NCBI GenBank assembly: GCA_038901675.1
Contig: JBCKPM010000001.1
Location: forward strand, 1 to 45,979
Direction: 5' to 3'
DNA length: 45,979 nt
DNA from: Usitatibacteraceae bacterium
GTDB taxonomy: Bacteria; Pseudomonadota; Gammaproteobacteria; Burkholderiales; Usitatibacteraceae
Shown: in pieces, positions 1 to 45,979 of the stretch
How positions within the stretch are numbered: the stretch's first letter is position 1
Layout of the letters: the number at the start of each line of letters is the position of its first letter
Program-made: the position numbers and the translations under genes
The notes under the pieces: generated by a model
Seen by the model: only the letters and a program-made list of their open reading frames with translations
Databases searched by the model: none
Told to the model about the DNA's origin: nothing

Positions 1-846
1 CTTGAACGGCTTTCCGGCCTTTATCAGGCGTTCATGCATGGCCTTGATTGGCGGATTGTGTTTGATCGCCGACAGCGTAGCCATGTACAGCACACAACGG
101 ACATCGGCGCGGCCACCGCGAACATATCGTTGTCCTTTCCGTTTGCCGCTATCGTCAGCGAAGGGGGCCAGGCCGACCAGCGCGGAAATCTTTTGTCGGC
201 TCAGCGTCCCCAACTCCGGCAAGTCCGCCAGCAGCGAAAATGTCGTCACGTCTCCCACGCCCGGCGCACTTTCCAGCAACGTCGCCTTCTGGCACCACAC
301 CGGCGATTTCTTCAGGCGGCTCCACAAATCCGCTTCCAGCTTGGCGATGCGCTTGGTCAGCCAGGCGATGTGCTGCTCGACATCCTTCTTTGCCACCGCC
401 GGCACCATGGGCAGACGCCCTCTCTCTTGCGCGCGCATGAAGACCAGCTGGCCGCGCCGACCCAGCAGATCGGCCAAGGCGCGCTGGGCTTCGTCCGGCA
501 ACACCCGTAGCACCGGCTTCATCCGCTCGCCAAACAAGGCAAGCAACTTGGCGTCCAGGCGATCCGTCTTGGCAAAATGGCCCATCGCCTTGGCGAAGTC
601 GCGCACCTGCTTAGGGTTCACCGCCACGATCGGTAACTTGGCGACCGCCAACGCGCTGACCGCAGCCATTTCATACCCGCCGGTCGCTTCAATCACGATA
701 CGCTCCACCCCGCTGTCTTGGAGCAAAGCAACCAGCGCGGCAATACCAACGGCATCATTGGCAAAAGGCTGCGACGCGCTGACTGGCAGGCAATCAAAAT
801 CGAGGGTTAACTTGCTGACATCAATTCCTACAAACTTGGTTTCCAT
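1..846 (-). CDS. IS110-family (DEDD-type) transposase, partial (3' end runs off the window)
   Basis: Absent from the supplied ORF track because it is open at the window edge. My reverse-strand translation starts at the ATG at comp(844..846). It reads METKFVGIDVSKLTLDF..VIEATGGYE..KTDRLDAKLL..APGVGDVTTFSLLADLPELG..DDSGKRKGQRYVRGGRADVRCVLYMATLSAIKHNPPIKAMHERLIKAGKPFK with no stop through base 1. The GIDVSK / EATGGY / KTDxxDA blocks and the C-terminal SGK..RGGR block are hallmarks of IS110/IS1111 transposases. Confidence 0.9.
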   Translation of the reverse strand, partial: METKFVGIDVSKLTLDFDCLPVSASQPFANDAVGIAALVALLQDSGVERIVIEATGGYEMAAVSALAVAKLPIVAVNPKQVRDFAKAMGHFAKTDRLDAKLLALFGERMKPVLRVLPDEAQRALADLLGRRGQLVFMRAQERGRLPMVPAVAKKDVEQHIAWLTKRIAKLEADLWSRLKKSPVWCQKATLLESAPGVGDVTTFSLLADLPELGTLSRQKISALVGLAPFADDSGKRKGQRYVRGGRADVRCVLYMATLSAIKHNPPIKAMHERLIKAGKPFK

Positions 847-1048
847 GTTGATCACCCATCCTTGTGTTCAATCCGGTGTGCGACACCATCCAACCGTTCG
901 GGTTTGCAGAACACGGTTACCAAAAAAAGAGAAACACCGGTCTTCGCTTCCCTACGTACTTGCCTCTCCAAGCGCAGTACCAAGCCGGGTCGATCTAATG
1001 TCTCTCCACCAACTACAACTACAACACCACCATTTTGGGACATACAAC
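1..1048 (-). mobile_element. IS110-family insertion sequence, partial. Includes about 200 nt of non-coding left end upstream of the transposase.
   Basis: The transposase starts at 846. IS110 elements carry a long non-coding end upstream of the gene and lack classical terminal inverted repeats. The outer boundary at about 1048 is inferred only from where similarity to a second locus (4628-4653) begins. Confidence 0.5.
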
Positions 1049-1074
1049 AAGGTTGGGATGGGGGCGTGGTTGTT
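1049..1074. repeat. 26-nt repeat AAGGTTGGGATGGGGGCGTGGTTGTT (copy 1), abutting the IS110 non-coding end
   Basis: 25/26 identical to 4628-4653. A weaker second block (1106-1139 versus 4705-4738, GAATTAyTsCAsTAAC..GAAATGGAAT) follows in the same order. Confidence 0.8.
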
Positions 1075-1141
1075 TCCCGTTGAAATTGAGCTAGACGCCG
1101 GGCGAGAATTACTGCACTAACAATCGAGAAATGGAATAACC

Positions 1142-1537
1142 ATGTCTGAGCCTTTGACCTCCACCTCCGCATCGACGCTTATCGAGCGCGATTTATCGTC
1201 GGAAAAAAGAACCTTGCACGTGCTCTATGCCTTGCACGCGTTGGCACCGTTCACGTTCTGGACGTTGGCGATTGTGGCCATGATTGTTGGTGCCGCGAAA
1301 CAAGGCGACGTGCGCGGAACTTATCTGGATGCGCACTATGGTTGGCTGTCGCGCACTTTCTGGTTCGGCATCCTCTGGCTGATTCTCGCTTGGGGTGTGT
1401 TCTGGATACTGGGGCTGCTGACGCTGGGCATCGGCATGTTTGTGCTGTGGGTGTTGCCGGTGGCGGTGTTCATCTGGTACTTGTACCGCGTCATCTTTGG
1501 CTGGCTGCGATTAAACGACGGCAAACTGATCGCTTAG
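1142..1537 (+). CDS. small integral membrane protein, unknown function
   Basis: 131-aa ORF with three to four strongly hydrophobic, Trp/Leu-rich segments (FTFWTLAIVAMIVGA, FWFGILWLILAWGVFWILGLLTLGIGMFVLWVLPVAVFIWYLY). Convergent with glnD. Confidence 0.6.
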   Translation: MSEPLTSTSASTLIERDLSSEKRTLHVLYALHALAPFTFWTLAIVAMIVGAAKQGDVRGTYLDAHYGWLSRTFWFGILWLILAWGVFWILGLLTLGIGMFVLWVLPVAVFIWYLYRVIFGWLRLNDGKLIA

Positions 1538-1559
1538 ACGGCAAGTCTCACCTACTACA

Positions 1560-4136
1560 TCAGACGACGGTCGCTGCCAGGGCGCGTTTGAGCGCGTCGA
1601 CGAACACCGGATCCGCGAGTTGTTGATGCTCAACAATGAACACGTCTTCGACACGACTGCCGAGTGTCGTAATGCGCGCGTCGTGCAAATTTACATTCGC
1701 ATCGTGCAGGGTGCGCGCGATGGCCGATAGCAGCCCCGGTTTGTCGGCGCAGGTGATCGCGAGCTCGAAGTAGGGTGCCACGCGTGAATTTCGCAATGTG
1801 ATTTCAGGTGTCAATGGAAAATGTTTCGCTTGGCGCGTCGCGCGGGCACTCGTGGGTTCCGGGATTTGAGGTGCCTGCAAGGCGTTGGTGAGTTCGCGCG
1901 GAATGGTCGCCTCGATGCGTGCGCGCAGGTCGCGGTGGCGTGATTTCGGCAGTACCAGAAAGCTGTCAAGCGCGAATCCGTTGGTGGTCGTGTAGATACG
2001 CGCCGACATGATATCGAGCTGCATGCGCTCAAAGGCGTTGGTCAGTCTTGCAAAAACGCCAGCTTCGTCGCGCGTCATCACCAGCACTTCAAACAACGAC
2101 GCGCGTTCATCTTCGCGCACAAAAATGCAAGGCTGCGACGGTGCAACGTTTTCGCCGATGATCTCGGCGTGCCAGATGAGGTCGTCAACATCGAAGCGCT
2201 GGAAATAGCGCTCATTGACGTGGCTCCAGATCGGCGGAGCAAGCGTGGTGTTCAGGCGTGCCAGCGCATCGTGGCGCTTGAATTCGACCCAATGCGCGTT
2301 CGGTGCGCTGTCCCCGCGCAGTAGTCGACGTGTGGCGAGGAACAATTCCTCCAGAAGTTTCGCTTTCCAGCTGTTCCACACCTGCGGACTGGTACCGCGA
2401 ATATCGGCCACCGTGAGCAAATACAGCGCCGTGAGGCGTCGCTCATTGCCGACTTGCGCCGCGAAGTGGGATATCACTTCAGGGTCCGACAGGTCCTGTT
2501 TTTGCGCGGTGGCCGACATCATCAAGTGCGCACCGACCAGCCACGCCACCAAATCACTGTCGGCCGTCGACAGCTGCAATTGTTGGCAAAAACGCTTGGC
2601 GTCGCGCGTGCCGAGCGTGGAGTGATCGCCGCCGCGGCCCTTGGCGATGTCGTGGAACAAGCACGCCAAATAGAGCAGATGCTTGCCGTCGAAGGCGTGG
2701 GCGAGCTCATGGCAAAACGGAAATTCATGCGCAAAACGTGGCAACACAAGGCGGCGCATGTTGCGCAACACCATCAGGATGTGTTCATCCACCGTGTAGA
2801 CGTGAAACAAGTCGTGCTGCATCTGCCCGACAATGCGACCAAACGCCGGCAAGTATCGTCCGAGAATTCCGTAGCGGCTCATGCGCCTGAGTGCAAAAGT
2901 GAGGCGTTCGCTGCGCAAAATGTCGAGGAACAACGCGTTGACATCTCGGTCGTCACGGAAGGCAGGGCCGATGTTGGGGACTTCGCGCCACATTGCGCGC
3001 AACGTTTCTGCCGCAAAAAACTCCGCTTCGTGGGTGTGTTGCAGGGCGAGGAAAGCGCGGAAAATCGCCCGTGGGTCGCGTCGAAAAATGCGCGTGTTGA
3101 TGGCGGCGATATTGCCGTTGACGAGTTCAAACTCGTCATGCACTTTGCGCACCACATCGCGCTTTTTGCGCTGGATAAGTTCGCTCAGATTGGCGAGCAA
3201 TATCGAATTGAGCTGCCAGACAATTTTGGCCGACAGATAGTAGCGACGCATCAACACTTCAGAGGCGCGCTTGGCGCGGGTCGGTTTTAACTTGAGCTGC
3301 TCGGCCAACGTGGTTTGATGGTCGAATACCAACCGGTCTTCGCGCCGATTGGCCACATAGTGCAAGCGAATACGCAGGTCGATCAACACGCGGCGGTGTT
3401 TGCCAATCAGCCGCGCTTCATCGTCGGTGATGAGGTCGGCTGTGGCGAGGGCACCCCAGTCGGCGAGCGCGTCGCCGCCGATATTTGCCGCACGTGCGAT
3501 CCACAACACGGTCTGCAAATCTCGCAAGCCGCCTGGGCTTTCTTTGATATTTGGTTCCAGATTCAACGCGATGTCGTGGTGACGCGCGTGTCGCCGTCGC
3601 TGCTCGTCGAGCTTCGCGTCCAGAAACGCGGGCAGCGAACGCGCCGCGGCGAGCGTTTGCGAGAGCGCCGTCGCGAGGGCTTGATCGCCCCACAGCCAAC
3701 GCGCTTCGAGCATGCTGGTGTCGACGGTAATGTCCTTGGCAGCTTCGGACACACACTCGGTCAGCGTGCGAACCGATGTTCCGGGCTCCAAGCCGACATC
3801 CCACAGCAAGGTGACGAATGCTTCAATCGCAGCGTTGGCCGCGCTGCCGTTTGCGGTGCCAGTTGCGTCCGGCAAGAGCACCAATACATCGACATCCGAG
3901 GCCGGAAACAAAAAACCGCGGCCGTAGCCGCCCACAGCGAGCAACGCAATGTCATCCGGTAAACCAATGTCCGTGGCGATGCGCGTGATGACTTCGTCCA
4001 CCAGACCCGCGTGTTGCCGCAAATTGCGATCCGGTTGCGGTCGCTTGAAATAGTCCTGTTTGAGTCGTGCGCGCTCGGCACTCAGCCAATCGCGGATCGG
4101 CTTGACGTAGGCAACGCGGGTTTGATGGTCAGCCAT
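1560..4136 (-). CDS. glnD: [protein-PII] uridylyltransferase / uridylyl-removing enzyme
   Basis: 858-aa ORF with an N-terminal nucleotidyltransferase motif (GGYGRG..PASDVDVLVL), a central HD domain (HDIAKG) and two C-terminal ACT-like regions. The length is typical of GlnD. Confidence 0.93.
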   Translation of the reverse strand: MADHQTRVAYVKPIRDWLSAERARLKQDYFKRPQPDRNLRQHAGLVDEVITRIATDIGLPDDIALLAVGGYGRGFLFPASDVDVLVLLPDATGTANGSAANAAIEAFVTLLWDVGLEPGTSVRTLTECVSEAAKDITVDTSMLEARWLWGDQALATALSQTLAAARSLPAFLDAKLDEQRRRHARHHDIALNLEPNIKESPGGLRDLQTVLWIARAANIGGDALADWGALATADLITDDEARLIGKHRRVLIDLRIRLHYVANRREDRLVFDHQTTLAEQLKLKPTRAKRASEVLMRRYYLSAKIVWQLNSILLANLSELIQRKKRDVVRKVHDEFELVNGNIAAINTRIFRRDPRAIFRAFLALQHTHEAEFFAAETLRAMWREVPNIGPAFRDDRDVNALFLDILRSERLTFALRRMSRYGILGRYLPAFGRIVGQMQHDLFHVYTVDEHILMVLRNMRRLVLPRFAHEFPFCHELAHAFDGKHLLYLACLFHDIAKGRGGDHSTLGTRDAKRFCQQLQLSTADSDLVAWLVGAHLMMSATAQKQDLSDPEVISHFAAQVGNERRLTALYLLTVADIRGTSPQVWNSWKAKLLEELFLATRRLLRGDSAPNAHWVEFKRHDALARLNTTLAPPIWSHVNERYFQRFDVDDLIWHAEIIGENVAPSQPCIFVREDERASLFEVLVMTRDEAGVFARLTNAFERMQLDIMSARIYTTTNGFALDSFLVLPKSRHRDLRARIEATIPRELTNALQAPQIPEPTSARATRQAKHFPLTPEITLRNSRVAPYFELAITCADKPGLLSAIARTLHDANVNLHDARITTLGSRVEDVFIVEHQQLADPVFVDALKRALAATVV

Positions 4137-4156
4137 CCGCCGGTACCGCCGAGCGG

Positions 4157-4555
4157 TCAGACGTGTACGGCGACCGCTGCCGACACCGGTGGCGGAGGGG
4201 TTCCGGTGGAAACAGTGAGGACTTCAAATCCGTCCTCGGTGACCAACACGGTGTGTTCCCATTGCGCCGACAGGCTGTGGTCGGCAGTGACCACGGTCCA
4301 CCCGTCGCCGAGCATGCGAATGTCTTTCTTGCCGGCATTGATCATCGGTTCAACCGTGAAAATCATGCCTTCCTTGAGTGGCATACCCTGCCCGGGCTTA
4401 CCGTAGTGCAGGATTTGCGGATCTTCATGAAATTTGCGGCCGATACCGTGGCCGCAGAATTCGCGCACGATGGAAAAGCCATTGCCCTCGGCAAAGTGCT
4501 GAATGGCGTTGCCAATATCGCCGATAGTCGCGCCCGGCTTGACCTTGGCGATGCT
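4157..4555 (-). pseudogene. map: methionine aminopeptidase remnant (C-terminal half only)
   Basis: Reverse translation gives SIAKVKPGATIGDIGNAIQHFAEGNGFSIVREFCGHGIGRKFHEDPQILHYGKP..FTVEPMINAG..SAQWEHTVLVTEDGFEVLT. This aligns with roughly the second half of E. coli Map. The frame is closed by TGA at comp(4583..4585). Only 195 bp separate the remnant from the def stop, so there is no room for the N-terminal half. Confidence 0.8.
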
Positions 4556-4606
4556 AAAAACAAATAATAAACCATGGGAAATTCAGCCTGCCTCTTGACA
4601 CGGTTG

Positions 4607-4630
4607 CTTCCCCCGCGAATGTGGGGGAAG
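4607..4630. repeat. 8-bp stem hairpin CTTCCCCC-N8-GGGGGAAG overlapping the start of the 26-nt repeat
   Basis: Perfect inverted repeat read directly. No flanking T-run on either strand, so I do not call it a terminator. Confidence 0.6.
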
Positions 4631-4653
4631 GCTGGGATGGGGGCGTGGTTGTT
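4628..4653. repeat. 26-nt repeat AAGGCTGGGATGGGGGCGTGGTTGTT (copy 2)
   Basis: 25/26 identical to 1049-1074. Lies in the 195-bp gap between the map remnant and def. Confidence 0.8.
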
Positions 4654-4750
4654 GTCGGCATCGCAGCCATTTTCTGCGACCAAAATTTGCGACGAATACG
4701 CGCTGAATTATTCCAGTAACGAAATGGAAATGGAATTAGCTCCTGTGGGT

Positions 4751-5290
4751 TCAGTCGTCTTCGTACGCCGACAGCTCAGGGAATAAAACGTCGGTGAAGC
4801 CGAATTGCGACAAGTCGTTCATGCGCATCGGATACAACACACCATCAAGGTGATCGCATTCATGCTGCACCACGCGCGCATGGAAGCCGTCGACCGTTCG
4901 ATCAATGATCGCACCGTGCTCGTCAAGCCCGGTATAGCGAATGCGACTGTGGCGCGGCACCAGGCCGCGCATGCCTGGGACTGAAAGGCAACCTTCCCAG
5001 CCATCCTCAATGACATCATCTTGCGGCGTGATGGTCGGGTTAATCAACACGGTAAACGGTACCACCACACCAGGATAGCGCGGATTCTCGCGCACTTCAA
5101 AAATCACCACCCGCACGTTTTCGCCAATCTGCGGTGCCGCGAGACCCGCGCCGTGCGCGGCAAGCATGGTCTCATTCATGTCCTCGAGCAGCGATGCCAA
5201 CTCTGCACTGCCAAACTTCTGTGGCGGAAAATCAAGCGATGGCGCTAACAGCGACGGCGTGCCCATTTTCAGAATTGGTCGAATCGCCAT
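4751..5290 (-). CDS. def: peptide deformylase
   Basis: 179-aa ORF carrying the three deformylase motifs (GAGLAAPQIG, EGCLSVPG, HECDHLDG). Confidence 0.93.
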   Translation of the reverse strand: MAIRPILKMGTPSLLAPSLDFPPQKFGSAELASLLEDMNETMLAAHGAGLAAPQIGENVRVVIFEVRENPRYPGVVVPFTVLINPTITPQDDVIEDGWEGCLSVPGMRGLVPRHSRIRYTGLDEHGAIIDRTVDGFHARVVQHECDHLDGVLYPMRMNDLSQFGFTDVLFPELSAYEDD

Positions 5291-5329
5291 TTGCCTTCCG
5301 CCAATATCACGTTGACGATGTCGGAACCG

Positions 5330-6163
5330 TTACTTGAAGCCACGAGCCGAAGCGGGCATTGCCGCGTGCATTTCAACCGCGCGCGCCAACACGGTTTTCA
5401 CTTTTTCCATGCCAACCTTGAGCACCGCATCCGCGTCGGATAGTTTGATGCCCTCCGACGACGTGCCGAGGCCTGCTGCGTGGTTCATCGACAGTGCCAG
5501 TGTTGCGTACGAGAGTTCCTGCTCACGGGCGAGCGAAGCCTCAGGCATGGTGGTCATGCCCACCATCGTGCAGCCATCGCGCGCCAAGCGCGTCACTTCC
5601 GCGCGGGTTTCCAGCCGTGGGCCTTGCGTGACGCCGAGCGTGCCGCTCTCTAGCACCGCAATGCCGACGGCCTTGGCCGCTGCGAGAAAAAGCAATCGTG
5701 CACGCGCGCAGTACGGGTCGGTGAAATCAATATGGGTCACCGGCTTGTCGCCCTCGAAATAGGTGTGCTTGCGACTGTAGGTGTAGTCGATTACCTGATC
5801 CGGCACCGCCAACACGCCAGGTCCCATATTCTCAGCGACGCCGCCGACCGCATTGATTGCCAGCACCCGCGTCACGCCAACCGATTTCAGTGCCCACATG
5901 TTGGCGCGATAGTTGACTTCGTGCGGCGGCAAAGTGTGCGCATAGCCGTGACGCGCCAGAAACACCACCCCCGCCTCGCCGATACGACCGTAGGTCAGGT
6001 ACCCCGATGGTTCGCCGTATGGCGTTCGCACCACTTCTTTCTTGGTGATCTCTAGATTCGGTAAGTTTGTCAGGCCGGTACCACCGATGATTGCAAGCAA
6101 TGCTGTCTCCGTCACATTTTGTTTGAATTTGTAAGTCGTTTGTTGGTGCGGTGTTTCAGGCAA
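5330..6163 (-). CDS. mtnP: S-methyl-5'-thioadenosine phosphorylase (purine nucleoside phosphorylase family)
   Basis: 277-aa ORF with IIGGTGL..PYGEPSG..FLARHG..H..PPHEVNYRANMWALK, typical of MTAP. The true start may lie a few codons downstream. Confidence 0.85.
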   Translation of the reverse strand: MPETPHQQTTYKFKQNVTETALLAIIGGTGLTNLPNLEITKKEVVRTPYGEPSGYLTYGRIGEAGVVFLARHGYAHTLPPHEVNYRANMWALKSVGVTRVLAINAVGGVAENMGPGVLAVPDQVIDYTYSRKHTYFEGDKPVTHIDFTDPYCARARLLFLAAAKAVGIAVLESGTLGVTQGPRLETRAEVTRLARDGCTMVGMTTMPEASLAREQELSYATLALSMNHAAGLGTSSEGIKLSDADAVLKVGMEKVKTVLARAVEMHAAMPASARGFK

Positions 6164-6216
6164 AAGTGCTTGAAAATGCGCGCCAGTCGGCTAGTTTCAT
6201 TCTGCACTACCCGGTA

Positions 6217-6774
6217 CTATTTACCTTTGATCACGCGAATTTCGGCCAGGTTGCGCCATGCACCTGAAACATCCATCCCGTAGCCGAACACAAACCGGTT
6301 TGGCACCGTCAAGCCGACATACTCCGCCTTCAACGGTTTTTGCGCATTGCGTTCAGGTCCGTAGTCTTTCACGCAAAACACCGCGCACGCGACGCTCAGC
6401 GCGCCGTTGCGTTTGATCAGATCCACAATCGCGGCTAGGGTGACGCCTTCGTCGAGAATATCGTCGAGCAGCAGCACATGCCGACCGGCGACGTTGTCAC
6501 GCGGTGCCACGCGCCACGTCAGCTCGGTACCGACCTTGGCATTACCGTAACGCGATACCTGCACGATGTCGAAGTCGCAGGCGATGGTGAGTTGCGGCAG
6601 CAATTGGCCGGTGAACACCACCGCGCCCCCCATCACCGACAGAATTAATGGCAGCCTGTCGGCGAAGTCGCGATTGATGTTGGCCGCAACATTCGCCGTC
6701 GCGCGATCCACCTCCGCCTTCGAGAACAGCAAGTCGGAATCGGTGAGAATGGCATTGGCTTCGTCGAACGTCAT
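6217..6774 (-). CDS. hpt: hypoxanthine(-guanine) phosphoribosyltransferase
   Basis: 185-aa ORF with the PRPP-binding motif VLLLDDILDEGVTL and Hpt-like length. Confidence 0.85.
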   Translation of the reverse strand: MTFDEANAILTDSDLLFSKAEVDRATANVAANINRDFADRLPLILSVMGGAVVFTGQLLPQLTIACDFDIVQVSRYGNAKVGTELTWRVAPRDNVAGRHVLLLDDILDEGVTLAAIVDLIKRNGALSVACAVFCVKDYGPERNAQKPLKAEYVGLTVPNRFVFGYGMDVSGAWRNLAEIRVIKGK

Positions 6775-6846
6775 ATTGCAACTTTGTGATTGGTCAAGGG
6801 AGAAAAAGTCCGCGCATTCGCGGCTCAGGGCAGCGCTGTTGTATGT

Positions 6847-7767
6847 TCAGGACTTGTGTGGAAGGCGTCGCAAATATTCGGCAAACGCTGTGCCGACCTC
6901 CGGGTGCTTCAAGCCCAATGCTACGCTGGCTTGCAGATAGCCAATTTTCGATCCGCAATCGTAGCGCGTCCCTTCGAATTCATACGCGAACACGGCTTCT
7001 TCGGCGAGCAGTGCGGCAATGCCATCGGTGAGCTGGATTTCCTTGCCCACGCCGCGCTGGATTTTCTCCAGGTGCGCGAAGATCGCTGGCGTCAGGATAT
7101 AGCGCCCCACCACACTCAGCGTCGATGGCGCGTCTTTGGGTTTTGGTTTCTCGACAATGCCGGTCATACGCGACATGCGCTCACCGGGCTCGCGCGAAAT
7201 CGGCGTGGAGGCGACGATGCCATACGAAGACACTTCGCTCTTCGGTACGTCGACACAGCCTAGCACCGATGCGTCGTGTAGCTGATACTGCTGCACCATC
7301 TGGCGCATCACCGGCACCTCGGCGTCTATCAAATCGTCGGCGAGGATGACGGCAAACGCTTCGTCACCCACCAAGTATTTGGCACACAACACCGCGTGGC
7401 CAAGCCCCAACGCTTCGGGCTGTCGCACATACACGTACTGCACGTTTGGCGGCAGCATGTTGCGTACCTGATCGAGCAGTTTCAATTTGCCCTTCAAGTG
7501 TAGTTCCGCTTCAAGCTCGTAGGCTTTGTCGAAATGATCCTCGATGGTGCGCTTGCCTCGACCCGTCACAAAAATCATTTGTGTAATTCCAGCCGCTGCC
7601 GCTTCTTCGACTGCGTATTGGATCAGCGGCTTGTCGACTACCGGCAACATTTCCTTGGGGCTGGCTTTGGTGGCTGGCAAAAAGCGCGTACCGAGCCCGG
7701 CGACGGGGAACACAGCTTTGGTAATTTTCTTTGGACTCAATCTCTTTTCCTCAGAATTGCTCGTCAT
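6847..7767 (-). CDS. galU: UTP--glucose-1-phosphate uridylyltransferase
   Basis: Carries [44 protein letters not shown] chose the ATG at comp(7765..7767); the track ORF starts at a TTG at 7785. Either start overlaps the end of the upstream SWIM gene. Confidence 0.9.
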
Positions 7768-8101
7768 CGCGCATCGCGCGCTCAAGTCTGTACTTTACCG
7801 TTTCAAGCTCACTCTTCGCGTTGCTGACCCTAGCTTTCAACGCAGAATATTCTGCTAGCAGTTGAACATAGTCCGTGTGCCCGATCCATTCTGCGATCTC
7901 TGCAATTACTGCTGAAGTTGCATCGACCAACTGGACAGAATGGTCAGCCAAGACCACGCCCAGCTTATGTTTACAAAGCTTCCCATACTTACCGGAGCCA
8001 CATGTACACGTCACCGACAGACGATCATTTTCGCGCTTAAACTCCACCACGTACTCGTCGTCTCCTTCTGAAGAAAGGACTCGAACAGTGCGCCGTTGCA
8101 T
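7751..8101 (-). CDS. small SWIM zinc-finger protein with a C-terminal coiled-coil-like tail
   Basis: 116-aa ORF with a CxC-x(n)-CxH signature ([14 protein letters not shown]). It sits 4 nt downstream of the ligA stop and overlaps the galU start. GC is lower than the surroundings. Confidence 0.65.
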
Positions 8102-8105
8102 CGCT

Positions 8106-11382
<3,277 letters not shown>

Positions 11383-11389
11383 GACATTA

Positions 11390-11542
11390 GGGCACCTCTA
11401 AAAATTCACTGAAGCCGCGCTGGCGGCGTTGCAAAGCCGCTCAAAATGCTCATGTATACGTGTACACGGCGCGTGTACACGGCGCTGTTTCGCGACTTTG
11501 CGCCTTGCCATCATCGGCTTGATTGAATTTTTAGAAGTACCC
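11390..11542 (+). mobile_element. MITE family 1, copy 1 (153 bp; carries an internal 12-bp duplication)
   Basis: Termini GGGCACCTCTAAAAATT ... AATTTTTAGAAGTACCC. Flanked by ATTA (11386-11389) and ATTC (11543-11546). The body is near-identical to copies 3, 4 and 5. Confidence 0.9.
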
Positions 11543-11636
11543 ATTCGTAAAGTCTAGTATTGACGGGCATTTTCAGCCATAAATGGCTGAAACACCGCGC
11601 CGATATTGCCTTGTCTGTAACAACTCCATCCGACCA

Positions 11637-14600
11637 TCATGCCGCCGCTTGCGCCGGACTGACCGCAAATCGCTTCGCCTCGTGGATATCGACCTCAACG
11701 ATGCGCGAAACGCCCGGCTCGCTCATGGTGACACCGACCAGTTGCTCAGCCATTTCCATGGTCACCTTATTGTGCGTGATGAACAGGAACTGCGTCGATG
11801 CTGACATTTTTTTCACCAGTTCGCAGAACCTATCTGTATTCACGTCGTCGAGCGGTGCGTCCACCTCGTCAAGCAGACAAAACGGCGCGGGATTGAGGCG
11901 GAACAACGAAAACACCAGCGACAGCGCGGTGAGCGCCTTTTCGCCGCCCGACAACAACTGAATGGAAGAATTTTTCTTGCCCGGAGGCTGCGCGAACACT
12001 TGCAAGCCCGCGTCGAGAATTTCGTCGCCCGTCAATTTCAGGTAAGCGTGGCCGCCGCCAAATAACGATGGAAACAATTCCATGAAGTTTTTGTTCACCG
12101 CATCGAACGTCACCTGCAAAACATCGCGCGTCTCGCGATCAATACGCTTAATGGCGGACTCGAGTGTATCGACGGCTTCGCGCAAGTCGGCCGACTGGGC
12201 ATCGAGAAATTCCTTGCGCACACTCGTTTGTTCGAGCTCTTGCAACGCCGCCATGTTTACCGCGCCAAGCGCGGCGATGTCCTGATTAAGCCGATTGATT
12301 TCTGCCTGATAGGCGGTGGAACGGGTTTTCCTTTCGACCAGTTCGGCGAGCTCTTCGAGATTGCCGCCGTTGGCGAGCAACTGCTGCGTAAAGGTTTCTT
12401 CGTTAATACGCGCTTCTTGTTCCTTCATGCGCAATTCGGTCATTTTGTCGCGCAGCGGCTGCAGGCTTTGTTCAACCGCATGACGCCGGTCTTCAAGTTC
12501 CTTGAGCTTGCCACCCGCCACATCCATCGCTGCGCGCGCACGCGCAAGTGCTTGCTCACGCAACGACTTAGCCTCGAGCGCTTGCTGTAGGCGCTCGCGA
12601 ATGTTGCCCTCTTGCAATGCGTCGAGTTCAGCGGCCAGCGCCGCGCGATTCGATGCGATCGCCTCGACGCGCTTGGCCAATTGCTCCAGCATCTCGCTCA
12701 TCGACTTGATTTTGTCGTGGCACGAGCGTTCGAAGTAGTTGGCCTCCTGTGCGCCGCGCTCAGCCGCATTCACGCGTTCGCGCGCATCCGCCAACGCTCT
12801 CTCGGCGGCGCGCTGTGCGTCTTCCAGCACCATCAATCGGTCGGTGATTTCGGAGATTCGATTGCCACCCTCTTCAAGTGCTGCTTGCGCCGCGAGCATT
12901 GCGTCGCGCTCGTGCGCCGTTTCGGCGTCGATAATGGCGATTTCTTCGCGTATCGCACCGCGGCGTCCCTCGGCCTGCGCCATCGCCTGTGACAGCTTCA
13001 ACGCTTCCATCTGCAAACTATGCTCGCGATTCTTGGTCTCTTGTTGCGTCAGGCGCAGCCCACGCAAACCCTCTTGAGTCTGTTGCAATGTCGACTCGAT
13101 TTGCGTCAGCGTCGCCTCGACCGTCTGACGCGCGTCGATTTTGCTCGGCAGCTCAGCCTTGAGGGCTTCGATTTCGCGCTGGCGCTGCAATACGCCGTGC
13201 AACTCCGACTGCGGTCCGTGGAAGGTCACGCCGTGCTGCGAATAGAGATGACCGTTGGCCGTCACCAGCACCGCCCCAAACGGCAGACTGGCACTGCGCT
13301 TTGGTGCGTCTGCTTCGTCTTCGAGCACAAAGATATTCGCCAGGCACTCGCTAACAAACGGCAGCACGGCCGGGTTGTCCGAGGTGACGAACGCCGCGAG
13401 CGGCGTGAGCCCTGCTACCTTGGAATTCGCGCTACCACCATTCTCCAAATACAGTGAAACGGCACCGGGTGGCGCGTCTTTGGCAATGCGCTCGATCAGC
13501 GTTGCGTCACCGACCCTCATCGCGTTGAGTCGCAAGCCGAGCGCAGCCTCGAGCGCATCCTCCCAGCCCTGTTTAATCTTGATCGATTGCCACAAGCGCG
13601 GCGCACTGTCCAATGCATATTTGGCCAGCCACATCGCGAGCCGATTGTTGTTGTCCATGCGCGCTTGCTGGCTTTGTAGCGCTAGCAGCGCGGCCTCGAT
13701 GCGGGCCAACTCACGCGTGGCATTGCCGATGTGATCCAGCGCGTCGCGCCGCTTGGCCTCCAATTGATTGACCTGCTGCTCGGCTTGCTGCAGTTTTTCA
13801 TCCAGCACGGCCAGCGCTTCTTGGGCTTCGGCGCGCTGAGCCTCGACGCGCTCGATTTCGCCCGCTTGCGGAACCACTAGCGCCATGTTCTCGGTGACCA
13901 GCCGCGTCTTGCGTTGCTCGAGCTGCGAAAGAATTTTCAGCGCATTGTTCTCGCGTGACTCATTGAGCGCCTGATCACTCTCAGCGGCGCGCACATCATT
14001 GTCGGCGAGCTTGACCGCCGCCTGCGCCTCGCGCACCTTTTCTTCGAACTGCGGTACTTCCGCCCGCAACGCCTCGGCACGTTCACGCGCTTCGGCAACC
14101 TTGTCGATACCGCTGGCGAGCTCGCGATGCCAACGTTCTAGTTCAGTTGCGGTTGCATCACGATTGGCTTCAATTTCCAGCACCTGCTGCGCCAGCGCAT
14201 CGACTTGCGTTCCGAGTCGGCGTCGATTGTCCGACAGATAGTTAATTTCCTGTTCGAGCTGCACCACGGCGCTATTGGCTTCGAACATTGCCGCTTGCGC
14301 GGTGGTCATTTGATCGGTTTCGGCGTAGTGATCCTGGCGCAATTTGTCGAGCGCGGCTTCGACTTCCCGCAAGCGCGCCGTTTCGCCCTCAAACCCGGTT
14401 TCGGTCTTGACGATTTCATTCGCGTAGCGATCTTTGGCTGCGCGCACTTCGCGCTGCTTGGTGTACGCCCACAGGTTTTCGTTGAGTTTCAATTCAACAT
14501 TGAATTCCTGATACTTCGCAGCCACTGCCGCTTGCTCGGTCAATTTTTCGACGTTCTTGGTGAGTTCGCCAAGAATATCGTCAACCCGATTCAGATTCTC

Positions 14601-15164
14601 TTTAGTGTCTTCGATCCGTGCTTCGGTTTCGCGGCGCCGCTCACGATACTTCGACACGCCGGCGACTTCTTCCAGGAACACGCGCAACTCTTCGGGTTTT
14701 GACGTGATCACGCGCGAAATCATGCCCTGCTCGATGATCGCGTAAGCACGTGGACCGAGACCGGTACCAAGAAACACATCGGTGATGTCGCGACGCCGTA
14801 CGTGCTGGCTGTTGATGTAGTAGTCCGAGTTGCCGTCACGGGATAAGACGCGCTTGACAGAGAGTTCAGCGTACTGACCCCATTGCCCGCCGATGCGTCC
14901 GAGAGAGTTGTCAAACACCAGTTCGACACTGGCGCGCGCCGAAGGCTTGCGTTGCGACGAGCCGTTAAAGATCACGTCTTCCATCTTCTCGCCGCGCAAG
15001 TTCTTGGCGCTCGATTCGCCGAGCACCCAACGCACCGCGTCGATGACATTGGATTTGCCGCACCCGTTGGGTCCGACCACACCGATCAATTGACCCGGCA
15101 CGTCGATGGCGGTAGGGTCGACAAAACTCTTAAAACCCGCTAACTTGATCTGTGTAAGACGCAC
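11637..15164 (-). CDS. smc: chromosome partition protein Smc
   Basis: N-terminus (V)RLTQIKLAGFKSFVDPT with Walker A GPNGCGKSN, long coiled coils, a hinge, the C-terminal signature LSGGEK and Walker B LLDEVDAPLD. I placed the start at the GTG at comp(15162..15164), preceded by AGGA. The 35-codon upstream extension in the track ORF is Arg/Cys-rich and unlike Smc. Confidence 0.9.
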   Translation of the reverse strand: MRLTQIKLAGFKSFVDPTAIDVPGQLIGVVGPNGCGKSNVIDAVRWVLGESSAKNLRGEKMEDVIFNGSSQRKPSARASVELVFDNSLGRIGGQWGQYAELSVKRVLSRDGNSDYYINSQHVRRRDITDVFLGTGLGPRAYAIIEQGMISRVITSKPEELRVFLEEVAGVSKYRERRRETEARIEDTKENLNRVDDILGELTKNVEKLTEQAAVAAKYQEFNVELKLNENLWAYTKQREVRAAKDRYANEIVKTETGFEGETARLREVEAALDKLRQDHYAETDQMTTAQAAMFEANSAVVQLEQEINYLSDNRRRLGTQVDALAQQVLEIEANRDATATELERWHRELASGIDKVAEARERAEALRAEVPQFEEKVREAQAAVKLADNDVRAAESDQALNESRENNALKILSQLEQRKTRLVTENMALVVPQAGEIERVEAQRAEAQEALAVLDEKLQQAEQQVNQLEAKRRDALDHIGNATRELARIEAALLALQSQQARMDNNNRLAMWLAKYALDSAPRLWQSIKIKQGWEDALEAALGLRLNAMRVGDATLIERIAKDAPPGAVSLYLENGGSANSKVAGLTPLAAFVTSDNPAVLPFVSECLANIFVLEDEADAPKRSASLPFGAVLVTANGHLYSQHGVTFHGPQSELHGVLQRQREIEALKAELPSKIDARQTVEATLTQIESTLQQTQEGLRGLRLTQQETKNREHSLQMEALKLSQAMAQAEGRRGAIREEIAIIDAETAHERDAMLAAQAALEEGGNRISEITDRLMVLEDAQRAAERALADARERVNAAERGAQEANYFERSCHDKIKSMSEMLEQLAKRVEAIASNRAALAAELDALQEGNIRERLQQALEAKSLREQALARARAAMDVAGGKLKELEDRRHAVEQSLQPLRDKMTELRMKEQEARINEETFTQQLLANGGNLEELAELVERKTRSTAYQAEINRLNQDIAALGAVNMAALQELEQTSVRKEFLDAQSADLREAVDTLESAIKRIDRETRDVLQVTFDAVNKNFMELFPSLFGGGHAYLKLTGDEILDAGLQVFAQPPGKKNSSIQLLSGGEKALTALSLVFSLFRLNPAPFCLLDEVDAPLDDVNTDRFCELVKKMSASTQFLFITHNKVTMEMAEQLVGVTMSEPGVSRIVEVDIHEAKRFAVSPAQAAA

Positions 15165-15376
15165 AACCCATCCTCTGAAAAGAGCCCGACGCTGCTGTGA
15201 CCGAATTTGCCCACGCACTCGACAACAATGCGTTGGAATCGGCCGCCGCGCGCCTCTTTTATATAGCAAACCCGCCGACGCGATTCACGTGGGCGGGTTG
15301 GCATCCCGTACAATCTTGTGATTGTATCGTAACGACTTCGGCAATCCCATTCCATTGCCCCCACCGAACCTACACC

Positions 15377-15913
15377 ATGCCACGCAAACTAAAACGCCCC
15401 TCGGCCTCGATTGCAACTTCAACATCCACGCCTAAGTCATTGGTTTCAAAAGCGGCCATCGCGAAACTGACCAAGCTCGGAAAAACGGCGAGCGCCGTTC
15501 CGGGCAAATCGTTGGAGGTATTCCCGAATCCGGCACCAACGCGCGACTTTGTGATTCACATGCAAATTCCCGAGTTCACGTGCCTGTGCCCAAACACCGG
15601 GCAGCCCGATTTTGCAACGCTCTATCTCGACTACATCCCCGACCGGCGCTGCGTCGAGCTCAAGAGCCTCAAGCTCTACATCTGGTCGTTTCGCAATGAA
15701 GGCAAGTTTCATGAGGCGGTCGCGAATGAAATACTCGACGAGATCGTCGCCGCAACCGCACCGCGCTTTGCGCGCTTGACCGCCAAATTCTGGGTGCGCG
15801 GCGGGATCTTCACCACGGTGGTCGCCGAGCATCGCGCCAACGGGTGGAAACCCGTGCCGACGGTCGATCCGGCCCTATTCCCCGACCAATCCAGCGTAAC
15901 CTCGCGCGGCTAG
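15377..15913 (+). CDS. queF: NADPH-dependent 7-cyano-7-deazaguanine (preQ0) reductase
   Basis: Carries [44 protein letters not shown], the QueF signature. I chose the ATG at 15377; the first 60 codons of the track ORF overlap the smc upstream region. Confidence 0.85.
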
Positions 15914-15956
15914 CCTGCCGATTTGTCGATTCACTTTCATACAGCAGGAATCTCCT

Positions 15957-16919
15957 ATGACATCCAGCGCCAAAGCCACTGCATCCCTAAGCGACACCGA
16001 AAAGAAAATGCTCGAGCTGCTGCTAAAAGGTGCCTCGGGCAGAGTAATTGCTGAGCGCCTCGGTTACAAAGAAGGCACTACCAGAGTGTATTTGCACTCG
16101 CTGTACAAACGCATCGGCGTCAACAACAAAACCAGCGCCGTGACGTGGTATCTGGACACCATCGCCGCGGCCGATCAGCGCAAAACCGGTGTGCTTGCGA
16201 GCAGCGCCTATCGGGTCAATACATTCGGCGAGATGGCGCTCAAGCGTGGACTGCTTAAGACCCTCGGCATCATGGGCGTGTTTCTGGGGCCATACGGACG
16301 CATGTGGGAAGTGGCGCATAAGTTGAAGGGGAGCCGCGGTGCCAGCGTCGCCGATGAGCAATTGCGCGCGGTCTCGCGCAACCTGTGGGAGGCGTTGCTA
16401 GCAGGTGACTTTGTCGAAGGCAAGCGCCAGTTTGACGCTGGCATTTTGCCGAAGATTTTTGTTGCCGCGCCTTCCGATGCGGTCGTACTGGCGAGCCTGC
16501 TGGTACTGGGCGGCTACACTGCAAGCGCGAAAAAAGCCATGGCTGCGCTACCGGCCAAGCGAGGCGGAAGCTTGGGCGTGACGCTCGACGAACAGCGCGC
16601 GCTCGCGGCGACCTCGGATGCGATCGAAAAAGGGAGTGATAGTGCGCTCAGCGCCCTCCACGAACTGTTTCGGACCAGCAACGCACGCCCATTGTTTCGG
16701 CACTTGCTGCTGGTCAATCTGTGTCATCTCTACCGCTTGCGCGCCGATGCCAACCGTTGCATGAGCACGGCCGACGCGCTTTGGGCTGAGGCCGAAGCAG
16801 CGCGGGGTCAACTGGAGGCGGCTGGCGACCGCACGCTTTCATCGGAGGGTGCGCTGCCCACACCTCCGGCGGTCACGCCGGCTAAACTCAGCAGTTATCT
16901 CGAAAAACTCATCGCCTGA
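15957..16919 (+). CDS. LuxR/GerE-type HTH regulator with the HTH at the N-terminus and a C-terminal helical domain of about 250 aa with unknown function
   Basis: LSDTEKKMLELLLKGASGRVIAERLGYKEGTTRVYLHSLYKRIGVNNKTSAV matches the GerE/LuxR HTH. I recognise no receiver or autoinducer-binding domain. The remainder is Ala/Leu-rich. Confidence 0.7.
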   Translation: MTSSAKATASLSDTEKKMLELLLKGASGRVIAERLGYKEGTTRVYLHSLYKRIGVNNKTSAVTWYLDTIAAADQRKTGVLASSAYRVNTFGEMALKRGLLKTLGIMGVFLGPYGRMWEVAHKLKGSRGASVADEQLRAVSRNLWEALLAGDFVEGKRQFDAGILPKIFVAAPSDAVVLASLLVLGGYTASAKKAMAALPAKRGGSLGVTLDEQRALAATSDAIEKGSDSALSALHELFRTSNARPLFRHLLLVNLCHLYRLRADANRCMSTADALWAEAEAARGQLEAAGDRTLSSEGALPTPPAVTPAKLSSYLEKLIA

Positions 16920-16928
16920 CGACCCGAT

Positions 16929-16952
16929 CAGCGGGGCGACTCCGCCCCGCTG
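16929..16952. terminator. GC-rich hairpin between convergent genes (10-bp stem, 4-nt loop)
   Basis: CAGCGGGGCG-ACTC-CGCCCCGCTG read directly. There is no clear U-tract, so terminator function is inferred from its position between two convergent stops. Confidence 0.5.
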
Positions 16953-16993
16953 GATTGCCTCAGCCAATAGGCTGTTTCAGTGCAACGTGTGGA

Positions 16994-17146
16994 TTACCAG
17001 CAAGGAACGTCGCCCCCGCCGACAAGTTGTAACTGCGCTTCGATCAGCAACTCGAGTTCAGTCCTGCACTGAGTTTCTGTTTGAGCGAGCTCGCAGGCTT
17101 GGTTGACCGTGATTTGCGACGCAACTGGGATTTGGTTGGTATTCAT
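16994..17146 (-). CDS. 50-aa propeptide with a double-glycine-type leader and a C-terminal DVPCW
   Basis: ATG at comp(17144..17146) preceded by GAGAGGAA with 5-nt spacing. Sequence is MNTNQIPVASQITVNQACELAQTETQCRTELELLIEAQLQLVGGGDVPCW. Relative to cleavage after GGG, hydrophobic residues sit at -4, -7, -12 and -15. Confidence 0.55.
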   Translation of the reverse strand: MNTNQIPVASQITVNQACELAQTETQCRTELELLIEAQLQLVGGGDVPCW

Positions 17147-17214
17147 CGTGATTCCTCTCATGAAGTGGAAAATTGTTGCGCCCATGATGAGCACGATGGT
17201 TGTTTTAGTTGTTA

Positions 17215-17355
17215 GGGCACCTCTAAAAATTCAAAATTCTAAGCGAGGCTAGGCGCGAGAAAAATTTTAGCCCGCAGCATATACCTGATATGTAAGGGAT
17301 AAAATTTTTTGAGCAACAACGCATCGCGACGAAGTTTGGATTTTTAGAGATGCCC
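17215..17355 (+). mobile_element. MITE family 1, variant copy 2 (141 bp; same termini, divergent core)
   Basis: GGGCACCTCTAAAAATTC ... TTTTTAGAGATGCCC, flanked by a perfect GTTA/GTTA duplication (17211-17214 and 17356-17359). Confidence 0.85.
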
Positions 17356-17552
17356 GTTAGGCTGTCTAGCAAGTAAATTAACGTCTACGAGGAAAGTAGC
17401 GGGCGCTTACACGCGCTATTCGCCTGTTTGCAGTTCGACCCTGAGCGACCGACAAGTGCACGCAGTCAATTTGGTCGGCACCGAAACGCGGCTCCAATCG
17501 CGCCTTCGCCCGATTCGACGGTGCCGAATCAGCGCGCGCTGAGGGGCACGAA

Positions 17553-17570
17553 GTGGGTGCTGATGGGGTT
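17553..17570. repeat. distal att-like copy of the tRNA-His 3' end
   Basis: GCTGATGGGGTT (17559-17570) is identical to 20468-20479 inside the tRNA. The roughly 50 nt that follow (GCCCACAGCGCGATTGCATCTCGC..GGCCTACGGCTC) are homologous to the sequence following the 20279-20297 copy. Confidence 0.6.
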
Positions 17571-17729
17571 GCCCACAGCGCGATTGCATCTCGCGCCGTT
17601 TGGCCTACGGCTCGCGGCGTTGACAAACACCTTCTGCTTGACGCCTGGTGCGGCCGGACGGATTCAGCCTGCGGACGGCAAGCCGAACCGATTTCTCTAC
17701 TTTGCAAAACGGCTGCATAGAAATCGGCC

Positions 17730-18101
17730 ATGACTCCACCGCCTGAACGGCTGACGGACCCGGAGGAGCGCGCTTTTTTTCGCGTCCAGTCCCGCTTGCG
17801 CTCGCGCTGCGAGTGGCATCCCGAATTCGCCATCGGGCTGTGGCCGCTGGCCGTGCAATGCGCTATGTATCTGCGATTCGCCCGCCAAGTGCGTGCGCTG
17901 AAAGACGTTGATCCCGATGCCCTGAAGGAGCTGGAAAAGGGGCTGGAAGAAACGCACCGGATTGCTCGGGTGCTGCTGGTCGACTTTTGGATGATCCCTG
18001 CCGATCGCCTGTCGCTGTGTGCGCTGAATGCCGAGGGCCTGAATTCTGAAATTGCGGACCTGTGTGCGCCGCTCGCACCCGAGGAGCTGCCGCTGTGCTG
18101 A
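17730..18101 (+). CDS. hypothetical protein (faint resemblance to phage small-terminase-like helical proteins)
   Basis: 123-aa ORF with protein-like composition, but no SD and no motif I can name with confidence. Confidence 0.3.
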   Translation: MTPPPERLTDPEERAFFRVQSRLRSRCEWHPEFAIGLWPLAVQCAMYLRFARQVRALKDVDPDALKELEKGLEETHRIARVLLVDFWMIPADRLSLCALNAEGLNSEIADLCAPLAPEELPLC

Positions 18102-18604
18102 GCATCATCACCTTCAACGCGCGCGCGGAGCACACTCGATAATGGTCACGGGTTTAGGTCGTTTCCACGACGCTCCCGCGCGCGCGCGGAGCACACCCCT
18201 TCCGGTTTTCGGCGTAGGATGTTGCTGCGGGACAAGCCCGCGACGGTGGGCGCTACCGGACTAGCGCAGAGGATGAATCATGCCTACCTTCAAACTTCCC
18301 CGCACTGGGGATAGACATGACCCCCAATTTCCTCTTGCATCGTACAAGTCAGATTGAACCCGCAGCCGAAGGGTGGTTGCGAGCCACTTAGGCCAACACA
18401 TCGGGACTAGAGGAAGCGCCGCTGGCGCGGTCGCTTTACTTTGGTTGGTCGAACGGAATTAGCTGAACTGAAATCTCAACCGCCGTGGTGACGATCTCAA
18501 AGTCGCTCGCGACTACCGTCGGTATCACTTCGGCTGTGGGCGCGGATGACTGCGGCGCGACTCCAGACACGCGCAAACGGTGCGGTCCGTGGACGACCCG
18601 TGGT

Positions 18605-19912
18605 TTATGTGCTTGTAGCTTTACCGAGATTTCCATAACCGTTACTTATAATATTAGACAACGATAATAGCAATGTGTCATTACATCTAATTGTGCGTTT
18701 AGGCACGTTTTTAGGGCTTTTTTCGCCAAAATCGCCAAAAACTGGGGGGCAGTGCCGGCTGAGGGGGGGCGGTGGGAGCGGCGGCGGGGGCGGAGCAACA
18801 AGTGGAACTGTGACCCAAAGCTGGCGCACTATAAGTGTTGAAAGGCGAATTTGGTGATCTGCTGTTTTCGATCCAACTACTAAACCATTGGTGATAAACC
18901 TAGAGGCATGCCGTGCACTCTCCATGACGGCATGGATCGTTTCAAACGGTGCAGGCGGTACCTGAACAATTGAAATCTGCGCGAGGGCATTTTGATGCGC
19001 CTGCTGTGCCAATTGGGGTGGCAGATTTACAGGAAGTTGTATGAGAGGGATGGGCGCGAACAAATTCTTGCAGAGTGGATTTTCGGCCAATATCGTTAGT
19101 GGATTGTGAGGCTCGCGTAGCTTGAGCTCCTCGGAAAGATCACACCATATCTGCCACATCAACGCCTCAAGTTCATCGTCCTGCTCCGCGATTTTAAGGC
19201 CGATTTCTTTCGCCTCGGTCCTGTTTACCGGATAGCCATGGTGGAAGTAGTCCTTAGTTAGTTTCTCTGAGATTTCGCGCGCCCTTTGCTTTTCAGCACC
19301 TTCCTTCATGTGAAGTTGAAGCAGCTTCTCCCCGAGCGTAACGCTCAACAGCGCACTGCGAGCGGACGTTCCGACACCCACCGCGCTTACCTCGTCGCAA
19401 AACTTGGAATAGACGGCCAGCATGTGCTCGGGATCTTTCAATCCGACCTGTTCGCGGGAGAATTTTAGAAATGCCATCAGGTCTTCGGAGCCGAACATAA
19501 CAACCTCTGCCGTTCCGTCTTTACCACTTTGCCGCGGAACCCGAATCTGTGGGTCAGTGGGACCAAGATTGCCATTGGGGTGCATGACAACCTCATCGGC
19601 CCCTAGCACAATCAACGTTGCTGCGCTATACGCAGCTTGCGGAACCAGTGCGGAAAATTTGGCGGCACGTTCCCGAATTAGGGAGACAATCCGCCATGCG
19701 ACCGTGGGGTCATCGCCATTGCTTACGATTAGCAAGTCTAGTTCTTTGATCCCTGCAGGCAAGCACTGCAACTGATCGAGGAGTTCGGGAACGCTGTCAC
19801 CAGCGATCTCGCCACTCGCGTTTACGCGATTGCTCGTGATGTAGACGATAAGCGGACGTTTCCGCTTCGCTTCGACTTTCTTGTAAAGCTCCAATCTAGC
19901 ATGCAATCCCAC
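18605..19912 (-). CDS. ClpP/crotonase-fold serine protease of the SDH (serine dehydrogenase proteinase) type, with an unusual Pro-rich C-terminal extension
   Basis: GTG start preceded by AAGGAGG with 5-nt spacing. The N-terminal 130 aa (RPLIVYITSNR..LDLLIVSNGDDPTVAWRIVSLIRE..VPQAAYSAATLIVLGADEVVMHPNGNLGPTDPQI) match that family. GC is visibly lower than the flanks. The tail APPPPPLPPPPL is encoded by G/C homopolymer tracts. Confidence 0.7.
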   Translation of the reverse strand: MGLHARLELYKKVEAKRKRPLIVYITSNRVNASGEIAGDSVPELLDQLQCLPAGIKELDLLIVSNGDDPTVAWRIVSLIRERAAKFSALVPQAAYSAATLIVLGADEVVMHPNGNLGPTDPQIRVPRQSGKDGTAEVVMFGSEDLMAFLKFSREQVGLKDPEHMLAVYSKFCDEVSAVGVGTSARSALLSVTLGEKLLQLHMKEGAEKQRAREISEKLTKDYFHHGYPVNRTEAKEIGLKIAEQDDELEALMWQIWCDLSEELKLREPHNPLTILAENPLCKNLFAPIPLIQLPVNLPPQLAQQAHQNALAQISIVQVPPAPFETIHAVMESARHASRFITNGLVVGSKTADHQIRLSTLIVRQLWVTVPLVAPPPPPLPPPPLSRHCPPVFGDFGEKSPKNVPKRTIRCNDTLLLSLSNIISNGYGNLGKATST

Positions 19913-20026
19913 GGAGTCCTCCTTAACAGGGGCGGCAGTATATCACCGCAGGGCATACCAACCAGCACGCATCCGGGCATTGATTGAATCGAACGCAAAC
20001 TCTACTTCTGTACCTTCTACTTGACG

Positions 20027-20170
20027 GGAAACCTTACGTCTCCTCGCCACCCAGCAACAAATCGTCGCCAAGATCGAAGCCGAGCAAGCCCCCGTCGCCG
20101 CCAACCGCGAACTGATCACCCGCTTCGAGAAAAAATCCAAGCCACGCTCGCCTGGTGCACGCTGCGCAAG
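20027..20170 (+). pseudogene. fragment resembling the conserved C-terminal helix of type I R-M specificity (HsdS-like) proteins, frameshifted
   Basis: The frame reads RETLRLLATQQQIVAKIEAEQAPVAANRELITRFEK. A 1-nt shift in an A6 run then leads into (K)IQATLAW. A stop lies immediately upstream, and there is no N-terminal domain. Confidence 0.45.
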
Positions 20171-20278
20171 GCGGTGAGGGCGTGGCGAGGTGGATTGTCG
20201 GCGTTGCGCGCTGCTGCTTACTATGTGCTTACTTTCCATCTGACCGTGGCTGCCAACATGCCATAAGTCTTTGTTTTT

Positions 20279-20297
20279 TGGGGTGGCTGACGGGGTT
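20279..20297. repeat. proximal att-like copy of the tRNA-His 3' end
   Basis: TGGGGTGGCTGACGGGGTT is 18/19 identical to 20461-20479 (the 3' acceptor and T-arm part of the tRNA), in the same orientation. Confidence 0.75.
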
Positions 20298-20430
20298 GCT
20301 CAGGGTGCGATTGCATCTCGCACCCTTCGGCCTGCGGCTCACACTCACTGCGTTCGCGCGACCTGCGCGAGTCCCCCGGACTCGCTGGTCGAACCCGAGT
20401 GGGTTCTCACCGCCATCGAACCATCCAAAC

Positions 20431-20452
20431 AAAAAACCCGCACGAGGCGGGT
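20431..20452 (-). terminator. rho-independent terminator downstream of tRNA-His
   Basis: On the minus strand: CCCGC-CTCGT-GCGGG followed by TTTTTTG, starting 9 nt after the tRNA 3' end. Confidence 0.75.
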
Positions 20453-20460
20453 TTGGTGTT

Positions 20461-20536
20461 TGGGGTGGCTGATGGGGTTCGAACCCACGACAACTGGAAT
20501 CACAATCCAGGACTCTACCGCTGAGCTACAACCACC
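20461..20536 (-). tRNA. tRNA-His (anticodon GTG)
   Basis: The reverse complement folds by hand into a cloverleaf: G(-1)-GTGGTTG / GCTC-AGCGGTA-GAGT / CTGGA-TTGTGAT-TCCAG / GTGGG-TTCGAAC-CCCAT / CAGCCAC-C-CCA. The extra 5' G is the tRNA-His hallmark. Confidence 0.92.
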
Positions 20537-20611
20537 ATTGTTCTGTTCGAGCCAAATTATAGCAAGGCGGCGCTCGCGAGTCACCCGCTTGCTGCTGCGG
20601 CTGCGGCTGCG

Positions 20612-21598
20612 CTATCCTGCACGCGCCAAGTAGAACCATTCGTTGCCGGGCAGCGCATTGGCGTCAGGGAACAAGATATAGGCGTCCTTTTCGGCTCGCA
20701 ATTCTTGCCCATCAGCGCGTGTGCCAATCAATTCTCCCGCGACCAGTTGGTCGAAACTCGCCCATTGGCGTGCAAAGCTATCTTGACTGGCGTGTTTGTC
20801 GATGACTTCGTACATGTGCAAGTGCTCGGCATCGGTCACTCGAGGCGGCATCGCACCGTCGCTGATGCGCAAGAAAGCGAGGCTATTGAGGATCGCGCGG
20901 TAGCCGACCGCCGGTGACGCCGCATCGTCGTGCTGACCGCATTCGAGGGTAATCGCGTAGCTCCCCACCGAGCGCATGTACTCGGTAGTACCGACGCCGT
21001 AACGCGGGTCAGTGTTGAGCGGATTCAAGTGTGATCCGGAGGTTCGCGCATGTTGCTGGCGCCGCGTGACGCCGAGCGCATAGGTGCTGAGCCAGCCATC
21101 GACAAACCGATGCACACCCAGATGCGCGGCCATTGCGCGCTCTTTTTCGAAGTGCCGAAATGGCTGCAAATCGCCATCGTTGTCTGGTGGACCTAACATT
21201 GCAAACGCCGGGTTTGACGCGCGCGTCGAATGCAGGTCAAGCAATACCTCGTGCTGGGCCAGCAATGGACACAACCAATTGGCGGCGTGATCCTCAAAAT
21301 CGACAGGGGACGCTGTCGGCGACAGGTTTCGATTCAAGTTGCGATCGCCGGTGCGTTCACCCTTCTGGTAGGCCAGCGGGTTGGCGATCGGCACGAAGGT
21401 CACATGACCTGCCACGATATTGAGTCGGCCGTGCTCGATATCGTCGAGCACCTTGCCAATCGCGAGCGTACCGCAGGTTTCGTTGCCGTGAACGGCACCG
21501 GTGACGATGATTTTTGGTCCGGGAAGTGTTCCCGTGAATTGGATAGATTTGAAGTACATGTACGAACACTGTTGAAAAATCGGAACCACTGGCAGCAA
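20612..21598 (-). CDS. succinylglutamate desuccinylase / aspartoacylase (AstE/AspA, M14-like zinc hydrolase) family protein
   Basis: PGPKIIVTGAVHGNETCG..FVPIANP is the family N-terminal zinc motif. The more likely start is the ATG at comp(21557..21559) (MYFKSIQF). Confidence 0.7.
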   Translation of the reverse strand: MLPVVPIFQQCSYMYFKSIQFTGTLPGPKIIVTGAVHGNETCGTLAIGKVLDDIEHGRLNIVAGHVTFVPIANPLAYQKGERTGDRNLNRNLSPTASPVDFEDHAANWLCPLLAQHEVLLDLHSTRASNPAFAMLGPPDNDGDLQPFRHFEKERAMAAHLGVHRFVDGWLSTYALGVTRRQQHARTSGSHLNPLNTDPRYGVGTTEYMRSVGSYAITLECGQHDDAASPAVGYRAILNSLAFLRISDGAMPPRVTDAEHLHMYEVIDKHASQDSFARQWASFDQLVAGELIGTRADGQELRAEKDAYILFPDANALPGNEWFYLARAG

Positions 21599-21638
21599 TC
21601 ACGCGTGCGCCTTGCCTATGACAGCGGCACCCGCTAAA

Positions 21639-21779
21639 GGGCACCTCTAAAAATTCACTGAAGCCGCGCTGGCGGCGTTGCAAAGCCGCTCAAAATGCTC
21701 ATGTACTACATGTACACTGCGCTTTTTCGCGACTTTGCGCCTTGCCATCATCAGCTTGATTGCATTTTTAGAGGTACCC
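21639..21779 (+). mobile_element. MITE family 1, copy 3 (141 bp)
   Basis: GGGCACCTCTAAAAATTCACTGAAGCC ... CATTTTTAGAGGTACCC with a perfect TAAA/TAAA duplication (21635-21638 and 21780-21783). It sits in the divergent region between the AstE-like gene and ddpX. Confidence 0.9.
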
Positions 21780-21840
21780 TAAAGTCACAGTTTACGCGGC
21801 CGCTGCAAGGCGCTGGCCGCCGAATCCGGAAAAAACCTTT

Positions 21841-22455
21841 ATGACTGCACCGACATTGCGCATCGAAGACCTCGCTGCGGAGCCAAATTTTTGCCGCCTG
21901 TCGCAACTGGACGGGTTACGCATCGATTTGCGCTACGGTAGCGCCGATAACTTTGCCGGACGCGATTTGTATGGCGATCTTGACTGCGCATGGCTGCACC
22001 GCGATGCGAGTGACGCGCTGGCCGCCGCACTCGCTTCGTTACAAGCTGAACACCCCAACCTTTCGCTATTGATCCTTGATGCACTGCGACCGCAACGGGT
22101 GCAAGAAGCGCTGTGGCAGGCGCTAGAGGGTACGCCGCTCACCACGTATCTTGCACATCCGACCAAAGGCTCGATACATTCGTTCGGCATGGCGGTGGAC
22201 GTGACGCTAATTGATGAAACGGGGCAAGAGCTAGACATGGGAACGCGTTTTGACGATCTGACGCAACTCTCGCACCCGGCATTTGAAAACCAGTTTCTCG
22301 CCGAAGGTCGCTTGACCCCCGTGCAGCTCGCCAATCGGCTTTTGTTACGACGGGTGATGACGCAAAACGGATTTCACGGCATCAGCACGGAATGGTGGCA
22401 CTTCGATTGCGGTGATCGTGACTTGGTCCGCGCGCAGTACCGGCGCGTTCTATAG
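21841..22455 (+). CDS. ddpX: D-alanyl-D-alanine dipeptidase (VanX/DdpX, M15D)
   Basis: 204-aa ORF with SIHSFGMAVDV and EWWHF motifs. No signal peptide. Confidence 0.85.
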   Translation: MTAPTLRIEDLAAEPNFCRLSQLDGLRIDLRYGSADNFAGRDLYGDLDCAWLHRDASDALAAALASLQAEHPNLSLLILDALRPQRVQEALWQALEGTPLTTYLAHPTKGSIHSFGMAVDVTLIDETGQELDMGTRFDDLTQLSHPAFENQFLAEGRLTPVQLANRLLLRRVMTQNGFHGISTEWWHFDCGDRDLVRAQYRRVL

Positions 22456-22471
22456 CAGCCGTCAAATCCTG

Positions 22472-23959
22472 TTATCGGAATGCGGGTGCGCCGCCCGACC
22501 GCGCGACGCTATCAAGCAGGGCGTCGAGAATGGCCCGCCCGCCAGCGCGAATCGCGCGCTCATCGTTGATCATCGCGACCACGACATGTCGCTCTCCCAC
22601 CGCGTCGGTGACATAACCGGCGACCGCAACCACATTGCGCAGGCTGCCAGTCTTGACGCGCGCGGTCTCGGCGGCGGGGCTGTCTTTGAGGCGCGCCCGC
22701 ATCGAACCATCGATGGCGACAATGGGCAAGCTGGACAGAAACTCCGGTGCCCACTTGCTGCGATACGCTGCCTGCAATACCTTTGCCAATTGACGCGGTG
22801 TGATGCGTTCACTGCGGGAAAGGCCGGAGCCATTGTCAAGCACGAGCCCGGAGTCATCGATGGCCCGCTCGCGCAACCACGATCGCACTTCTTGCTCCGC
22901 GCTGGCGCTGCTTGACGTCGCACCAGGCGTATCGCGCGTTTCAGCGCTGCCGATGGTTCCGAGCGTGAGGTAGATCATGCGGGTGATGGTGTTGTCCGAG
23001 ATTTTGTTGATGTTACGAACCACTTCCGCGAGCGGCCGAGCTTGATGTTGTGCGAGCACGCGCAGTTGCGCTGACGGTGGTTGCGCGCCGCCTTCATCCG
23101 CGCGCAACTCTCTAACCCTGCCGGTGAATATGCCGCCCAACTCACGCCACAACTGGCGGAACAGGCGCTCGGTGTACTCAGCACGCTCCACCACATTCAG
23201 GCTGGTCGAGATCGCGCAATTTTTCGGAAACACGCCCTCCAAATAGACGCGCACTTCGTCGGCGCTGGCATAGACCACCGTTGGAATTTTCCAGCCGTCT
23301 TCCCACTTCGCGCAGTCGCGGTCTACCAGTGTCATGTTGGAAGTGACGGCGACGCCCTGCAACGCTGGCGTCAGTCGGATCTGAAAACCGTCGTCGCTCG
23401 AGTTGATATCGAACTGCACCAGATTGGTGTTAATCAGCAGCGCGTCGGGGATAACGTTGTAACAAAATTCAGGCGACTCATCGAACGGTGGCACGCCAAC
23501 ATCGATGCGCGACGGCCGAAAAAAATTGCGGTCCACCAGCAAGTCGCCGTCGAGTGCGCGAATGCCCTGGTGCCGCAGTGCTTGCAACATGCGCCGAAAA
23601 TCCTCCCACGTGATATCGGTATTGCCGACGCCGCGAAGGGCGAGGTCGCCCTTGAGCGCGCCGTCCACCAGCCGCGCCTGCGTGGTGATTTCCGTGCGAC
23701 TGCGGTAGTGGGGGCCTAGGCGCTCGAGTCCGACGATGCTGGTCAGAACTTTGATGGTCGACGCCGGCTGCATAGGCAGATCGGGCTGCTGCGTCCAGAT
23801 CAGCTTGTCGTCGGACAGTCGCAGCACCGTCACGCCCAGTGACGACGCCGGAAGCTCTGCCGCACGCAACATCGCATCGATCGGCGCCGGCAGTTGTGTG
23901 TACGCCGATCCCGCCCATCCGGCCATCAGCAGCGCACCCGCTACCCACATTCCTCGCAT
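22472..23959 (-). CDS. dacB: D-alanyl-D-alanine carboxypeptidase/endopeptidase, PBP4 family (S13)
   Basis: 495-aa ORF with a signal peptide, the active-site motif PASTIKV (SxxK), DNGSGLSR (SxN-like) and KTGSL (KTG). Confidence 0.88.
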   Translation of the reverse strand: MRGMWVAGALLMAGWAGSAYTQLPAPIDAMLRAAELPASSLGVTVLRLSDDKLIWTQQPDLPMQPASTIKVLTSIVGLERLGPHYRSRTEITTQARLVDGALKGDLALRGVGNTDITWEDFRRMLQALRHQGIRALDGDLLVDRNFFRPSRIDVGVPPFDESPEFCYNVIPDALLINTNLVQFDINSSDDGFQIRLTPALQGVAVTSNMTLVDRDCAKWEDGWKIPTVVYASADEVRVYLEGVFPKNCAISTSLNVVERAEYTERLFRQLWRELGGIFTGRVRELRADEGGAQPPSAQLRVLAQHQARPLAEVVRNINKISDNTITRMIYLTLGTIGSAETRDTPGATSSSASAEQEVRSWLRERAIDDSGLVLDNGSGLSRSERITPRQLAKVLQAAYRSKWAPEFLSSLPIVAIDGSMRARLKDSPAAETARVKTGSLRNVVAVAGYVTDAVGERHVVVAMINDERAIRAGGRAILDALLDSVARSGGAPAFR

Positions 23960-24016
23960 TTTCAGCCCTTTCGCGACCCAAACCGCCCCAAGATTCTGCG
24001 GCGACCAACTGTTGTA

Positions 24017-24044
24017 TTTTGGTGACGTATTTTTGGTGACGTAT
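24017..24044 (+). repeat. perfect tandem duplication of TTTTGGTGACGTAT (2 x 14 nt), each unit carrying a TGGTGAC half-site
   Basis: Read directly. It lies 17 nt upstream of the stronger operator at 24061-24078. Confidence 0.6.
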
Positions 24045-24060
24045 CCACATAAAACACCAT

Positions 24061-24078
24061 TGGTAGTATATTGGTATT
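24061..24078 (+). promoter_or_regulatory. NagQ-type operator candidate: TGGTAGT-ATAT-TGGTATT
   Basis: Two direct heptamer repeats separated by 4 nt, located in the dacB / TonB-receptor divergent region. The same architecture recurs at three other loci in the window. Confidence 0.65.
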
Positions 24079-24172
24079 AGGTTTTTGCGACGCCTGCTTC
24101 ACACCGTCGCCGCCAGCATCGATCCCGTCTCAGCACCATCCTCTGCACCATCCTCTTGACAAGGAGAGTCAC

Positions 24173-26977
24173 GTGAAACTCAAACAAATTGCACCGCTCG
24201 TCGCGTTGATATGCCTCGCAGGTTCAGCGCTCGCACAGGCACCGGCGGCGGCTCCCACCGTCCCGCCCACCATCAAGCCCGAAAAGATTGAAGTGACGGG
24301 TTCGAGCATCAAACGCGTGCAAGAGGACAGTGCATCGCCCCTGCAAATCATTACGCGTGAAGAAATCGAGCGCGAAGGCATTGTCAGCGCCGAGCAATTG
24401 GTCATGCTGATTTCGGCCAACGCTGCCGGTGCTGACAACATGTCCTCCAACGTCGCCTTCAGCGTCAACGTCAACGAGAATCGCAACAGCAACAGTGTGG
24501 CTAGCGCCAACTTGCGCGGCCTCGGTGCGGCCAGCACGCTCATCTTGTTGAACGGTCGTCGCATTTCGACACACGGCGCGCGTGGCAACGCGGTGGATCT
24601 GAATGCCATTCCATTGGCGGCAGTCGAACGCGTTGAAGTGCTGAAGGACGGTGCGTCGGCGATCTACGGAGCGGATGCCATCGGTGGCGTCATCAACTTC
24701 ATCATGCGCAAGGATTTCTCCGGCCTGCTGGCCACCGCATCGACCAACGTTACCCACGACGGTGGTGGCAAATTCACCCGCGCCTCCCTTGTGGCGGGCT
24801 TGGGCGACCTGGCCAAGGATCGCTTCAACATCGTCGCCAGCTATACGCTCGATCGCCAAGAAAAACTCCGTGGTGCCCAGCGGGGCTTCGTCAACGGCAA
24901 CCAGCCCAATCGCGGCCTGACGCCAGACACCGGCGGCGGACCATTCGCAACCCACAATTCGCTTGCAGGCTCGGCCATGGGTGTCAACCCGATCGGCTCA
25001 CCGATTATCGGTTCGTACACTTTGCCCGTGACCAACATTTTCATGAATCGCGCCAACCTGTTGAGTTTTCAGAATCGCTGCGACACGATTCAGGACTCAT
25101 TCCAGTATCGCGCTGATGTGCTCGGCCCCGCCTTTTACAACTCGGCGCGCGGTTGTTCCTACGACTACGGCAAACAGCGCGTGATCATCCAGCCGGTCGA
25201 CCGCCAAAACTTGGTCGCGCGCGGCGCGTGGGCGTTTGCACCCAACCATACGGCCATCGTTGAGTTGGTGGGTTCGCGTACGGAAGCGACCAATCAATTC
25301 GAAGAAGCGCAACTGACCGGTAGCATTGCGTTGGGCAGCGCCTATCCAGTCAACGGGCCCTTCTACACCAGCCTGCTGCCGTTCATCCCGACCTTCAATA
25401 ACAATCTGCCGATCGGTTACCGCTGGCGTTGTATGGCTTGCGGCAAGCGTGAAAGCACCAACGTCTCGACGGCGTTCCGCGCCATGGTCGCCCTCGAAGG
25501 CACGCTGTGGAAATACGACTACAAGATCGGCTACTCGCAGGCGGGCAATCGTGCCGGCTCGACGCTGACCAGCGGCTACTACTTCACCGTCCCCCTCAAT
25601 GCCGCCTTGGGCAGCGGTCTGATCAATCCATGGCTGCTGTCTGGCCAAACCCAAACGCCTGCCGCGATGGCGTTACTCGCAGCCGCCAGTGCCAGCGGAC
25701 AGTCGTTGTTTGGTGGCGAAGCGACCCTCAATCAGCTTGATGGCGCGCTGTCGGGCGAGATCTTCAATTTACCCGCAGGTGCCGTGTCTGCCGCTGTTGG
25801 CTTCGACTCGCGCAAGGAAACGTTCCGCTTCCGCAGCGACGCAACGACGGCGGCGATCAGCTTGGCACCATTCGACAGCGGCATCAATCTGGCCTCGCGT
25901 ACCATCAGAGCCACCTATGCCGAACTTTCGATCCCGATTCTGAAGTCGCTTGAAGTCACGGCCGCAGTGCGTAATGACCGTTACAGCGATTTTGGAAACA
26001 CCACCAACCCGAAGTACACCATCCGCTTCACACCGATCAAGCAGGTCGCCATTCGCGGATCGTACAACGAAGGCTTCCGTGCGCCGAGCTTCTTCCAGTT
26101 GTATTCGGTCGGTGGCCCAACGCCCTTGGCGCAAAACATCAACGATCCGATCCTGTGTGCGACCTTTGTCGCGAGCAACCCGAACTGCGGTATTCGTGTC
26201 GATCAGATCAGCGGCGGCAATCCGTTCCTGAAACCGGAAGTGTCCAAGCAGAATAACGTCGGCATCGTCGTCTCACCGACCGATTGGCTCGCCATCAGTA
26301 TTGACCGCTGGAAGGTTGAGCGCACCCAGCGCATCTTCCTGCTGACCGTCACGGGTGCCAACGGCGTACTGGCCAACTTCCAGACTTTCCCCGACAGCTT
26401 CGTTCGCAACGCCGCAGGCGCGCTGACCGCGATTCGCGCCGGCTACGTCAATGCCGACGGCGACATCGTGCGCGGCACTGAAGTCAGTGTCAACACCAAC
26501 TGGAAGGGATTCGGCGGCAACTTCAAGGCTGGCCTCGACGGCACCAAGATGGACAGCTACAAGTCGCGCGTGTTCAATACGCGTGATTATGTCGAAGCCG
26601 TCGGCGGTGCGTGGAATGCCTCCACCATTGTTCTGAAGTGGAAGCACACCGCGCGCATGACCTTCACCAAGGGTGTGTGGAGTGGGACCTTGTCGCAGAG
26701 CTACGCGTCGGGCTACAAAGACTTTGTGCCGGATGGCGTGGCATTCGCACCCGACTTCAAGACCGATGTGAAGAGCTACACGCTGTACAACATCTCAGGC
26801 ACTTACAAGGGCATCAAAAACCTGACGCTCATCGGTGGCATCCAGAATATTTTCAACAACGATCCGCCGTTCACCGCCGCCAACGTTGACTTCGCGCCAG
26901 GCACCGCATGGGACGCGCGTGTGGCCAATCCGCGTGGTCGCGCCCTCACGTTAAACTTGAGCTATCACTTCAAGTAG
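24173..26977 (+). CDS. TonB-dependent outer-membrane receptor
   Basis: GTG start preceded by AAGGAGAG. It has a signal peptide (LICLAGSALAQAP), a plug domain (IEVTGSSIKR..SPLQIITREEIEREG..NLRGLG..TLILLNGRR) and a long beta-barrel. Confidence 0.88.
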   Translation: MKLKQIAPLVALICLAGSALAQAPAAAPTVPPTIKPEKIEVTGSSIKRVQEDSASPLQIITREEIEREGIVSAEQLVMLISANAAGADNMSSNVAFSVNVNENRNSNSVASANLRGLGAASTLILLNGRRISTHGARGNAVDLNAIPLAAVERVEVLKDGASAIYGADAIGGVINFIMRKDFSGLLATASTNVTHDGGGKFTRASLVAGLGDLAKDRFNIVASYTLDRQEKLRGAQRGFVNGNQPNRGLTPDTGGGPFATHNSLAGSAMGVNPIGSPIIGSYTLPVTNIFMNRANLLSFQNRCDTIQDSFQYRADVLGPAFYNSARGCSYDYGKQRVIIQPVDRQNLVARGAWAFAPNHTAIVELVGSRTEATNQFEEAQLTGSIALGSAYPVNGPFYTSLLPFIPTFNNNLPIGYRWRCMACGKRESTNVSTAFRAMVALEGTLWKYDYKIGYSQAGNRAGSTLTSGYYFTVPLNAALGSGLINPWLLSGQTQTPAAMALLAAASASGQSLFGGEATLNQLDGALSGEIFNLPAGAVSAAVGFDSRKETFRFRSDATTAAISLAPFDSGINLASRTIRATYAELSIPILKSLEVTAAVRNDRYSDFGNTTNPKYTIRFTPIKQVAIRGSYNEGFRAPSFFQLYSVGGPTPLAQNINDPILCATFVASNPNCGIRVDQISGGNPFLKPEVSKQNNVGIVVSPTDWLAISIDRWKVERTQRIFLLTVTGANGVLANFQTFPDSFVRNAAGALTAIRAGYVNADGDIVRGTEVSVNTNWKGFGGNFKAGLDGTKMDSYKSRVFNTRDYVEAVGGAWNASTIVLKWKHTARMTFTKGVWSGTLSQSYASGYKDFVPDGVAFAPDFKTDVKSYTLYNISGTYKGIKNLTLIGGIQNIFNNDPPFTAANVDFAPGTAWDARVANPRGRALTLNLSYHFK

Positions 26978-26992
26978 CCACTGAATCGCAAA

Positions 26993-27151
26993 TGAGTTCT
27001 AGCAGTTTGTTGAAATTCGTCGCGAGCGAAGGTCAGGCGAGGCGGAAGGTGGCGAAAAACCGGAATGTATGCGGGTTACATGAGGATTTTGAGCCGCTTT
27101 CCAACGCGGCATCACCGAGCGCAGCAGAAGTTCAACAAACTGCTAGGCTCA
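26993..27151. mobile_element. MITE family 3 (159 bp): distinct termini, but a core related to family 1
   Basis: Terminal inverted repeats are TGAGTTCTAGCAGTTTGTTGAA and TTCAACAAACTGCTAGGCTCA. The interior (GGCGAGGCGGAAGGTGGCGAAAAACC..TACATGAGGATTTTGAGCCGCTTTCCAACGCGGC) aligns with the family 1 core. I saw no clear target duplication. Confidence 0.6.
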
Positions 27152-27172
27152 CCTAGACGTTACGGCAACACT

Positions 27173-27206
27173 AAGGGGTGCTCTTGATGAGCACCCCTTA
27201 TTTTTT
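27173..27206 (+). terminator. rho-independent terminator of the TonB-receptor transcript
   Basis: AAGGGGTGCTC-TTGAT-GAGCACCCCTT followed by ATTTTTTG. Confidence 0.85.
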
Positions 27207-28343
27207 GTGGATTCACGCATGCCCGACCAATCACCGCGCCGTTCGATGCGCGACTTGCCAATGCATCCAACCAGACGGCAACTCTTGAGAGCACTTGCCA
27301 CCGCAGGCGTTGCAGTCGGCATGGCACCCCTGTGGGCACCGTCCGTTTGGGCCAAGCCATCACCCGGCCAGTCCATCATCAAACCACCACAACTCAAACG
27401 CGGCGACCTGATCGGACTCATCGCGCCGTCAGGGGCGACCAACGCAGCATTCGTTGAGCAGCGCGTGAAACATCTCGAAGGGTTGGGCTTCACGGTAAAG
27501 GTCGCGAAGAACATTCTTGCCACGCGTGGCAATACCGCTGGCAGCGTGGCCGAGCGTGTGAGCGATTTGCACGACATGTTTCTCGACCGTGACGTCAACG
27601 CGATCTGGGCGGTGCGCGGCGGTTCAGGCGCATCTCAACTGCTGCCGATGATTGACTACCAACTGATTCGCCGCCACCCAAAGATACTGGTGGGCTACTC
27701 CGACATCACCGCGTTGCACTTGGCACTCCTGCGCCATGCCGGGCTGGTGACGTTTCATGGGCCGGTCGCGTCGGCGTCGTTTAGCGATTACACCGCCACG
27801 CAACTCGAAGCCGTGCTGATGCATCCACGGCGCGCGACAACCATCTATATGTCGGACGCGAATCGTCGTGAGGCGGCGCGCGGCGATAACGTGAGCGGTG
27901 CATTCCAGCTACGCACCTTGACGCCCGGCGTCGCCGAGGGTCGTTTGATTGGCGGCAATCTTTCGGTGCTCTCGGCGATGATGGGCACACCGTACGCGCC
28001 GGACTGGCGCGGTGCGCTGTTGTTCCTCGAAGAAATTCGCGAAGCGCCGTATCGCATCGACCGCATGCTCACGCAGCTCAAGCAATCGCGCGATTTCAAT
28101 CAAGCCGCAGGCGTCATGCTCGGTGTGTTTCGCCGCAGCGGCAACACCCAAGACGGTGAGCCGAGTCTGACGCTCGAACAAACGCTTGACGATCACTTCA
28201 CCAATTTGCGTGTGCCGGCCATCTATGGTTTTTCGTTCGGCCACATTGCCAATCAATTCACCATTCCGCTCGGCGTGTGCGCGCGGCTCGACACCAAGGC
28301 GGAAACGTTGACGTTGCTGGAAGCGGCGGTGATCGAACGATAA
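27207..28343 (+). CDS. ldcA: LD-carboxypeptidase (S66, LdcA family) with a predicted twin-arginine signal peptide
   Basis: The S66 body carries IAPSG, GYSDITALH and FGH. The N-terminus reads MHPTRRQLLRALATAGVAVGMAPLWAPSVWA. The true start is probably the ATG at 27261, because the track start abuts the upstream terminator. Confidence 0.8.
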   Translation: MDSRMPDQSPRRSMRDLPMHPTRRQLLRALATAGVAVGMAPLWAPSVWAKPSPGQSIIKPPQLKRGDLIGLIAPSGATNAAFVEQRVKHLEGLGFTVKVAKNILATRGNTAGSVAERVSDLHDMFLDRDVNAIWAVRGGSGASQLLPMIDYQLIRRHPKILVGYSDITALHLALLRHAGLVTFHGPVASASFSDYTATQLEAVLMHPRRATTIYMSDANRREAARGDNVSGAFQLRTLTPGVAEGRLIGGNLSVLSAMMGTPYAPDWRGALLFLEEIREAPYRIDRMLTQLKQSRDFNQAAGVMLGVFRRSGNTQDGEPSLTLEQTLDDHFTNLRVPAIYGFSFGHIANQFTIPLGVCARLDTKAETLTLLEAAVIER

Positions 28344-28345
28344 CT

Positions 28346-28486
28346 GGGCACCTCTAAAAATTCACTGAAGCCGCGCTGGCGGCGTTGCAAAGCCGCTCAA
28401 AATGCTCATGTACGACGTGACCACGGCGCTTTTTCGCGACTTTGCGGCTTGCCATCATCGGCTTGATTGAATTTTTAGAGGTGTCC
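28346..28486 (+). mobile_element. MITE family 1, copy 4 (141 bp)
   Basis: GGGCACCTCTAAAAATTCACTGAAGCC ... GAATTTTTAGAGGTGTCC with a perfect AACT/AACT duplication (28342-28345 and 28487-28490). It starts 2 nt after the ldcA stop. Confidence 0.9.
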
Positions 28487-28497
28487 AACTTTGCAAC

Positions 28498-28555
28498 TCG
28501 CCATTTGGCGCGCGTTTTCAGACGTTTTTGCTTGAAACAGCGCGCCAAATGGCGA
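28498..28555. terminator. 16-bp perfect-stem hairpin between the convergent ldcA and amiD genes
   Basis: TCGCCATTTGGCGCGC-N26-GCGCGCCAAATGGCGA followed by CTTTCTCTTTTT on the plus strand. Confidence 0.55.
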
Positions 28556-28568
28556 CTTTCTCTTTTTA

Positions 28569-28611
28569 GGGAAGCTCTGATTAAGTTGAGTTCTAAGCCA
28601 GACTAGGCGCC
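28569..28611 (+). repeat. degenerate half-copy of the variant MITE (copy 2 type)
   Basis: GGGAAGCTCTGATTAAGTTGAGTTCTAAGCCAGACTAGGCGCC aligns at about 30 of 43 positions with GGGCACCTCTAAAAATTCAAAATTCTAAGCGAGGCTAGGCGCG (17215-17257). Confidence 0.4.
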
Positions 28612-28652
28612 TCATTTGGCAAACGCGCAAAAAGATCGACGCCGCTGCTCTT

Positions 28653-29501
28653 TCACTTCGCCAAATGTATCGAGCCCATCTCATCCGCACGTTTCAACAC
28701 CGAGCCGCCGGAGGTCATCACTTCCAGAATCGCCGCAGTCTCCGCGTCGGGCGTACCGTCAAATGCGCTTTGCCGATATTTCAATTGAAACGCGCCGAGC
28801 ATGGCGCGCGTCGCCATGTCGAGCTCGCCGTTTTGCAGTGGCGAAAATCCATGTGCCTCGAGTTTTTGCTGAAACCACAACACGTTTGGCAACGTCGTTT
28901 CGTAATACGCTCTTTTCTCAGCAACCAATTTTGCGTCCGGCCACGGAATCAGCCCTTCGTCGGCCAAGCGCTTCCACGGAAAGCGCGGACCGGGGTCGGT
29001 CTTGCGCAACGGCGCGATGTCGCTGTGCCCAAGAATGCGTTCGGGCAGGATCCTGTGCTTCTTCACAATTTGTTTCACCAGCGCAATCACCAAATCGATT
29101 TGCGCTTTCGGAAAATCAAAAAATTCACGCCTATTGGGGCCGTCGCGATAGCCGATGTTGACGATCTCGATGCCAATCGATGCGGCATTGAGTTGCGTCT
29201 GGCCTTTCCATGAGCTGAGGCCCGCGTGATAGGCGCGGCGCGTGTCGTCGACCAACTGAAAAATCTTTGGCCCGTAATGTCCCGGCAAGTCGTTTGCATC
29301 GTCGGTCACCAAATAGTGGCTGCTGACCGCATCCTGAGTCAGCACGCGAAGTGATTTTGGATTGTCGATGGCGGTGTAGTGCAGTATCAGAAACTGTGCG
29401 CGGCTGTCCTGACTGACGGATGTGTAGGTGCGATCAATGTAGAGGGTTGAACAACCGCTGAGTGCGATTGCAATCAGCATCGCCAGAATGATTCTTGTCA
29501 T
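28653..29501 (-). CDS. amiD: N-acetylmuramoyl-L-alanine amidase, AmiD/AmpD (amidase_2) family lipoprotein with a C-terminal PG-binding domain
   Basis: Lipobox MTRIILAMLIAIALSGCS, amidase_2 core (LILHYTA..SSHYLV..AYHAG.S.W..LN..SIGIEI) and a C-terminal PGRP-like repeat. I chose the ATG at comp(29499..29501), preceded by AGGAAA. Confidence 0.85.
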   Translation of the reverse strand: MTRIILAMLIAIALSGCSTLYIDRTYTSVSQDSRAQFLILHYTAIDNPKSLRVLTQDAVSSHYLVTDDANDLPGHYGPKIFQLVDDTRRAYHAGLSSWKGQTQLNAASIGIEIVNIGYRDGPNRREFFDFPKAQIDLVIALVKQIVKKHRILPERILGHSDIAPLRKTDPGPRFPWKRLADEGLIPWPDAKLVAEKRAYYETTLPNVLWFQQKLEAHGFSPLQNGELDMATRAMLGAFQLKYRQSAFDGTPDAETAAILEVMTSGGSVLKRADEMGSIHLAK

Positions 29502-29581
29502 CGCCGTTTCCTTGTAGCGTGCGCCGCGCGCACTGTTTGGATTGCATCCTGTTGTCAAAAAACTGGCGCGCACGATTCGCC

Positions 29582-30499
29582 CTACGTCGCCGCTCGTGCC
29601 GCGATGCGCGATGCCGCAATGTGCGCTTCCGCGACGCGAACACTCAATTGTGCCTCCGCTGGCAGGTGCCCGCGCAAGTTTGATTCGATCAATGGATGCA
29701 TGGCCGCCACGCCGCCGGCCAGCGCCAGTGGTCGCAGCCCGAAGCGCTGAATGAGCGCATTACCCAAGCGGGCGAGCTCAATGCCGGCCTGGCAAATGAT
29801 GTGTCGGGCAACCGGGTCGGTGTCGGCGGTCGCGGCAACCGCAGTGGCGACCTGGCCAATTTCACCGCGTTCGCTCGCGTAAAAAAACTGTCTTGAATAC
29901 GACCAGTCGCTGCCACCGATGCGTTCAAATATTGCGCCTGCCATCGGTGACGCCTGCCATTGCCCAGGTTGTTCGTCTTCCAGTCGCCAGATGTGCCGCA
30001 ACGCCTCACGCACAATCCAGAAGCCGCCGCCCGCGTCATCCAGATAAACGCCGCGCCCACCTGCACGATGCAACGTGTCGGCGTCGTCAATGTAGGCCGC
30101 AATCGAACCGGTGCCGGCATAAATGACATAACCTTTGCCCGGACGGAACAAATCGCGGTAGGCTATTTCGATATCGCTATGCACGGTGACGGCTGCACTG
30201 GTGATGCCAAACGGCGCGGCAATGGCGGCGCACAATTGCTCGTCACGGGTATCGAGACCAGTGATGCCCGCACAAACACGCTGCGGCGCGCCAACCGCAA
30301 GCACTTGCGCCGCCAACTCGGCCATGGTGTGCTGAATGTGCGCACGTCCGTCGCCGGTGCCGAGTTGCAGGGCCGTCATGCCGGCCACAAATCCATCAGC
30401 GACCAAGCTACCATCCGCGCGCGACAGTGCCCAGCGGGTCTTGGTGCCGCCCGCGTCGAGGCCCAAACCGAGCGCAGACCTTTGCATCACTTCTGCCAC
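29582..30499 (-). CDS. BadF/BadG/BcrA/BcrD-type ATPase, N-acetyl-amino-sugar kinase (NagK-II / MurK-like)
   Basis: GLDAGGTKTR phosphate-1 motif, GTGS and an ASKHA-fold layout. Operon context with murQ. Confidence 0.7.
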   Translation of the reverse strand: MAEVMQRSALGLGLDAGGTKTRWALSRADGSLVADGFVAGMTALQLGTGDGRAHIQHTMAELAAQVLAVGAPQRVCAGITGLDTRDEQLCAAIAAPFGITSAAVTVHSDIEIAYRDLFRPGKGYVIYAGTGSIAAYIDDADTLHRAGGRGVYLDDAGGGFWIVREALRHIWRLEDEQPGQWQASPMAGAIFERIGGSDWSYSRQFFYASERGEIGQVATAVAATADTDPVARHIICQAGIELARLGNALIQRFGLRPLALAGGVAAMHPLIESNLRGHLPAEAQLSVRVAEAHIAASRIAARAAT

Positions 30500-32307
30500 G
30501 GCGACCCCGACGCATTCGCTAGTTGCTGGCGCGAAATGGATACGCGCGGACCTTCGTTGCCGATTCGGTCGACGAATGAAACGACGACGCGATTCGGTAG
30601 TCCAGCCATTTCATCGAACACCACTTCGGCTCTTCCCGTGTCACTAACCGGCAGCACGGCAAAGCGCCACACGCCGTCAGTCAGGGACCACATTGCAACG
30701 CGCGACACGGCACCATTTTGCGTCGAGGTCAGTGTCAGCAGGACTTTGTGCGGGCGCAGCGCATCGCGTGCGATCACGAACTGCGGCGCGATTGGCGAGG
30801 TGTTGCCTAGGAGCCTGTCGGACTTGGGAATCGTCGGCTGCAAATCGATCGCAGCGATCCATTTTTCACCGTGCCCCATAGCTGGGCTATGGGGCTGCAA
30901 ATCCGCCAAAAACTGGCCGCACTGGAGTCGATTTTCGCTTTCGACGCCCCAAGCCCGACAGGCTCCTAGCCACGGAGACGCTGGCACCAGTGCTGGTGCC
31001 TGATACAACTTTTCTGCCAGTTGGCTGTTGATGCCTTTACGATTTTGCGATAGCGCGACCATGCTGAAGTGTACGTGTCCGCTCACTAAGCGGTCAGCAG
31101 CACCTTTGCTACGTGTGAGCACAATCTGTTTGACGATCTCATCGGGTTGCCACGTTTTCGGCGTGTCGTTAATGCGGCTGGTAAACATGCCCGGCCACAG
31201 ATGCCGCTGCGCCGTATTTTGTGCCGCCCAATAATCGAGCAGCACACCATAAGCCTGAGGCGCCTGATCAATCGGCCAGTAGAGTTGCGGCGTGAAGTAA
31301 TCGAGCCAACCTTTTTGCAGCCACAGCTCGGCATCGGCATACAGTTTGTCGTATTGGCTAAAGCCTGCAATACCGGCAGGGCGCAAGCTCGGCTTGCCGA
31401 TGCCGAATGGACTGATGCCAAATTTCACATGCAGCTTTTCGCGCTTGATGCCTACGTAAATTTTTTCGATCAACTGATTCACGTTTTGACGACGCCAGTC
31501 GCCGCGTTCCAGCTTGCCGCCTGAGACAACATACGCTTGCCAAGCGGGCTCATCCGGAAACGGCAACTCCGCGCGCGGCTGCGGCGTACCGTCCGGCGAG
31601 GCGAGCGGCGGCTCGCTGCCCGGTACGGGTACCGGATACGGGTAAAAATAATCGTCGATATGCACACCGTCGATGTCATAACGGCGCACCACATCCAGAA
31701 TGACGTTCAGCGTGTGAGCGGACGCCGCTGCCTCGCCCGGATCCATCCACAAGTAGCCACCGTAAGACTTCACGGCGCGTGGCTGGGTGTTGGAGATGTG
31801 ACTCTTTGCGGTCGGCGACCTCGCCTGCGTGTGACGCGCGCGGTACGGATTGAACCACGCATGCAACTCAATGCCGTGCCGATGCGCTTCATCGACCCAC
31901 ATTTTCAGCGGGTCGTAGTAAGGGTCTGGTGCCTTGCCCTGCTCGCCCGTTAAATACTCGGACCACGGTTCGAGCGCTGAATCGTAGAGGGCGTCAGCGC
32001 TGGTTCTGACTTGCAGCACGATGGCGTTCATGTTGAGTTCGCGCACGCGCTCAACCGTGGCGATAATCTCGGCTTGTTGTTGCGCGACGGTCAGATCGCG
32101 TCTGCTCGGCCAGTCGATGTTCGCCACACTGGCTACCCACACGGCGCGAAATTCGCGCGGCGCGGCAGGTGCATCATTGGGCAGCCGTTCCGTCTTCGTT
32201 CCGGTGTCGGCGCACGCGCCCAACAGCAAGACGACGCAACACAGCGCACTGTGCAGCAGGGTGCGAGTCAAACCTTGATAAACCATTTTTTCTTCCACAT
32301 GAGCCAT
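30487..32307 (-). CDS. glycoside-hydrolase-like family 10 (GHL10/DUF187, YngK-like) lipoprotein, interrupted in frame by a MITE
   Basis: Lipobox VLLLGACAD, then FRAVWVASV.NIDWP..NAIVLQVR...DALY.S.LEPWS..L.G..G..P..DPL...V.EAH..GIELHAWFNP, typical of GHL10. The C-terminal region contains the 53-codon insertion. Confidence 0.75.
   Translation of the reverse strand: MAHVEEKMVYQGLTRTLLHSALCCVVLLLGACADTGTKTERLPNDAPAAPREFRAVWVASVANIDWPSRRDLTVAQQQAEIIATVERVRELNMNAIVLQVRTSADALYDSALEPWSEYLTGEQGKAPDPYYDPLKMWVDEAHRHGIELHAWFNPYRARHTQARSPTAKSHISNTQPRAVKSYGGYLWMDPGEAAASAHTLNVILDVVRRYDIDGVHIDDYFYPYPVPVPGSEPPLASPDGTPQPRAELPFPDEPAWQAYVVSGGKLERGDWRRQNVNQLIEKIYVGIKREKLHVKFGISPFGIGKPSLRPAGIAGFSQYDKLYADAELWLQKGWLDYFTPQLYWPIDQAPQAYGVLLDYWAAQNTAQRHLWPGMFTSRINDTPKTWQPDEIVKQIVLTRSKGAADRLVSGHVHFSMVALSQNRKGINSQLAEKLYQAPALVPASPWLGACRAWGVESENRLQCGQFLADLQPHSPAMGHGEKWIAAIDLQPTIPKSDRLLGNTSPIAPQFVIARDALRPHKVLLTLTSTQNGAVSRVAMWSLTDGVWRFAVLPVSDTGRAEVVFDEMAGLPNRVVVSFVDRIGNEGPRVSISRQQLANASGSPWQK
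30807..30969 (-). mobile_element. MITE family 2, copy A (CTAG-flanked), inside the GHL10 coding sequence
   Basis: CTAGGAGCCTGTCGG..CCGACAGGCTCCTAG termini, near-identical to 39702-39865 in the opposite orientation. The net insertion, counting CTAG once, is 159 bp = 53 codons with no stop in the host frame. Confidence 0.85.
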
Positions 32308-33449
32308 GCGATGCCGAGCATGACAAGATTGAACAGCACCGCAAACAGCAGAGACTGATTGACGGGCGACAGCGCCGAGGCTTTGATCGGCGCATACAGC
32401 AGCGCTTTGAGCGACATCAAGTTGCCATCGTCAGCCGAGAATTTGATGAAGCCGAGCATCTTGGCCAACAGCCCTGAGAAGGCAAAAATGAACAGCGCAT
32501 TCATGCCATAGATGGTGAACGGCAGCAGCCATTGGCGCGACCGCTCGCGCAGTGTTGCTGTGTCGGTGCCGTCAATCAACCAATAAAAACACGCGAACAC
32601 GAGTAAGCCCCAGCCGGTCATGAATATCGCGTACGACGTCGACCAGAGATTCTTGTTGATCGGCATCACAGTCGCGTCGAACATTGCGCCCAGCCACAGG
32701 CAGGCGAGGCCGACAATCATCATCCAAACGGTTTTTTCTGCGCGGCTGAAATCAGCCGCCAGCCAATGGCCGAGCAACACGCCGAACAGCATGCTGGTCA
32801 GTGCAGGTATCGTGCTGAACAGCCCCTCCGGATCCCACGTCTTGGATTTCACCCACAGGTGGCCACTGAGGAACATGCGATCAATGTGCGCACCAAGGTC
32901 GCGTCCCGGCTCGAGCACACCGGCAGCGACACTGCCGTTCAGGTCAGGTACGGGCACCAGCAACATGGCTGCCGTGTAGAACAACAACAGTCCCACAATC
33001 CACGCACACTGCGCTCGCCAGTCGAAATACAGCACGATGGGCGCCGCGAGCGCGGTGCAAAGCGCAATGCGCTGCAACACGCCCGGAATACGCAGTGTGT
33101 CCAGATTGAAGTCGGGAATGCCATTGAGCGCAAGCCCAATCAGGAAAATAATGCCTGCGCGTTTCCACAGCGAGATCATCAATGGCAACCGGTCGTCGGC
33201 CACGCCGCCTTGGGTTGCGCGGCGGTTGGTTAACGAAAAAGTCATCGACACGCCGCAAATGAACAGGAAAAACGGAAACACCCAATCGGTGAATGTCCAG
33301 CCGTTCCACTCGGCGTGTGCGAGTTGCGGGTAGAGATTGCCCCAGTCGCCCGGATTGTTGACCAGCACCATCGCGGCGATGGTGAAGCCGCGAAATGCGT
33401 CGAGCGAAATGAGACGCGAATTTGTCATCTGCATCGCAAAACAGAACAC
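32268..33449 (-). CDS. polytopic membrane protein of the heparan-alpha-glucosaminide N-acetyltransferase-like (DUF1624/DUF5009) family
   Basis: RLISLDAFRGFTIAAMVLVNNPG.W..YPQL.HAEWNGWTFTDWVFPFFLF..G followed by about 10 hydrophobic segments. Confidence 0.7.
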   Translation of the reverse strand: MFCFAMQMTNSRLISLDAFRGFTIAAMVLVNNPGDWGNLYPQLAHAEWNGWTFTDWVFPFFLFICGVSMTFSLTNRRATQGGVADDRLPLMISLWKRAGIIFLIGLALNGIPDFNLDTLRIPGVLQRIALCTALAAPIVLYFDWRAQCAWIVGLLLFYTAAMLLVPVPDLNGSVAAGVLEPGRDLGAHIDRMFLSGHLWVKSKTWDPEGLFSTIPALTSMLFGVLLGHWLAADFSRAEKTVWMMIVGLACLWLGAMFDATVMPINKNLWSTSYAIFMTGWGLLVFACFYWLIDGTDTATLRERSRQWLLPFTIYGMNALFIFAFSGLLAKMLGFIKFSADDGNLMSLKALLYAPIKASALSPVNQSLLFAVLFNLVMLGIAWLMWKKKWFIKV

Positions 33450-33500
33450 AAGTAAGGACGCGCACCTTGAAGCATTTTTGCTCCAAACTGCCCGTCAACA

Positions 33501-34811
33501 CTAGACTTTCGCATCGACCGGCTTCTTGCCAAATGCCGGATCAATCTTCAAAAATCCGGCCACGACAACTGAAGGTAGCGTGCAGACACAAATCCAGATA
33601 AAGAAGTGCTGATAGCCGAGTTGCGTTTGAATCCAACCGCTGGCCATGCCGGGCAACATCATGCCGAGCGCCATGAAGCCGGTGCATATCGCATAGTGCG
33701 CGGTCTTGTTCGCACCGTCTGCCACCATGATCATGAACAGCAGATAGGCCGCGAAGCCAAAGCCATAACCGAATTGTTCGATGACGATGGCGGCCGTGAT
33801 GATGATGTGGCTACTCGGCTGCGTGTAGGCGAGAAATACAAACGCGAGATTGGGAATGTGCACCGCAAACAACATCGGCCACAGCCATTTTTTCAAGCCA
33901 CCACGGGAGATCGAGACGCCGCCCAAGATGCCGCCGATGGTCAGCGCGAGCACGCCATAAGTGCCGTAAACAAGTCCAACATCTTTGGTCGTCAAGCCCA
34001 ATCCGCCAATCGCGGCAGGGTCCAACAGAAATGGCGCAAACATCTTTAGCGCCTGCGCCTCGCCAAGTCGGAAGGTCAACAAAAACGCGAGAATCAACCA
34101 GATGTCCCGACGCGCAAAAAACGACTTGAAGGTCACCAAAAAATCGGTGAGCACATTACCGCTTCCCCTGACCGTGACATCACTAGAGGGTGTCGGCAAG
34201 GCGAACTTGTGATAGACGCCCAACAGCACGAACATCGCGGCCAACACCCAGAATACGATTGACCAAGCCATCACAACGTCGCCGGTGCTCTCGGTCAGTC
34301 TGCCCGCCAAGTAGACCAGCCCGCCCTGCCCGACGATCATGGCGATACGATAGAAGGTGGATCGCACACCGACATATGCAGCCTGCTGGTGCTGCTTGAG
34401 TGCCAGCATGTAAAAGCCATCGGCGGCAATATCGTGCGTGGCGGAGCTAAATGCCATCAACCACAACACGGCTAGCGTGATCTGAAAGAAGTGTGAGGTC
34501 GGAATCGTCAGCGCCACCATCGCCAGCGACGCGCCAATCACAAATTGCAGCGTGACAATCCACCAGCGCTTGGTGCGAAACAAATCGACAATCGGCGACC
34601 AGAGCGGCTTGATCACCCACGGCAGATATAACCAGCTAGTGTACAGAGCGATGTCGGTATTCGATACGCCGAGGTTTTTGTACATGATGACCGATAACAT
34701 CATCACCACCACGTAAGGAATGCCCTGTCCAAAATAGAGCGTTGGAATCCAGCGCCACGGCGTTTTTGCCACAGTCTCACCGGGCACTGCGGCGATCGTC
34801 GAGTTAGTCAT
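33501..34811 (-). CDS. ampG: AmpG-family muropeptide MFS permease
   Basis: 436 aa. The N-terminus PWRWIPTLYFGQGIPYVVV.. and the 12-14 TM MFS layout are typical of AmpG. Confidence 0.8.
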   Translation of the reverse strand: MTNSTIAAVPGETVAKTPWRWIPTLYFGQGIPYVVVMMLSVIMYKNLGVSNTDIALYTSWLYLPWVIKPLWSPIVDLFRTKRWWIVTLQFVIGASLAMVALTIPTSHFFQITLAVLWLMAFSSATHDIAADGFYMLALKQHQQAAYVGVRSTFYRIAMIVGQGGLVYLAGRLTESTGDVVMAWSIVFWVLAAMFVLLGVYHKFALPTPSSDVTVRGSGNVLTDFLVTFKSFFARRDIWLILAFLLTFRLGEAQALKMFAPFLLDPAAIGGLGLTTKDVGLVYGTYGVLALTIGGILGGVSISRGGLKKWLWPMLFAVHIPNLAFVFLAYTQPSSHIIITAAIVIEQFGYGFGFAAYLLFMIMVADGANKTAHYAICTGFMALGMMLPGMASGWIQTQLGYQHFFIWICVCTLPSVVVAGFLKIDPAFGKKPVDAKV

Positions 34812-34844
34812 CCGGTCAGACTTTCAATGCAATTGTGGACATGA

Positions 34845-35726
34845 TCAGCGCGTGAGAGCCTGACGTACGCTGCCGTTAGATTGTTCGAGCAATGCCGCCG
34901 CATCGGCGACAGAAATCTTTTTCTGGATCGAAACGATGGCGGTTTTGACATGATGCCCGCACGCCTGAAGTGTGTCGCATGCCAGCGCCTCGTCGCATCC
35001 GGTCGCAAGCACTGTCAAGCGCACAGCGCGCAACATCAGCTTTTGGTTAGTGGGCTTCACATCAACCATCAAGTTACCGTACACCTTGTTGAGTTTGACC
35101 ATCAGCGCGCTGGAAAACGTGTTGAGCGTAATCTTCTGTGCGGTGCCGGCCTTCAGACGTGTGCTGCCGGAAATCAATTCGCTGCCGGTGTCGAGGGTGA
35201 TGCCGATCTCGGCCGCCTCAGTCACGGGTGCGGCCGGGTTGTTGGCGATGCCGATGGTGAGTGCACCGCGACGACGTGCTTCGTCAATGGCACCCAGCGC
35301 GTAGGGCGTCGTGCCGGAAGCCGCCAGTACCAGCACCACGTCGTTGGTGCCCACGTCTAGGCGCGCAATGTCCGCTATGCCGAGGTCGCGGTTGTCTTCA
35401 GCACCTTCGACGGCTTGATAGAGCGCGTCCGCGCCACCGGCGAGCAAGGCCACCGCACGATCATGCGGCCACGAAAATGTCGGATACAACTCGACGCAGT
35501 CGAGCAATCCTAAGCGCCCCGATGTGCCGGCACCGGCATAAACAAGCCGTCCACCGGCCTCGATGCGCGGGACCGCGGCCTGCACCGCCCGCGCGATGTC
35601 ACCACTTGCCGCTTTCACCGCATTGACCGCATCGGCCTGGTCGTCAACAAACACATCGACCAGTTGGTCGATAGGATACAAATCGAGGTCAGGATGCGCG
35701 GCGTTGGGCGTTTCGGTTTTCAGCAT
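34845..35726 (-). CDS. murQ: N-acetylmuramic acid 6-phosphate etherase
   Basis: 293 aa with a SIS fold and GAGTSGRLG, GIANN and STRLKAGTAQK motifs. Confidence 0.9.
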   Translation of the reverse strand: MLKTETPNAAHPDLDLYPIDQLVDVFVDDQADAVNAVKAASGDIARAVQAAVPRIEAGGRLVYAGAGTSGRLGLLDCVELYPTFSWPHDRAVALLAGGADALYQAVEGAEDNRDLGIADIARLDVGTNDVVLVLAASGTTPYALGAIDEARRRGALTIGIANNPAAPVTEAAEIGITLDTGSELISGSTRLKAGTAQKITLNTFSSALMVKLNKVYGNLMVDVKPTNQKLMLRAVRLTVLATGCDEALACDTLQACGHHVKTAIVSIQKKISVADAAALLEQSNGSVRQALTR

Positions 35727-35764
35727 GGGGTTGATCCGCGGTGAACGCAGCCGTCAATCAGTTG

Positions 35765-35782
35765 AATACCAATAGAATACCA
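35765..35782 (-). promoter_or_regulatory. NagQ-type operator candidate: TGGTATT-CTAT-TGGTATT (perfect direct repeat)
   Basis: Read on the minus strand, 39 nt upstream of the murQ start codon. Confidence 0.7.
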
Positions 35783-35918
35783 GCCAGCCGCAATCCTAGG
35801 CGAGCCTCGATCAGCGCAGGTGATGCTAGTGCGGACGTGCGCGACCGGGGGTTCACGACCACCGCCAACACGGCCGCCGTCACCTCCATCACCGAATCTC
35901 CGCCTTATTTGCCAATTG

Positions 35919-35959
35919 CGGACATTACTGCTTTGGAGAAACCGGACATTACTGCTTTG
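35919..35959 (+). repeat. 17-nt direct repeat CGGACATTACTGCTTTG x2 (period 24)
   Basis: Read directly. It lies in the roughly 890-bp non-coding gap between murQ and the second TonB receptor. Confidence 0.7.
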
Positions 35960-36372
35960 CGCTAACAGCCACAGCGCCGTAGATACTGTTGAGCGCAGCG
36001 AAGCCCAACAATCACCGTCTACACCCAACGGGAGCATGTTGGGCAGATGAACCCTGCCCAACCTACGAGATACTGAATGTATTTTCGAATGAGCTGAAAA
36101 ATTTCTACGGCGGACACGTGACCTCGCCCATGTTTGCGCCCTCGGCGGACATCGGCCGCACCGTGTTTTTCGTCGATGGCCATTTTCAGGAGGTCGAGTT
36201 GATCGTAGATCGTCGCGACGACATGCAGCGCCAACGTTCGCCTAACAGCCGACGAGTCGCAGCCTCCCCTCGGCGCGCGACGCGGCGTTTTCCTGATGGG
36301 CAACTCTAAAGACTGATCGTTGTAATCGCACCACGATTGGTGCGGCGCAGCAGAACTATGCTTAGACAGAAT

Positions 36373-36390
36373 TGGTAGCGAAGTGGTATT
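36373..36390 (+). promoter_or_regulatory. NagQ-type operator candidate: TGGTAGC-GAAG-TGGTATT
   Basis: Same architecture as the other three sites. It is upstream of the second TonB receptor but separated from it by MITE copy 5. Confidence 0.6.
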
Positions 36391-36423
36391 GTTTTTTATG
36401 TTGGCGAGACTCGCTCTGTATGA

Positions 36424-36564
36424 GGGCACCTCTAAAAATTTAATCAAGCCGATGATGGCAAGGCGCAAAGTCGCGAAAAAGCGCCGTGTACACGTAGTAC
36501 ATGAGCATTTTGAGCGGCTTTGCAACGCCGCCAGCGCGGCTTCAGTGAATTTTTAGAGGTGCCC
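36424..36564 (-). mobile_element. MITE family 1, copy 5 (141 bp, inverted relative to copies 1, 3 and 4)
   Basis: GGGCACCTCTAAAAATTTAATCAAGCC ... GTGAATTTTTAGAGGTGCCC with a perfect ATGA/ATGA duplication (36420-36423 and 36565-36568). Confidence 0.9.
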
Positions 36565-36619
36565 ATGAAGCAGGCGGTCAATTGTCCGCTTTGCAAACCC
36601 TACCCCAGGAGACCAGCGC

Positions 36620-39600
36620 ATGACCTTCCACAAAAAACCCCTTGCCGCTGCCGTGTTGCTGACCCTGCTCGGTTTGAGCCCGGCCCTTGTCTACGCGCAA
36701 GCCGCACCCGTCGGCCAAAGCGCCGCTGAGGCGAAGAAAGCCGAGGACGATAAGAAGGCCGAAATCGCCAAGAAAGCGGCGGCGAAACAGCCCGCCCCGG
36801 ATACCATCATCGTTACCGGTATCCGCGCCTCGCTGGAAAAATCGCTGGACGTGAAACGCAATTCCGGTGCCAACGTGGAGGTCATCACCGCCGAGGACGT
36901 CGGCAAGATGCCGGACAAGAATCTCGCTGATTCGCTGCAGCGCTTACCCGGCGTGTCGGTGCGTACCGATTACGACGAAGCCGAAAAGGTATCGATTCGC
37001 GGCACCAATCCCGACATGAGCCTGATCCTGTTCAACGGCCATACGGTGAGTGGCGGCGATTGGTACGTCTCCGATCAATTCTCCAGCAGCCGCAGTACCA
37101 GCCTCAGTTTGATGCCGTCCTCCGTACTCAACCAAGCGATGGTCTACAAGACTTCTCAAGCCAACATCGTCGATGGCGGTCTGGCCGGCACCATCAACGT
37201 CACCACCCGCAAACCGTTGGATGAAAAGGCCGCTTTCGGTGGCGTGGCCAACATCGGTGGCGTCAAAGCAGATCTACCTTCCAAACTGTCCCACAACCTC
37301 AACGCTAGTCTGCACTGGAAGAACGAGGCCAATACGTTCGGCGTGATCGGCCAGGCGTTCGCCGAAAAGCGCTTCATGCGCCGCGATTCAGTCTCGCGCT
37401 TTGCCTACGGCACCAGCAGCGGCTGGGGCGAGATCAACACGGCCACGATGCTGGGGATCACCGACGCCTCGCTGGCGGGTAGCGGCTTGCGGGCGGCCGA
37501 CCTCAATGGGGTGCGCATGCCCGGCAGCATGAGCTCGGAATTTGTCGAGAGCGTACGCGATCGCCAGGGCGGCATGCTGGCGGTGCAGGTGCGGCCCAAC
37601 AGGGACTGGGACATTACGCTCACCGGCTTTCAGTCGGACATGAACGCCAACAACTATGGCCGCCTCACCTCCGGCGCGATGTATTCCATGTTGCTCGGCC
37701 GCGCGGAGCCGTTCGGCTCAACCGCCGCCACCGCGCTCACCACTAACTCGAATGGTCAGCGGGTGTACGCGCAAATTCGCAACCCGGTAATCGTCAACAC
37801 GGTGTCGAACTACGGCTTTCCGCTGCGGGTTTTGCAGAGCGCGGAGATTGTCTTTCCGGCGGGAACCAGGCCGCAGTACGTCGGCAATTCAGAAGCGTTC
37901 TATCGCGACGGTGCTGAGGCATCCAGCGGCTTCGTTGATCTGGATAGTCGGTGGCGCGTCAACGATGCACTCAGCATTCGCGCACTGGTCAGCTCCACCA
38001 AGGGCGTCGGCACCACCGCGCTCGATCAGGGGGCGACGTTTGCGCGCTACGGCACGGGAGTGACGTATCGGTTGAACGGGCTCTACGACGCGCCTGATGT
38101 GACCTATATCGGCGCGGGCGGAAATACACCGGTACTCAACGCCGACGGCAGCGGATATCGCTTTATCGGCCTGGGTGCATCGAGCGTCAAGACCATCGAC
38201 AAGGAGATCAGCTACGCACTCGACGCGACCTATAACGTGGGGTGGAATTTCCTCACCAGCCTGGAGGCCGGCTGGCGTTATGCCGATCACGAGCGCTTGC
38301 ACACGCGCTGGGCAGCGGCGCGACGTTCACCGACCCTGCCGACCCCGCCTGCGACCGGCTACGAAAGTTATCCGGCCAACTTCGGTGCCGGTCTGGGTGG
38401 CGGCAATTGGGATCGCACCGGTTTCTACCTCACGCCGGAAGTATTGCGCGCGTTCATCGCCACCCTGTTCAAGCCAACCACCGCTGCCTACGAGCGCCGT
38501 GTCGCCAACGAAATCGAACTGCGCGAGCAGCAGTCCGCGGCGTATCTGATGCAAAACCTCGAAGGCACCGCGTGGTCGGGGAACGTCGGCCTGCGTTTCG
38601 TTAAAACTCAGGTCAACGCCATGATCGTGACGCCGCTGCGCGCGGGGCTGTGCCCGCGCATCGAGCCCGGCGCGACGGTGACGCCATGCGCTGCCGTGCC
38701 CGATGCCATCAATACGGCGGGCGATGGCAGCAGCTACTTCGATGGCGTCGCGTGGAACCCGAACTCGGGCACCATCTATCGCAAAACGCCGATCGAGCGA
38801 ACCTTCACTGACGTGCTGCCGAGCCTGAATTTGCGTTACGAGATCGACAAGAATCTGATCGCACGTTTGGGTGCCAGCAAGACCATCGGCCGCCAGAACT
38901 ACAACATCATCGGTGCCGGTTTCACTGCTCGCGTGTGCAACGCGCAAGGCTGCACCGTCACGGGGCCTAATCCCAACCTGAAGCCAATGTACGCGCGCAA
39001 TCTCGATGCCTCGCTGGGTTGGTACTTCGCGCGCCGCTCGCTCGCACTGGTGAACGTATTCACCTCCAAGATCGATGGCTACATCAAGACCGGTGCCAAT
39101 CTGCAAAGCGAGACCATCGATCTGGTCGACCCGTTGGACGACGTGGTTAAGCCATTTTTTATCGTCTCATCTTCGCAGCAGGGGGCGTCGATCAGGGGCA
39201 TCGAACTGATGTTTGAGCGCCCCATCGCCTGGGGCTTCGGCGTCACCACCAACGTGAGCCGCGCCAAGACCAAAGTCGACGATGGCCGCCCGATGACCGG
39301 CGCATCCGACAAGACTGCCAACGTCGGGCTGTACTTTGAGGACGAAAAGTTCAGCGCGCGGCTGGTGTGGAACTACCGTGGCGAATACGTCGCCAGCACC
39401 ACCGCACCGGCTCCGACCGCCAATAGTCAATCCAACAGCACCATCCTCGGCGTGGTGCAACCCACTGCGCTCACCTGGGCGGCACCCGTGACCAACATGG
39501 CGCTGTCGCTCAACTACAGCATCAGCAAGAACCTGCGCGTGGCGCTCGATGTCACCAACCTCAATAACCCGGCGCGCGCGACCTATCGTTACAGCGAGGA

Positions 39601-39664
39601 AGAACCGCAAAAACTCGACGTCAGCGGCCGTCAGTATTACGTGACCTTGCGCTACCGCTTCTAG
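36620..39664 (+). CDS. TonB-dependent outer-membrane receptor (carbohydrate-type, with an N-terminal Lys/Ala-rich extension)
   Basis: ATG preceded by AGGAGA. It has a signal peptide ending VYAQA, a plug domain (IIVTGIRASLEKSLDVKR..VEVITAEDVGKMPDKNLADSLQRLPGV) and a C-terminal barrel ending YRF. Confidence 0.88.
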   Translation: MTFHKKPLAAAVLLTLLGLSPALVYAQAAPVGQSAAEAKKAEDDKKAEIAKKAAAKQPAPDTIIVTGIRASLEKSLDVKRNSGANVEVITAEDVGKMPDKNLADSLQRLPGVSVRTDYDEAEKVSIRGTNPDMSLILFNGHTVSGGDWYVSDQFSSSRSTSLSLMPSSVLNQAMVYKTSQANIVDGGLAGTINVTTRKPLDEKAAFGGVANIGGVKADLPSKLSHNLNASLHWKNEANTFGVIGQAFAEKRFMRRDSVSRFAYGTSSGWGEINTATMLGITDASLAGSGLRAADLNGVRMPGSMSSEFVESVRDRQGGMLAVQVRPNRDWDITLTGFQSDMNANNYGRLTSGAMYSMLLGRAEPFGSTAATALTTNSNGQRVYAQIRNPVIVNTVSNYGFPLRVLQSAEIVFPAGTRPQYVGNSEAFYRDGAEASSGFVDLDSRWRVNDALSIRALVSSTKGVGTTALDQGATFARYGTGVTYRLNGLYDAPDVTYIGAGGNTPVLNADGSGYRFIGLGASSVKTIDKEISYALDATYNVGWNFLTSLEAGWRYADHERLHTRWAAARRSPTLPTPPATGYESYPANFGAGLGGGNWDRTGFYLTPEVLRAFIATLFKPTTAAYERRVANEIELREQQSAAYLMQNLEGTAWSGNVGLRFVKTQVNAMIVTPLRAGLCPRIEPGATVTPCAAVPDAINTAGDGSSYFDGVAWNPNSGTIYRKTPIERTFTDVLPSLNLRYEIDKNLIARLGASKTIGRQNYNIIGAGFTARVCNAQGCTVTGPNPNLKPMYARNLDASLGWYFARRSLALVNVFTSKIDGYIKTGANLQSETIDLVDPLDDVVKPFFIVSSSQQGASIRGIELMFERPIAWGFGVTTNVSRAKTKVDDGRPMTGASDKTANVGLYFEDEKFSARLVWNYRGEYVASTTAPAPTANSQSNSTILGVVQPTALTWAAPVTNMALSLNYSISKNLRVALDVTNLNNPARATYRYSEEEPQKLDVSGRQYYVTLRYRF

Positions 39665-39704
39665 CCTGCATATTTCAAACGTGCTGGTGAAATAATGCAG
39701 GCTA
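39664..39704 (+). terminator. hairpin immediately after the TonB-receptor stop
   Basis: AGCCTGCATATTTC-N12-GAAATAATGCAGGCT with one bulge. The distal arm runs into the MITE family 2 terminus. Confidence 0.5.
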
Positions 39705-39865
39705 GGAGCCTGTCGGGCTTGGGGCGTCGAAAGCGAAAATCGACCCCAGCGCGGCCAGTTTTTGCCGGATTTGCAGCCCCATAGCCCAGCTATGGGGCAA
39801 CGGTGAAAAATGAACCGCTGCGGTCGATTTGCAGCCGACGATTCCCAAGTTCGACAGGCTCCTAG
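39702..39865 (+). mobile_element. MITE family 2, copy B (CTAG-flanked)
   Basis: CTAGGAGCCTGTCGGGCTTGGGGCGTCG ... CGACGATTCCCAAGTTCGACAGGCTCCTAG. The right-hand CTAG contains the TAG stop codon of the convergent SIS gene. Confidence 0.85.
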
Positions 39866-40887
39866 CGGGTCTTGGTCACTTTGGCGAGGTACTTCGGGCG
39901 GTCGGGGTCGTATCCGCGCGCGCGCGAAATCGCCTCGACCATCGGATAAAAACTCTGCACGATGGAAATCGGGTCGAGATCCGCAGATCCCGTCTCCACA
40001 ATCGGCAAATTGACGCCAGCCGTACCGGGCGGTGCCGCCAGCAGCACGCGCGCGCCGCGGTGCCGCATCTCGTCGGCCAGCGCCACCAAACCGGCATGCG
40101 CCGGTCCGCGCGGTGCGAACACCAAGAGCGGATAGCCGCGATCAATCAACACCATCGGCCCGTGCTTGACCTCCGCACCGGAGAAGGCCTCGGCCTGAAT
40201 GACGCACGTTTCCTTGAACTTGAGTGCCGCTTCCAACGCAACCGCATGTCCCGGGCCGCGGCCGATGACAAACATCTGTTCAGCGTCCTTCAATACCTCA
40301 ACGCCAGCCGACCAATCGGCGGACGCGGCGCGCGTCAGCGCATCCGGCAATGTGTGGATCGCCGCCTCCAGTGCGGCGTCCTGCTGCCACGCCGCCGTCA
40401 CGCGCGCACCGGCCACCAGTTGTGCGATAAAGCTCTTGGTCGCCGCCACGCTGCGCTCTTCGCCCGCGCACAACGGGAAGACCCAGCGAGAGACGTTGGC
40501 CAGCGGCGAATTCGCATCGTTCACAAACGCCGCCGTCGCCGCCCCACCGGCGTTGAAAAACGTCATCGGTGCAACCAAATCCGGACTCTGCCCAGATTGC
40601 GAGAACGCCGTAGCCAGCAAACCGTGCGTCTGAATGTTTGACTGATACAAGGTGATCAACGACATGGGCAACGACGTCACCAGCCGCCCAAGGCGCGCCA
40701 TGATCAGATAAGCCATGTAATGCGCAGCGTGATCCGAACTGCCGCGCGCGATGGTCAGGATAGATGTCGGCGAATTGTTGCGCAGCCAATCGCCGAACTC
40801 GCGGTAGGCGTCGGTTGGTGCTTGCAACTGCGCGGCGACCGCTGCCGGTGCTTCGCGAGCTTCGCGCAACATCAGACTGTCAGTCAT
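39862..40887 (-). CDS. SIS-domain glucosamine-6-phosphate deaminase/isomerase (NagB-II / AgaS-like)
   Basis: 341 aa with two SIS domains (ARGSSDHAA.Y.....; SQSG.SPD; IGRGP....ALE.ALK.KE). Operon with nagA. Confidence 0.8.
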   Translation of the reverse strand: MTDSLMLREAREAPAAVAAQLQAPTDAYREFGDWLRNNSPTSILTIARGSSDHAAHYMAYLIMARLGRLVTSLPMSLITLYQSNIQTHGLLATAFSQSGQSPDLVAPMTFFNAGGAATAAFVNDANSPLANVSRWVFPLCAGEERSVAATKSFIAQLVAGARVTAAWQQDAALEAAIHTLPDALTRAASADWSAGVEVLKDAEQMFVIGRGPGHAVALEAALKFKETCVIQAEAFSGAEVKHGPMVLIDRGYPLLVFAPRGPAHAGLVALADEMRHRGARVLLAAPPGTAGVNLPIVETGSADLDPISIVQSFYPMVEAISRARGYDPDRPKYLAKVTKTR

Positions 40888-40913
40888 GGGCTACAAATCC
40901 ATTCGCATAATAA

Positions 40914-42035
40914 CTAGGCAAGCAACTCGCCTTCGATCCACACGTCGTGCAACCTCAGATCGCCATCCAATCGCACCACGTCGGCCCACGCGCCAACATC
41001 GAGTCGACCGCGATCGGCGATACCCAAATAGTCGGCGGCGTTAGTCGACACGCGCCTTGACGCATCGATCAGATCGAGTCCGAGTTTGTCGACCAGGTTG
41101 CGTAGCGCCTCATCCATGGTCAACGTCGAACCTGCCAGCGTGCCATCCGCCAACCGCACACCACCCATGCACTTGGTGACCGTGTGTCGCCCAAGCCGAT
41201 ATTCGCCGTCGGGCATGCCCGCCGCGGCGGTGGAGTCGGTGACGCAAAACAGTTTTGGAATCGCACGCAGCGCGACGCGAATCGCTGCTGGATGCACGTG
41301 CAGCAGGTCGGGAATAATTTCAGCGTACTCGGCTTGCGAAAGCGCAGCACCGACCATGCCCGGCTTGCGATGGTGCATGCCGCTCATGGCGTTATACAAA
41401 TGTGTAAACCCTTTGGCGCCGAGCGCCATCGCTTCGGCACCTTCCTCAAACGTACCCGCCGTGTGACCCAGTTGCACCACAAACCCGGACGCGACTAGCG
41501 CGGCAATCATTTGCATGTTGCCCGGCACTTCCGGAGCCAGCGTAATCAATCGAATCGGCGCGATGCGATGCAAGCGCATCAACTCGTCGTGCTGCAACGG
41601 TCGCGCAAAATCGGGCTGCGCTCCCAGCATGGCAGCGTTGATGTAAGGGCCTTCAAGGTGCACGCCCAGCACCCGCGCCGTTTTTGGCGGACGCGTTTGG
41701 CAAGTTCGCCGGAGCGCAACGAAAGCGGCCTCAAGCTCGTCGGCCGGTGCGGTCATCGTGGTCGCCAACAACGACGTCGTGCCATGCGTGGCGTGCAGCT
41801 CGGCAATGTGCGCCGCCGCGTCGCCACCCTCCATGATGTCGCGACCGCCACCGCCGTGTACGTGGGTATCGATAAAGCCGGGCAGCAGGATCGGCTTGCC
41901 GAGGTCACGCACGCGCAACACGTCGATGGGCTCGCCTTCAATCGACGAGATGCGTCCATCAGGTGCGATGTGCAGGCGACCGTCAACAAACCTGCCTTGC
42001 CAAAGAATTAACCCTGAAAGTTCAGCCGCCTTCAT
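40914..42035 (-). CDS. nagA: N-acetylglucosamine-6-phosphate deacetylase
   Basis: 373 aa with PGFIDTHVHGGGG, HLEGPY, THLYNAM and the amidohydrolase fold. Confidence 0.9.
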   Translation of the reverse strand: MKAAELSGLILWQGRFVDGRLHIAPDGRISSIEGEPIDVLRVRDLGKPILLPGFIDTHVHGGGGRDIMEGGDAAAHIAELHATHGTTSLLATTMTAPADELEAAFVALRRTCQTRPPKTARVLGVHLEGPYINAAMLGAQPDFARPLQHDELMRLHRIAPIRLITLAPEVPGNMQMIAALVASGFVVQLGHTAGTFEEGAEAMALGAKGFTHLYNAMSGMHHRKPGMVGAALSQAEYAEIIPDLLHVHPAAIRVALRAIPKLFCVTDSTAAAGMPDGEYRLGRHTVTKCMGGVRLADGTLAGSTLTMDEALRNLVDKLGLDLIDASRRVSTNAADYLGIADRGRLDVGAWADVVRLDGDLRLHDVWIEGELLA

Positions 42036-42056
42036 GCTGCACTCCGCATTTGCCCA

Positions 42057-42824
42057 TCACTCGCGCCGCAACTCAGCGACGAAATCATAGTAGTCGCTGC
42101 GACAGTACGAATGCGTCAGCTCGACGGCGCGCCCGGTGGTGTCGTAGCCAACACGCGTAATGAACAACACTGCTTGCCCCGGCGCAATTCCCAGTTGCGC
42201 GGCGAGCTTGGTCGGCGCGTTCATGGCGCGGATGTGTTGCATGGCGCGTACCGGCACGTGGCGGACACTTTCAAGATACAAATACAGCGAGCCTTCGATC
42301 TCGGTCGGCCGCGGCACCACGCTTTGTGGCAACACACTCACTTCGTACGCCATCACCACGTCGTCGGCCAAGCGCAGGCGCTCGAGGCGCGCCACCTTGG
42401 TCTTCGCGGTAATCGCTAAGCTCGCCTGTTCGTCGGCCGATGGTCGCGTTATCGCGCGCTTTAGCCAACGCGAACTTGGCGTGTAACCGCGCCGCGATAA
42501 TTCCTCGGAAAAACTCGACAGCCGCGACAGCGGCTGCTCAAAGCGCGGCGCGATGTAGTTGCCCGACCCCTGGCGGCGCACGATGAGTCCTTGATCAACC
42601 AATTGATCAATCGCCTTGCGCGCGGTGACGCGTGACACGCCGAGCGAATCGGACAACAGGCGCTCAGACGGAAGCGCCTGAGCGACCTGGTATTTGCCAT
42701 CCCGAATCGCGGTCGCAATTTTGCGCGCCAGCTGCACGTACAGGGGCGAGCTGTCGTGTGCGTCGAACTTAATTCCTTTGTTGGCAGACAAGAATTGCCT
42801 GGTCATTGTTCGCATACTTTCCAA
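42057..42824 (-). CDS. nagQ: GntR/HutC-family transcriptional regulator (NagQ-like)
   Basis: N-terminal winged HTH (PLYVQLARKIATAIRDGKY..ALPSERLLSDSLGVSRVTARKAIDQL) plus a C-terminal UTRA domain. First gene of the nagQ-nagA-SIS operon. Confidence 0.8.
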   Translation of the reverse strand: MESMRTMTRQFLSANKGIKFDAHDSSPLYVQLARKIATAIRDGKYQVAQALPSERLLSDSLGVSRVTARKAIDQLVDQGLIVRRQGSGNYIAPRFEQPLSRLSSFSEELSRRGYTPSSRWLKRAITRPSADEQASLAITAKTKVARLERLRLADDVVMAYEVSVLPQSVVPRPTEIEGSLYLYLESVRHVPVRAMQHIRAMNAPTKLAAQLGIAPGQAVLFITRVGYDTTGRAVELTHSYCRSDYYDFVAELRRE

Positions 42825-42882
42825 GTCGAGCCGCGCGACTGCAATTTTGCGAATTGCCAGTCAAACGCGGGCAATATTGGAT

Positions 42883-42900
42883 AATACCAATTAGATACCA
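42883..42900 (-). promoter_or_regulatory. NagQ-type operator candidate: TGGTATC-TAAT-TGGTATT
   Basis: Read on the minus strand, 59 nt upstream of the nagQ ORF start, in the region divergent with the SBP gene. Confidence 0.7.
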
Positions 42901-42997
42901 AAACAAGCAGCCGCAAGCGGCTTAAATTTCAACGGCGGGCGAGCTGAACGATGCGGCAATCGCACTGATGGTCGCGCCATAGCGCTACGCTACACTG

Positions 42998-44626
42998 ATG
43001 CCCGTCGCGATGTTTGCAAGGACTATCATGCCAACCCAATCGATCCATTCTCAATTTTTTCTCACCGCAGTGGTCGCTATTGCCTTGCTTGCCCCGCCGG
43101 TTGAAGCGAAAACCTTTCGCTGGTCCTCCAAAGGCGACGTCGTCACCCAGGACCCGCACGGTCTAGACGAGGGCTTCACCCGATCCATCAACGCGCTGGT
43201 GTATGAGCGCTTGTATCAGCCGGGCAAGGACATGTCACCGACGCCGTGGTTGGCCGTGTCGAGCAAACTGGTGAGTCCGACCAAACGCGTCGTCACACTG
43301 CGTAAGGACGTCAAGTTCCACGATGGCAGCACGTTCACAGCAGACGATGTGGTGTTCTCGTTCGAGCGCGCGGCGAAATCCCGACAGTTCAAGACCTACG
43401 CGCTGCCGGCCGGTGTGCCAAAAAAAATAGATGACGTCACGGTGGAGTTCACCATGCCGCAACCGAATCCCGTTAGCCATATTTCGATGTCGGAAGTGCC
43501 AATCATGAGCCGCGCTTGGTCAGAGAAAAACAGCGCCGTGGCGGCACAGGTTTTCACCAACAAGGAAGTGACCTATGCGTCGCGCAACGCGATGGGAACA
43601 GGGCCCTACAAGTTGGTGGTGTTCGAGCCGGGAATCCGCACGGTGCACACCAAGAACCCCGATTGGTGGGGCATCAAGGACGGTCGCTTTGAGAGCAACA
43701 TCGAGCGCATCGAATACCGCCCCATTACCAGCGATGCGACGCGCATGGCGGCATTGAAGTCGGGCGCACTCGATCTGGTGCTCGACCCGAGCCCGCAAGA
43801 TATCGCGCGCCTGAAAGCCGACCGCGAACTCAAAGTATGGGAAGGCGATGAGACACGCGTCATCACCATCGCCATGGATCAGGCACGCGACGAGCCGCTG
43901 TTTACGGACGTGAAAGGCAAGAACCCGTTCAAGGATCGCCGCGTGCGACTCGCCATGTATCAAGCGATCGACATTGAGGCGATCAAAACGCAGGTCATGC
44001 GCGGGCTCGCCACGCCAACGGCGATTCCTTTCCCCAACCCAAAGGGCGAAGGCATCCCGGCCGCGTTTGAAAAGCGACATCCCTATGACGTCGCGGCGGC
44101 CGTCAAGCTGCTGACCGAGGCGGGCTACCCGAAGGGGTTTGGGTTTACCTTGCACTGCCCGAATGATCGCTACGTCAACGACGAAAAAATCTGCGTCGCA
44201 CTCGCGGGAATGTGGGCTCGCCTGGGCTTGAACGTGAAAGTCGACGCCATGCCGAAGGCACAGTACTTTGCGCGTACGCCGAAGCAAGAGTTCTCGGTGT
44301 GCATGCAAGGCTGGGGCGATAACAATCGCGATGCCATGTTTACGCTCAAACCTTTATTTCACAGCAATAACGGCAAGGGTGCAGGCGAGGCCAACTATGG
44401 CAACTTCAAGAACGCCGACGTAGACCGGCTGATCGCCGCCGCCGAAGTGGAGATGGATTCCAAGAAACGCCAGACGCTAATCAATGAGGCGGTTGAAATT
44501 CTGCAACGCGAAGTTCACGTTATTCCCCTGCATCGACAGGTCATTCCGTGGGTGTCGCGCGCCAATGTTTCGCTGATTCATCGCTCGGACAACGAAATCG
44601 CGCCGCTGTGGATCAAGCTCCGGTAG
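42998..44626 (+). CDS. ABC-transporter substrate-binding protein, family 5 (peptide/opine/nickel type), with no adjacent permease genes
   Basis: 542-aa ORF with a signal peptide (LTAVVAIALLAPPVEA) and a typical SBP_bac_5 core. The likely start is the ATG at 43028. Confidence 0.8.
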   Translation: MPVAMFARTIMPTQSIHSQFFLTAVVAIALLAPPVEAKTFRWSSKGDVVTQDPHGLDEGFTRSINALVYERLYQPGKDMSPTPWLAVSSKLVSPTKRVVTLRKDVKFHDGSTFTADDVVFSFERAAKSRQFKTYALPAGVPKKIDDVTVEFTMPQPNPVSHISMSEVPIMSRAWSEKNSAVAAQVFTNKEVTYASRNAMGTGPYKLVVFEPGIRTVHTKNPDWWGIKDGRFESNIERIEYRPITSDATRMAALKSGALDLVLDPSPQDIARLKADRELKVWEGDETRVITIAMDQARDEPLFTDVKGKNPFKDRRVRLAMYQAIDIEAIKTQVMRGLATPTAIPFPNPKGEGIPAAFEKRHPYDVAAAVKLLTEAGYPKGFGFTLHCPNDRYVNDEKICVALAGMWARLGLNVKVDAMPKAQYFARTPKQEFSVCMQGWGDNNRDAMFTLKPLFHSNNGKGAGEANYGNFKNADVDRLIAAAEVEMDSKKRQTLINEAVEILQREVHVIPLHRQVIPWVSRANVSLIHRSDNEIAPLWIKLR

Positions 44627-44688
44627 GGTGCGCCGTGCGCACCACATCAGTCGAGCAATGCTATTGTGGTGCGCACGGCGCACCCTAC
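44623..44688. repeat. REP-like perfect palindrome (24-bp arms, 18-nt loop) overlapping the SBP stop codon
   Basis: GTAGGGTGCGCCGTGCGCACCACA-N18-TGTGGTGCGCACGGCGCACCCTAC read directly. Confidence 0.8.
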
Positions 44689-44735
44689 TCCAAAAAATCA
44701 CCCATGATTAACCAGCGCCGAGAAAGCACACCGCC

Positions 44736-45974
44736 ATGGCATTGACCTATTTGTGGGCCGGGTTCTTTATTGTTGGCTTTCTCGCCGCACTGGTTCAGTT
44801 CTTCTTCAACGGCGACACCGACGTTTTCAAGCGCATCGTTGACGGCACCTTTGACGCCGCGCGCCTTGGCGTGATGGACATTGCGCTGCCGCTGGCCGGC
44901 GTAATGACGTTGTGGCTGGGCATTCTTGCCGTTGGCGAAAAGGCCGGCGCCATCGACTTCGTGGCACGACTCATCGCGCCGTTCTTCTCACGTGTATTTC
45001 CCGGCGTGCCGAAGAACCACCCCGCGACTGGGTTAATGGTGATGAACTATTCGGCCAATTTTCTGGGTCTCGATAACGCCGCGACACCGGTCGGCTTAAA
45101 GGCGATGGCGGCGTTGCAGGAACTGAATCCCAACAAGGATGAGGCGACCGACGCGCAACTGATGTTTCTGGTGTTGCAGACAGCGGGTCTGACCCTGATT
45201 CCGCTCACGGTGATGGCGCAGCGCGCCATTCTTGGCGCCAAGGATCCCTCGGACATTTTTATCCCGACCTTGATCGCCACGTTCGCCGGCACGTTTGTGG
45301 CGTTCGTCGCGGTGGCGCTGCGCCAGCGCATCCGCCTGCTTGACCCAGTGATTCTCGCGTGGCTGGGCGGCATGACCACATGCGTGGTCGGGATGGTGTG
45401 GTTTATGAGCACCCAGATGACGCGCGAAGAAATTCAGGCGTTCTCCCGGATCTCCGCCAACTTTCTGTTGCTGTCCGTCATCGTGCTGTTTCTGGGCGGC
45501 GGGCTCATCAAGAAAGTGAATGTTTACGAAGCCTTCATCGAAGGTGCGAAAGGCGGCATCCAAACCTCCATCATCATCATTCCGTATTTGGTCGGCATGT
45601 TGGTGGCGATCAGTGTCTTGCGCAACTCCGGTGTGCTCGACATGATTGTCGACGGTTTCGCTTGGCTGTTTGCCATGATGGGTTTCAACACCGATTTCAC
45701 GCCTGCATTACCGACGGCGATCATGAAATCTGTGAGCGGCTCCGGCGCGCGCGCGATGATGATCGAAGCGATGAAAACCTACGGTGTTGATTCATTCGTT
45801 GGGCGGCTGGTCAGCATCCTGCAAGGCTCATCTGACACCACCTTCTACATCATCGCGCTCTACTTTGGCGCAGTCGGCATCACCAAGACGCGCTACGCCA
45901 TCGGCTACGGCTTGCTCGCTGACTTCGCCGGTGTGGCGGCGGCGATCTGGGTGGCGTATTTGTTCTTTCACTGA
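44736..45974 (+). CDS. nucleoside-recognition (Gate) domain membrane protein, fused SpmA/SpmB-like
   Basis: 412-aa polytopic ORF whose two halves resemble the spore-maturation SpmA and SpmB type membrane proteins. Confidence 0.6.
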   Translation: MALTYLWAGFFIVGFLAALVQFFFNGDTDVFKRIVDGTFDAARLGVMDIALPLAGVMTLWLGILAVGEKAGAIDFVARLIAPFFSRVFPGVPKNHPATGLMVMNYSANFLGLDNAATPVGLKAMAALQELNPNKDEATDAQLMFLVLQTAGLTLIPLTVMAQRAILGAKDPSDIFIPTLIATFAGTFVAFVAVALRQRIRLLDPVILAWLGGMTTCVVGMVWFMSTQMTREEIQAFSRISANFLLLSVIVLFLGGGLIKKVNVYEAFIEGAKGGIQTSIIIIPYLVGMLVAISVLRNSGVLDMIVDGFAWLFAMMGFNTDFTPALPTAIMKSVSGSGARAMMIEAMKTYGVDSFVGRLVSILQGSSDTTFYIIALYFGAVGITKTRYAIGYGLLADFAGVAAAIWVAYLFFH

Positions 45975-45979
45975 AAGTT

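Follow-up and report, generated by a model that had tools for sequence, protein, structure and literature searches.

A conserved double-glycine-leader propeptide, LuxR-type regulator and TPR-HD-GYP cassette of Burkholderiales as a candidate peptide-signalling system

Introduction

Peptide-signalling systems of the RRNPP type (Rap, NprR, PlcR and PrgX, together with phage arbitrium) combine an N-terminal helix-turn-helix (HTH), a helical-repeat sensor and a small neighbouring propeptide, the C-terminal 5-7 residues of which are the signal. They have been described in Firmicutes and their phages, and we know of none in proteobacteria. RaxX of Xanthomonas is a double-glycine (GG) leader peptide with Asp directly after GG.

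Here we analyse a stretch of 45,979 nucleotides from a Usitatibacteraceae bacterium (GenBank assembly GCA_038901675.1, contig JBCKPM010000001.1; hereafter the window) and the corresponding loci of its relatives. The cassette in these loci resembles Rap-Phr-ComA of Bacillus in three respects: a small adjacent propeptide gene with the C-terminal 5-6 residues as the would-be signal, a TPR protein of the cytoplasm that also has an enzymatic or effector domain, and, as third component, a DNA-binding protein of the GerE/LuxR type. With PlcR-PapR, NprR-NprX, PrgX, Rgg-SHP and ComR-XIP it shares an N-terminal HTH followed by about 230 helical-repeat-like residues and a propeptide gene next door; however, the HTH of those proteins is of the XRE type, whereas that of the cassette regulator is a tetrahelical GerE domain, and the genes of the cassette are convergent, with export predicted to proceed via a GG leader.

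The regulator and the adjacent propeptide gene

The locus comprises the following features:

15957..16919, plus strand: ORF of a LuxR/GerE-type regulator, 320 aa, with N-terminal HTH
15984..16148, plus strand: GerE-type HTH, residues 10-64 (Pfam PF00196, E = 2e-10)
16212..16916, plus strand: orphan all-alpha C-terminal domain, residues ~86-320, a candidate sensor/interaction domain (AF2 model)
16929..16952, no strand: perfect 10-bp GC hairpin CAGCGGGGCG/CGCCCCGCTG with a 4-nt loop, between the convergent stop codons
16994..17146, minus strand: propeptide gene, 50 codons plus stop, encoding MNTNQIPVASQITVNQACELAQTETQCRTELELLIEAQLQLVGGGDVPCW
16997-17011, minus strand: predicted core DVPCW, the C-terminal end of the propeptide
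17012-17146, minus strand: leader, residues 1-45 of the propeptide
17152-17159, minus strand: Shine-Dalgarno sequence GAGAGGAA, 5 nt upstream of the ATG, read from the sequence

A sequence-only reading of this DNA had reported a 50-codon ORF with a strong Shine-Dalgarno sequence at 5-nt spacing and hydrophobic residues at -4, -7, -12 and -15 before GGG, a GC hairpin common to this ORF and a convergent regulator with its GerE HTH at the extreme N-terminus and without visible receiver or AHL-binding signature, and no exporter in the window. All the sequence features it stated are present. Counted from the third Gly, the hydrophobic residues are V-4, L-7, L-12 and L-15, as in double-glycine leaders (hydrophobic at -4/-7/-12/-15, usually Glu at -8, and GG, GA or GS at -2/-1). 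The hairpin is 100% complementary, identical in the 97%-identical relative L001, and a probable bidirectional terminator; Rfam on 16800-20700 found tRNA-His alone. Neither Pfam on the large ORFs nor a Walker-A/LSGGQ motif scan detected an ABC transporter or C39 peptidase in the window. A longer start of the small ORF (GTG at 17194, giving 66 aa) was listed, but the family alignment favours the ATG at 17146, and ribosome-binding sites of the AAAGGAA or GAGGA type lie at the same place in other loci. The peptide HMM matches the window ORF with E = 2.6e-12. The small ORF is a genuine gene and not a chance occurrence, because its position, strand and motif are kept in 53 of 66 sources.

Full-length homologues of the regulator number more than 120 (40-70% identity) and are named 'CsgD family' in source annotations. 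Outside GerE, Pfam and NCBIfam found no other domain, including no autoinducer-binding (PF03472) or receiver domain, and the LuxR AHL-receptor architecture (N-terminal PF03472, C-terminal GerE) is not matched; searches of the peptide, regulator and island genes against Pfam, NCBIfam and PADLOC returned nothing except the HTH. With the full regulator, the HTH dominates the Foldseek matches: its closest solved structures are VpsT (best), DesR, GerE, DosR and NarL, with matches confined to the HTH, and the list includes RapF bound to the ComA GerE domain (PDB 3ulq). The regulator in the window is still under purifying selection (dN/dS = 0.28 versus L001; queF is similar at 0.35).

The C-terminal domain, described earlier as helical, is indeed all-helical in the AF2 model (pLDDT 85, 13 helices), whereas its likeness to the suggested TPR/RRNPP fold stays weak and below significance: modelled alone, the domain gave no significant Foldseek match in the PDB (best E 0.5, TM <= 0.41). 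The weak matches are TPR-like (PlcR, PrgX, ComR, Rgg3, RapH and MalT domain III), and RRNPP transcription factors make up 15 of the top 50, all weak; for PlcR, PrgX, Rgg, ComR and RapH, E ranges from 0.6 to 2.6 with TM <= 0.38 and no sequence match. No Pfam family is related to the domain in sequence. Only 87 representatives occur among 1.84 billion proteins, nine of the ten distant ones scanned have an N-terminal GerE domain, and in most full-length matches the domain starts at about residue 85. It forms a narrow orphan all-α family.

The propeptide family and its promoter

The propeptide family was recovered by tblastn and regular expressions on the regulator loci, followed by a profile search; alignment A3 holds 45 members. 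Whether a GG-leader small ORF is a conserved neighbour of regulator homologues, a question raised by the sequence-only reading, is answered in the affirmative: with the peptide profile, the convergent ORF was found directly after the regulator in the 53 sources mentioned, which are Usitatibacteraceae and other Burkholderiales MAGs (soil and freshwater betaproteobacteria), and there was no other match at E < 1 elsewhere in the 634-kb six-frame translation. The family pattern, M[DNK]xIK…LRxLxD[LW]E[LM]xxVxGG followed after the predicted cleavage site by [DE]xxxxW, fits the canonical double-glycine register -15/-12/-8/-7/-4/-2/-1, with the consensus L-15, L-12, E-8, [LM]-7, V-4, G-2 and G-1. No Sec signal is present; the leader is of the GG type. 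It is conserved over its entire length, including an N-terminal MxQIK motif, and this conservation exceeds what export alone needs. The core after GG has 5-7 residues, with about 10-11 at most in a few members, and is variable between lineages except for an invariant acidic first residue, at which Asp and Glu interchange, and an invariant Trp; Cys, which is dispensable, and Trp are common core residues.

A single-sequence search of 5.8 billion proteins with the peptide matched the ORF itself alone. The profile search of the protein database gave 71 clusters; Pfam domains are missing from all of them, and only one has a functional name, a JGI label that is evidently mis-assigned. Likeness to the GG-leader pheromones ComC (E = 0.0016) and EntF is weak and sub-threshold. 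Tandem copies occur in three loci (four in L029, three in L030 and two in L052), and dN/dS among copies is mostly 0.1-0.5. A paralogue locus (L059) has another GG-type small ORF and, on brief inspection, no transporter-sized ORF.

In the family, the peptide promoter has an upstream half GTTAATTxxxTTGCxx and a -10 of AACAAT or AATACT. A palindrome, GTTAAT-N12–16-ATTAAC, brackets its -35; all 21 occurrences in 634 kb lie in the peptide promoter, and a related GTTAA half-site is found at operon promoters. The conserved palindrome is a putative operator of the peptide gene itself, with the adjacent regulator as its presumed binder.

The TPR-HD-GYP partner

The locus had been read as a pair of genes; in most genomes, however, the unit consists of three, the third being a gene for a TPR + HD-GYP protein that overlaps the regulator start codon by 4 bp and is predicted to be translationally coupled to it. 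Of the loci, 55 have the HD-GYP gene, and its presence goes with that of the peptide gene (51/1 versus 2/6, Fisher p = 3.8e-6, loci counted without regard to phylogeny). The regulator is kept without the peptide and without the HD-GYP gene in six loci, which suggests that it works without these partners or that they have been relocated in those genomes; in P0018 (from L063), the sole such regulator aligned, all checked invariant residues are intact.

The partner matches Pfam HD_5 (E = 3e-30) and the structure of PmGH (PDB 4mcw; E = 3e-36), and the motifs HDIG and HH[AS][RH]WDGxGYP are found in 10 of the 15 members checked. By its metal and substrate motifs and its homology to PmGH or PA4781, the protein of the relatives is predicted to be a canonical HD-GYP phosphodiesterase (HDIG...HHxxWDGxGYP), closest to those acting on c-di-GMP and cGAMP. 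Its N-terminus gave TPR matches below the Pfam cut-off (E = 1e-6 to 5e-6) and resembles the TPR of LGN/Pins, a generic TPR type, and hhalign detected no homology between this domain and the C-domain of the regulator. The TPR + HD-GYP protein thus has the recognisable TPR of the cassette, and it is at least as good a sensor candidate as the regulator. Co-variation of the core had been proposed as a further check. The core does differ between lineages, but mutual information between core features and the columns of regulator and HD-GYP protein singled out neither candidate; values were alike in all domains and dominated by phylogeny, and no sensor was therefore assigned.

Decay of the cassette in the window

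The HD-GYP gene is not present in the window, where it has been deleted, so that queF now abuts the regulator. The promoter of the peptide gene is arranged as follows:

17199..17204, minus strand: -10-like hexamer AACAAC of the ancestral peptide promoter, aligned with the family -10 in L001 and the window
17211-17214 and 17356-17359: 4-bp target duplication GTTA flanking the MITE
17215..17355, no strand: 141-bp MITE in the peptide promoter, absent from L001 at exactly the same point
17367..17383, minus strand: displaced upstream promoter half, aligned with the family GTTAATTxxxTTGCxx
17367-17372, minus strand: -35 TTGCTA in the displaced half
17373-17383, minus strand: operator half-site CGTTAATTTAC in the displaced half

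The MITE has terminal inverted repeats of 35 nt and is one of five copies in the window, each with 4-bp duplications. It separates the -35 and the operator half-site from the -10, and the peptide gene in the window is therefore probably silenced or rewired. Of three GTTAATT/AATTAAC half-sites in the window, only one lies at the peptide promoter. In the nearest relative, the cleavage motif has changed from GGG to GEG. With its partner gene lost and its peptide promoter split, the copy in the window looks degenerate; it is an example of cassette decay by partner deletion and MITE insertion, which cautions against using this locus as a model system.

Discussion

Our analysis points to a family of propeptides of about 50 residues with a double-glycine leader, apparently undescribed and hard-wired to a small regulator family; the peptide family, the sensor domain of the regulator and the operator are unannotated in Pfam and NCBIfam, and a literature search on this cassette and on GG-peptide signalling in proteobacteria found nothing specific. 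We give a probability of about one half to the reading that this is an undescribed Rap/Phr-like peptide-signalling cassette, the mechanism of which would be as follows. A C39-peptidase ABC exporter encoded outside the locus would cleave the propeptide behind GG(G), releasing a peptide of 5-7 residues, [D/E]-x-x-x-x-W (DVPCW in the window). Intracellular sensing of the peptide would fall to the TPR domain of the HD-GYP enzyme, to the helical domain of the regulator, or to both, either protein being the presumed peptide binder, in a logic resembling Rap/Phr/ComA. The regulator would act on GTTAAT-N12-16-ATTAAC around the -35 of the peptide promoter, which would close an autoinduction loop, and through the HD-GYP partner the signal would be linked to cyclic-di-GMP turnover.

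The idea of a Gram-negative peptide-sensing regulator/propeptide module, put forward in the sequence-only reading, is retained as far as the conserved GG-leader neighbour is concerned, whereas the module normally has three genes and no significant receptor fold was found. An adjacent propeptide gene with a short C-terminal core, as in RRNPP systems, occurs in the 53 sources, the core being a would-be signal; the Sec/PptAB export that precedes Opp-dependent re-import in RRNPP systems, in contrast, does not apply to this propeptide, and no sequence homology of the cassette proteins to RRNPP proteins was found. Compared with Rap-Phr-ComA, the cassette has a double-glycine leader instead of a Sec signal, a predicted HD-GYP phosphodiesterase instead of a Rap phosphatase/anti-activator, a regulator that is not a response regulator and has its own orphan helical domain, and a betaproteobacterial host. 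ComC/ComAB (CSP) and the EntF/plantaricin-type peptides share with it the double-glycine register, a pheromone rather than toxin role and an autoinduced promoter (both role and autoinduction being presumed for the cassette), but they are peptides of 17-27 residues sensed at the membrane by histidine kinases, whereas the cassette combines a core of 5-7 residues with cytoplasmic proteins and an unlinked exporter. The proposed likeness to the RaxX processing site holds for GG followed by Asp in a proteobacterial GG-leader peptide and for nothing beyond; mature RaxX, which mimics plant PSY, is longer than 20 residues and contains a sulfated Tyr, and raxX is linked to a sulfotransferase (RaxST) and a PCAT (RaxB), none of which is the case in the cassette. 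The c-di-GMP-linked regulators of the VpsT/CsgD type provide the best HTH match (VpsT), and the cassette regulator is genetically coupled to a c-di-GMP phosphodiesterase-type enzyme; their HTH is, however, C-terminal, whereas that of the cassette regulator is N-terminal in a protein that lacks a receiver-like domain, and the regulator alignment shows no W[FLM][TS]R c-di-GMP motif.

We also weighed other functions of the small protein. It could stay uncleaved in the cell and serve as a co-factor or anti-activator by binding either the regulator or the TPR-HD-GYP protein directly, through an amphipathic helix, the flexible GG and the acidic/Trp tail. A linked exporter was found in 0 of 65 loci, the leader is conserved far towards its N-terminus, and the coupling of HD-GYP gene and regulator suggests a protein complex open to a third small subunit. 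We nevertheless consider this unlikely: the conserved positions are exactly those of the C39-peptidase recognition register (-15, -12, -8, -7, -4 and GG), the database likenesses, though weak, are solely to the GG-leader pheromones ComC and EntF, and a conserved leader followed by a short, hypervariable tail, with tandem amplification, is typical of processed precursors.

Less probable still is a RiPP precursor, with a core altered chemically either by enzymes encoded outside the locus or by the HD-domain protein acting on the +1 Asp; the product would then be a cofactor or natural product and not a simple peptide signal. RiPPs commonly derive from GG-leader precursors with very short cores, Cys and Trp often occur in the cores of the family, and the core of SmaA (GDGDGIPTL), in which Asp becomes aminomalonate through the HD-domain enzyme SmaX (HD_4/DUF6817) and its 2OG partner, resembles the DGIPTW cores found here (PMC12186529). 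We rejected the SmaA/SmaX model (PMC12186529), because the HD protein of the cassette is a canonical HD-GYP (HD_5) and the annotated neighbourhoods have no 2OG oxygenase. Radical-SAM, YcaO, lanthionine synthetase and ATP-grasp enzymes were likewise missing from the four Pfam-annotated neighbourhoods and the window, and the exchange of Asp and Glu at +1 and the dispensable Cys also speak against modification. No C39/ABC exporter, importer or tailoring enzyme was detected within 5-10 kb in the 65 loci or the window, tailoring enzymes having been searched with Pfam in those four neighbourhoods and the window and the remaining loci having been screened for ABC motifs alone; the ABC/C39 motif scan across all loci matched SMC alone.

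A class II bacteriocin or microcin precursor with its regulator, for which the double-glycine leader and the tandem copies in some genomes might speak, is very improbable, because the mature peptides of such bacteriocins are tens of residues long and their genes are linked to those for immunity and export, whereas the core here (5-7, up to ~10-11 residues) is far below known unmodified bacteriocins and neither gene lies nearby. A chance intergenic ORF, as the solitary hit of the single-sequence search and the lack of Pfam/NCBIfam matches might suggest, is refuted by the family alignment, the 71 protein clusters, the 53 syntenic copies, the conserved ribosome-binding site, stop position and motif, and purifying selection among copies.

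Quorum sensing by ribosomal peptides with intracellular receptors is regarded as a trait of Firmicutes, whereas Proteobacteria are said to use small molecules (PMC10075063). In this context, the peptide-signalling cassette might, tentatively and with the odds somewhat against it, represent the first proteobacterial peptide pheromone with a cytoplasmic helical-repeat receptor, a PCAT-processed hexapeptide, [D/E]xxxxW, to which a TPR-HD-GYP phosphodiesterase and a dedicated LuxR-type regulator would jointly respond. If true, cell-cell signalling by peptides would have a direct connection with both an autoinduced promoter and the turnover of cyclic-di-GMP. The conserved three-gene cassette of Burkholderiales, which comprises a hexapeptide behind a GG leader, a TPR-HD-GYP enzyme, a LuxR regulator with N-terminal HTH and a defined operator, is experimentally tractable, and it offers the testable idea that genetically encoded short-peptide signals may also exist in Gram-negative bacteria and may feed into c-di-GMP control.

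The small gene and its peptide family

The regulator and the small gene face each other across a hairpin:

15957..16919, plus strand, LuxR/GerE-type regulator, 320 residues, convergent with the small ORF
16929-16952, GC hairpin at terminator position between the convergent stop codons, perfect 10-bp stem
16994..17146, minus strand, propeptide gene, 50 codons, product MNTNQIPVASQITVNQACELAQTETQCRTELELLIEAQLQLVGGGDVPCW

The shared 10-bp GC hairpin, the small ORF with its Shine-Dalgarno sequence (GAGAGGAA, 5 nt before the ATG) and the hydrophobic register at -15, -12, -7 and -4 (L, L, L and V, numbered back from the third Gly), all described in the sequence-only reading, are present. A protein search with the single peptide found no relatives. 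In the homologous loci, which were collected via the regulator, a convergent small ORF lies ~10-250 bp (maximum ~300 bp) past the predicted end of the regulator. An HMM built on 45 family peptides recovered the small ORF from 53 of the 66 sources (six-frame translation of 634 kb), with zero further matches at E < 1 in the same translation; in the remaining 13 sources either the contig stops too early or the HD-GYP gene described below is also missing. A double-glycine (GG) leader ORF is thus a conserved neighbour of the regulator homologues, a question the sequence-only reading had raised.

The family consensus is M[DNK]xIK…LRxLxD[LW]E[LM]xxVxGG for the leader, followed by [DE]-x-x-x-x-W, with 0-2 extra residues after the Trp in most members and more in a few. 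The leader shows the textbook double-glycine register (L-15, L-12, E-8, L/M-7, V-4, G-2, G-1). The core of 5-7 residues varies at its central positions, whereas its acidic start and its Trp hardly ever change. Pfam and NCBIfam gave nothing significant for the peptide, and the only weak matches, to ComC (E = 0.0016) and to EntF, are with pheromones that have a GG leader; a RaxX-like peptide and a SmaA-type RiPP were rejected as identities. In the protein database the family forms 71 clusters; no cluster has a Pfam domain, and the single functional name among them is an evidently mis-assigned JGI label. The ribosome binding site is conserved across loci and dN/dS is mostly 0.1-0.5 among peptide copies. 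Tandem propeptide genes, ~200 bp apart, were seen as four copies in L029 (6031-6882), three in L030 (6034-6681) and two in L052 (5485-5900), the core being identical within each genome (DGIPTWP or DGAPVWPY) and leader divergence mostly synonymous. Ribosome binding site conservation, low dN/dS, tandem amplification and the 71 clusters support a real precursor gene, and the peptide almost certainly represents a true gene family in a dedicated cassette.

The regulator

The GerE/LuxR HTH at residues 10-64 is the sole domain that Pfam and NCBIfam recognise in the regulator, in agreement with the earlier description of an N-terminal HTH and no other signature; an AHL-type LuxR was rejected as its identity. 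The protein has >120 full-length homologues, and its homologues were placed in 62 genomic loci of Burkholderiales/Usitatibacteraceae MAGs, the nearest being L001, a contig titled Usitatibacteraceae bacterium (regulator 97% identical). A profile search with the C-domain found 87 representatives among 1.84 billion proteins; most full-length matches carry the domain at the equivalent position, and nine of ten distant representatives scanned have an N-terminal GerE HTH. AF2 gave confident models, with a pLDDT of 82 for the whole regulator and 85 for the C-domain modelled alone (13 helices). Matches to solved structures were confined to the HTH (VpsT, DesR, GerE and NarL lead), and Foldseek returned no significant match for the C-domain. 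Its weak list is TPR-like, with PlcR, PrgX, ComR, Rgg3 or RapH making up 15 of the top 50 (E 0.6-2.6, TM <= 0.38), a resemblance of the model to RRNPP-type folds that is suggestive only. The C-terminal part is all-helical in the model, as expected, but its TPR likeness stays below significance.

In a Rhodocyclaceae MAG (L059, 5001-5831) a regulator paralogue, 37% identical, occurs without an HD-GYP gene or family peptide; the small ORF of GG type found 2.7 kb downstream in the same orientation (…MTLNELSYVGGGAGSDTFQ, 8491-8661) is a different one.

A third gene encoding a TPR-HD-GYP protein

The two-gene pair originally proposed is incomplete, and the real unit of the cassette is three genes: relatives carry an HD-GYP gene of 560-600 residues that ends in ATGA overlapping the regulator start codon, and 55 loci have this gene upstream of the regulator. 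The N-terminus of its product is a TPR region (sub-threshold Pfam TPR_12 and TPR_1 matches, LGN/Pins TPR similarity), not homologous to the regulator C-domain. The C-terminus matches HD_5 (E = 3e-30; motif HDIG…HHxxWDGxGYP) and structurally resembles PmGH (4mcw, E = 3e-36), PA4781 and V-cGAP3.

Co-occurrence of HD-GYP gene and peptide (loci with sufficient flanking sequence only)
HD-GYP present: peptide present 51, peptide absent 1
HD-GYP absent: peptide present 2, peptide absent 6

The association (Fisher p = 3.8e-6, phylogeny uncorrected) includes losses spread over several clades, and the two loci with a peptide but no HD-GYP gene are the window and L001. Annotated neighbourhoods showed no further conserved gene. 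In the complete genome UKL13-2 (CP012157, L003) the HD-GYP gene is broken across two frames (3218-4887) and the peptide (6097-6318) carries a Trp-less, aberrant core, GGGYGDSPCI, which may represent co-decay in a finished genome.

Promoters and operator

The conserved peptide promoter reads …GCGTTAATTG-ATTTGCGCTGT-CAATTAAC-GTTTGCAATACT, with a GC hairpin, then AAAGGAA and then the ATG downstream. Its -35 is flanked on both sides by the palindrome GTTAAT-N12-16-ATTAAC, which occurs 21 times in 634 kb, always at the peptide promoter. Related GTTAA-type sites mark the HD-GYP/regulator operon promoters, either as GTTAAC-N4-ATTAA directly after a TACAAT -10, ~10-35 bp ahead of the HD-GYP start (L040, L044, L052, L056, L057 and others), or, in the L004 clade (L004/L005/L006/L016), as a TTTAACAAA-N12-TTTGTTAAA palindrome upstream of the HD-GYP gene. 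Since the GTTAA half-site is common to both variants and to the peptide operator, a dimeric HTH protein likely acts at both promoters; the shared site suggests control by one regulator, and we infer that this is the cassette's own.

A GC-rich stem-loop directly follows the -10, at the 5' end of the peptide mRNA, in most loci (L010, L022, L025, L029, L040, L053, L065 and others; 17176-17195 in the window). Its position is conserved while its sequence differs between loci (mean z-score against shuffles -1.9; below -2 in 23 of 47 loci), and it may act as an attenuator or, as a 5' hairpin, stabilise the message.

Erosion of the cassette in the window

L004 and L016 show the order smc-queF-[TPR-HD-GYP]-regulator-peptide-tRNA-His. 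In L001 the HD-GYP gene is reduced to an N-terminal stump of 126 codons, and in the window this too is gone, leaving 44 bp between the end of queF and the regulator. Relative to L001, an extra 141-bp element (17215-17355, GTTA duplicated on both flanks) is present in the window; it is one of five MITE copies and by alignment to the family promoter splits the -35/operator half-site (17367-17383) from the -10 (17199-17204). The L001 peptide has GGG→GEG, a change that destroys the GG motif. Between the two contigs the regulator has a dN/dS of 0.28 and queF one of 0.35; the former value indicates that the regulator is maintained in this lineage. The peptide gene (dN/dS 0.55) may be decaying, though four nonsynonymous and two synonymous changes are too few for proof. 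The window's copy is a poor exemplar of the family.

Other features of the surroundings are as follows:

11390-11542, 17215-17355, 21639-21779, 28346-28486, 36424-36564, MITE-like copies, each with a 4-bp target duplication
17730-18101, island gene, 123-aa ORF of no family
18605-19912, island gene, SDH-family ClpP-like serine protease
20461-20535, minus strand, tRNA-His
20612-28343, block of AstE/AspA-like deacylase, M15 dipeptidase, S13 D-Ala-D-Ala carboxypeptidase, TonB-dependent receptor and S66 LD-carboxypeptidase
42998-44626, SBP_bac_5 oligopeptide-binding protein

The MITE-like copies (five in 46 kb, 141-153 bp, all intergenic) have terminal inverted repeats GGGCACCTCTAAAAATTCA…TGAATTTTTAGAGGTGCCC and a palindromic interior; the copy at 17215 is missing from the 97%-related L001. 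Within 17559-20535, a ~2.7-kb island (about 17613-20286), in which no integrase was seen, is inserted beside tRNA-His, flanked by partial tRNA-His 3' copies (17559-17613 vs 20286-20340, 84% identical; a second pair at 20270-20297 vs 20452-20479). In L001, L004 and L016 tRNA-His directly follows the peptide gene. The cell-wall-peptide block is syntenic with L063; neither it nor the SBP_bac_5 gene shows any sign of belonging to the cassette.

Proposed function

A peptide-signalling system is the best-supported reading, with a probability of about 0.5. The propeptide would be exported and cleaved at GG by an unlinked C39-peptidase ABC exporter (PCAT), giving a [D/E]xxxxW peptide whose cytoplasmic sensor would be the TPR-HD-GYP enzyme, the helical domain of the regulator, or both; the regulator would act on the operator palindrome in the peptide promoter, leading to autoinduction, and the HD-GYP partner would provide an output to c-di-GMP. 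The analysis establishes the conserved, regulator-linked ORF, its leader register, the association with the HD-GYP gene, the operator specific to the peptide promoter and the identities of the domains; export, GG cleavage and the identities of receptor and operator-binding protein are inferred. The 46-kb window contains no ABC or C39 protein, as noted before, and a motif scan of all loci detected no ABC transporter in the surrounding 5-10 kb. A peptide acting unprocessed as an intracellular partner protein is the foremost alternative, though an unlikely one. A RiPP precursor is more doubtful still, a bacteriocin would be surprising, and a chance ORF can practically be dismissed.

In logic, the signalling system proposed here comes closest to Rap-Phr-ComA, where a neighbouring short propeptide likewise accompanies a TPR protein bearing an effector domain and a DNA-binding protein of the GerE type; in regulator architecture it is nearest to PlcR, NprR and Rgg. 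The suggested Gram-negative analogue of an RRNPP module may hold at this level but not as membership, which we reject because no homology was found and both HTH class and export signal differ. The papers searched contained no description of the cassette, and a recent survey restates encoded peptide signals as a feature of Firmicutes (PMC10075063). The high interest of the cassette lies in the family more than in the copy in the window.

Follow-up and report, generated by a model that had tools for sequence, protein, structure and literature searches.

The published NagQ motif consists of direct TGGTATT repeats (PMC4494728, PMC5343134), and NagQ acts as a repressor in Xanthomonas (PMC4173781). 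NagQ regulons have been defined for the use of GlcNAc and chitin (PMC5343134), and the TonB-dependent transporters (TBDTs) of the GlcNAc regulons of Xanthomonas and Caulobacter have been tied to GlcNAc or chitooligosaccharides (PMC4173781, PMC13046382). TBDT uptake of wall fragments under such a regulon has been proposed for NixC of Xanthomonas (PMC4173781). Placement of murQ under NagQ boxes also occurs already in the alphaproteobacterium Sinorhizobium; the S. meliloti locus carries two boxes of the same type between murQ and nagK-gntR-nagB-nagA. The closest likeness of the murQ-ampG-HGSNAT-like-GHL10-kinase-amiD operon described here is the MurNAc scavenging operon of Tannerella forsythia. 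We analyzed a window of 45,979 nt (the whole stretch of DNA under study) from a soil betaproteobacterium, in which a gene cluster looks built to import cell-wall pieces as food via two energy-driven outer-membrane channels. We consider it likely that the locus is a NagQ regulon devoted to the uptake and catabolism of peptidoglycan fragments. Each of its parts is known from elsewhere, and the combination of two TBDTs with NagQ-controlled catabolism of wall fragments is not described in the literature searched. The first-pass annotation likewise knew of no description of its combination as a unit; the Sinorhizobium arrangement and the NixC proposal precede it.

A pattern search of both strands of the window gave four exact matches to TGGTANNNNNNTGGTAT, each within a NagQ-type site:

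24061-24078, plus strand: operator 1, 18-mer TGGTAGTATATTGGTATT (pattern match TGGTAGTATATTGGTAT at 24061-24077), 5' of TBDT1-ldcA and divergent from dacB
35765-35782, minus strand: operator 2, TGGTATTCTATTGGTATT, a perfect consensus (pattern match TGGTATTCTATTGGTAT at 35766-35782), 5' of murQ
36373-36390, plus strand: operator 3, TGGTAGCGAAGTGGTATT (pattern match TGGTAGCGAAGTGGTAT at 36373-36389), 5' of TBDT2
42883-42900, minus strand: operator 4, TGGTATCTAATTGGTATT (pattern match TGGTATCTAATTGGTAT at 42884-42900), 5' of nagQ-nagA-nagB-II and divergent from SBP-Gate

The first-pass annotation had placed four TGGTAnn-N4-TGGTATn sites at these coordinates, each upstream of a transcription unit, and had likened them to the NagQ operator. 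All of this is borne out: the shared architecture, TGGTA-N6-TGGTAT, is exact in 4/4 and agrees with the published motif, and every site is intergenic and oriented like its downstream gene, with the units as previously described. Against the four matches in the window, dinucleotide-preserving shuffles yielded none in 100 (mean 0.00), and by our own estimate base composition predicts ∼0.01. A relaxed search of the window for TGGTATT-N4-TGGTATT, with up to 3 mismatches allowed, returned 10 matches versus 1.1 expected, the top ones being the four operators and a 1-mismatch match at 17126-17143. This last match, within the first codons of a small ORF on the minus strand, was treated as a chance occurrence.

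Operator 1, ∼95 nt ahead of TBDT1 (whose GTG start is at 24173, not 24071), overlaps a -10-like TATATT at 24067-24072. Operator 2 is 39 nt from murQ and operator 4 is 60-80 nt from nagQ. The 230 nt between operator 3, which overlaps a promoter-like TAGACA-18-TATTGT, and TBDT2 include a 142-nt inserted repeat element that is absent from the closest related genome.

More than 20 related loci from Burkholderiales and metagenomes show the boxes again, 5' of murQ, of nagQ and of TBDT genes of either type; across many genomes they keep orthologous positions. Five metagenome contigs carry an identical operator 1 18-mer between the dacB and TBDT1 orthologues, with TBDT1 identities of only 51-83%, and a sixth locus (L011) carries a variant there; in the intergenic alignment, of 50% mean identity, operator 1 stands out as 20 invariant columns. 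The same or a near-identical box to operator 2 precedes murQ in ten related loci, and in four of these a variant of operator 3, TGGTAG(C/T)nAAGTGG(T/C)AT(T/C), precedes TBDT2-type genes. The counterpart of operator 4 precedes nagQ in L001/L084 and L008, and kinase-nagQ in L010 and L011. Across the genome loci (∼330 kb) and the metagenome loci (537 kb), matches with at most 2 mismatches were almost confined to these positions. It could be argued that the heptamer pairs are artefacts of chance or promoter composition, insofar as the TATT of the second repeat resembles a -10 element and AT-rich promoters might inflate matches. As far as sequence analysis goes we regard this reading as refuted, and its probability as negligible, since the shuffles were empty, 24 distinct boxes 5' of orthologous murQ, nagQ, TBDT1-type and TBDT2-type genes show no variation in TGGT cores or 11-bp phase, operator 1 is a perfectly conserved block inside a divergent spacer, and the distant locus of the alphaproteobacterium S. 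meliloti, where the regulator is homologous, has the same architecture.

The candidate regulator and the amino-sugar genes form one operon, as previously noted:

42057-42824, minus strand: nagQ, regulator of the GntR/HutC family, UTRA effector domain (Pfam GntR and UTRA)
40914-42035, minus strand: nagA, GlcNAc-6-phosphate deacetylase (TIGR00221 241.9 bits, cutoff 225.65)
39862-40887, minus strand: nagB-II-type SIS glucosamine-6-phosphate deaminase, two SIS stretches in Pfam

Translation of nagQ probably begins at one of two ATG codons, 42815 or 42806. The product, whose nearest solved relatives are B. subtilis YvoA/NagR and DasR, shares 48% identity with the regulator of the S. meliloti locus. 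For the deaminase, the best NCBIfam match, NagB_SO3506 at 266 bits, is under the equivalog cutoff of 430.

The murQ operon and the two transporter units contain the following genes:

34845-35726, minus strand: murQ, MurNAc-6-phosphate etherase (TIGR00274 303.7 bits, cutoff 302; NF003915 361 bits)
33501-34811, minus strand: ampG, AmpG-family MFS muropeptide permease of Bacteroidota (T. forsythia) type
32268-33449, minus strand: HGSNAT/NagX/MurT-family polytopic membrane protein (159 bits versus the NagX model, cutoff 480)
30487-32307, minus strand: GHL10-domain lipoprotein, putative lytic transglycosylase or muramidase (Pfam GHL10 200 bits)
29582-30499, minus strand: BadF/BcrAD-type sugar kinase for GlcNAc and/or MurNAc (Pfam BcrAD_BadFG; weak NagK_SO3507 match)
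28653-29573, minus strand: amiD-like, MurNAc-L-alanine amidase lipoprotein (Amidase_2 and PG_binding_1; lipobox ALSGC read from sequence), start probably MTRIIL near 29501
24173-26977, plus strand: TBDT1, second TonB-dependent transporter, plug and barrel domains (GTG start, RBS AAGGAG; signal peptide read from sequence)
27207-28343, plus strand: ldcA, LD-carboxypeptidase (LdcA family) with twin-arginine export signal (Peptidase_S66 N- and C-terminal domains)
36620-39664, plus strand: TBDT2, outer-membrane TonB-dependent transporter of Xanthomonas/Caulobacter carbohydrate type, plug and barrel domains

Domain and profile matches, together with export signals, uphold the earlier calls of MurQ, AmpG, GHL10, BadF kinase, AmiD-like lipoprotein and Tat-exported LdcA. 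The AmpG subfamily model gave the permease 195 bits (cutoff 350), and E. coli AmpG gave it only 112; its nearest relatives outside related Burkholderiales are from Verrucomicrobia and Bacteroidales (56-67% identity). Between the HGSNAT-like protein and human HGSNAT the E value is 1e-19, and His45 of the former pairs with the catalytic His297 of the latter. The HGSNAT-like protein is also 35% identical to the protein in the MurT position of the Bacteroidota lytB-ampG-ORF-murT-murK-murQ operon, which scores 143 bits against the same NagX model. Because of this identity and the near-equal NagX scores, the protein is equally close to NagX and MurT, and could act as a MurNAc permease or as a transmembrane N-acetyltransferase. 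The GHL10 protein (lipobox LLGAC, read from sequence) matches PDB 5oq2, Cwp19, at E 6e-64; Cwp19 acts on peptidoglycan as a lytic transglycosylase, and GHL10 is a domain of that activity (PMC6016235). The PDB relatives of the kinase are a Sulfolobus hexokinase and the MurNAc/GlcNAc kinase 8zo3, and like the deaminase it scores below its equivalog cutoff. AmpG, AmiD, LdcA, MurQ and NagA also belong to the ordinary self-recycling set.

TBDT2 scored 498.6 bits against TIGR01782 (cutoff 310), and its N-terminus reads as a signal peptide. LdcA scored 20 bits for the TIGR01409 Tat signal (cutoff 16.7), with the motif TRRQLL read from sequence. In at least ten related loci the murQ operon has TBDT genes with it; in L014 and L092 a TBDT directly follows murQ, one locus having it inside the operon (murQ-TBDT-ampG). 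The ldcA gene stays paired with a TBDT in L002, L004, L008, L010, L011 and L085-L095.

We propose that NagQ, as a repressor, would bind the paired direct TGGTAnn repeats, which lie 11 bp (one helical turn) apart, over or just beside the -10 elements of four promoters, and so block transcription of TBDT1-ldcA, the murQ operon, TBDT2 and nagQ-nagA-nagB-II. The two TBDTs would pass muropeptides or short glycan strands across the outer membrane. In the periplasm, the GHL10 lipoprotein would cut the glycan strands, and stem peptides may be removed by the AmiD-like lipoprotein, trimmed by LdcA, and trimmed or un-crosslinked by PBP4. AmpG would bring in GlcNAc-(anhydro)MurNAc, and the HGSNAT-like protein may import MurNAc or re-acetylate GlcN residues. 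The BadF kinase would then yield 6-phosphates, to be converted by MurQ, NagA and NagB-II to fructose-6-P, and GlcNAc-6P or GlcN-6P would free NagQ and induce the whole set. The earlier description of a "complete route" from uptake to glycolysis was too strong, however, as NagZ, AnmK, Mpl and MpaA are missing from the window. With neither a NagZ-type glycosidase that would split the imported disaccharide nor AnmK encoded there, the pathway is not fully encoded in the window and has to draw on genes outside it.

The core enzymes equal the E. coli-type recycling set, and the locus could accordingly be taken for recycling of the cell's own wall under an amino-sugar repressor, with TBDTs that serve another GlcNAc-containing substrate (chitooligosaccharides or glycans) or recapture leaked fragments. 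The transporter precedents in Xanthomonas and Caulobacter agree with this, as does the nagA phenotype there, which stems partly from AmpG self-recycling (PMC4173781, PMC13046382). We nevertheless find it unlikely. The locus is catabolic, with MurQ, NagA and NagB-II leading to fructose-6-P and no Mpl, AmgK/MurU or AnmK in the window; LdcA is exported; AmpG falls in the T. forsythia clade of scavenging permeases and not with the proteobacterial housekeeping type; in many genomes TBDT genes are embedded in the murQ operon or adjoin it, and have its operator in common; and the window holds no chitin-specific enzyme or GlcNAc permease. That the organism would feed on the walls of other bacteria, as opposed to recapturing fragments of its own, is what we infer.

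A classic NagQ regulon for chitin and GlcNAc, with MurQ and the wall hydrolases as incidental passengers, seems more doubtful still. NagQ regulons were defined for that use, chitin operons commonly encode a protein of the NagX family (PMC9007349), and TBDT2 is of the carbohydrate type. However, no chitinase or hexosaminidase (GH18, GH19, GH20), NagP or GlcNAc PTS was found in the window, and the non-core genes are all wall-specific (MurNAc etherase, MurNAc-L-Ala amidase, LD- and DD-peptidases, D-Ala-D-Ala dipeptidase, Cwp19-like GHL10) and conserved as a block across families.

Toward its edges, the locus contains genes linked to this probable peptidoglycan-fragment regulon by synteny:

20612-21598, minus strand: AstE/AspA-type (M14-clan) metallopeptidase-like protein, cytoplasmic (PF24827 66.8 bits)
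21841-22455, plus strand: ddpX-like, D-Ala-D-Ala dipeptidase, cytoplasmic (Peptidase_M15 105 bits)
22472-23959, minus strand: dacB, PBP4-type DD-carboxypeptidase/endopeptidase, exported (TIGR00666 212.6 bits, cutoff 107.8)
42998-44626, plus strand: Family-5 (peptide/opine type) periplasmic solute-binding protein (SBP_bac_5 278 bits)
44736-45974, plus strand: Gate-domain membrane protein, two Pfam Gate stretches (nucleoside-recognition, SpmA/SpmB-like), beyond the end of the region first annotated

Domain and profile matches likewise sustain the calls of DdpX, PBP4, NagA, the SIS deaminase, both TBDTs and the peptide SBP. To place everything under a GlcNAc-type repressor was too strong, as a co-oriented box precedes only four units. 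No operator of this orientation belongs to ddpX, dacB, the M14-like gene or SBP-Gate, which join by synteny only. dacB is divergent from TBDT1 in the five metagenome contigs and L011, and is present in a Massilia locus (L017). In loci of Massilia and Janthinobacterium the ddpX-like gene comes after amiD, and it is syntenic in three of the metagenome contigs (L085, L086, L088), where the AstE/AspA-type gene adjoins it (72-77% identity); no such gene was detected in the loci around ampG, few of which reach beyond ddpX or dacB. The first-pass annotation had left this gene unnamed. The SBP has no adjacent ABC permease, its nearest solved relatives are HbpA/DppA/GsiB-like, with MppA weaker, and it is divergent from nagQ also in L001/L084 and L008. 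The Gate-domain gene lies beside SBP/nagQ in L008, L010, L011 and L084, and beside dacB in the Massilia locus.

The direct-repeat pattern TGGTANNNNNNTGGTAT has four exact matches in the 45,979-base window, at 24061 (+), 35766 (-), 36373 (+) and 42884 (-), whereas 100 dinucleotide-preserving shuffles gave none and the chance expectation estimated from base composition is ~0.01. These sites deviate from TGGTATT-N4-TGGTATT by 0-2 mismatches, and when ≤3 mismatches were allowed the window held 10 matches to this sequence versus 1.1 expected. As read from the sequence, all four are intergenic and in the same orientation as the gene downstream. The first-pass annotation had described four TGGTA-type sites, each upstream of a transcription unit, and both claims were borne out; as far as sequence analysis goes, an origin of the boxes by chance is excluded. 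A match with 1 mismatch at 17126-17143 was rejected as a fifth operator, since it falls in the first codons of a 50-residue opposite-strand ORF.

Genes of the locus, mapped by Pfam and NCBIfam scans plus N-terminal reading (coordinates, strand, product, predicted location or signal)
20612-21598, minus: AstE/AspA-type metallopeptidase-like protein (M14-like); cytoplasmic
21841-22455, plus: D-Ala-D-Ala dipeptidase (DdpX-like); cytoplasmic
22472-23959, minus: PBP4 (dacB); Sec signal
24173-26977, plus: TonB-dependent transporter 1 (TBDT1); outer membrane
27207-28343, plus: LdcA-family LD-carboxypeptidase; twin-arginine signal (TIGR01409 above cutoff, TRRQLL)
28653-29573, minus: Amidase_2 + PG_binding_1 protein, AmiD-like; lipobox LSGC
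29582-30499, minus: BadF-type sugar kinase; cytoplasmic
30487-32307, minus: GHL10 protein; lipobox LGAC
32268-33449, minus: polytopic NagX-like membrane protein; inner membrane
33501-34811, minus: AmpG-family permease; inner membrane
34845-35726, minus: MurQ, equivalog cutoff barely met; cytoplasmic
36620-39664, plus: TBDT2, Xanthomonas/Caulobacter subfamily (499 bits); outer membrane
39862-40887, minus: NagB-II-type SIS deaminase; cytoplasmic
40914-42035, minus: NagA; cytoplasmic
42057-42824, minus: GntR + UTRA regulator; cytoplasmic
42998-44626, plus: family-5 solute-binding protein (SBP); Sec signal
44736-45974, plus: membrane protein with two Gate domains; inner membrane

Site 1 lies ~95 nt upstream of the TBDT1 start, a GTG at 24173 preceded by AAGGAG, and the distances from sites 2, 3 and 4 to murQ, TBDT2 and nagQ are 39, 230 and 60-80 nt, respectively. 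In a consensus scan the boxes of sites 1 and 3 were found to hold -10-like hexamers (TCCACA-17-TATATT and TAGACA-18-TATTGT), and by eye the second repeat of site 4 continues as TATTAT. Rfam reported only a tRNA in the window, and no riboswitch in the long TBDT2 leader. The ~590 bp between operators 2 and 3 (35783-36372) contain no convincing gene and returned nothing from Rfam, although a direct repeat, CGGACATTACTGCTTTG, is present there at 35919-35935 and 35943-35959.

Related genome and metagenome loci (L-numbered below) were scanned for boxes with ≤2 mismatches, and the matches were almost confined to orthologous promoters.

Loci with a box at orthologous promoters
Upstream of murQ: L001, L002, L004, L005, L007, L008, L012, L013, L017, L020
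Upstream of TBDT2-type genes: L001, L004, L005, L013
Upstream of nagQ or kinase-nagQ: L001, L008, L010, L011
Between dacB and TBDT1-type genes: L011, L085, L086, L088, L089, L090

Across 24 distinct orthologous sites neither TGGT core varies and the repeats keep an 11-bp phase throughout, giving the consensus TGGTA(T/G)(T/C)nnA(T/C/G)TGGTATT, a direct (tandem) repeat. Moreover, when the dacB-TBDT1 spacer was aligned for six genomes, the mean identity was 50% while the 20 columns ATTGGTAGTATATTGGTATT were invariant, which in this alignment constitutes a clear phylogenetic footprint. Off-target boxes comprised one within the TBDT coding sequence of L104 and L105 and a conserved near-match, TGGTAATGGGGCGGTATT, with 2-3 mismatches in the SBP coding sequence of three genomes (window 43713-43730 (-), L001 1174, L008 3208); the latter probably reflects coding conservation and not a site. 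Four conserved, co-oriented direct-repeat boxes are found over promoter cores. Just 5' of operator 1 we also observed a 14-bp tandem duplication at 24017-24044 (TTTTGGTGACGTAT twice), which is single-copy in the five related contigs aligned, and beside it a block, TGTTGTATTTT, near-invariant in all six sequences (L090 has one T-for-A) that may be part of the dacB or TBDT1 promoter, or a second regulator's site.

The regulator contains a GntR domain (PF00392, 59.9 bits) and a HutC-type effector domain, UTRA (PF07702, 128.9 bits), and its closest solved relatives are the GlcNAc regulators YvoA/NagR and DasR. It is encoded beside nagA and nagB, and box 4 upstream of nagQ-nagA-nagB-II places it under its own candidate operator. 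NagQ is found in alpha-, beta- and some gammaproteobacteria, nagA and nagB form the core of its regulon, and its motif consists of direct TGGTATT repeats (PMC4494728, PMC5343134), in agreement with the first-pass annotation. In Xanthomonas, NagQ is a repressor that is inactivated when GlcNAc is present (PMC4173781). The best 120 database relatives of the window regulator are all at least 67% identical and all from Burkholderiales or metagenome-assembled genomes. A tblastn search of annotated plasmids and chromids revealed 47-48% identical regulators in Sinorhizobium meliloti (48%) and Ruegeria, in nagK-gntR-SIS-nagA operons divergent from murQ and a sugar ABC transporter, and the Sinorhizobium murQ/nagK spacer carries two boxes, TGGTATTTTTTTGGCATT and TGGTATTTTTTTGGTATC. 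This comparison suggests that the window regulator behaves as a member of the NagQ group, and it means that the placing of murQ under NagQ boxes already has precedents. In Burkholderia stagnalis (L083, 6112-7693) a murQ-like gene immediately precedes the gene for a GntR regulator of 44% identity, and no TGGTATT-type box occurs within 14.7 kb; consequently, not all murQ-linked GntR regulators of the HutC type belong here, and other operators exist.

The alphaproteobacterial locus (murQ-ABC transporter divergent from nagK-gntR-nagB-II-nagA) shares with the window a homologous regulator, TGGTATT-N4-TGGTATT-type boxes, both placed there in the divergent promoter region, murQ, a BadF kinase, a SIS deaminase and nagA. 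It differs in that uptake is by the sugar ABC transporter, and in having no TBDT, AmpG or periplasmic wall hydrolases and peptidases. It looks like a system for the use of monosaccharides (MurNAc/GlcNAc) rather than for polymer or fragment processing.

Another related system is the GlcNAc CUT system of Xanthomonas campestris, which comprises the NagQ/NagR repressors, NagP, NagA, NagB-II, NagK-II, and Nix TBDTs with glycosidases. Both have a GntR-type NagQ with direct TGGTATT operators, nagA and nagB-II as a core, and TBDTs co-regulated with the amino-sugar pathway, in the window as judged from the shared boxes. The locus might be taken for a chitin/GlcNAc regulon. However, every chitin-specific part is absent, and we regard this reading as very improbable: when the window's main ORFs were scanned against protein families, none matched a chitinase, hexosaminidase, NagP or PTS. 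The same scans gave no NagZ, AnmK or Mpl, which may be elsewhere in the genome. Unlike X. campestris, the window also has no NagR or N-glycan glycosidase, and its regulon contains MurQ, a Bacteroidota-type AmpG, GHL10, AmiD and an exported LdcA. The Xanthomonas TBDTs are under NagR, not NagQ (PMC5343134), whereas those of the window carry NagQ-type boxes. For one of them, NixC, uptake of peptidoglycan degradation products has been proposed on indirect evidence (PMC4173781). With respect to the CUT concept (PMC4173781), or a PUL-like system, TBDTs (two), an inner-membrane transporter (AmpG, with the MurT/NagX-like protein as a further candidate), degradative enzymes (GHL10, AmiD, LdcA, PBP4) and a regulator (NagQ) are all clustered here and share operators.

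The putative GHL10 enzyme matched PF02638 (200.5 bits) and the solved Cwp19 domain (PDB 5oq2) at E 5.8e-64, Cwp19 being a peptidoglycan lytic transglycosylase (PMC6016235). A MurNAc/GlcNAc kinase is among the solved relatives of the sugar kinase, which is only 25-28% identical to kinases at the MurK position. The NagX-like protein shares 35% identity with its counterpart at the MurT position in L031, and the two score 159 and 143 bits, respectively, against the NagX model (SO_3504; cutoff 480), so that the former does not reach equivalog level. In the NagX-like protein, His45 corresponds to the catalytic His297 of human HGSNAT, and none of the five homologues aligned, among them the Bacteroidota MurT-position protein, deviates at this residue. 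His297 carries the acetyl group in HGSNAT, and NagX, a proposed transmembrane glucosamine N-acetyltransferase, has been described as distantly related to TfMurT (PMC9007349). The NagX-like protein may serve either MurNAc transport or acetylation of periplasmic amino sugars, two roles that are indistinguishable by sequence. A second GHL10 paralogue, paired with a DUF5009 membrane protein, is located upstream of murQ in L004 (5840-8805), and L012 and L013 have second paralogues at similar positions. Together with the NagX-like/GHL10 pair of the operon, the L004 pair hints that acyltransferase-like membrane proteins are functionally paired with GHL10 enzymes. A specifically MppA-like identity of the SBP was rejected, as HbpA, DppA and GsiB-type proteins score higher. 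This orphan family-5 binding protein is paired with the Gate-domain (SpmA/SpmB-like) protein, whose gene is conserved with the locus and adjoins dacB in Massilia (L017 19995-21227), echoing the dacB-spmA-spmB operon of Bacillus.

The nearest genome is Usitatibacteraceae bacterium GCA_038901695.1 (placed by NCBI in Betaproteobacteria, Nitrosomonadales), which differs from that of the window and matches it with nucleotide identities of 87-98%. There, the nagA call is split into parts of 308 and 81 residues (L084 10772-11894), which suggests a frameshift or assembly error; the window nagA is intact. Synteny in related genomes had been named as a check on the locus as a unit, and murQ-ampG-(NagX-like)-GHL10-kinase-amiD is full or near-full in most of the related betaproteobacterial loci L001-L020 retrieved. 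TBDT genes accompany the operon in L001, L002, L004, L005, L008 and L010-L014, and in L014 and L092 a TBDT immediately follows murQ. In Massilia and Janthinobacterium the regulator is immediately 5' of murQ and ddpX comes after amiD, the NagX-like gene was not detected in these loci, and their retrieved flanks contained no TBDT. A metagenome scan anchored on TBDT1 gave the contig order M14-like(-), ddpX(+), dacB(-), TBDT1(+), ldcA(+), AmpH-like serine hydrolase(-), amiD(-). The left-hand genes (M14-like, ddpX, dacB) are therefore syntenic in close relatives, and the AmpH-like gene, which comes after amiD in most relatives, has been lost from the window. This gene (PF00144, Tat-like signal) lies between amiD and ldcA in most relatives, e.g. 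L085 8552-9994 and L004 16011-17462; tblastn found no trace of it in the window, where the junction 28344-28652 holds only a repeat element. The M14-like gene had no homologue detected in the loci retrieved around ampG, but it lies beside ddpX in three contigs of the TBDT1-anchored scan, and we dropped the view that it is unlinked.

After related Burkholderiales, the closest relatives of AmpG are from Verrucomicrobia (Cephaloticoccus) and Bacteroidales (56-67% identity, loci L015-L080), and its match to the E. coli AmpG model is weak (112 bits, cutoff 756). By sequence comparison it is thus assigned to the Bacteroidota clade. Its nearness to Verrucomicrobia and Bacteroidales points to inter-phylum lateral transfer, either of the scavenging-type permease by itself or of the entire module, and the locus suggests movement of a scavenging module between Bacteroidota and Proteobacteria.

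The homologues of AmpG, AmiD, LdcA, MurQ and NagA, and the feeding of MurNAc-6P into the GlcNAc-6P pathway, are shared with peptidoglycan recycling in Escherichia coli. It could accordingly be argued that the locus serves self-recycling, with unrelated TBDTs alongside. We consider this unlikely, since the pathway direction is catabolic, LdcA is predicted to be exported, AmpG is of the scavenger type and the TBDTs are embedded in the operon. The LdcA of E. coli is cytoplasmic, whereas that of the window has a Tat signal, detected both by TIGR01409 and as a TRRQLL motif, in agreement with the export claimed in the first-pass annotation. Moreover, the E. coli recycling genes are scattered, while those of the window are clustered, with NagQ-type boxes and TBDTs, and with NagZ, AnmK and Mpl absent from the cluster. 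E. coli murQ is controlled by the RpiR-type MurR (PMC9177960).

Uptake of foreign wall fragments has been shown experimentally for the Tannerella forsythia operon lytB-ampG-ybbC/namZ-murT-murK-murQ (PMC5388701, PMC7670621), which is regulated by GppX. A Porphyromonadaceae locus has the same arrangement (PMC5388701), with a 473-aa ORF without NCBIfam match in the ybbC/namZ position. The window resembles this system in its AmpG clade (related Bacteroidales and Tannerellaceae loci 56-64% identical), its putative MurT-family membrane protein (35% identical), and in having the BadF-type kinase and MurQ in one operon with wall hydrolases. In contrast, the T. forsythia operon is controlled by a hybrid two-component activator instead of a GntR repressor, it lacks a nagA/nagB module, no TBDT has been described for it, and NamZ and LytB stand where the window has GHL10 and AmiD; no NamZ/YbbC exo-muramidase ORF was found in the window, the GHL10 lipoprotein filling the hydrolase slot. 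The purpose also differs, as the T. forsythia operon serves MurNAc auxotrophy (biosynthesis), not catabolism.

The locus is a block of wall-specific enzymes with export signals, and two TBDTs travel with it. We propose that NagQ covers the four promoters until an amino-sugar phosphate lifts repression. Wall fragments would come in via the TBDTs and be acted upon in the periplasm by GHL10, AmiD, LdcA and PBP4; AmpG, and perhaps the MurT/NagX-like protein, would bring the sugars inside, where the kinase, MurQ, NagA and NagB-II would convert them to fructose-6-P. The first-pass annotation had seen a complete route to glycolysis, all of it under the repressor. The former does not hold within the window, which contains neither a glycosidase for splitting the imported disaccharide nor AnmK, required if the products are anhydro. 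The latter would apply to the four boxed units, but DdpX, the M14-like enzyme and the SBP-Gate pair have no operator of their own; these may handle the peptide part.

The individual elements are known already: NagQ boxes, TBDTs in GlcNAc regulons (NixC having been proposed to serve wall fragments), the scavenging operon of T. forsythia, and murQ in alphaproteobacterial NagQ loci. In the literature searched, including MurQ + TBDT cluster, peptidoglycan PUL and necromass + MurQ, we found no description of a MurQ/AmpG/GHL10/AmiD/LdcA block with TBDTs under NagQ boxes and nothing matching the arrangement, consistent with the earlier impression that the combination is not a described unit. Soils and waters contain large amounts of organic carbon and nitrogen in the form of peptidoglycan, and to our knowledge the mechanism by which wall fragments pass the Gram-negative outer membrane is essentially unknown; the only proposal for such an importer found in the literature searched is the indirect one for NixC of Xanthomonas. 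The locus is of moderate interest in that it names testable candidates: two concrete transporters, co-regulated, judging from the shared boxes, with an unambiguous MurNAc pathway. Conservation of the locus extends to relatives that can be cultivated (Massilia, Janthinobacterium, Usitatibacter), its simple four-site circuit is directly testable, and it provides genomic context for three poorly understood families, i.e. GHL10, NagX/MurT membrane proteins and Gate-domain SpmAB-like proteins. More tentatively, the locus could be a "necromass" feeding system of soil Betaproteobacteria in which TBDT1 and TBDT2 are devoted to the TonB-dependent import of muropeptides or glycan strands from foreign walls. 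In the periplasm, the HGSNAT-like (NagX-like) enzyme would restore N-acetyl groups to de-acetylated, lysozyme-resistant wall sugars and so open them to cleavage by its GHL10 lipoprotein partner, and the SBP-Gate pair would form a previously unrecognised uptake route for released stem peptides. We offer this scenario as a possibility that would sooner fail than hold.

The locus is bordered on its left by a tRNA gene (20464-20535, minus strand), with 76 nt between this gene and the M14-like stop codon, and the G+C content at the locus gives no obvious island signature. The window also contains four copies, 89-96% identical, of a ~142-bp repeat with terminal inverted repeats GGGCACCTCTAAAAATT...AATTTTTAGAGGTGCCC.

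Copies of the ~142-bp repeat
11390-11544
21639-21779
28345-28487
36424-36566
~17215-17355, diverged copy

One copy is between operator 3 and the TBDT2 start codon and thus probably within the 5' leader. It is missing in the closest related genome, which has a copy between nagB-II and TBDT2 instead, and the repeat looks like an active miniature mobile element. Finally, a small ORF, MNTNQIPVASQITVNQACELAQTETQCRTELELLIEAQLQLVGGGDVPCW (16994-17146, minus strand), has a good ribosome-binding site before its start, with a LuxR-family regulator (15957-16919) as its neighbour and a ClpP-like SDH-type protease (18605-19912) nearby. Its ELxxxIxxxLxLVGG segment resembles a double-glycine leader and is followed by a very short core, GDVPCW, so the product could be a signalling peptide or RiPP precursor.
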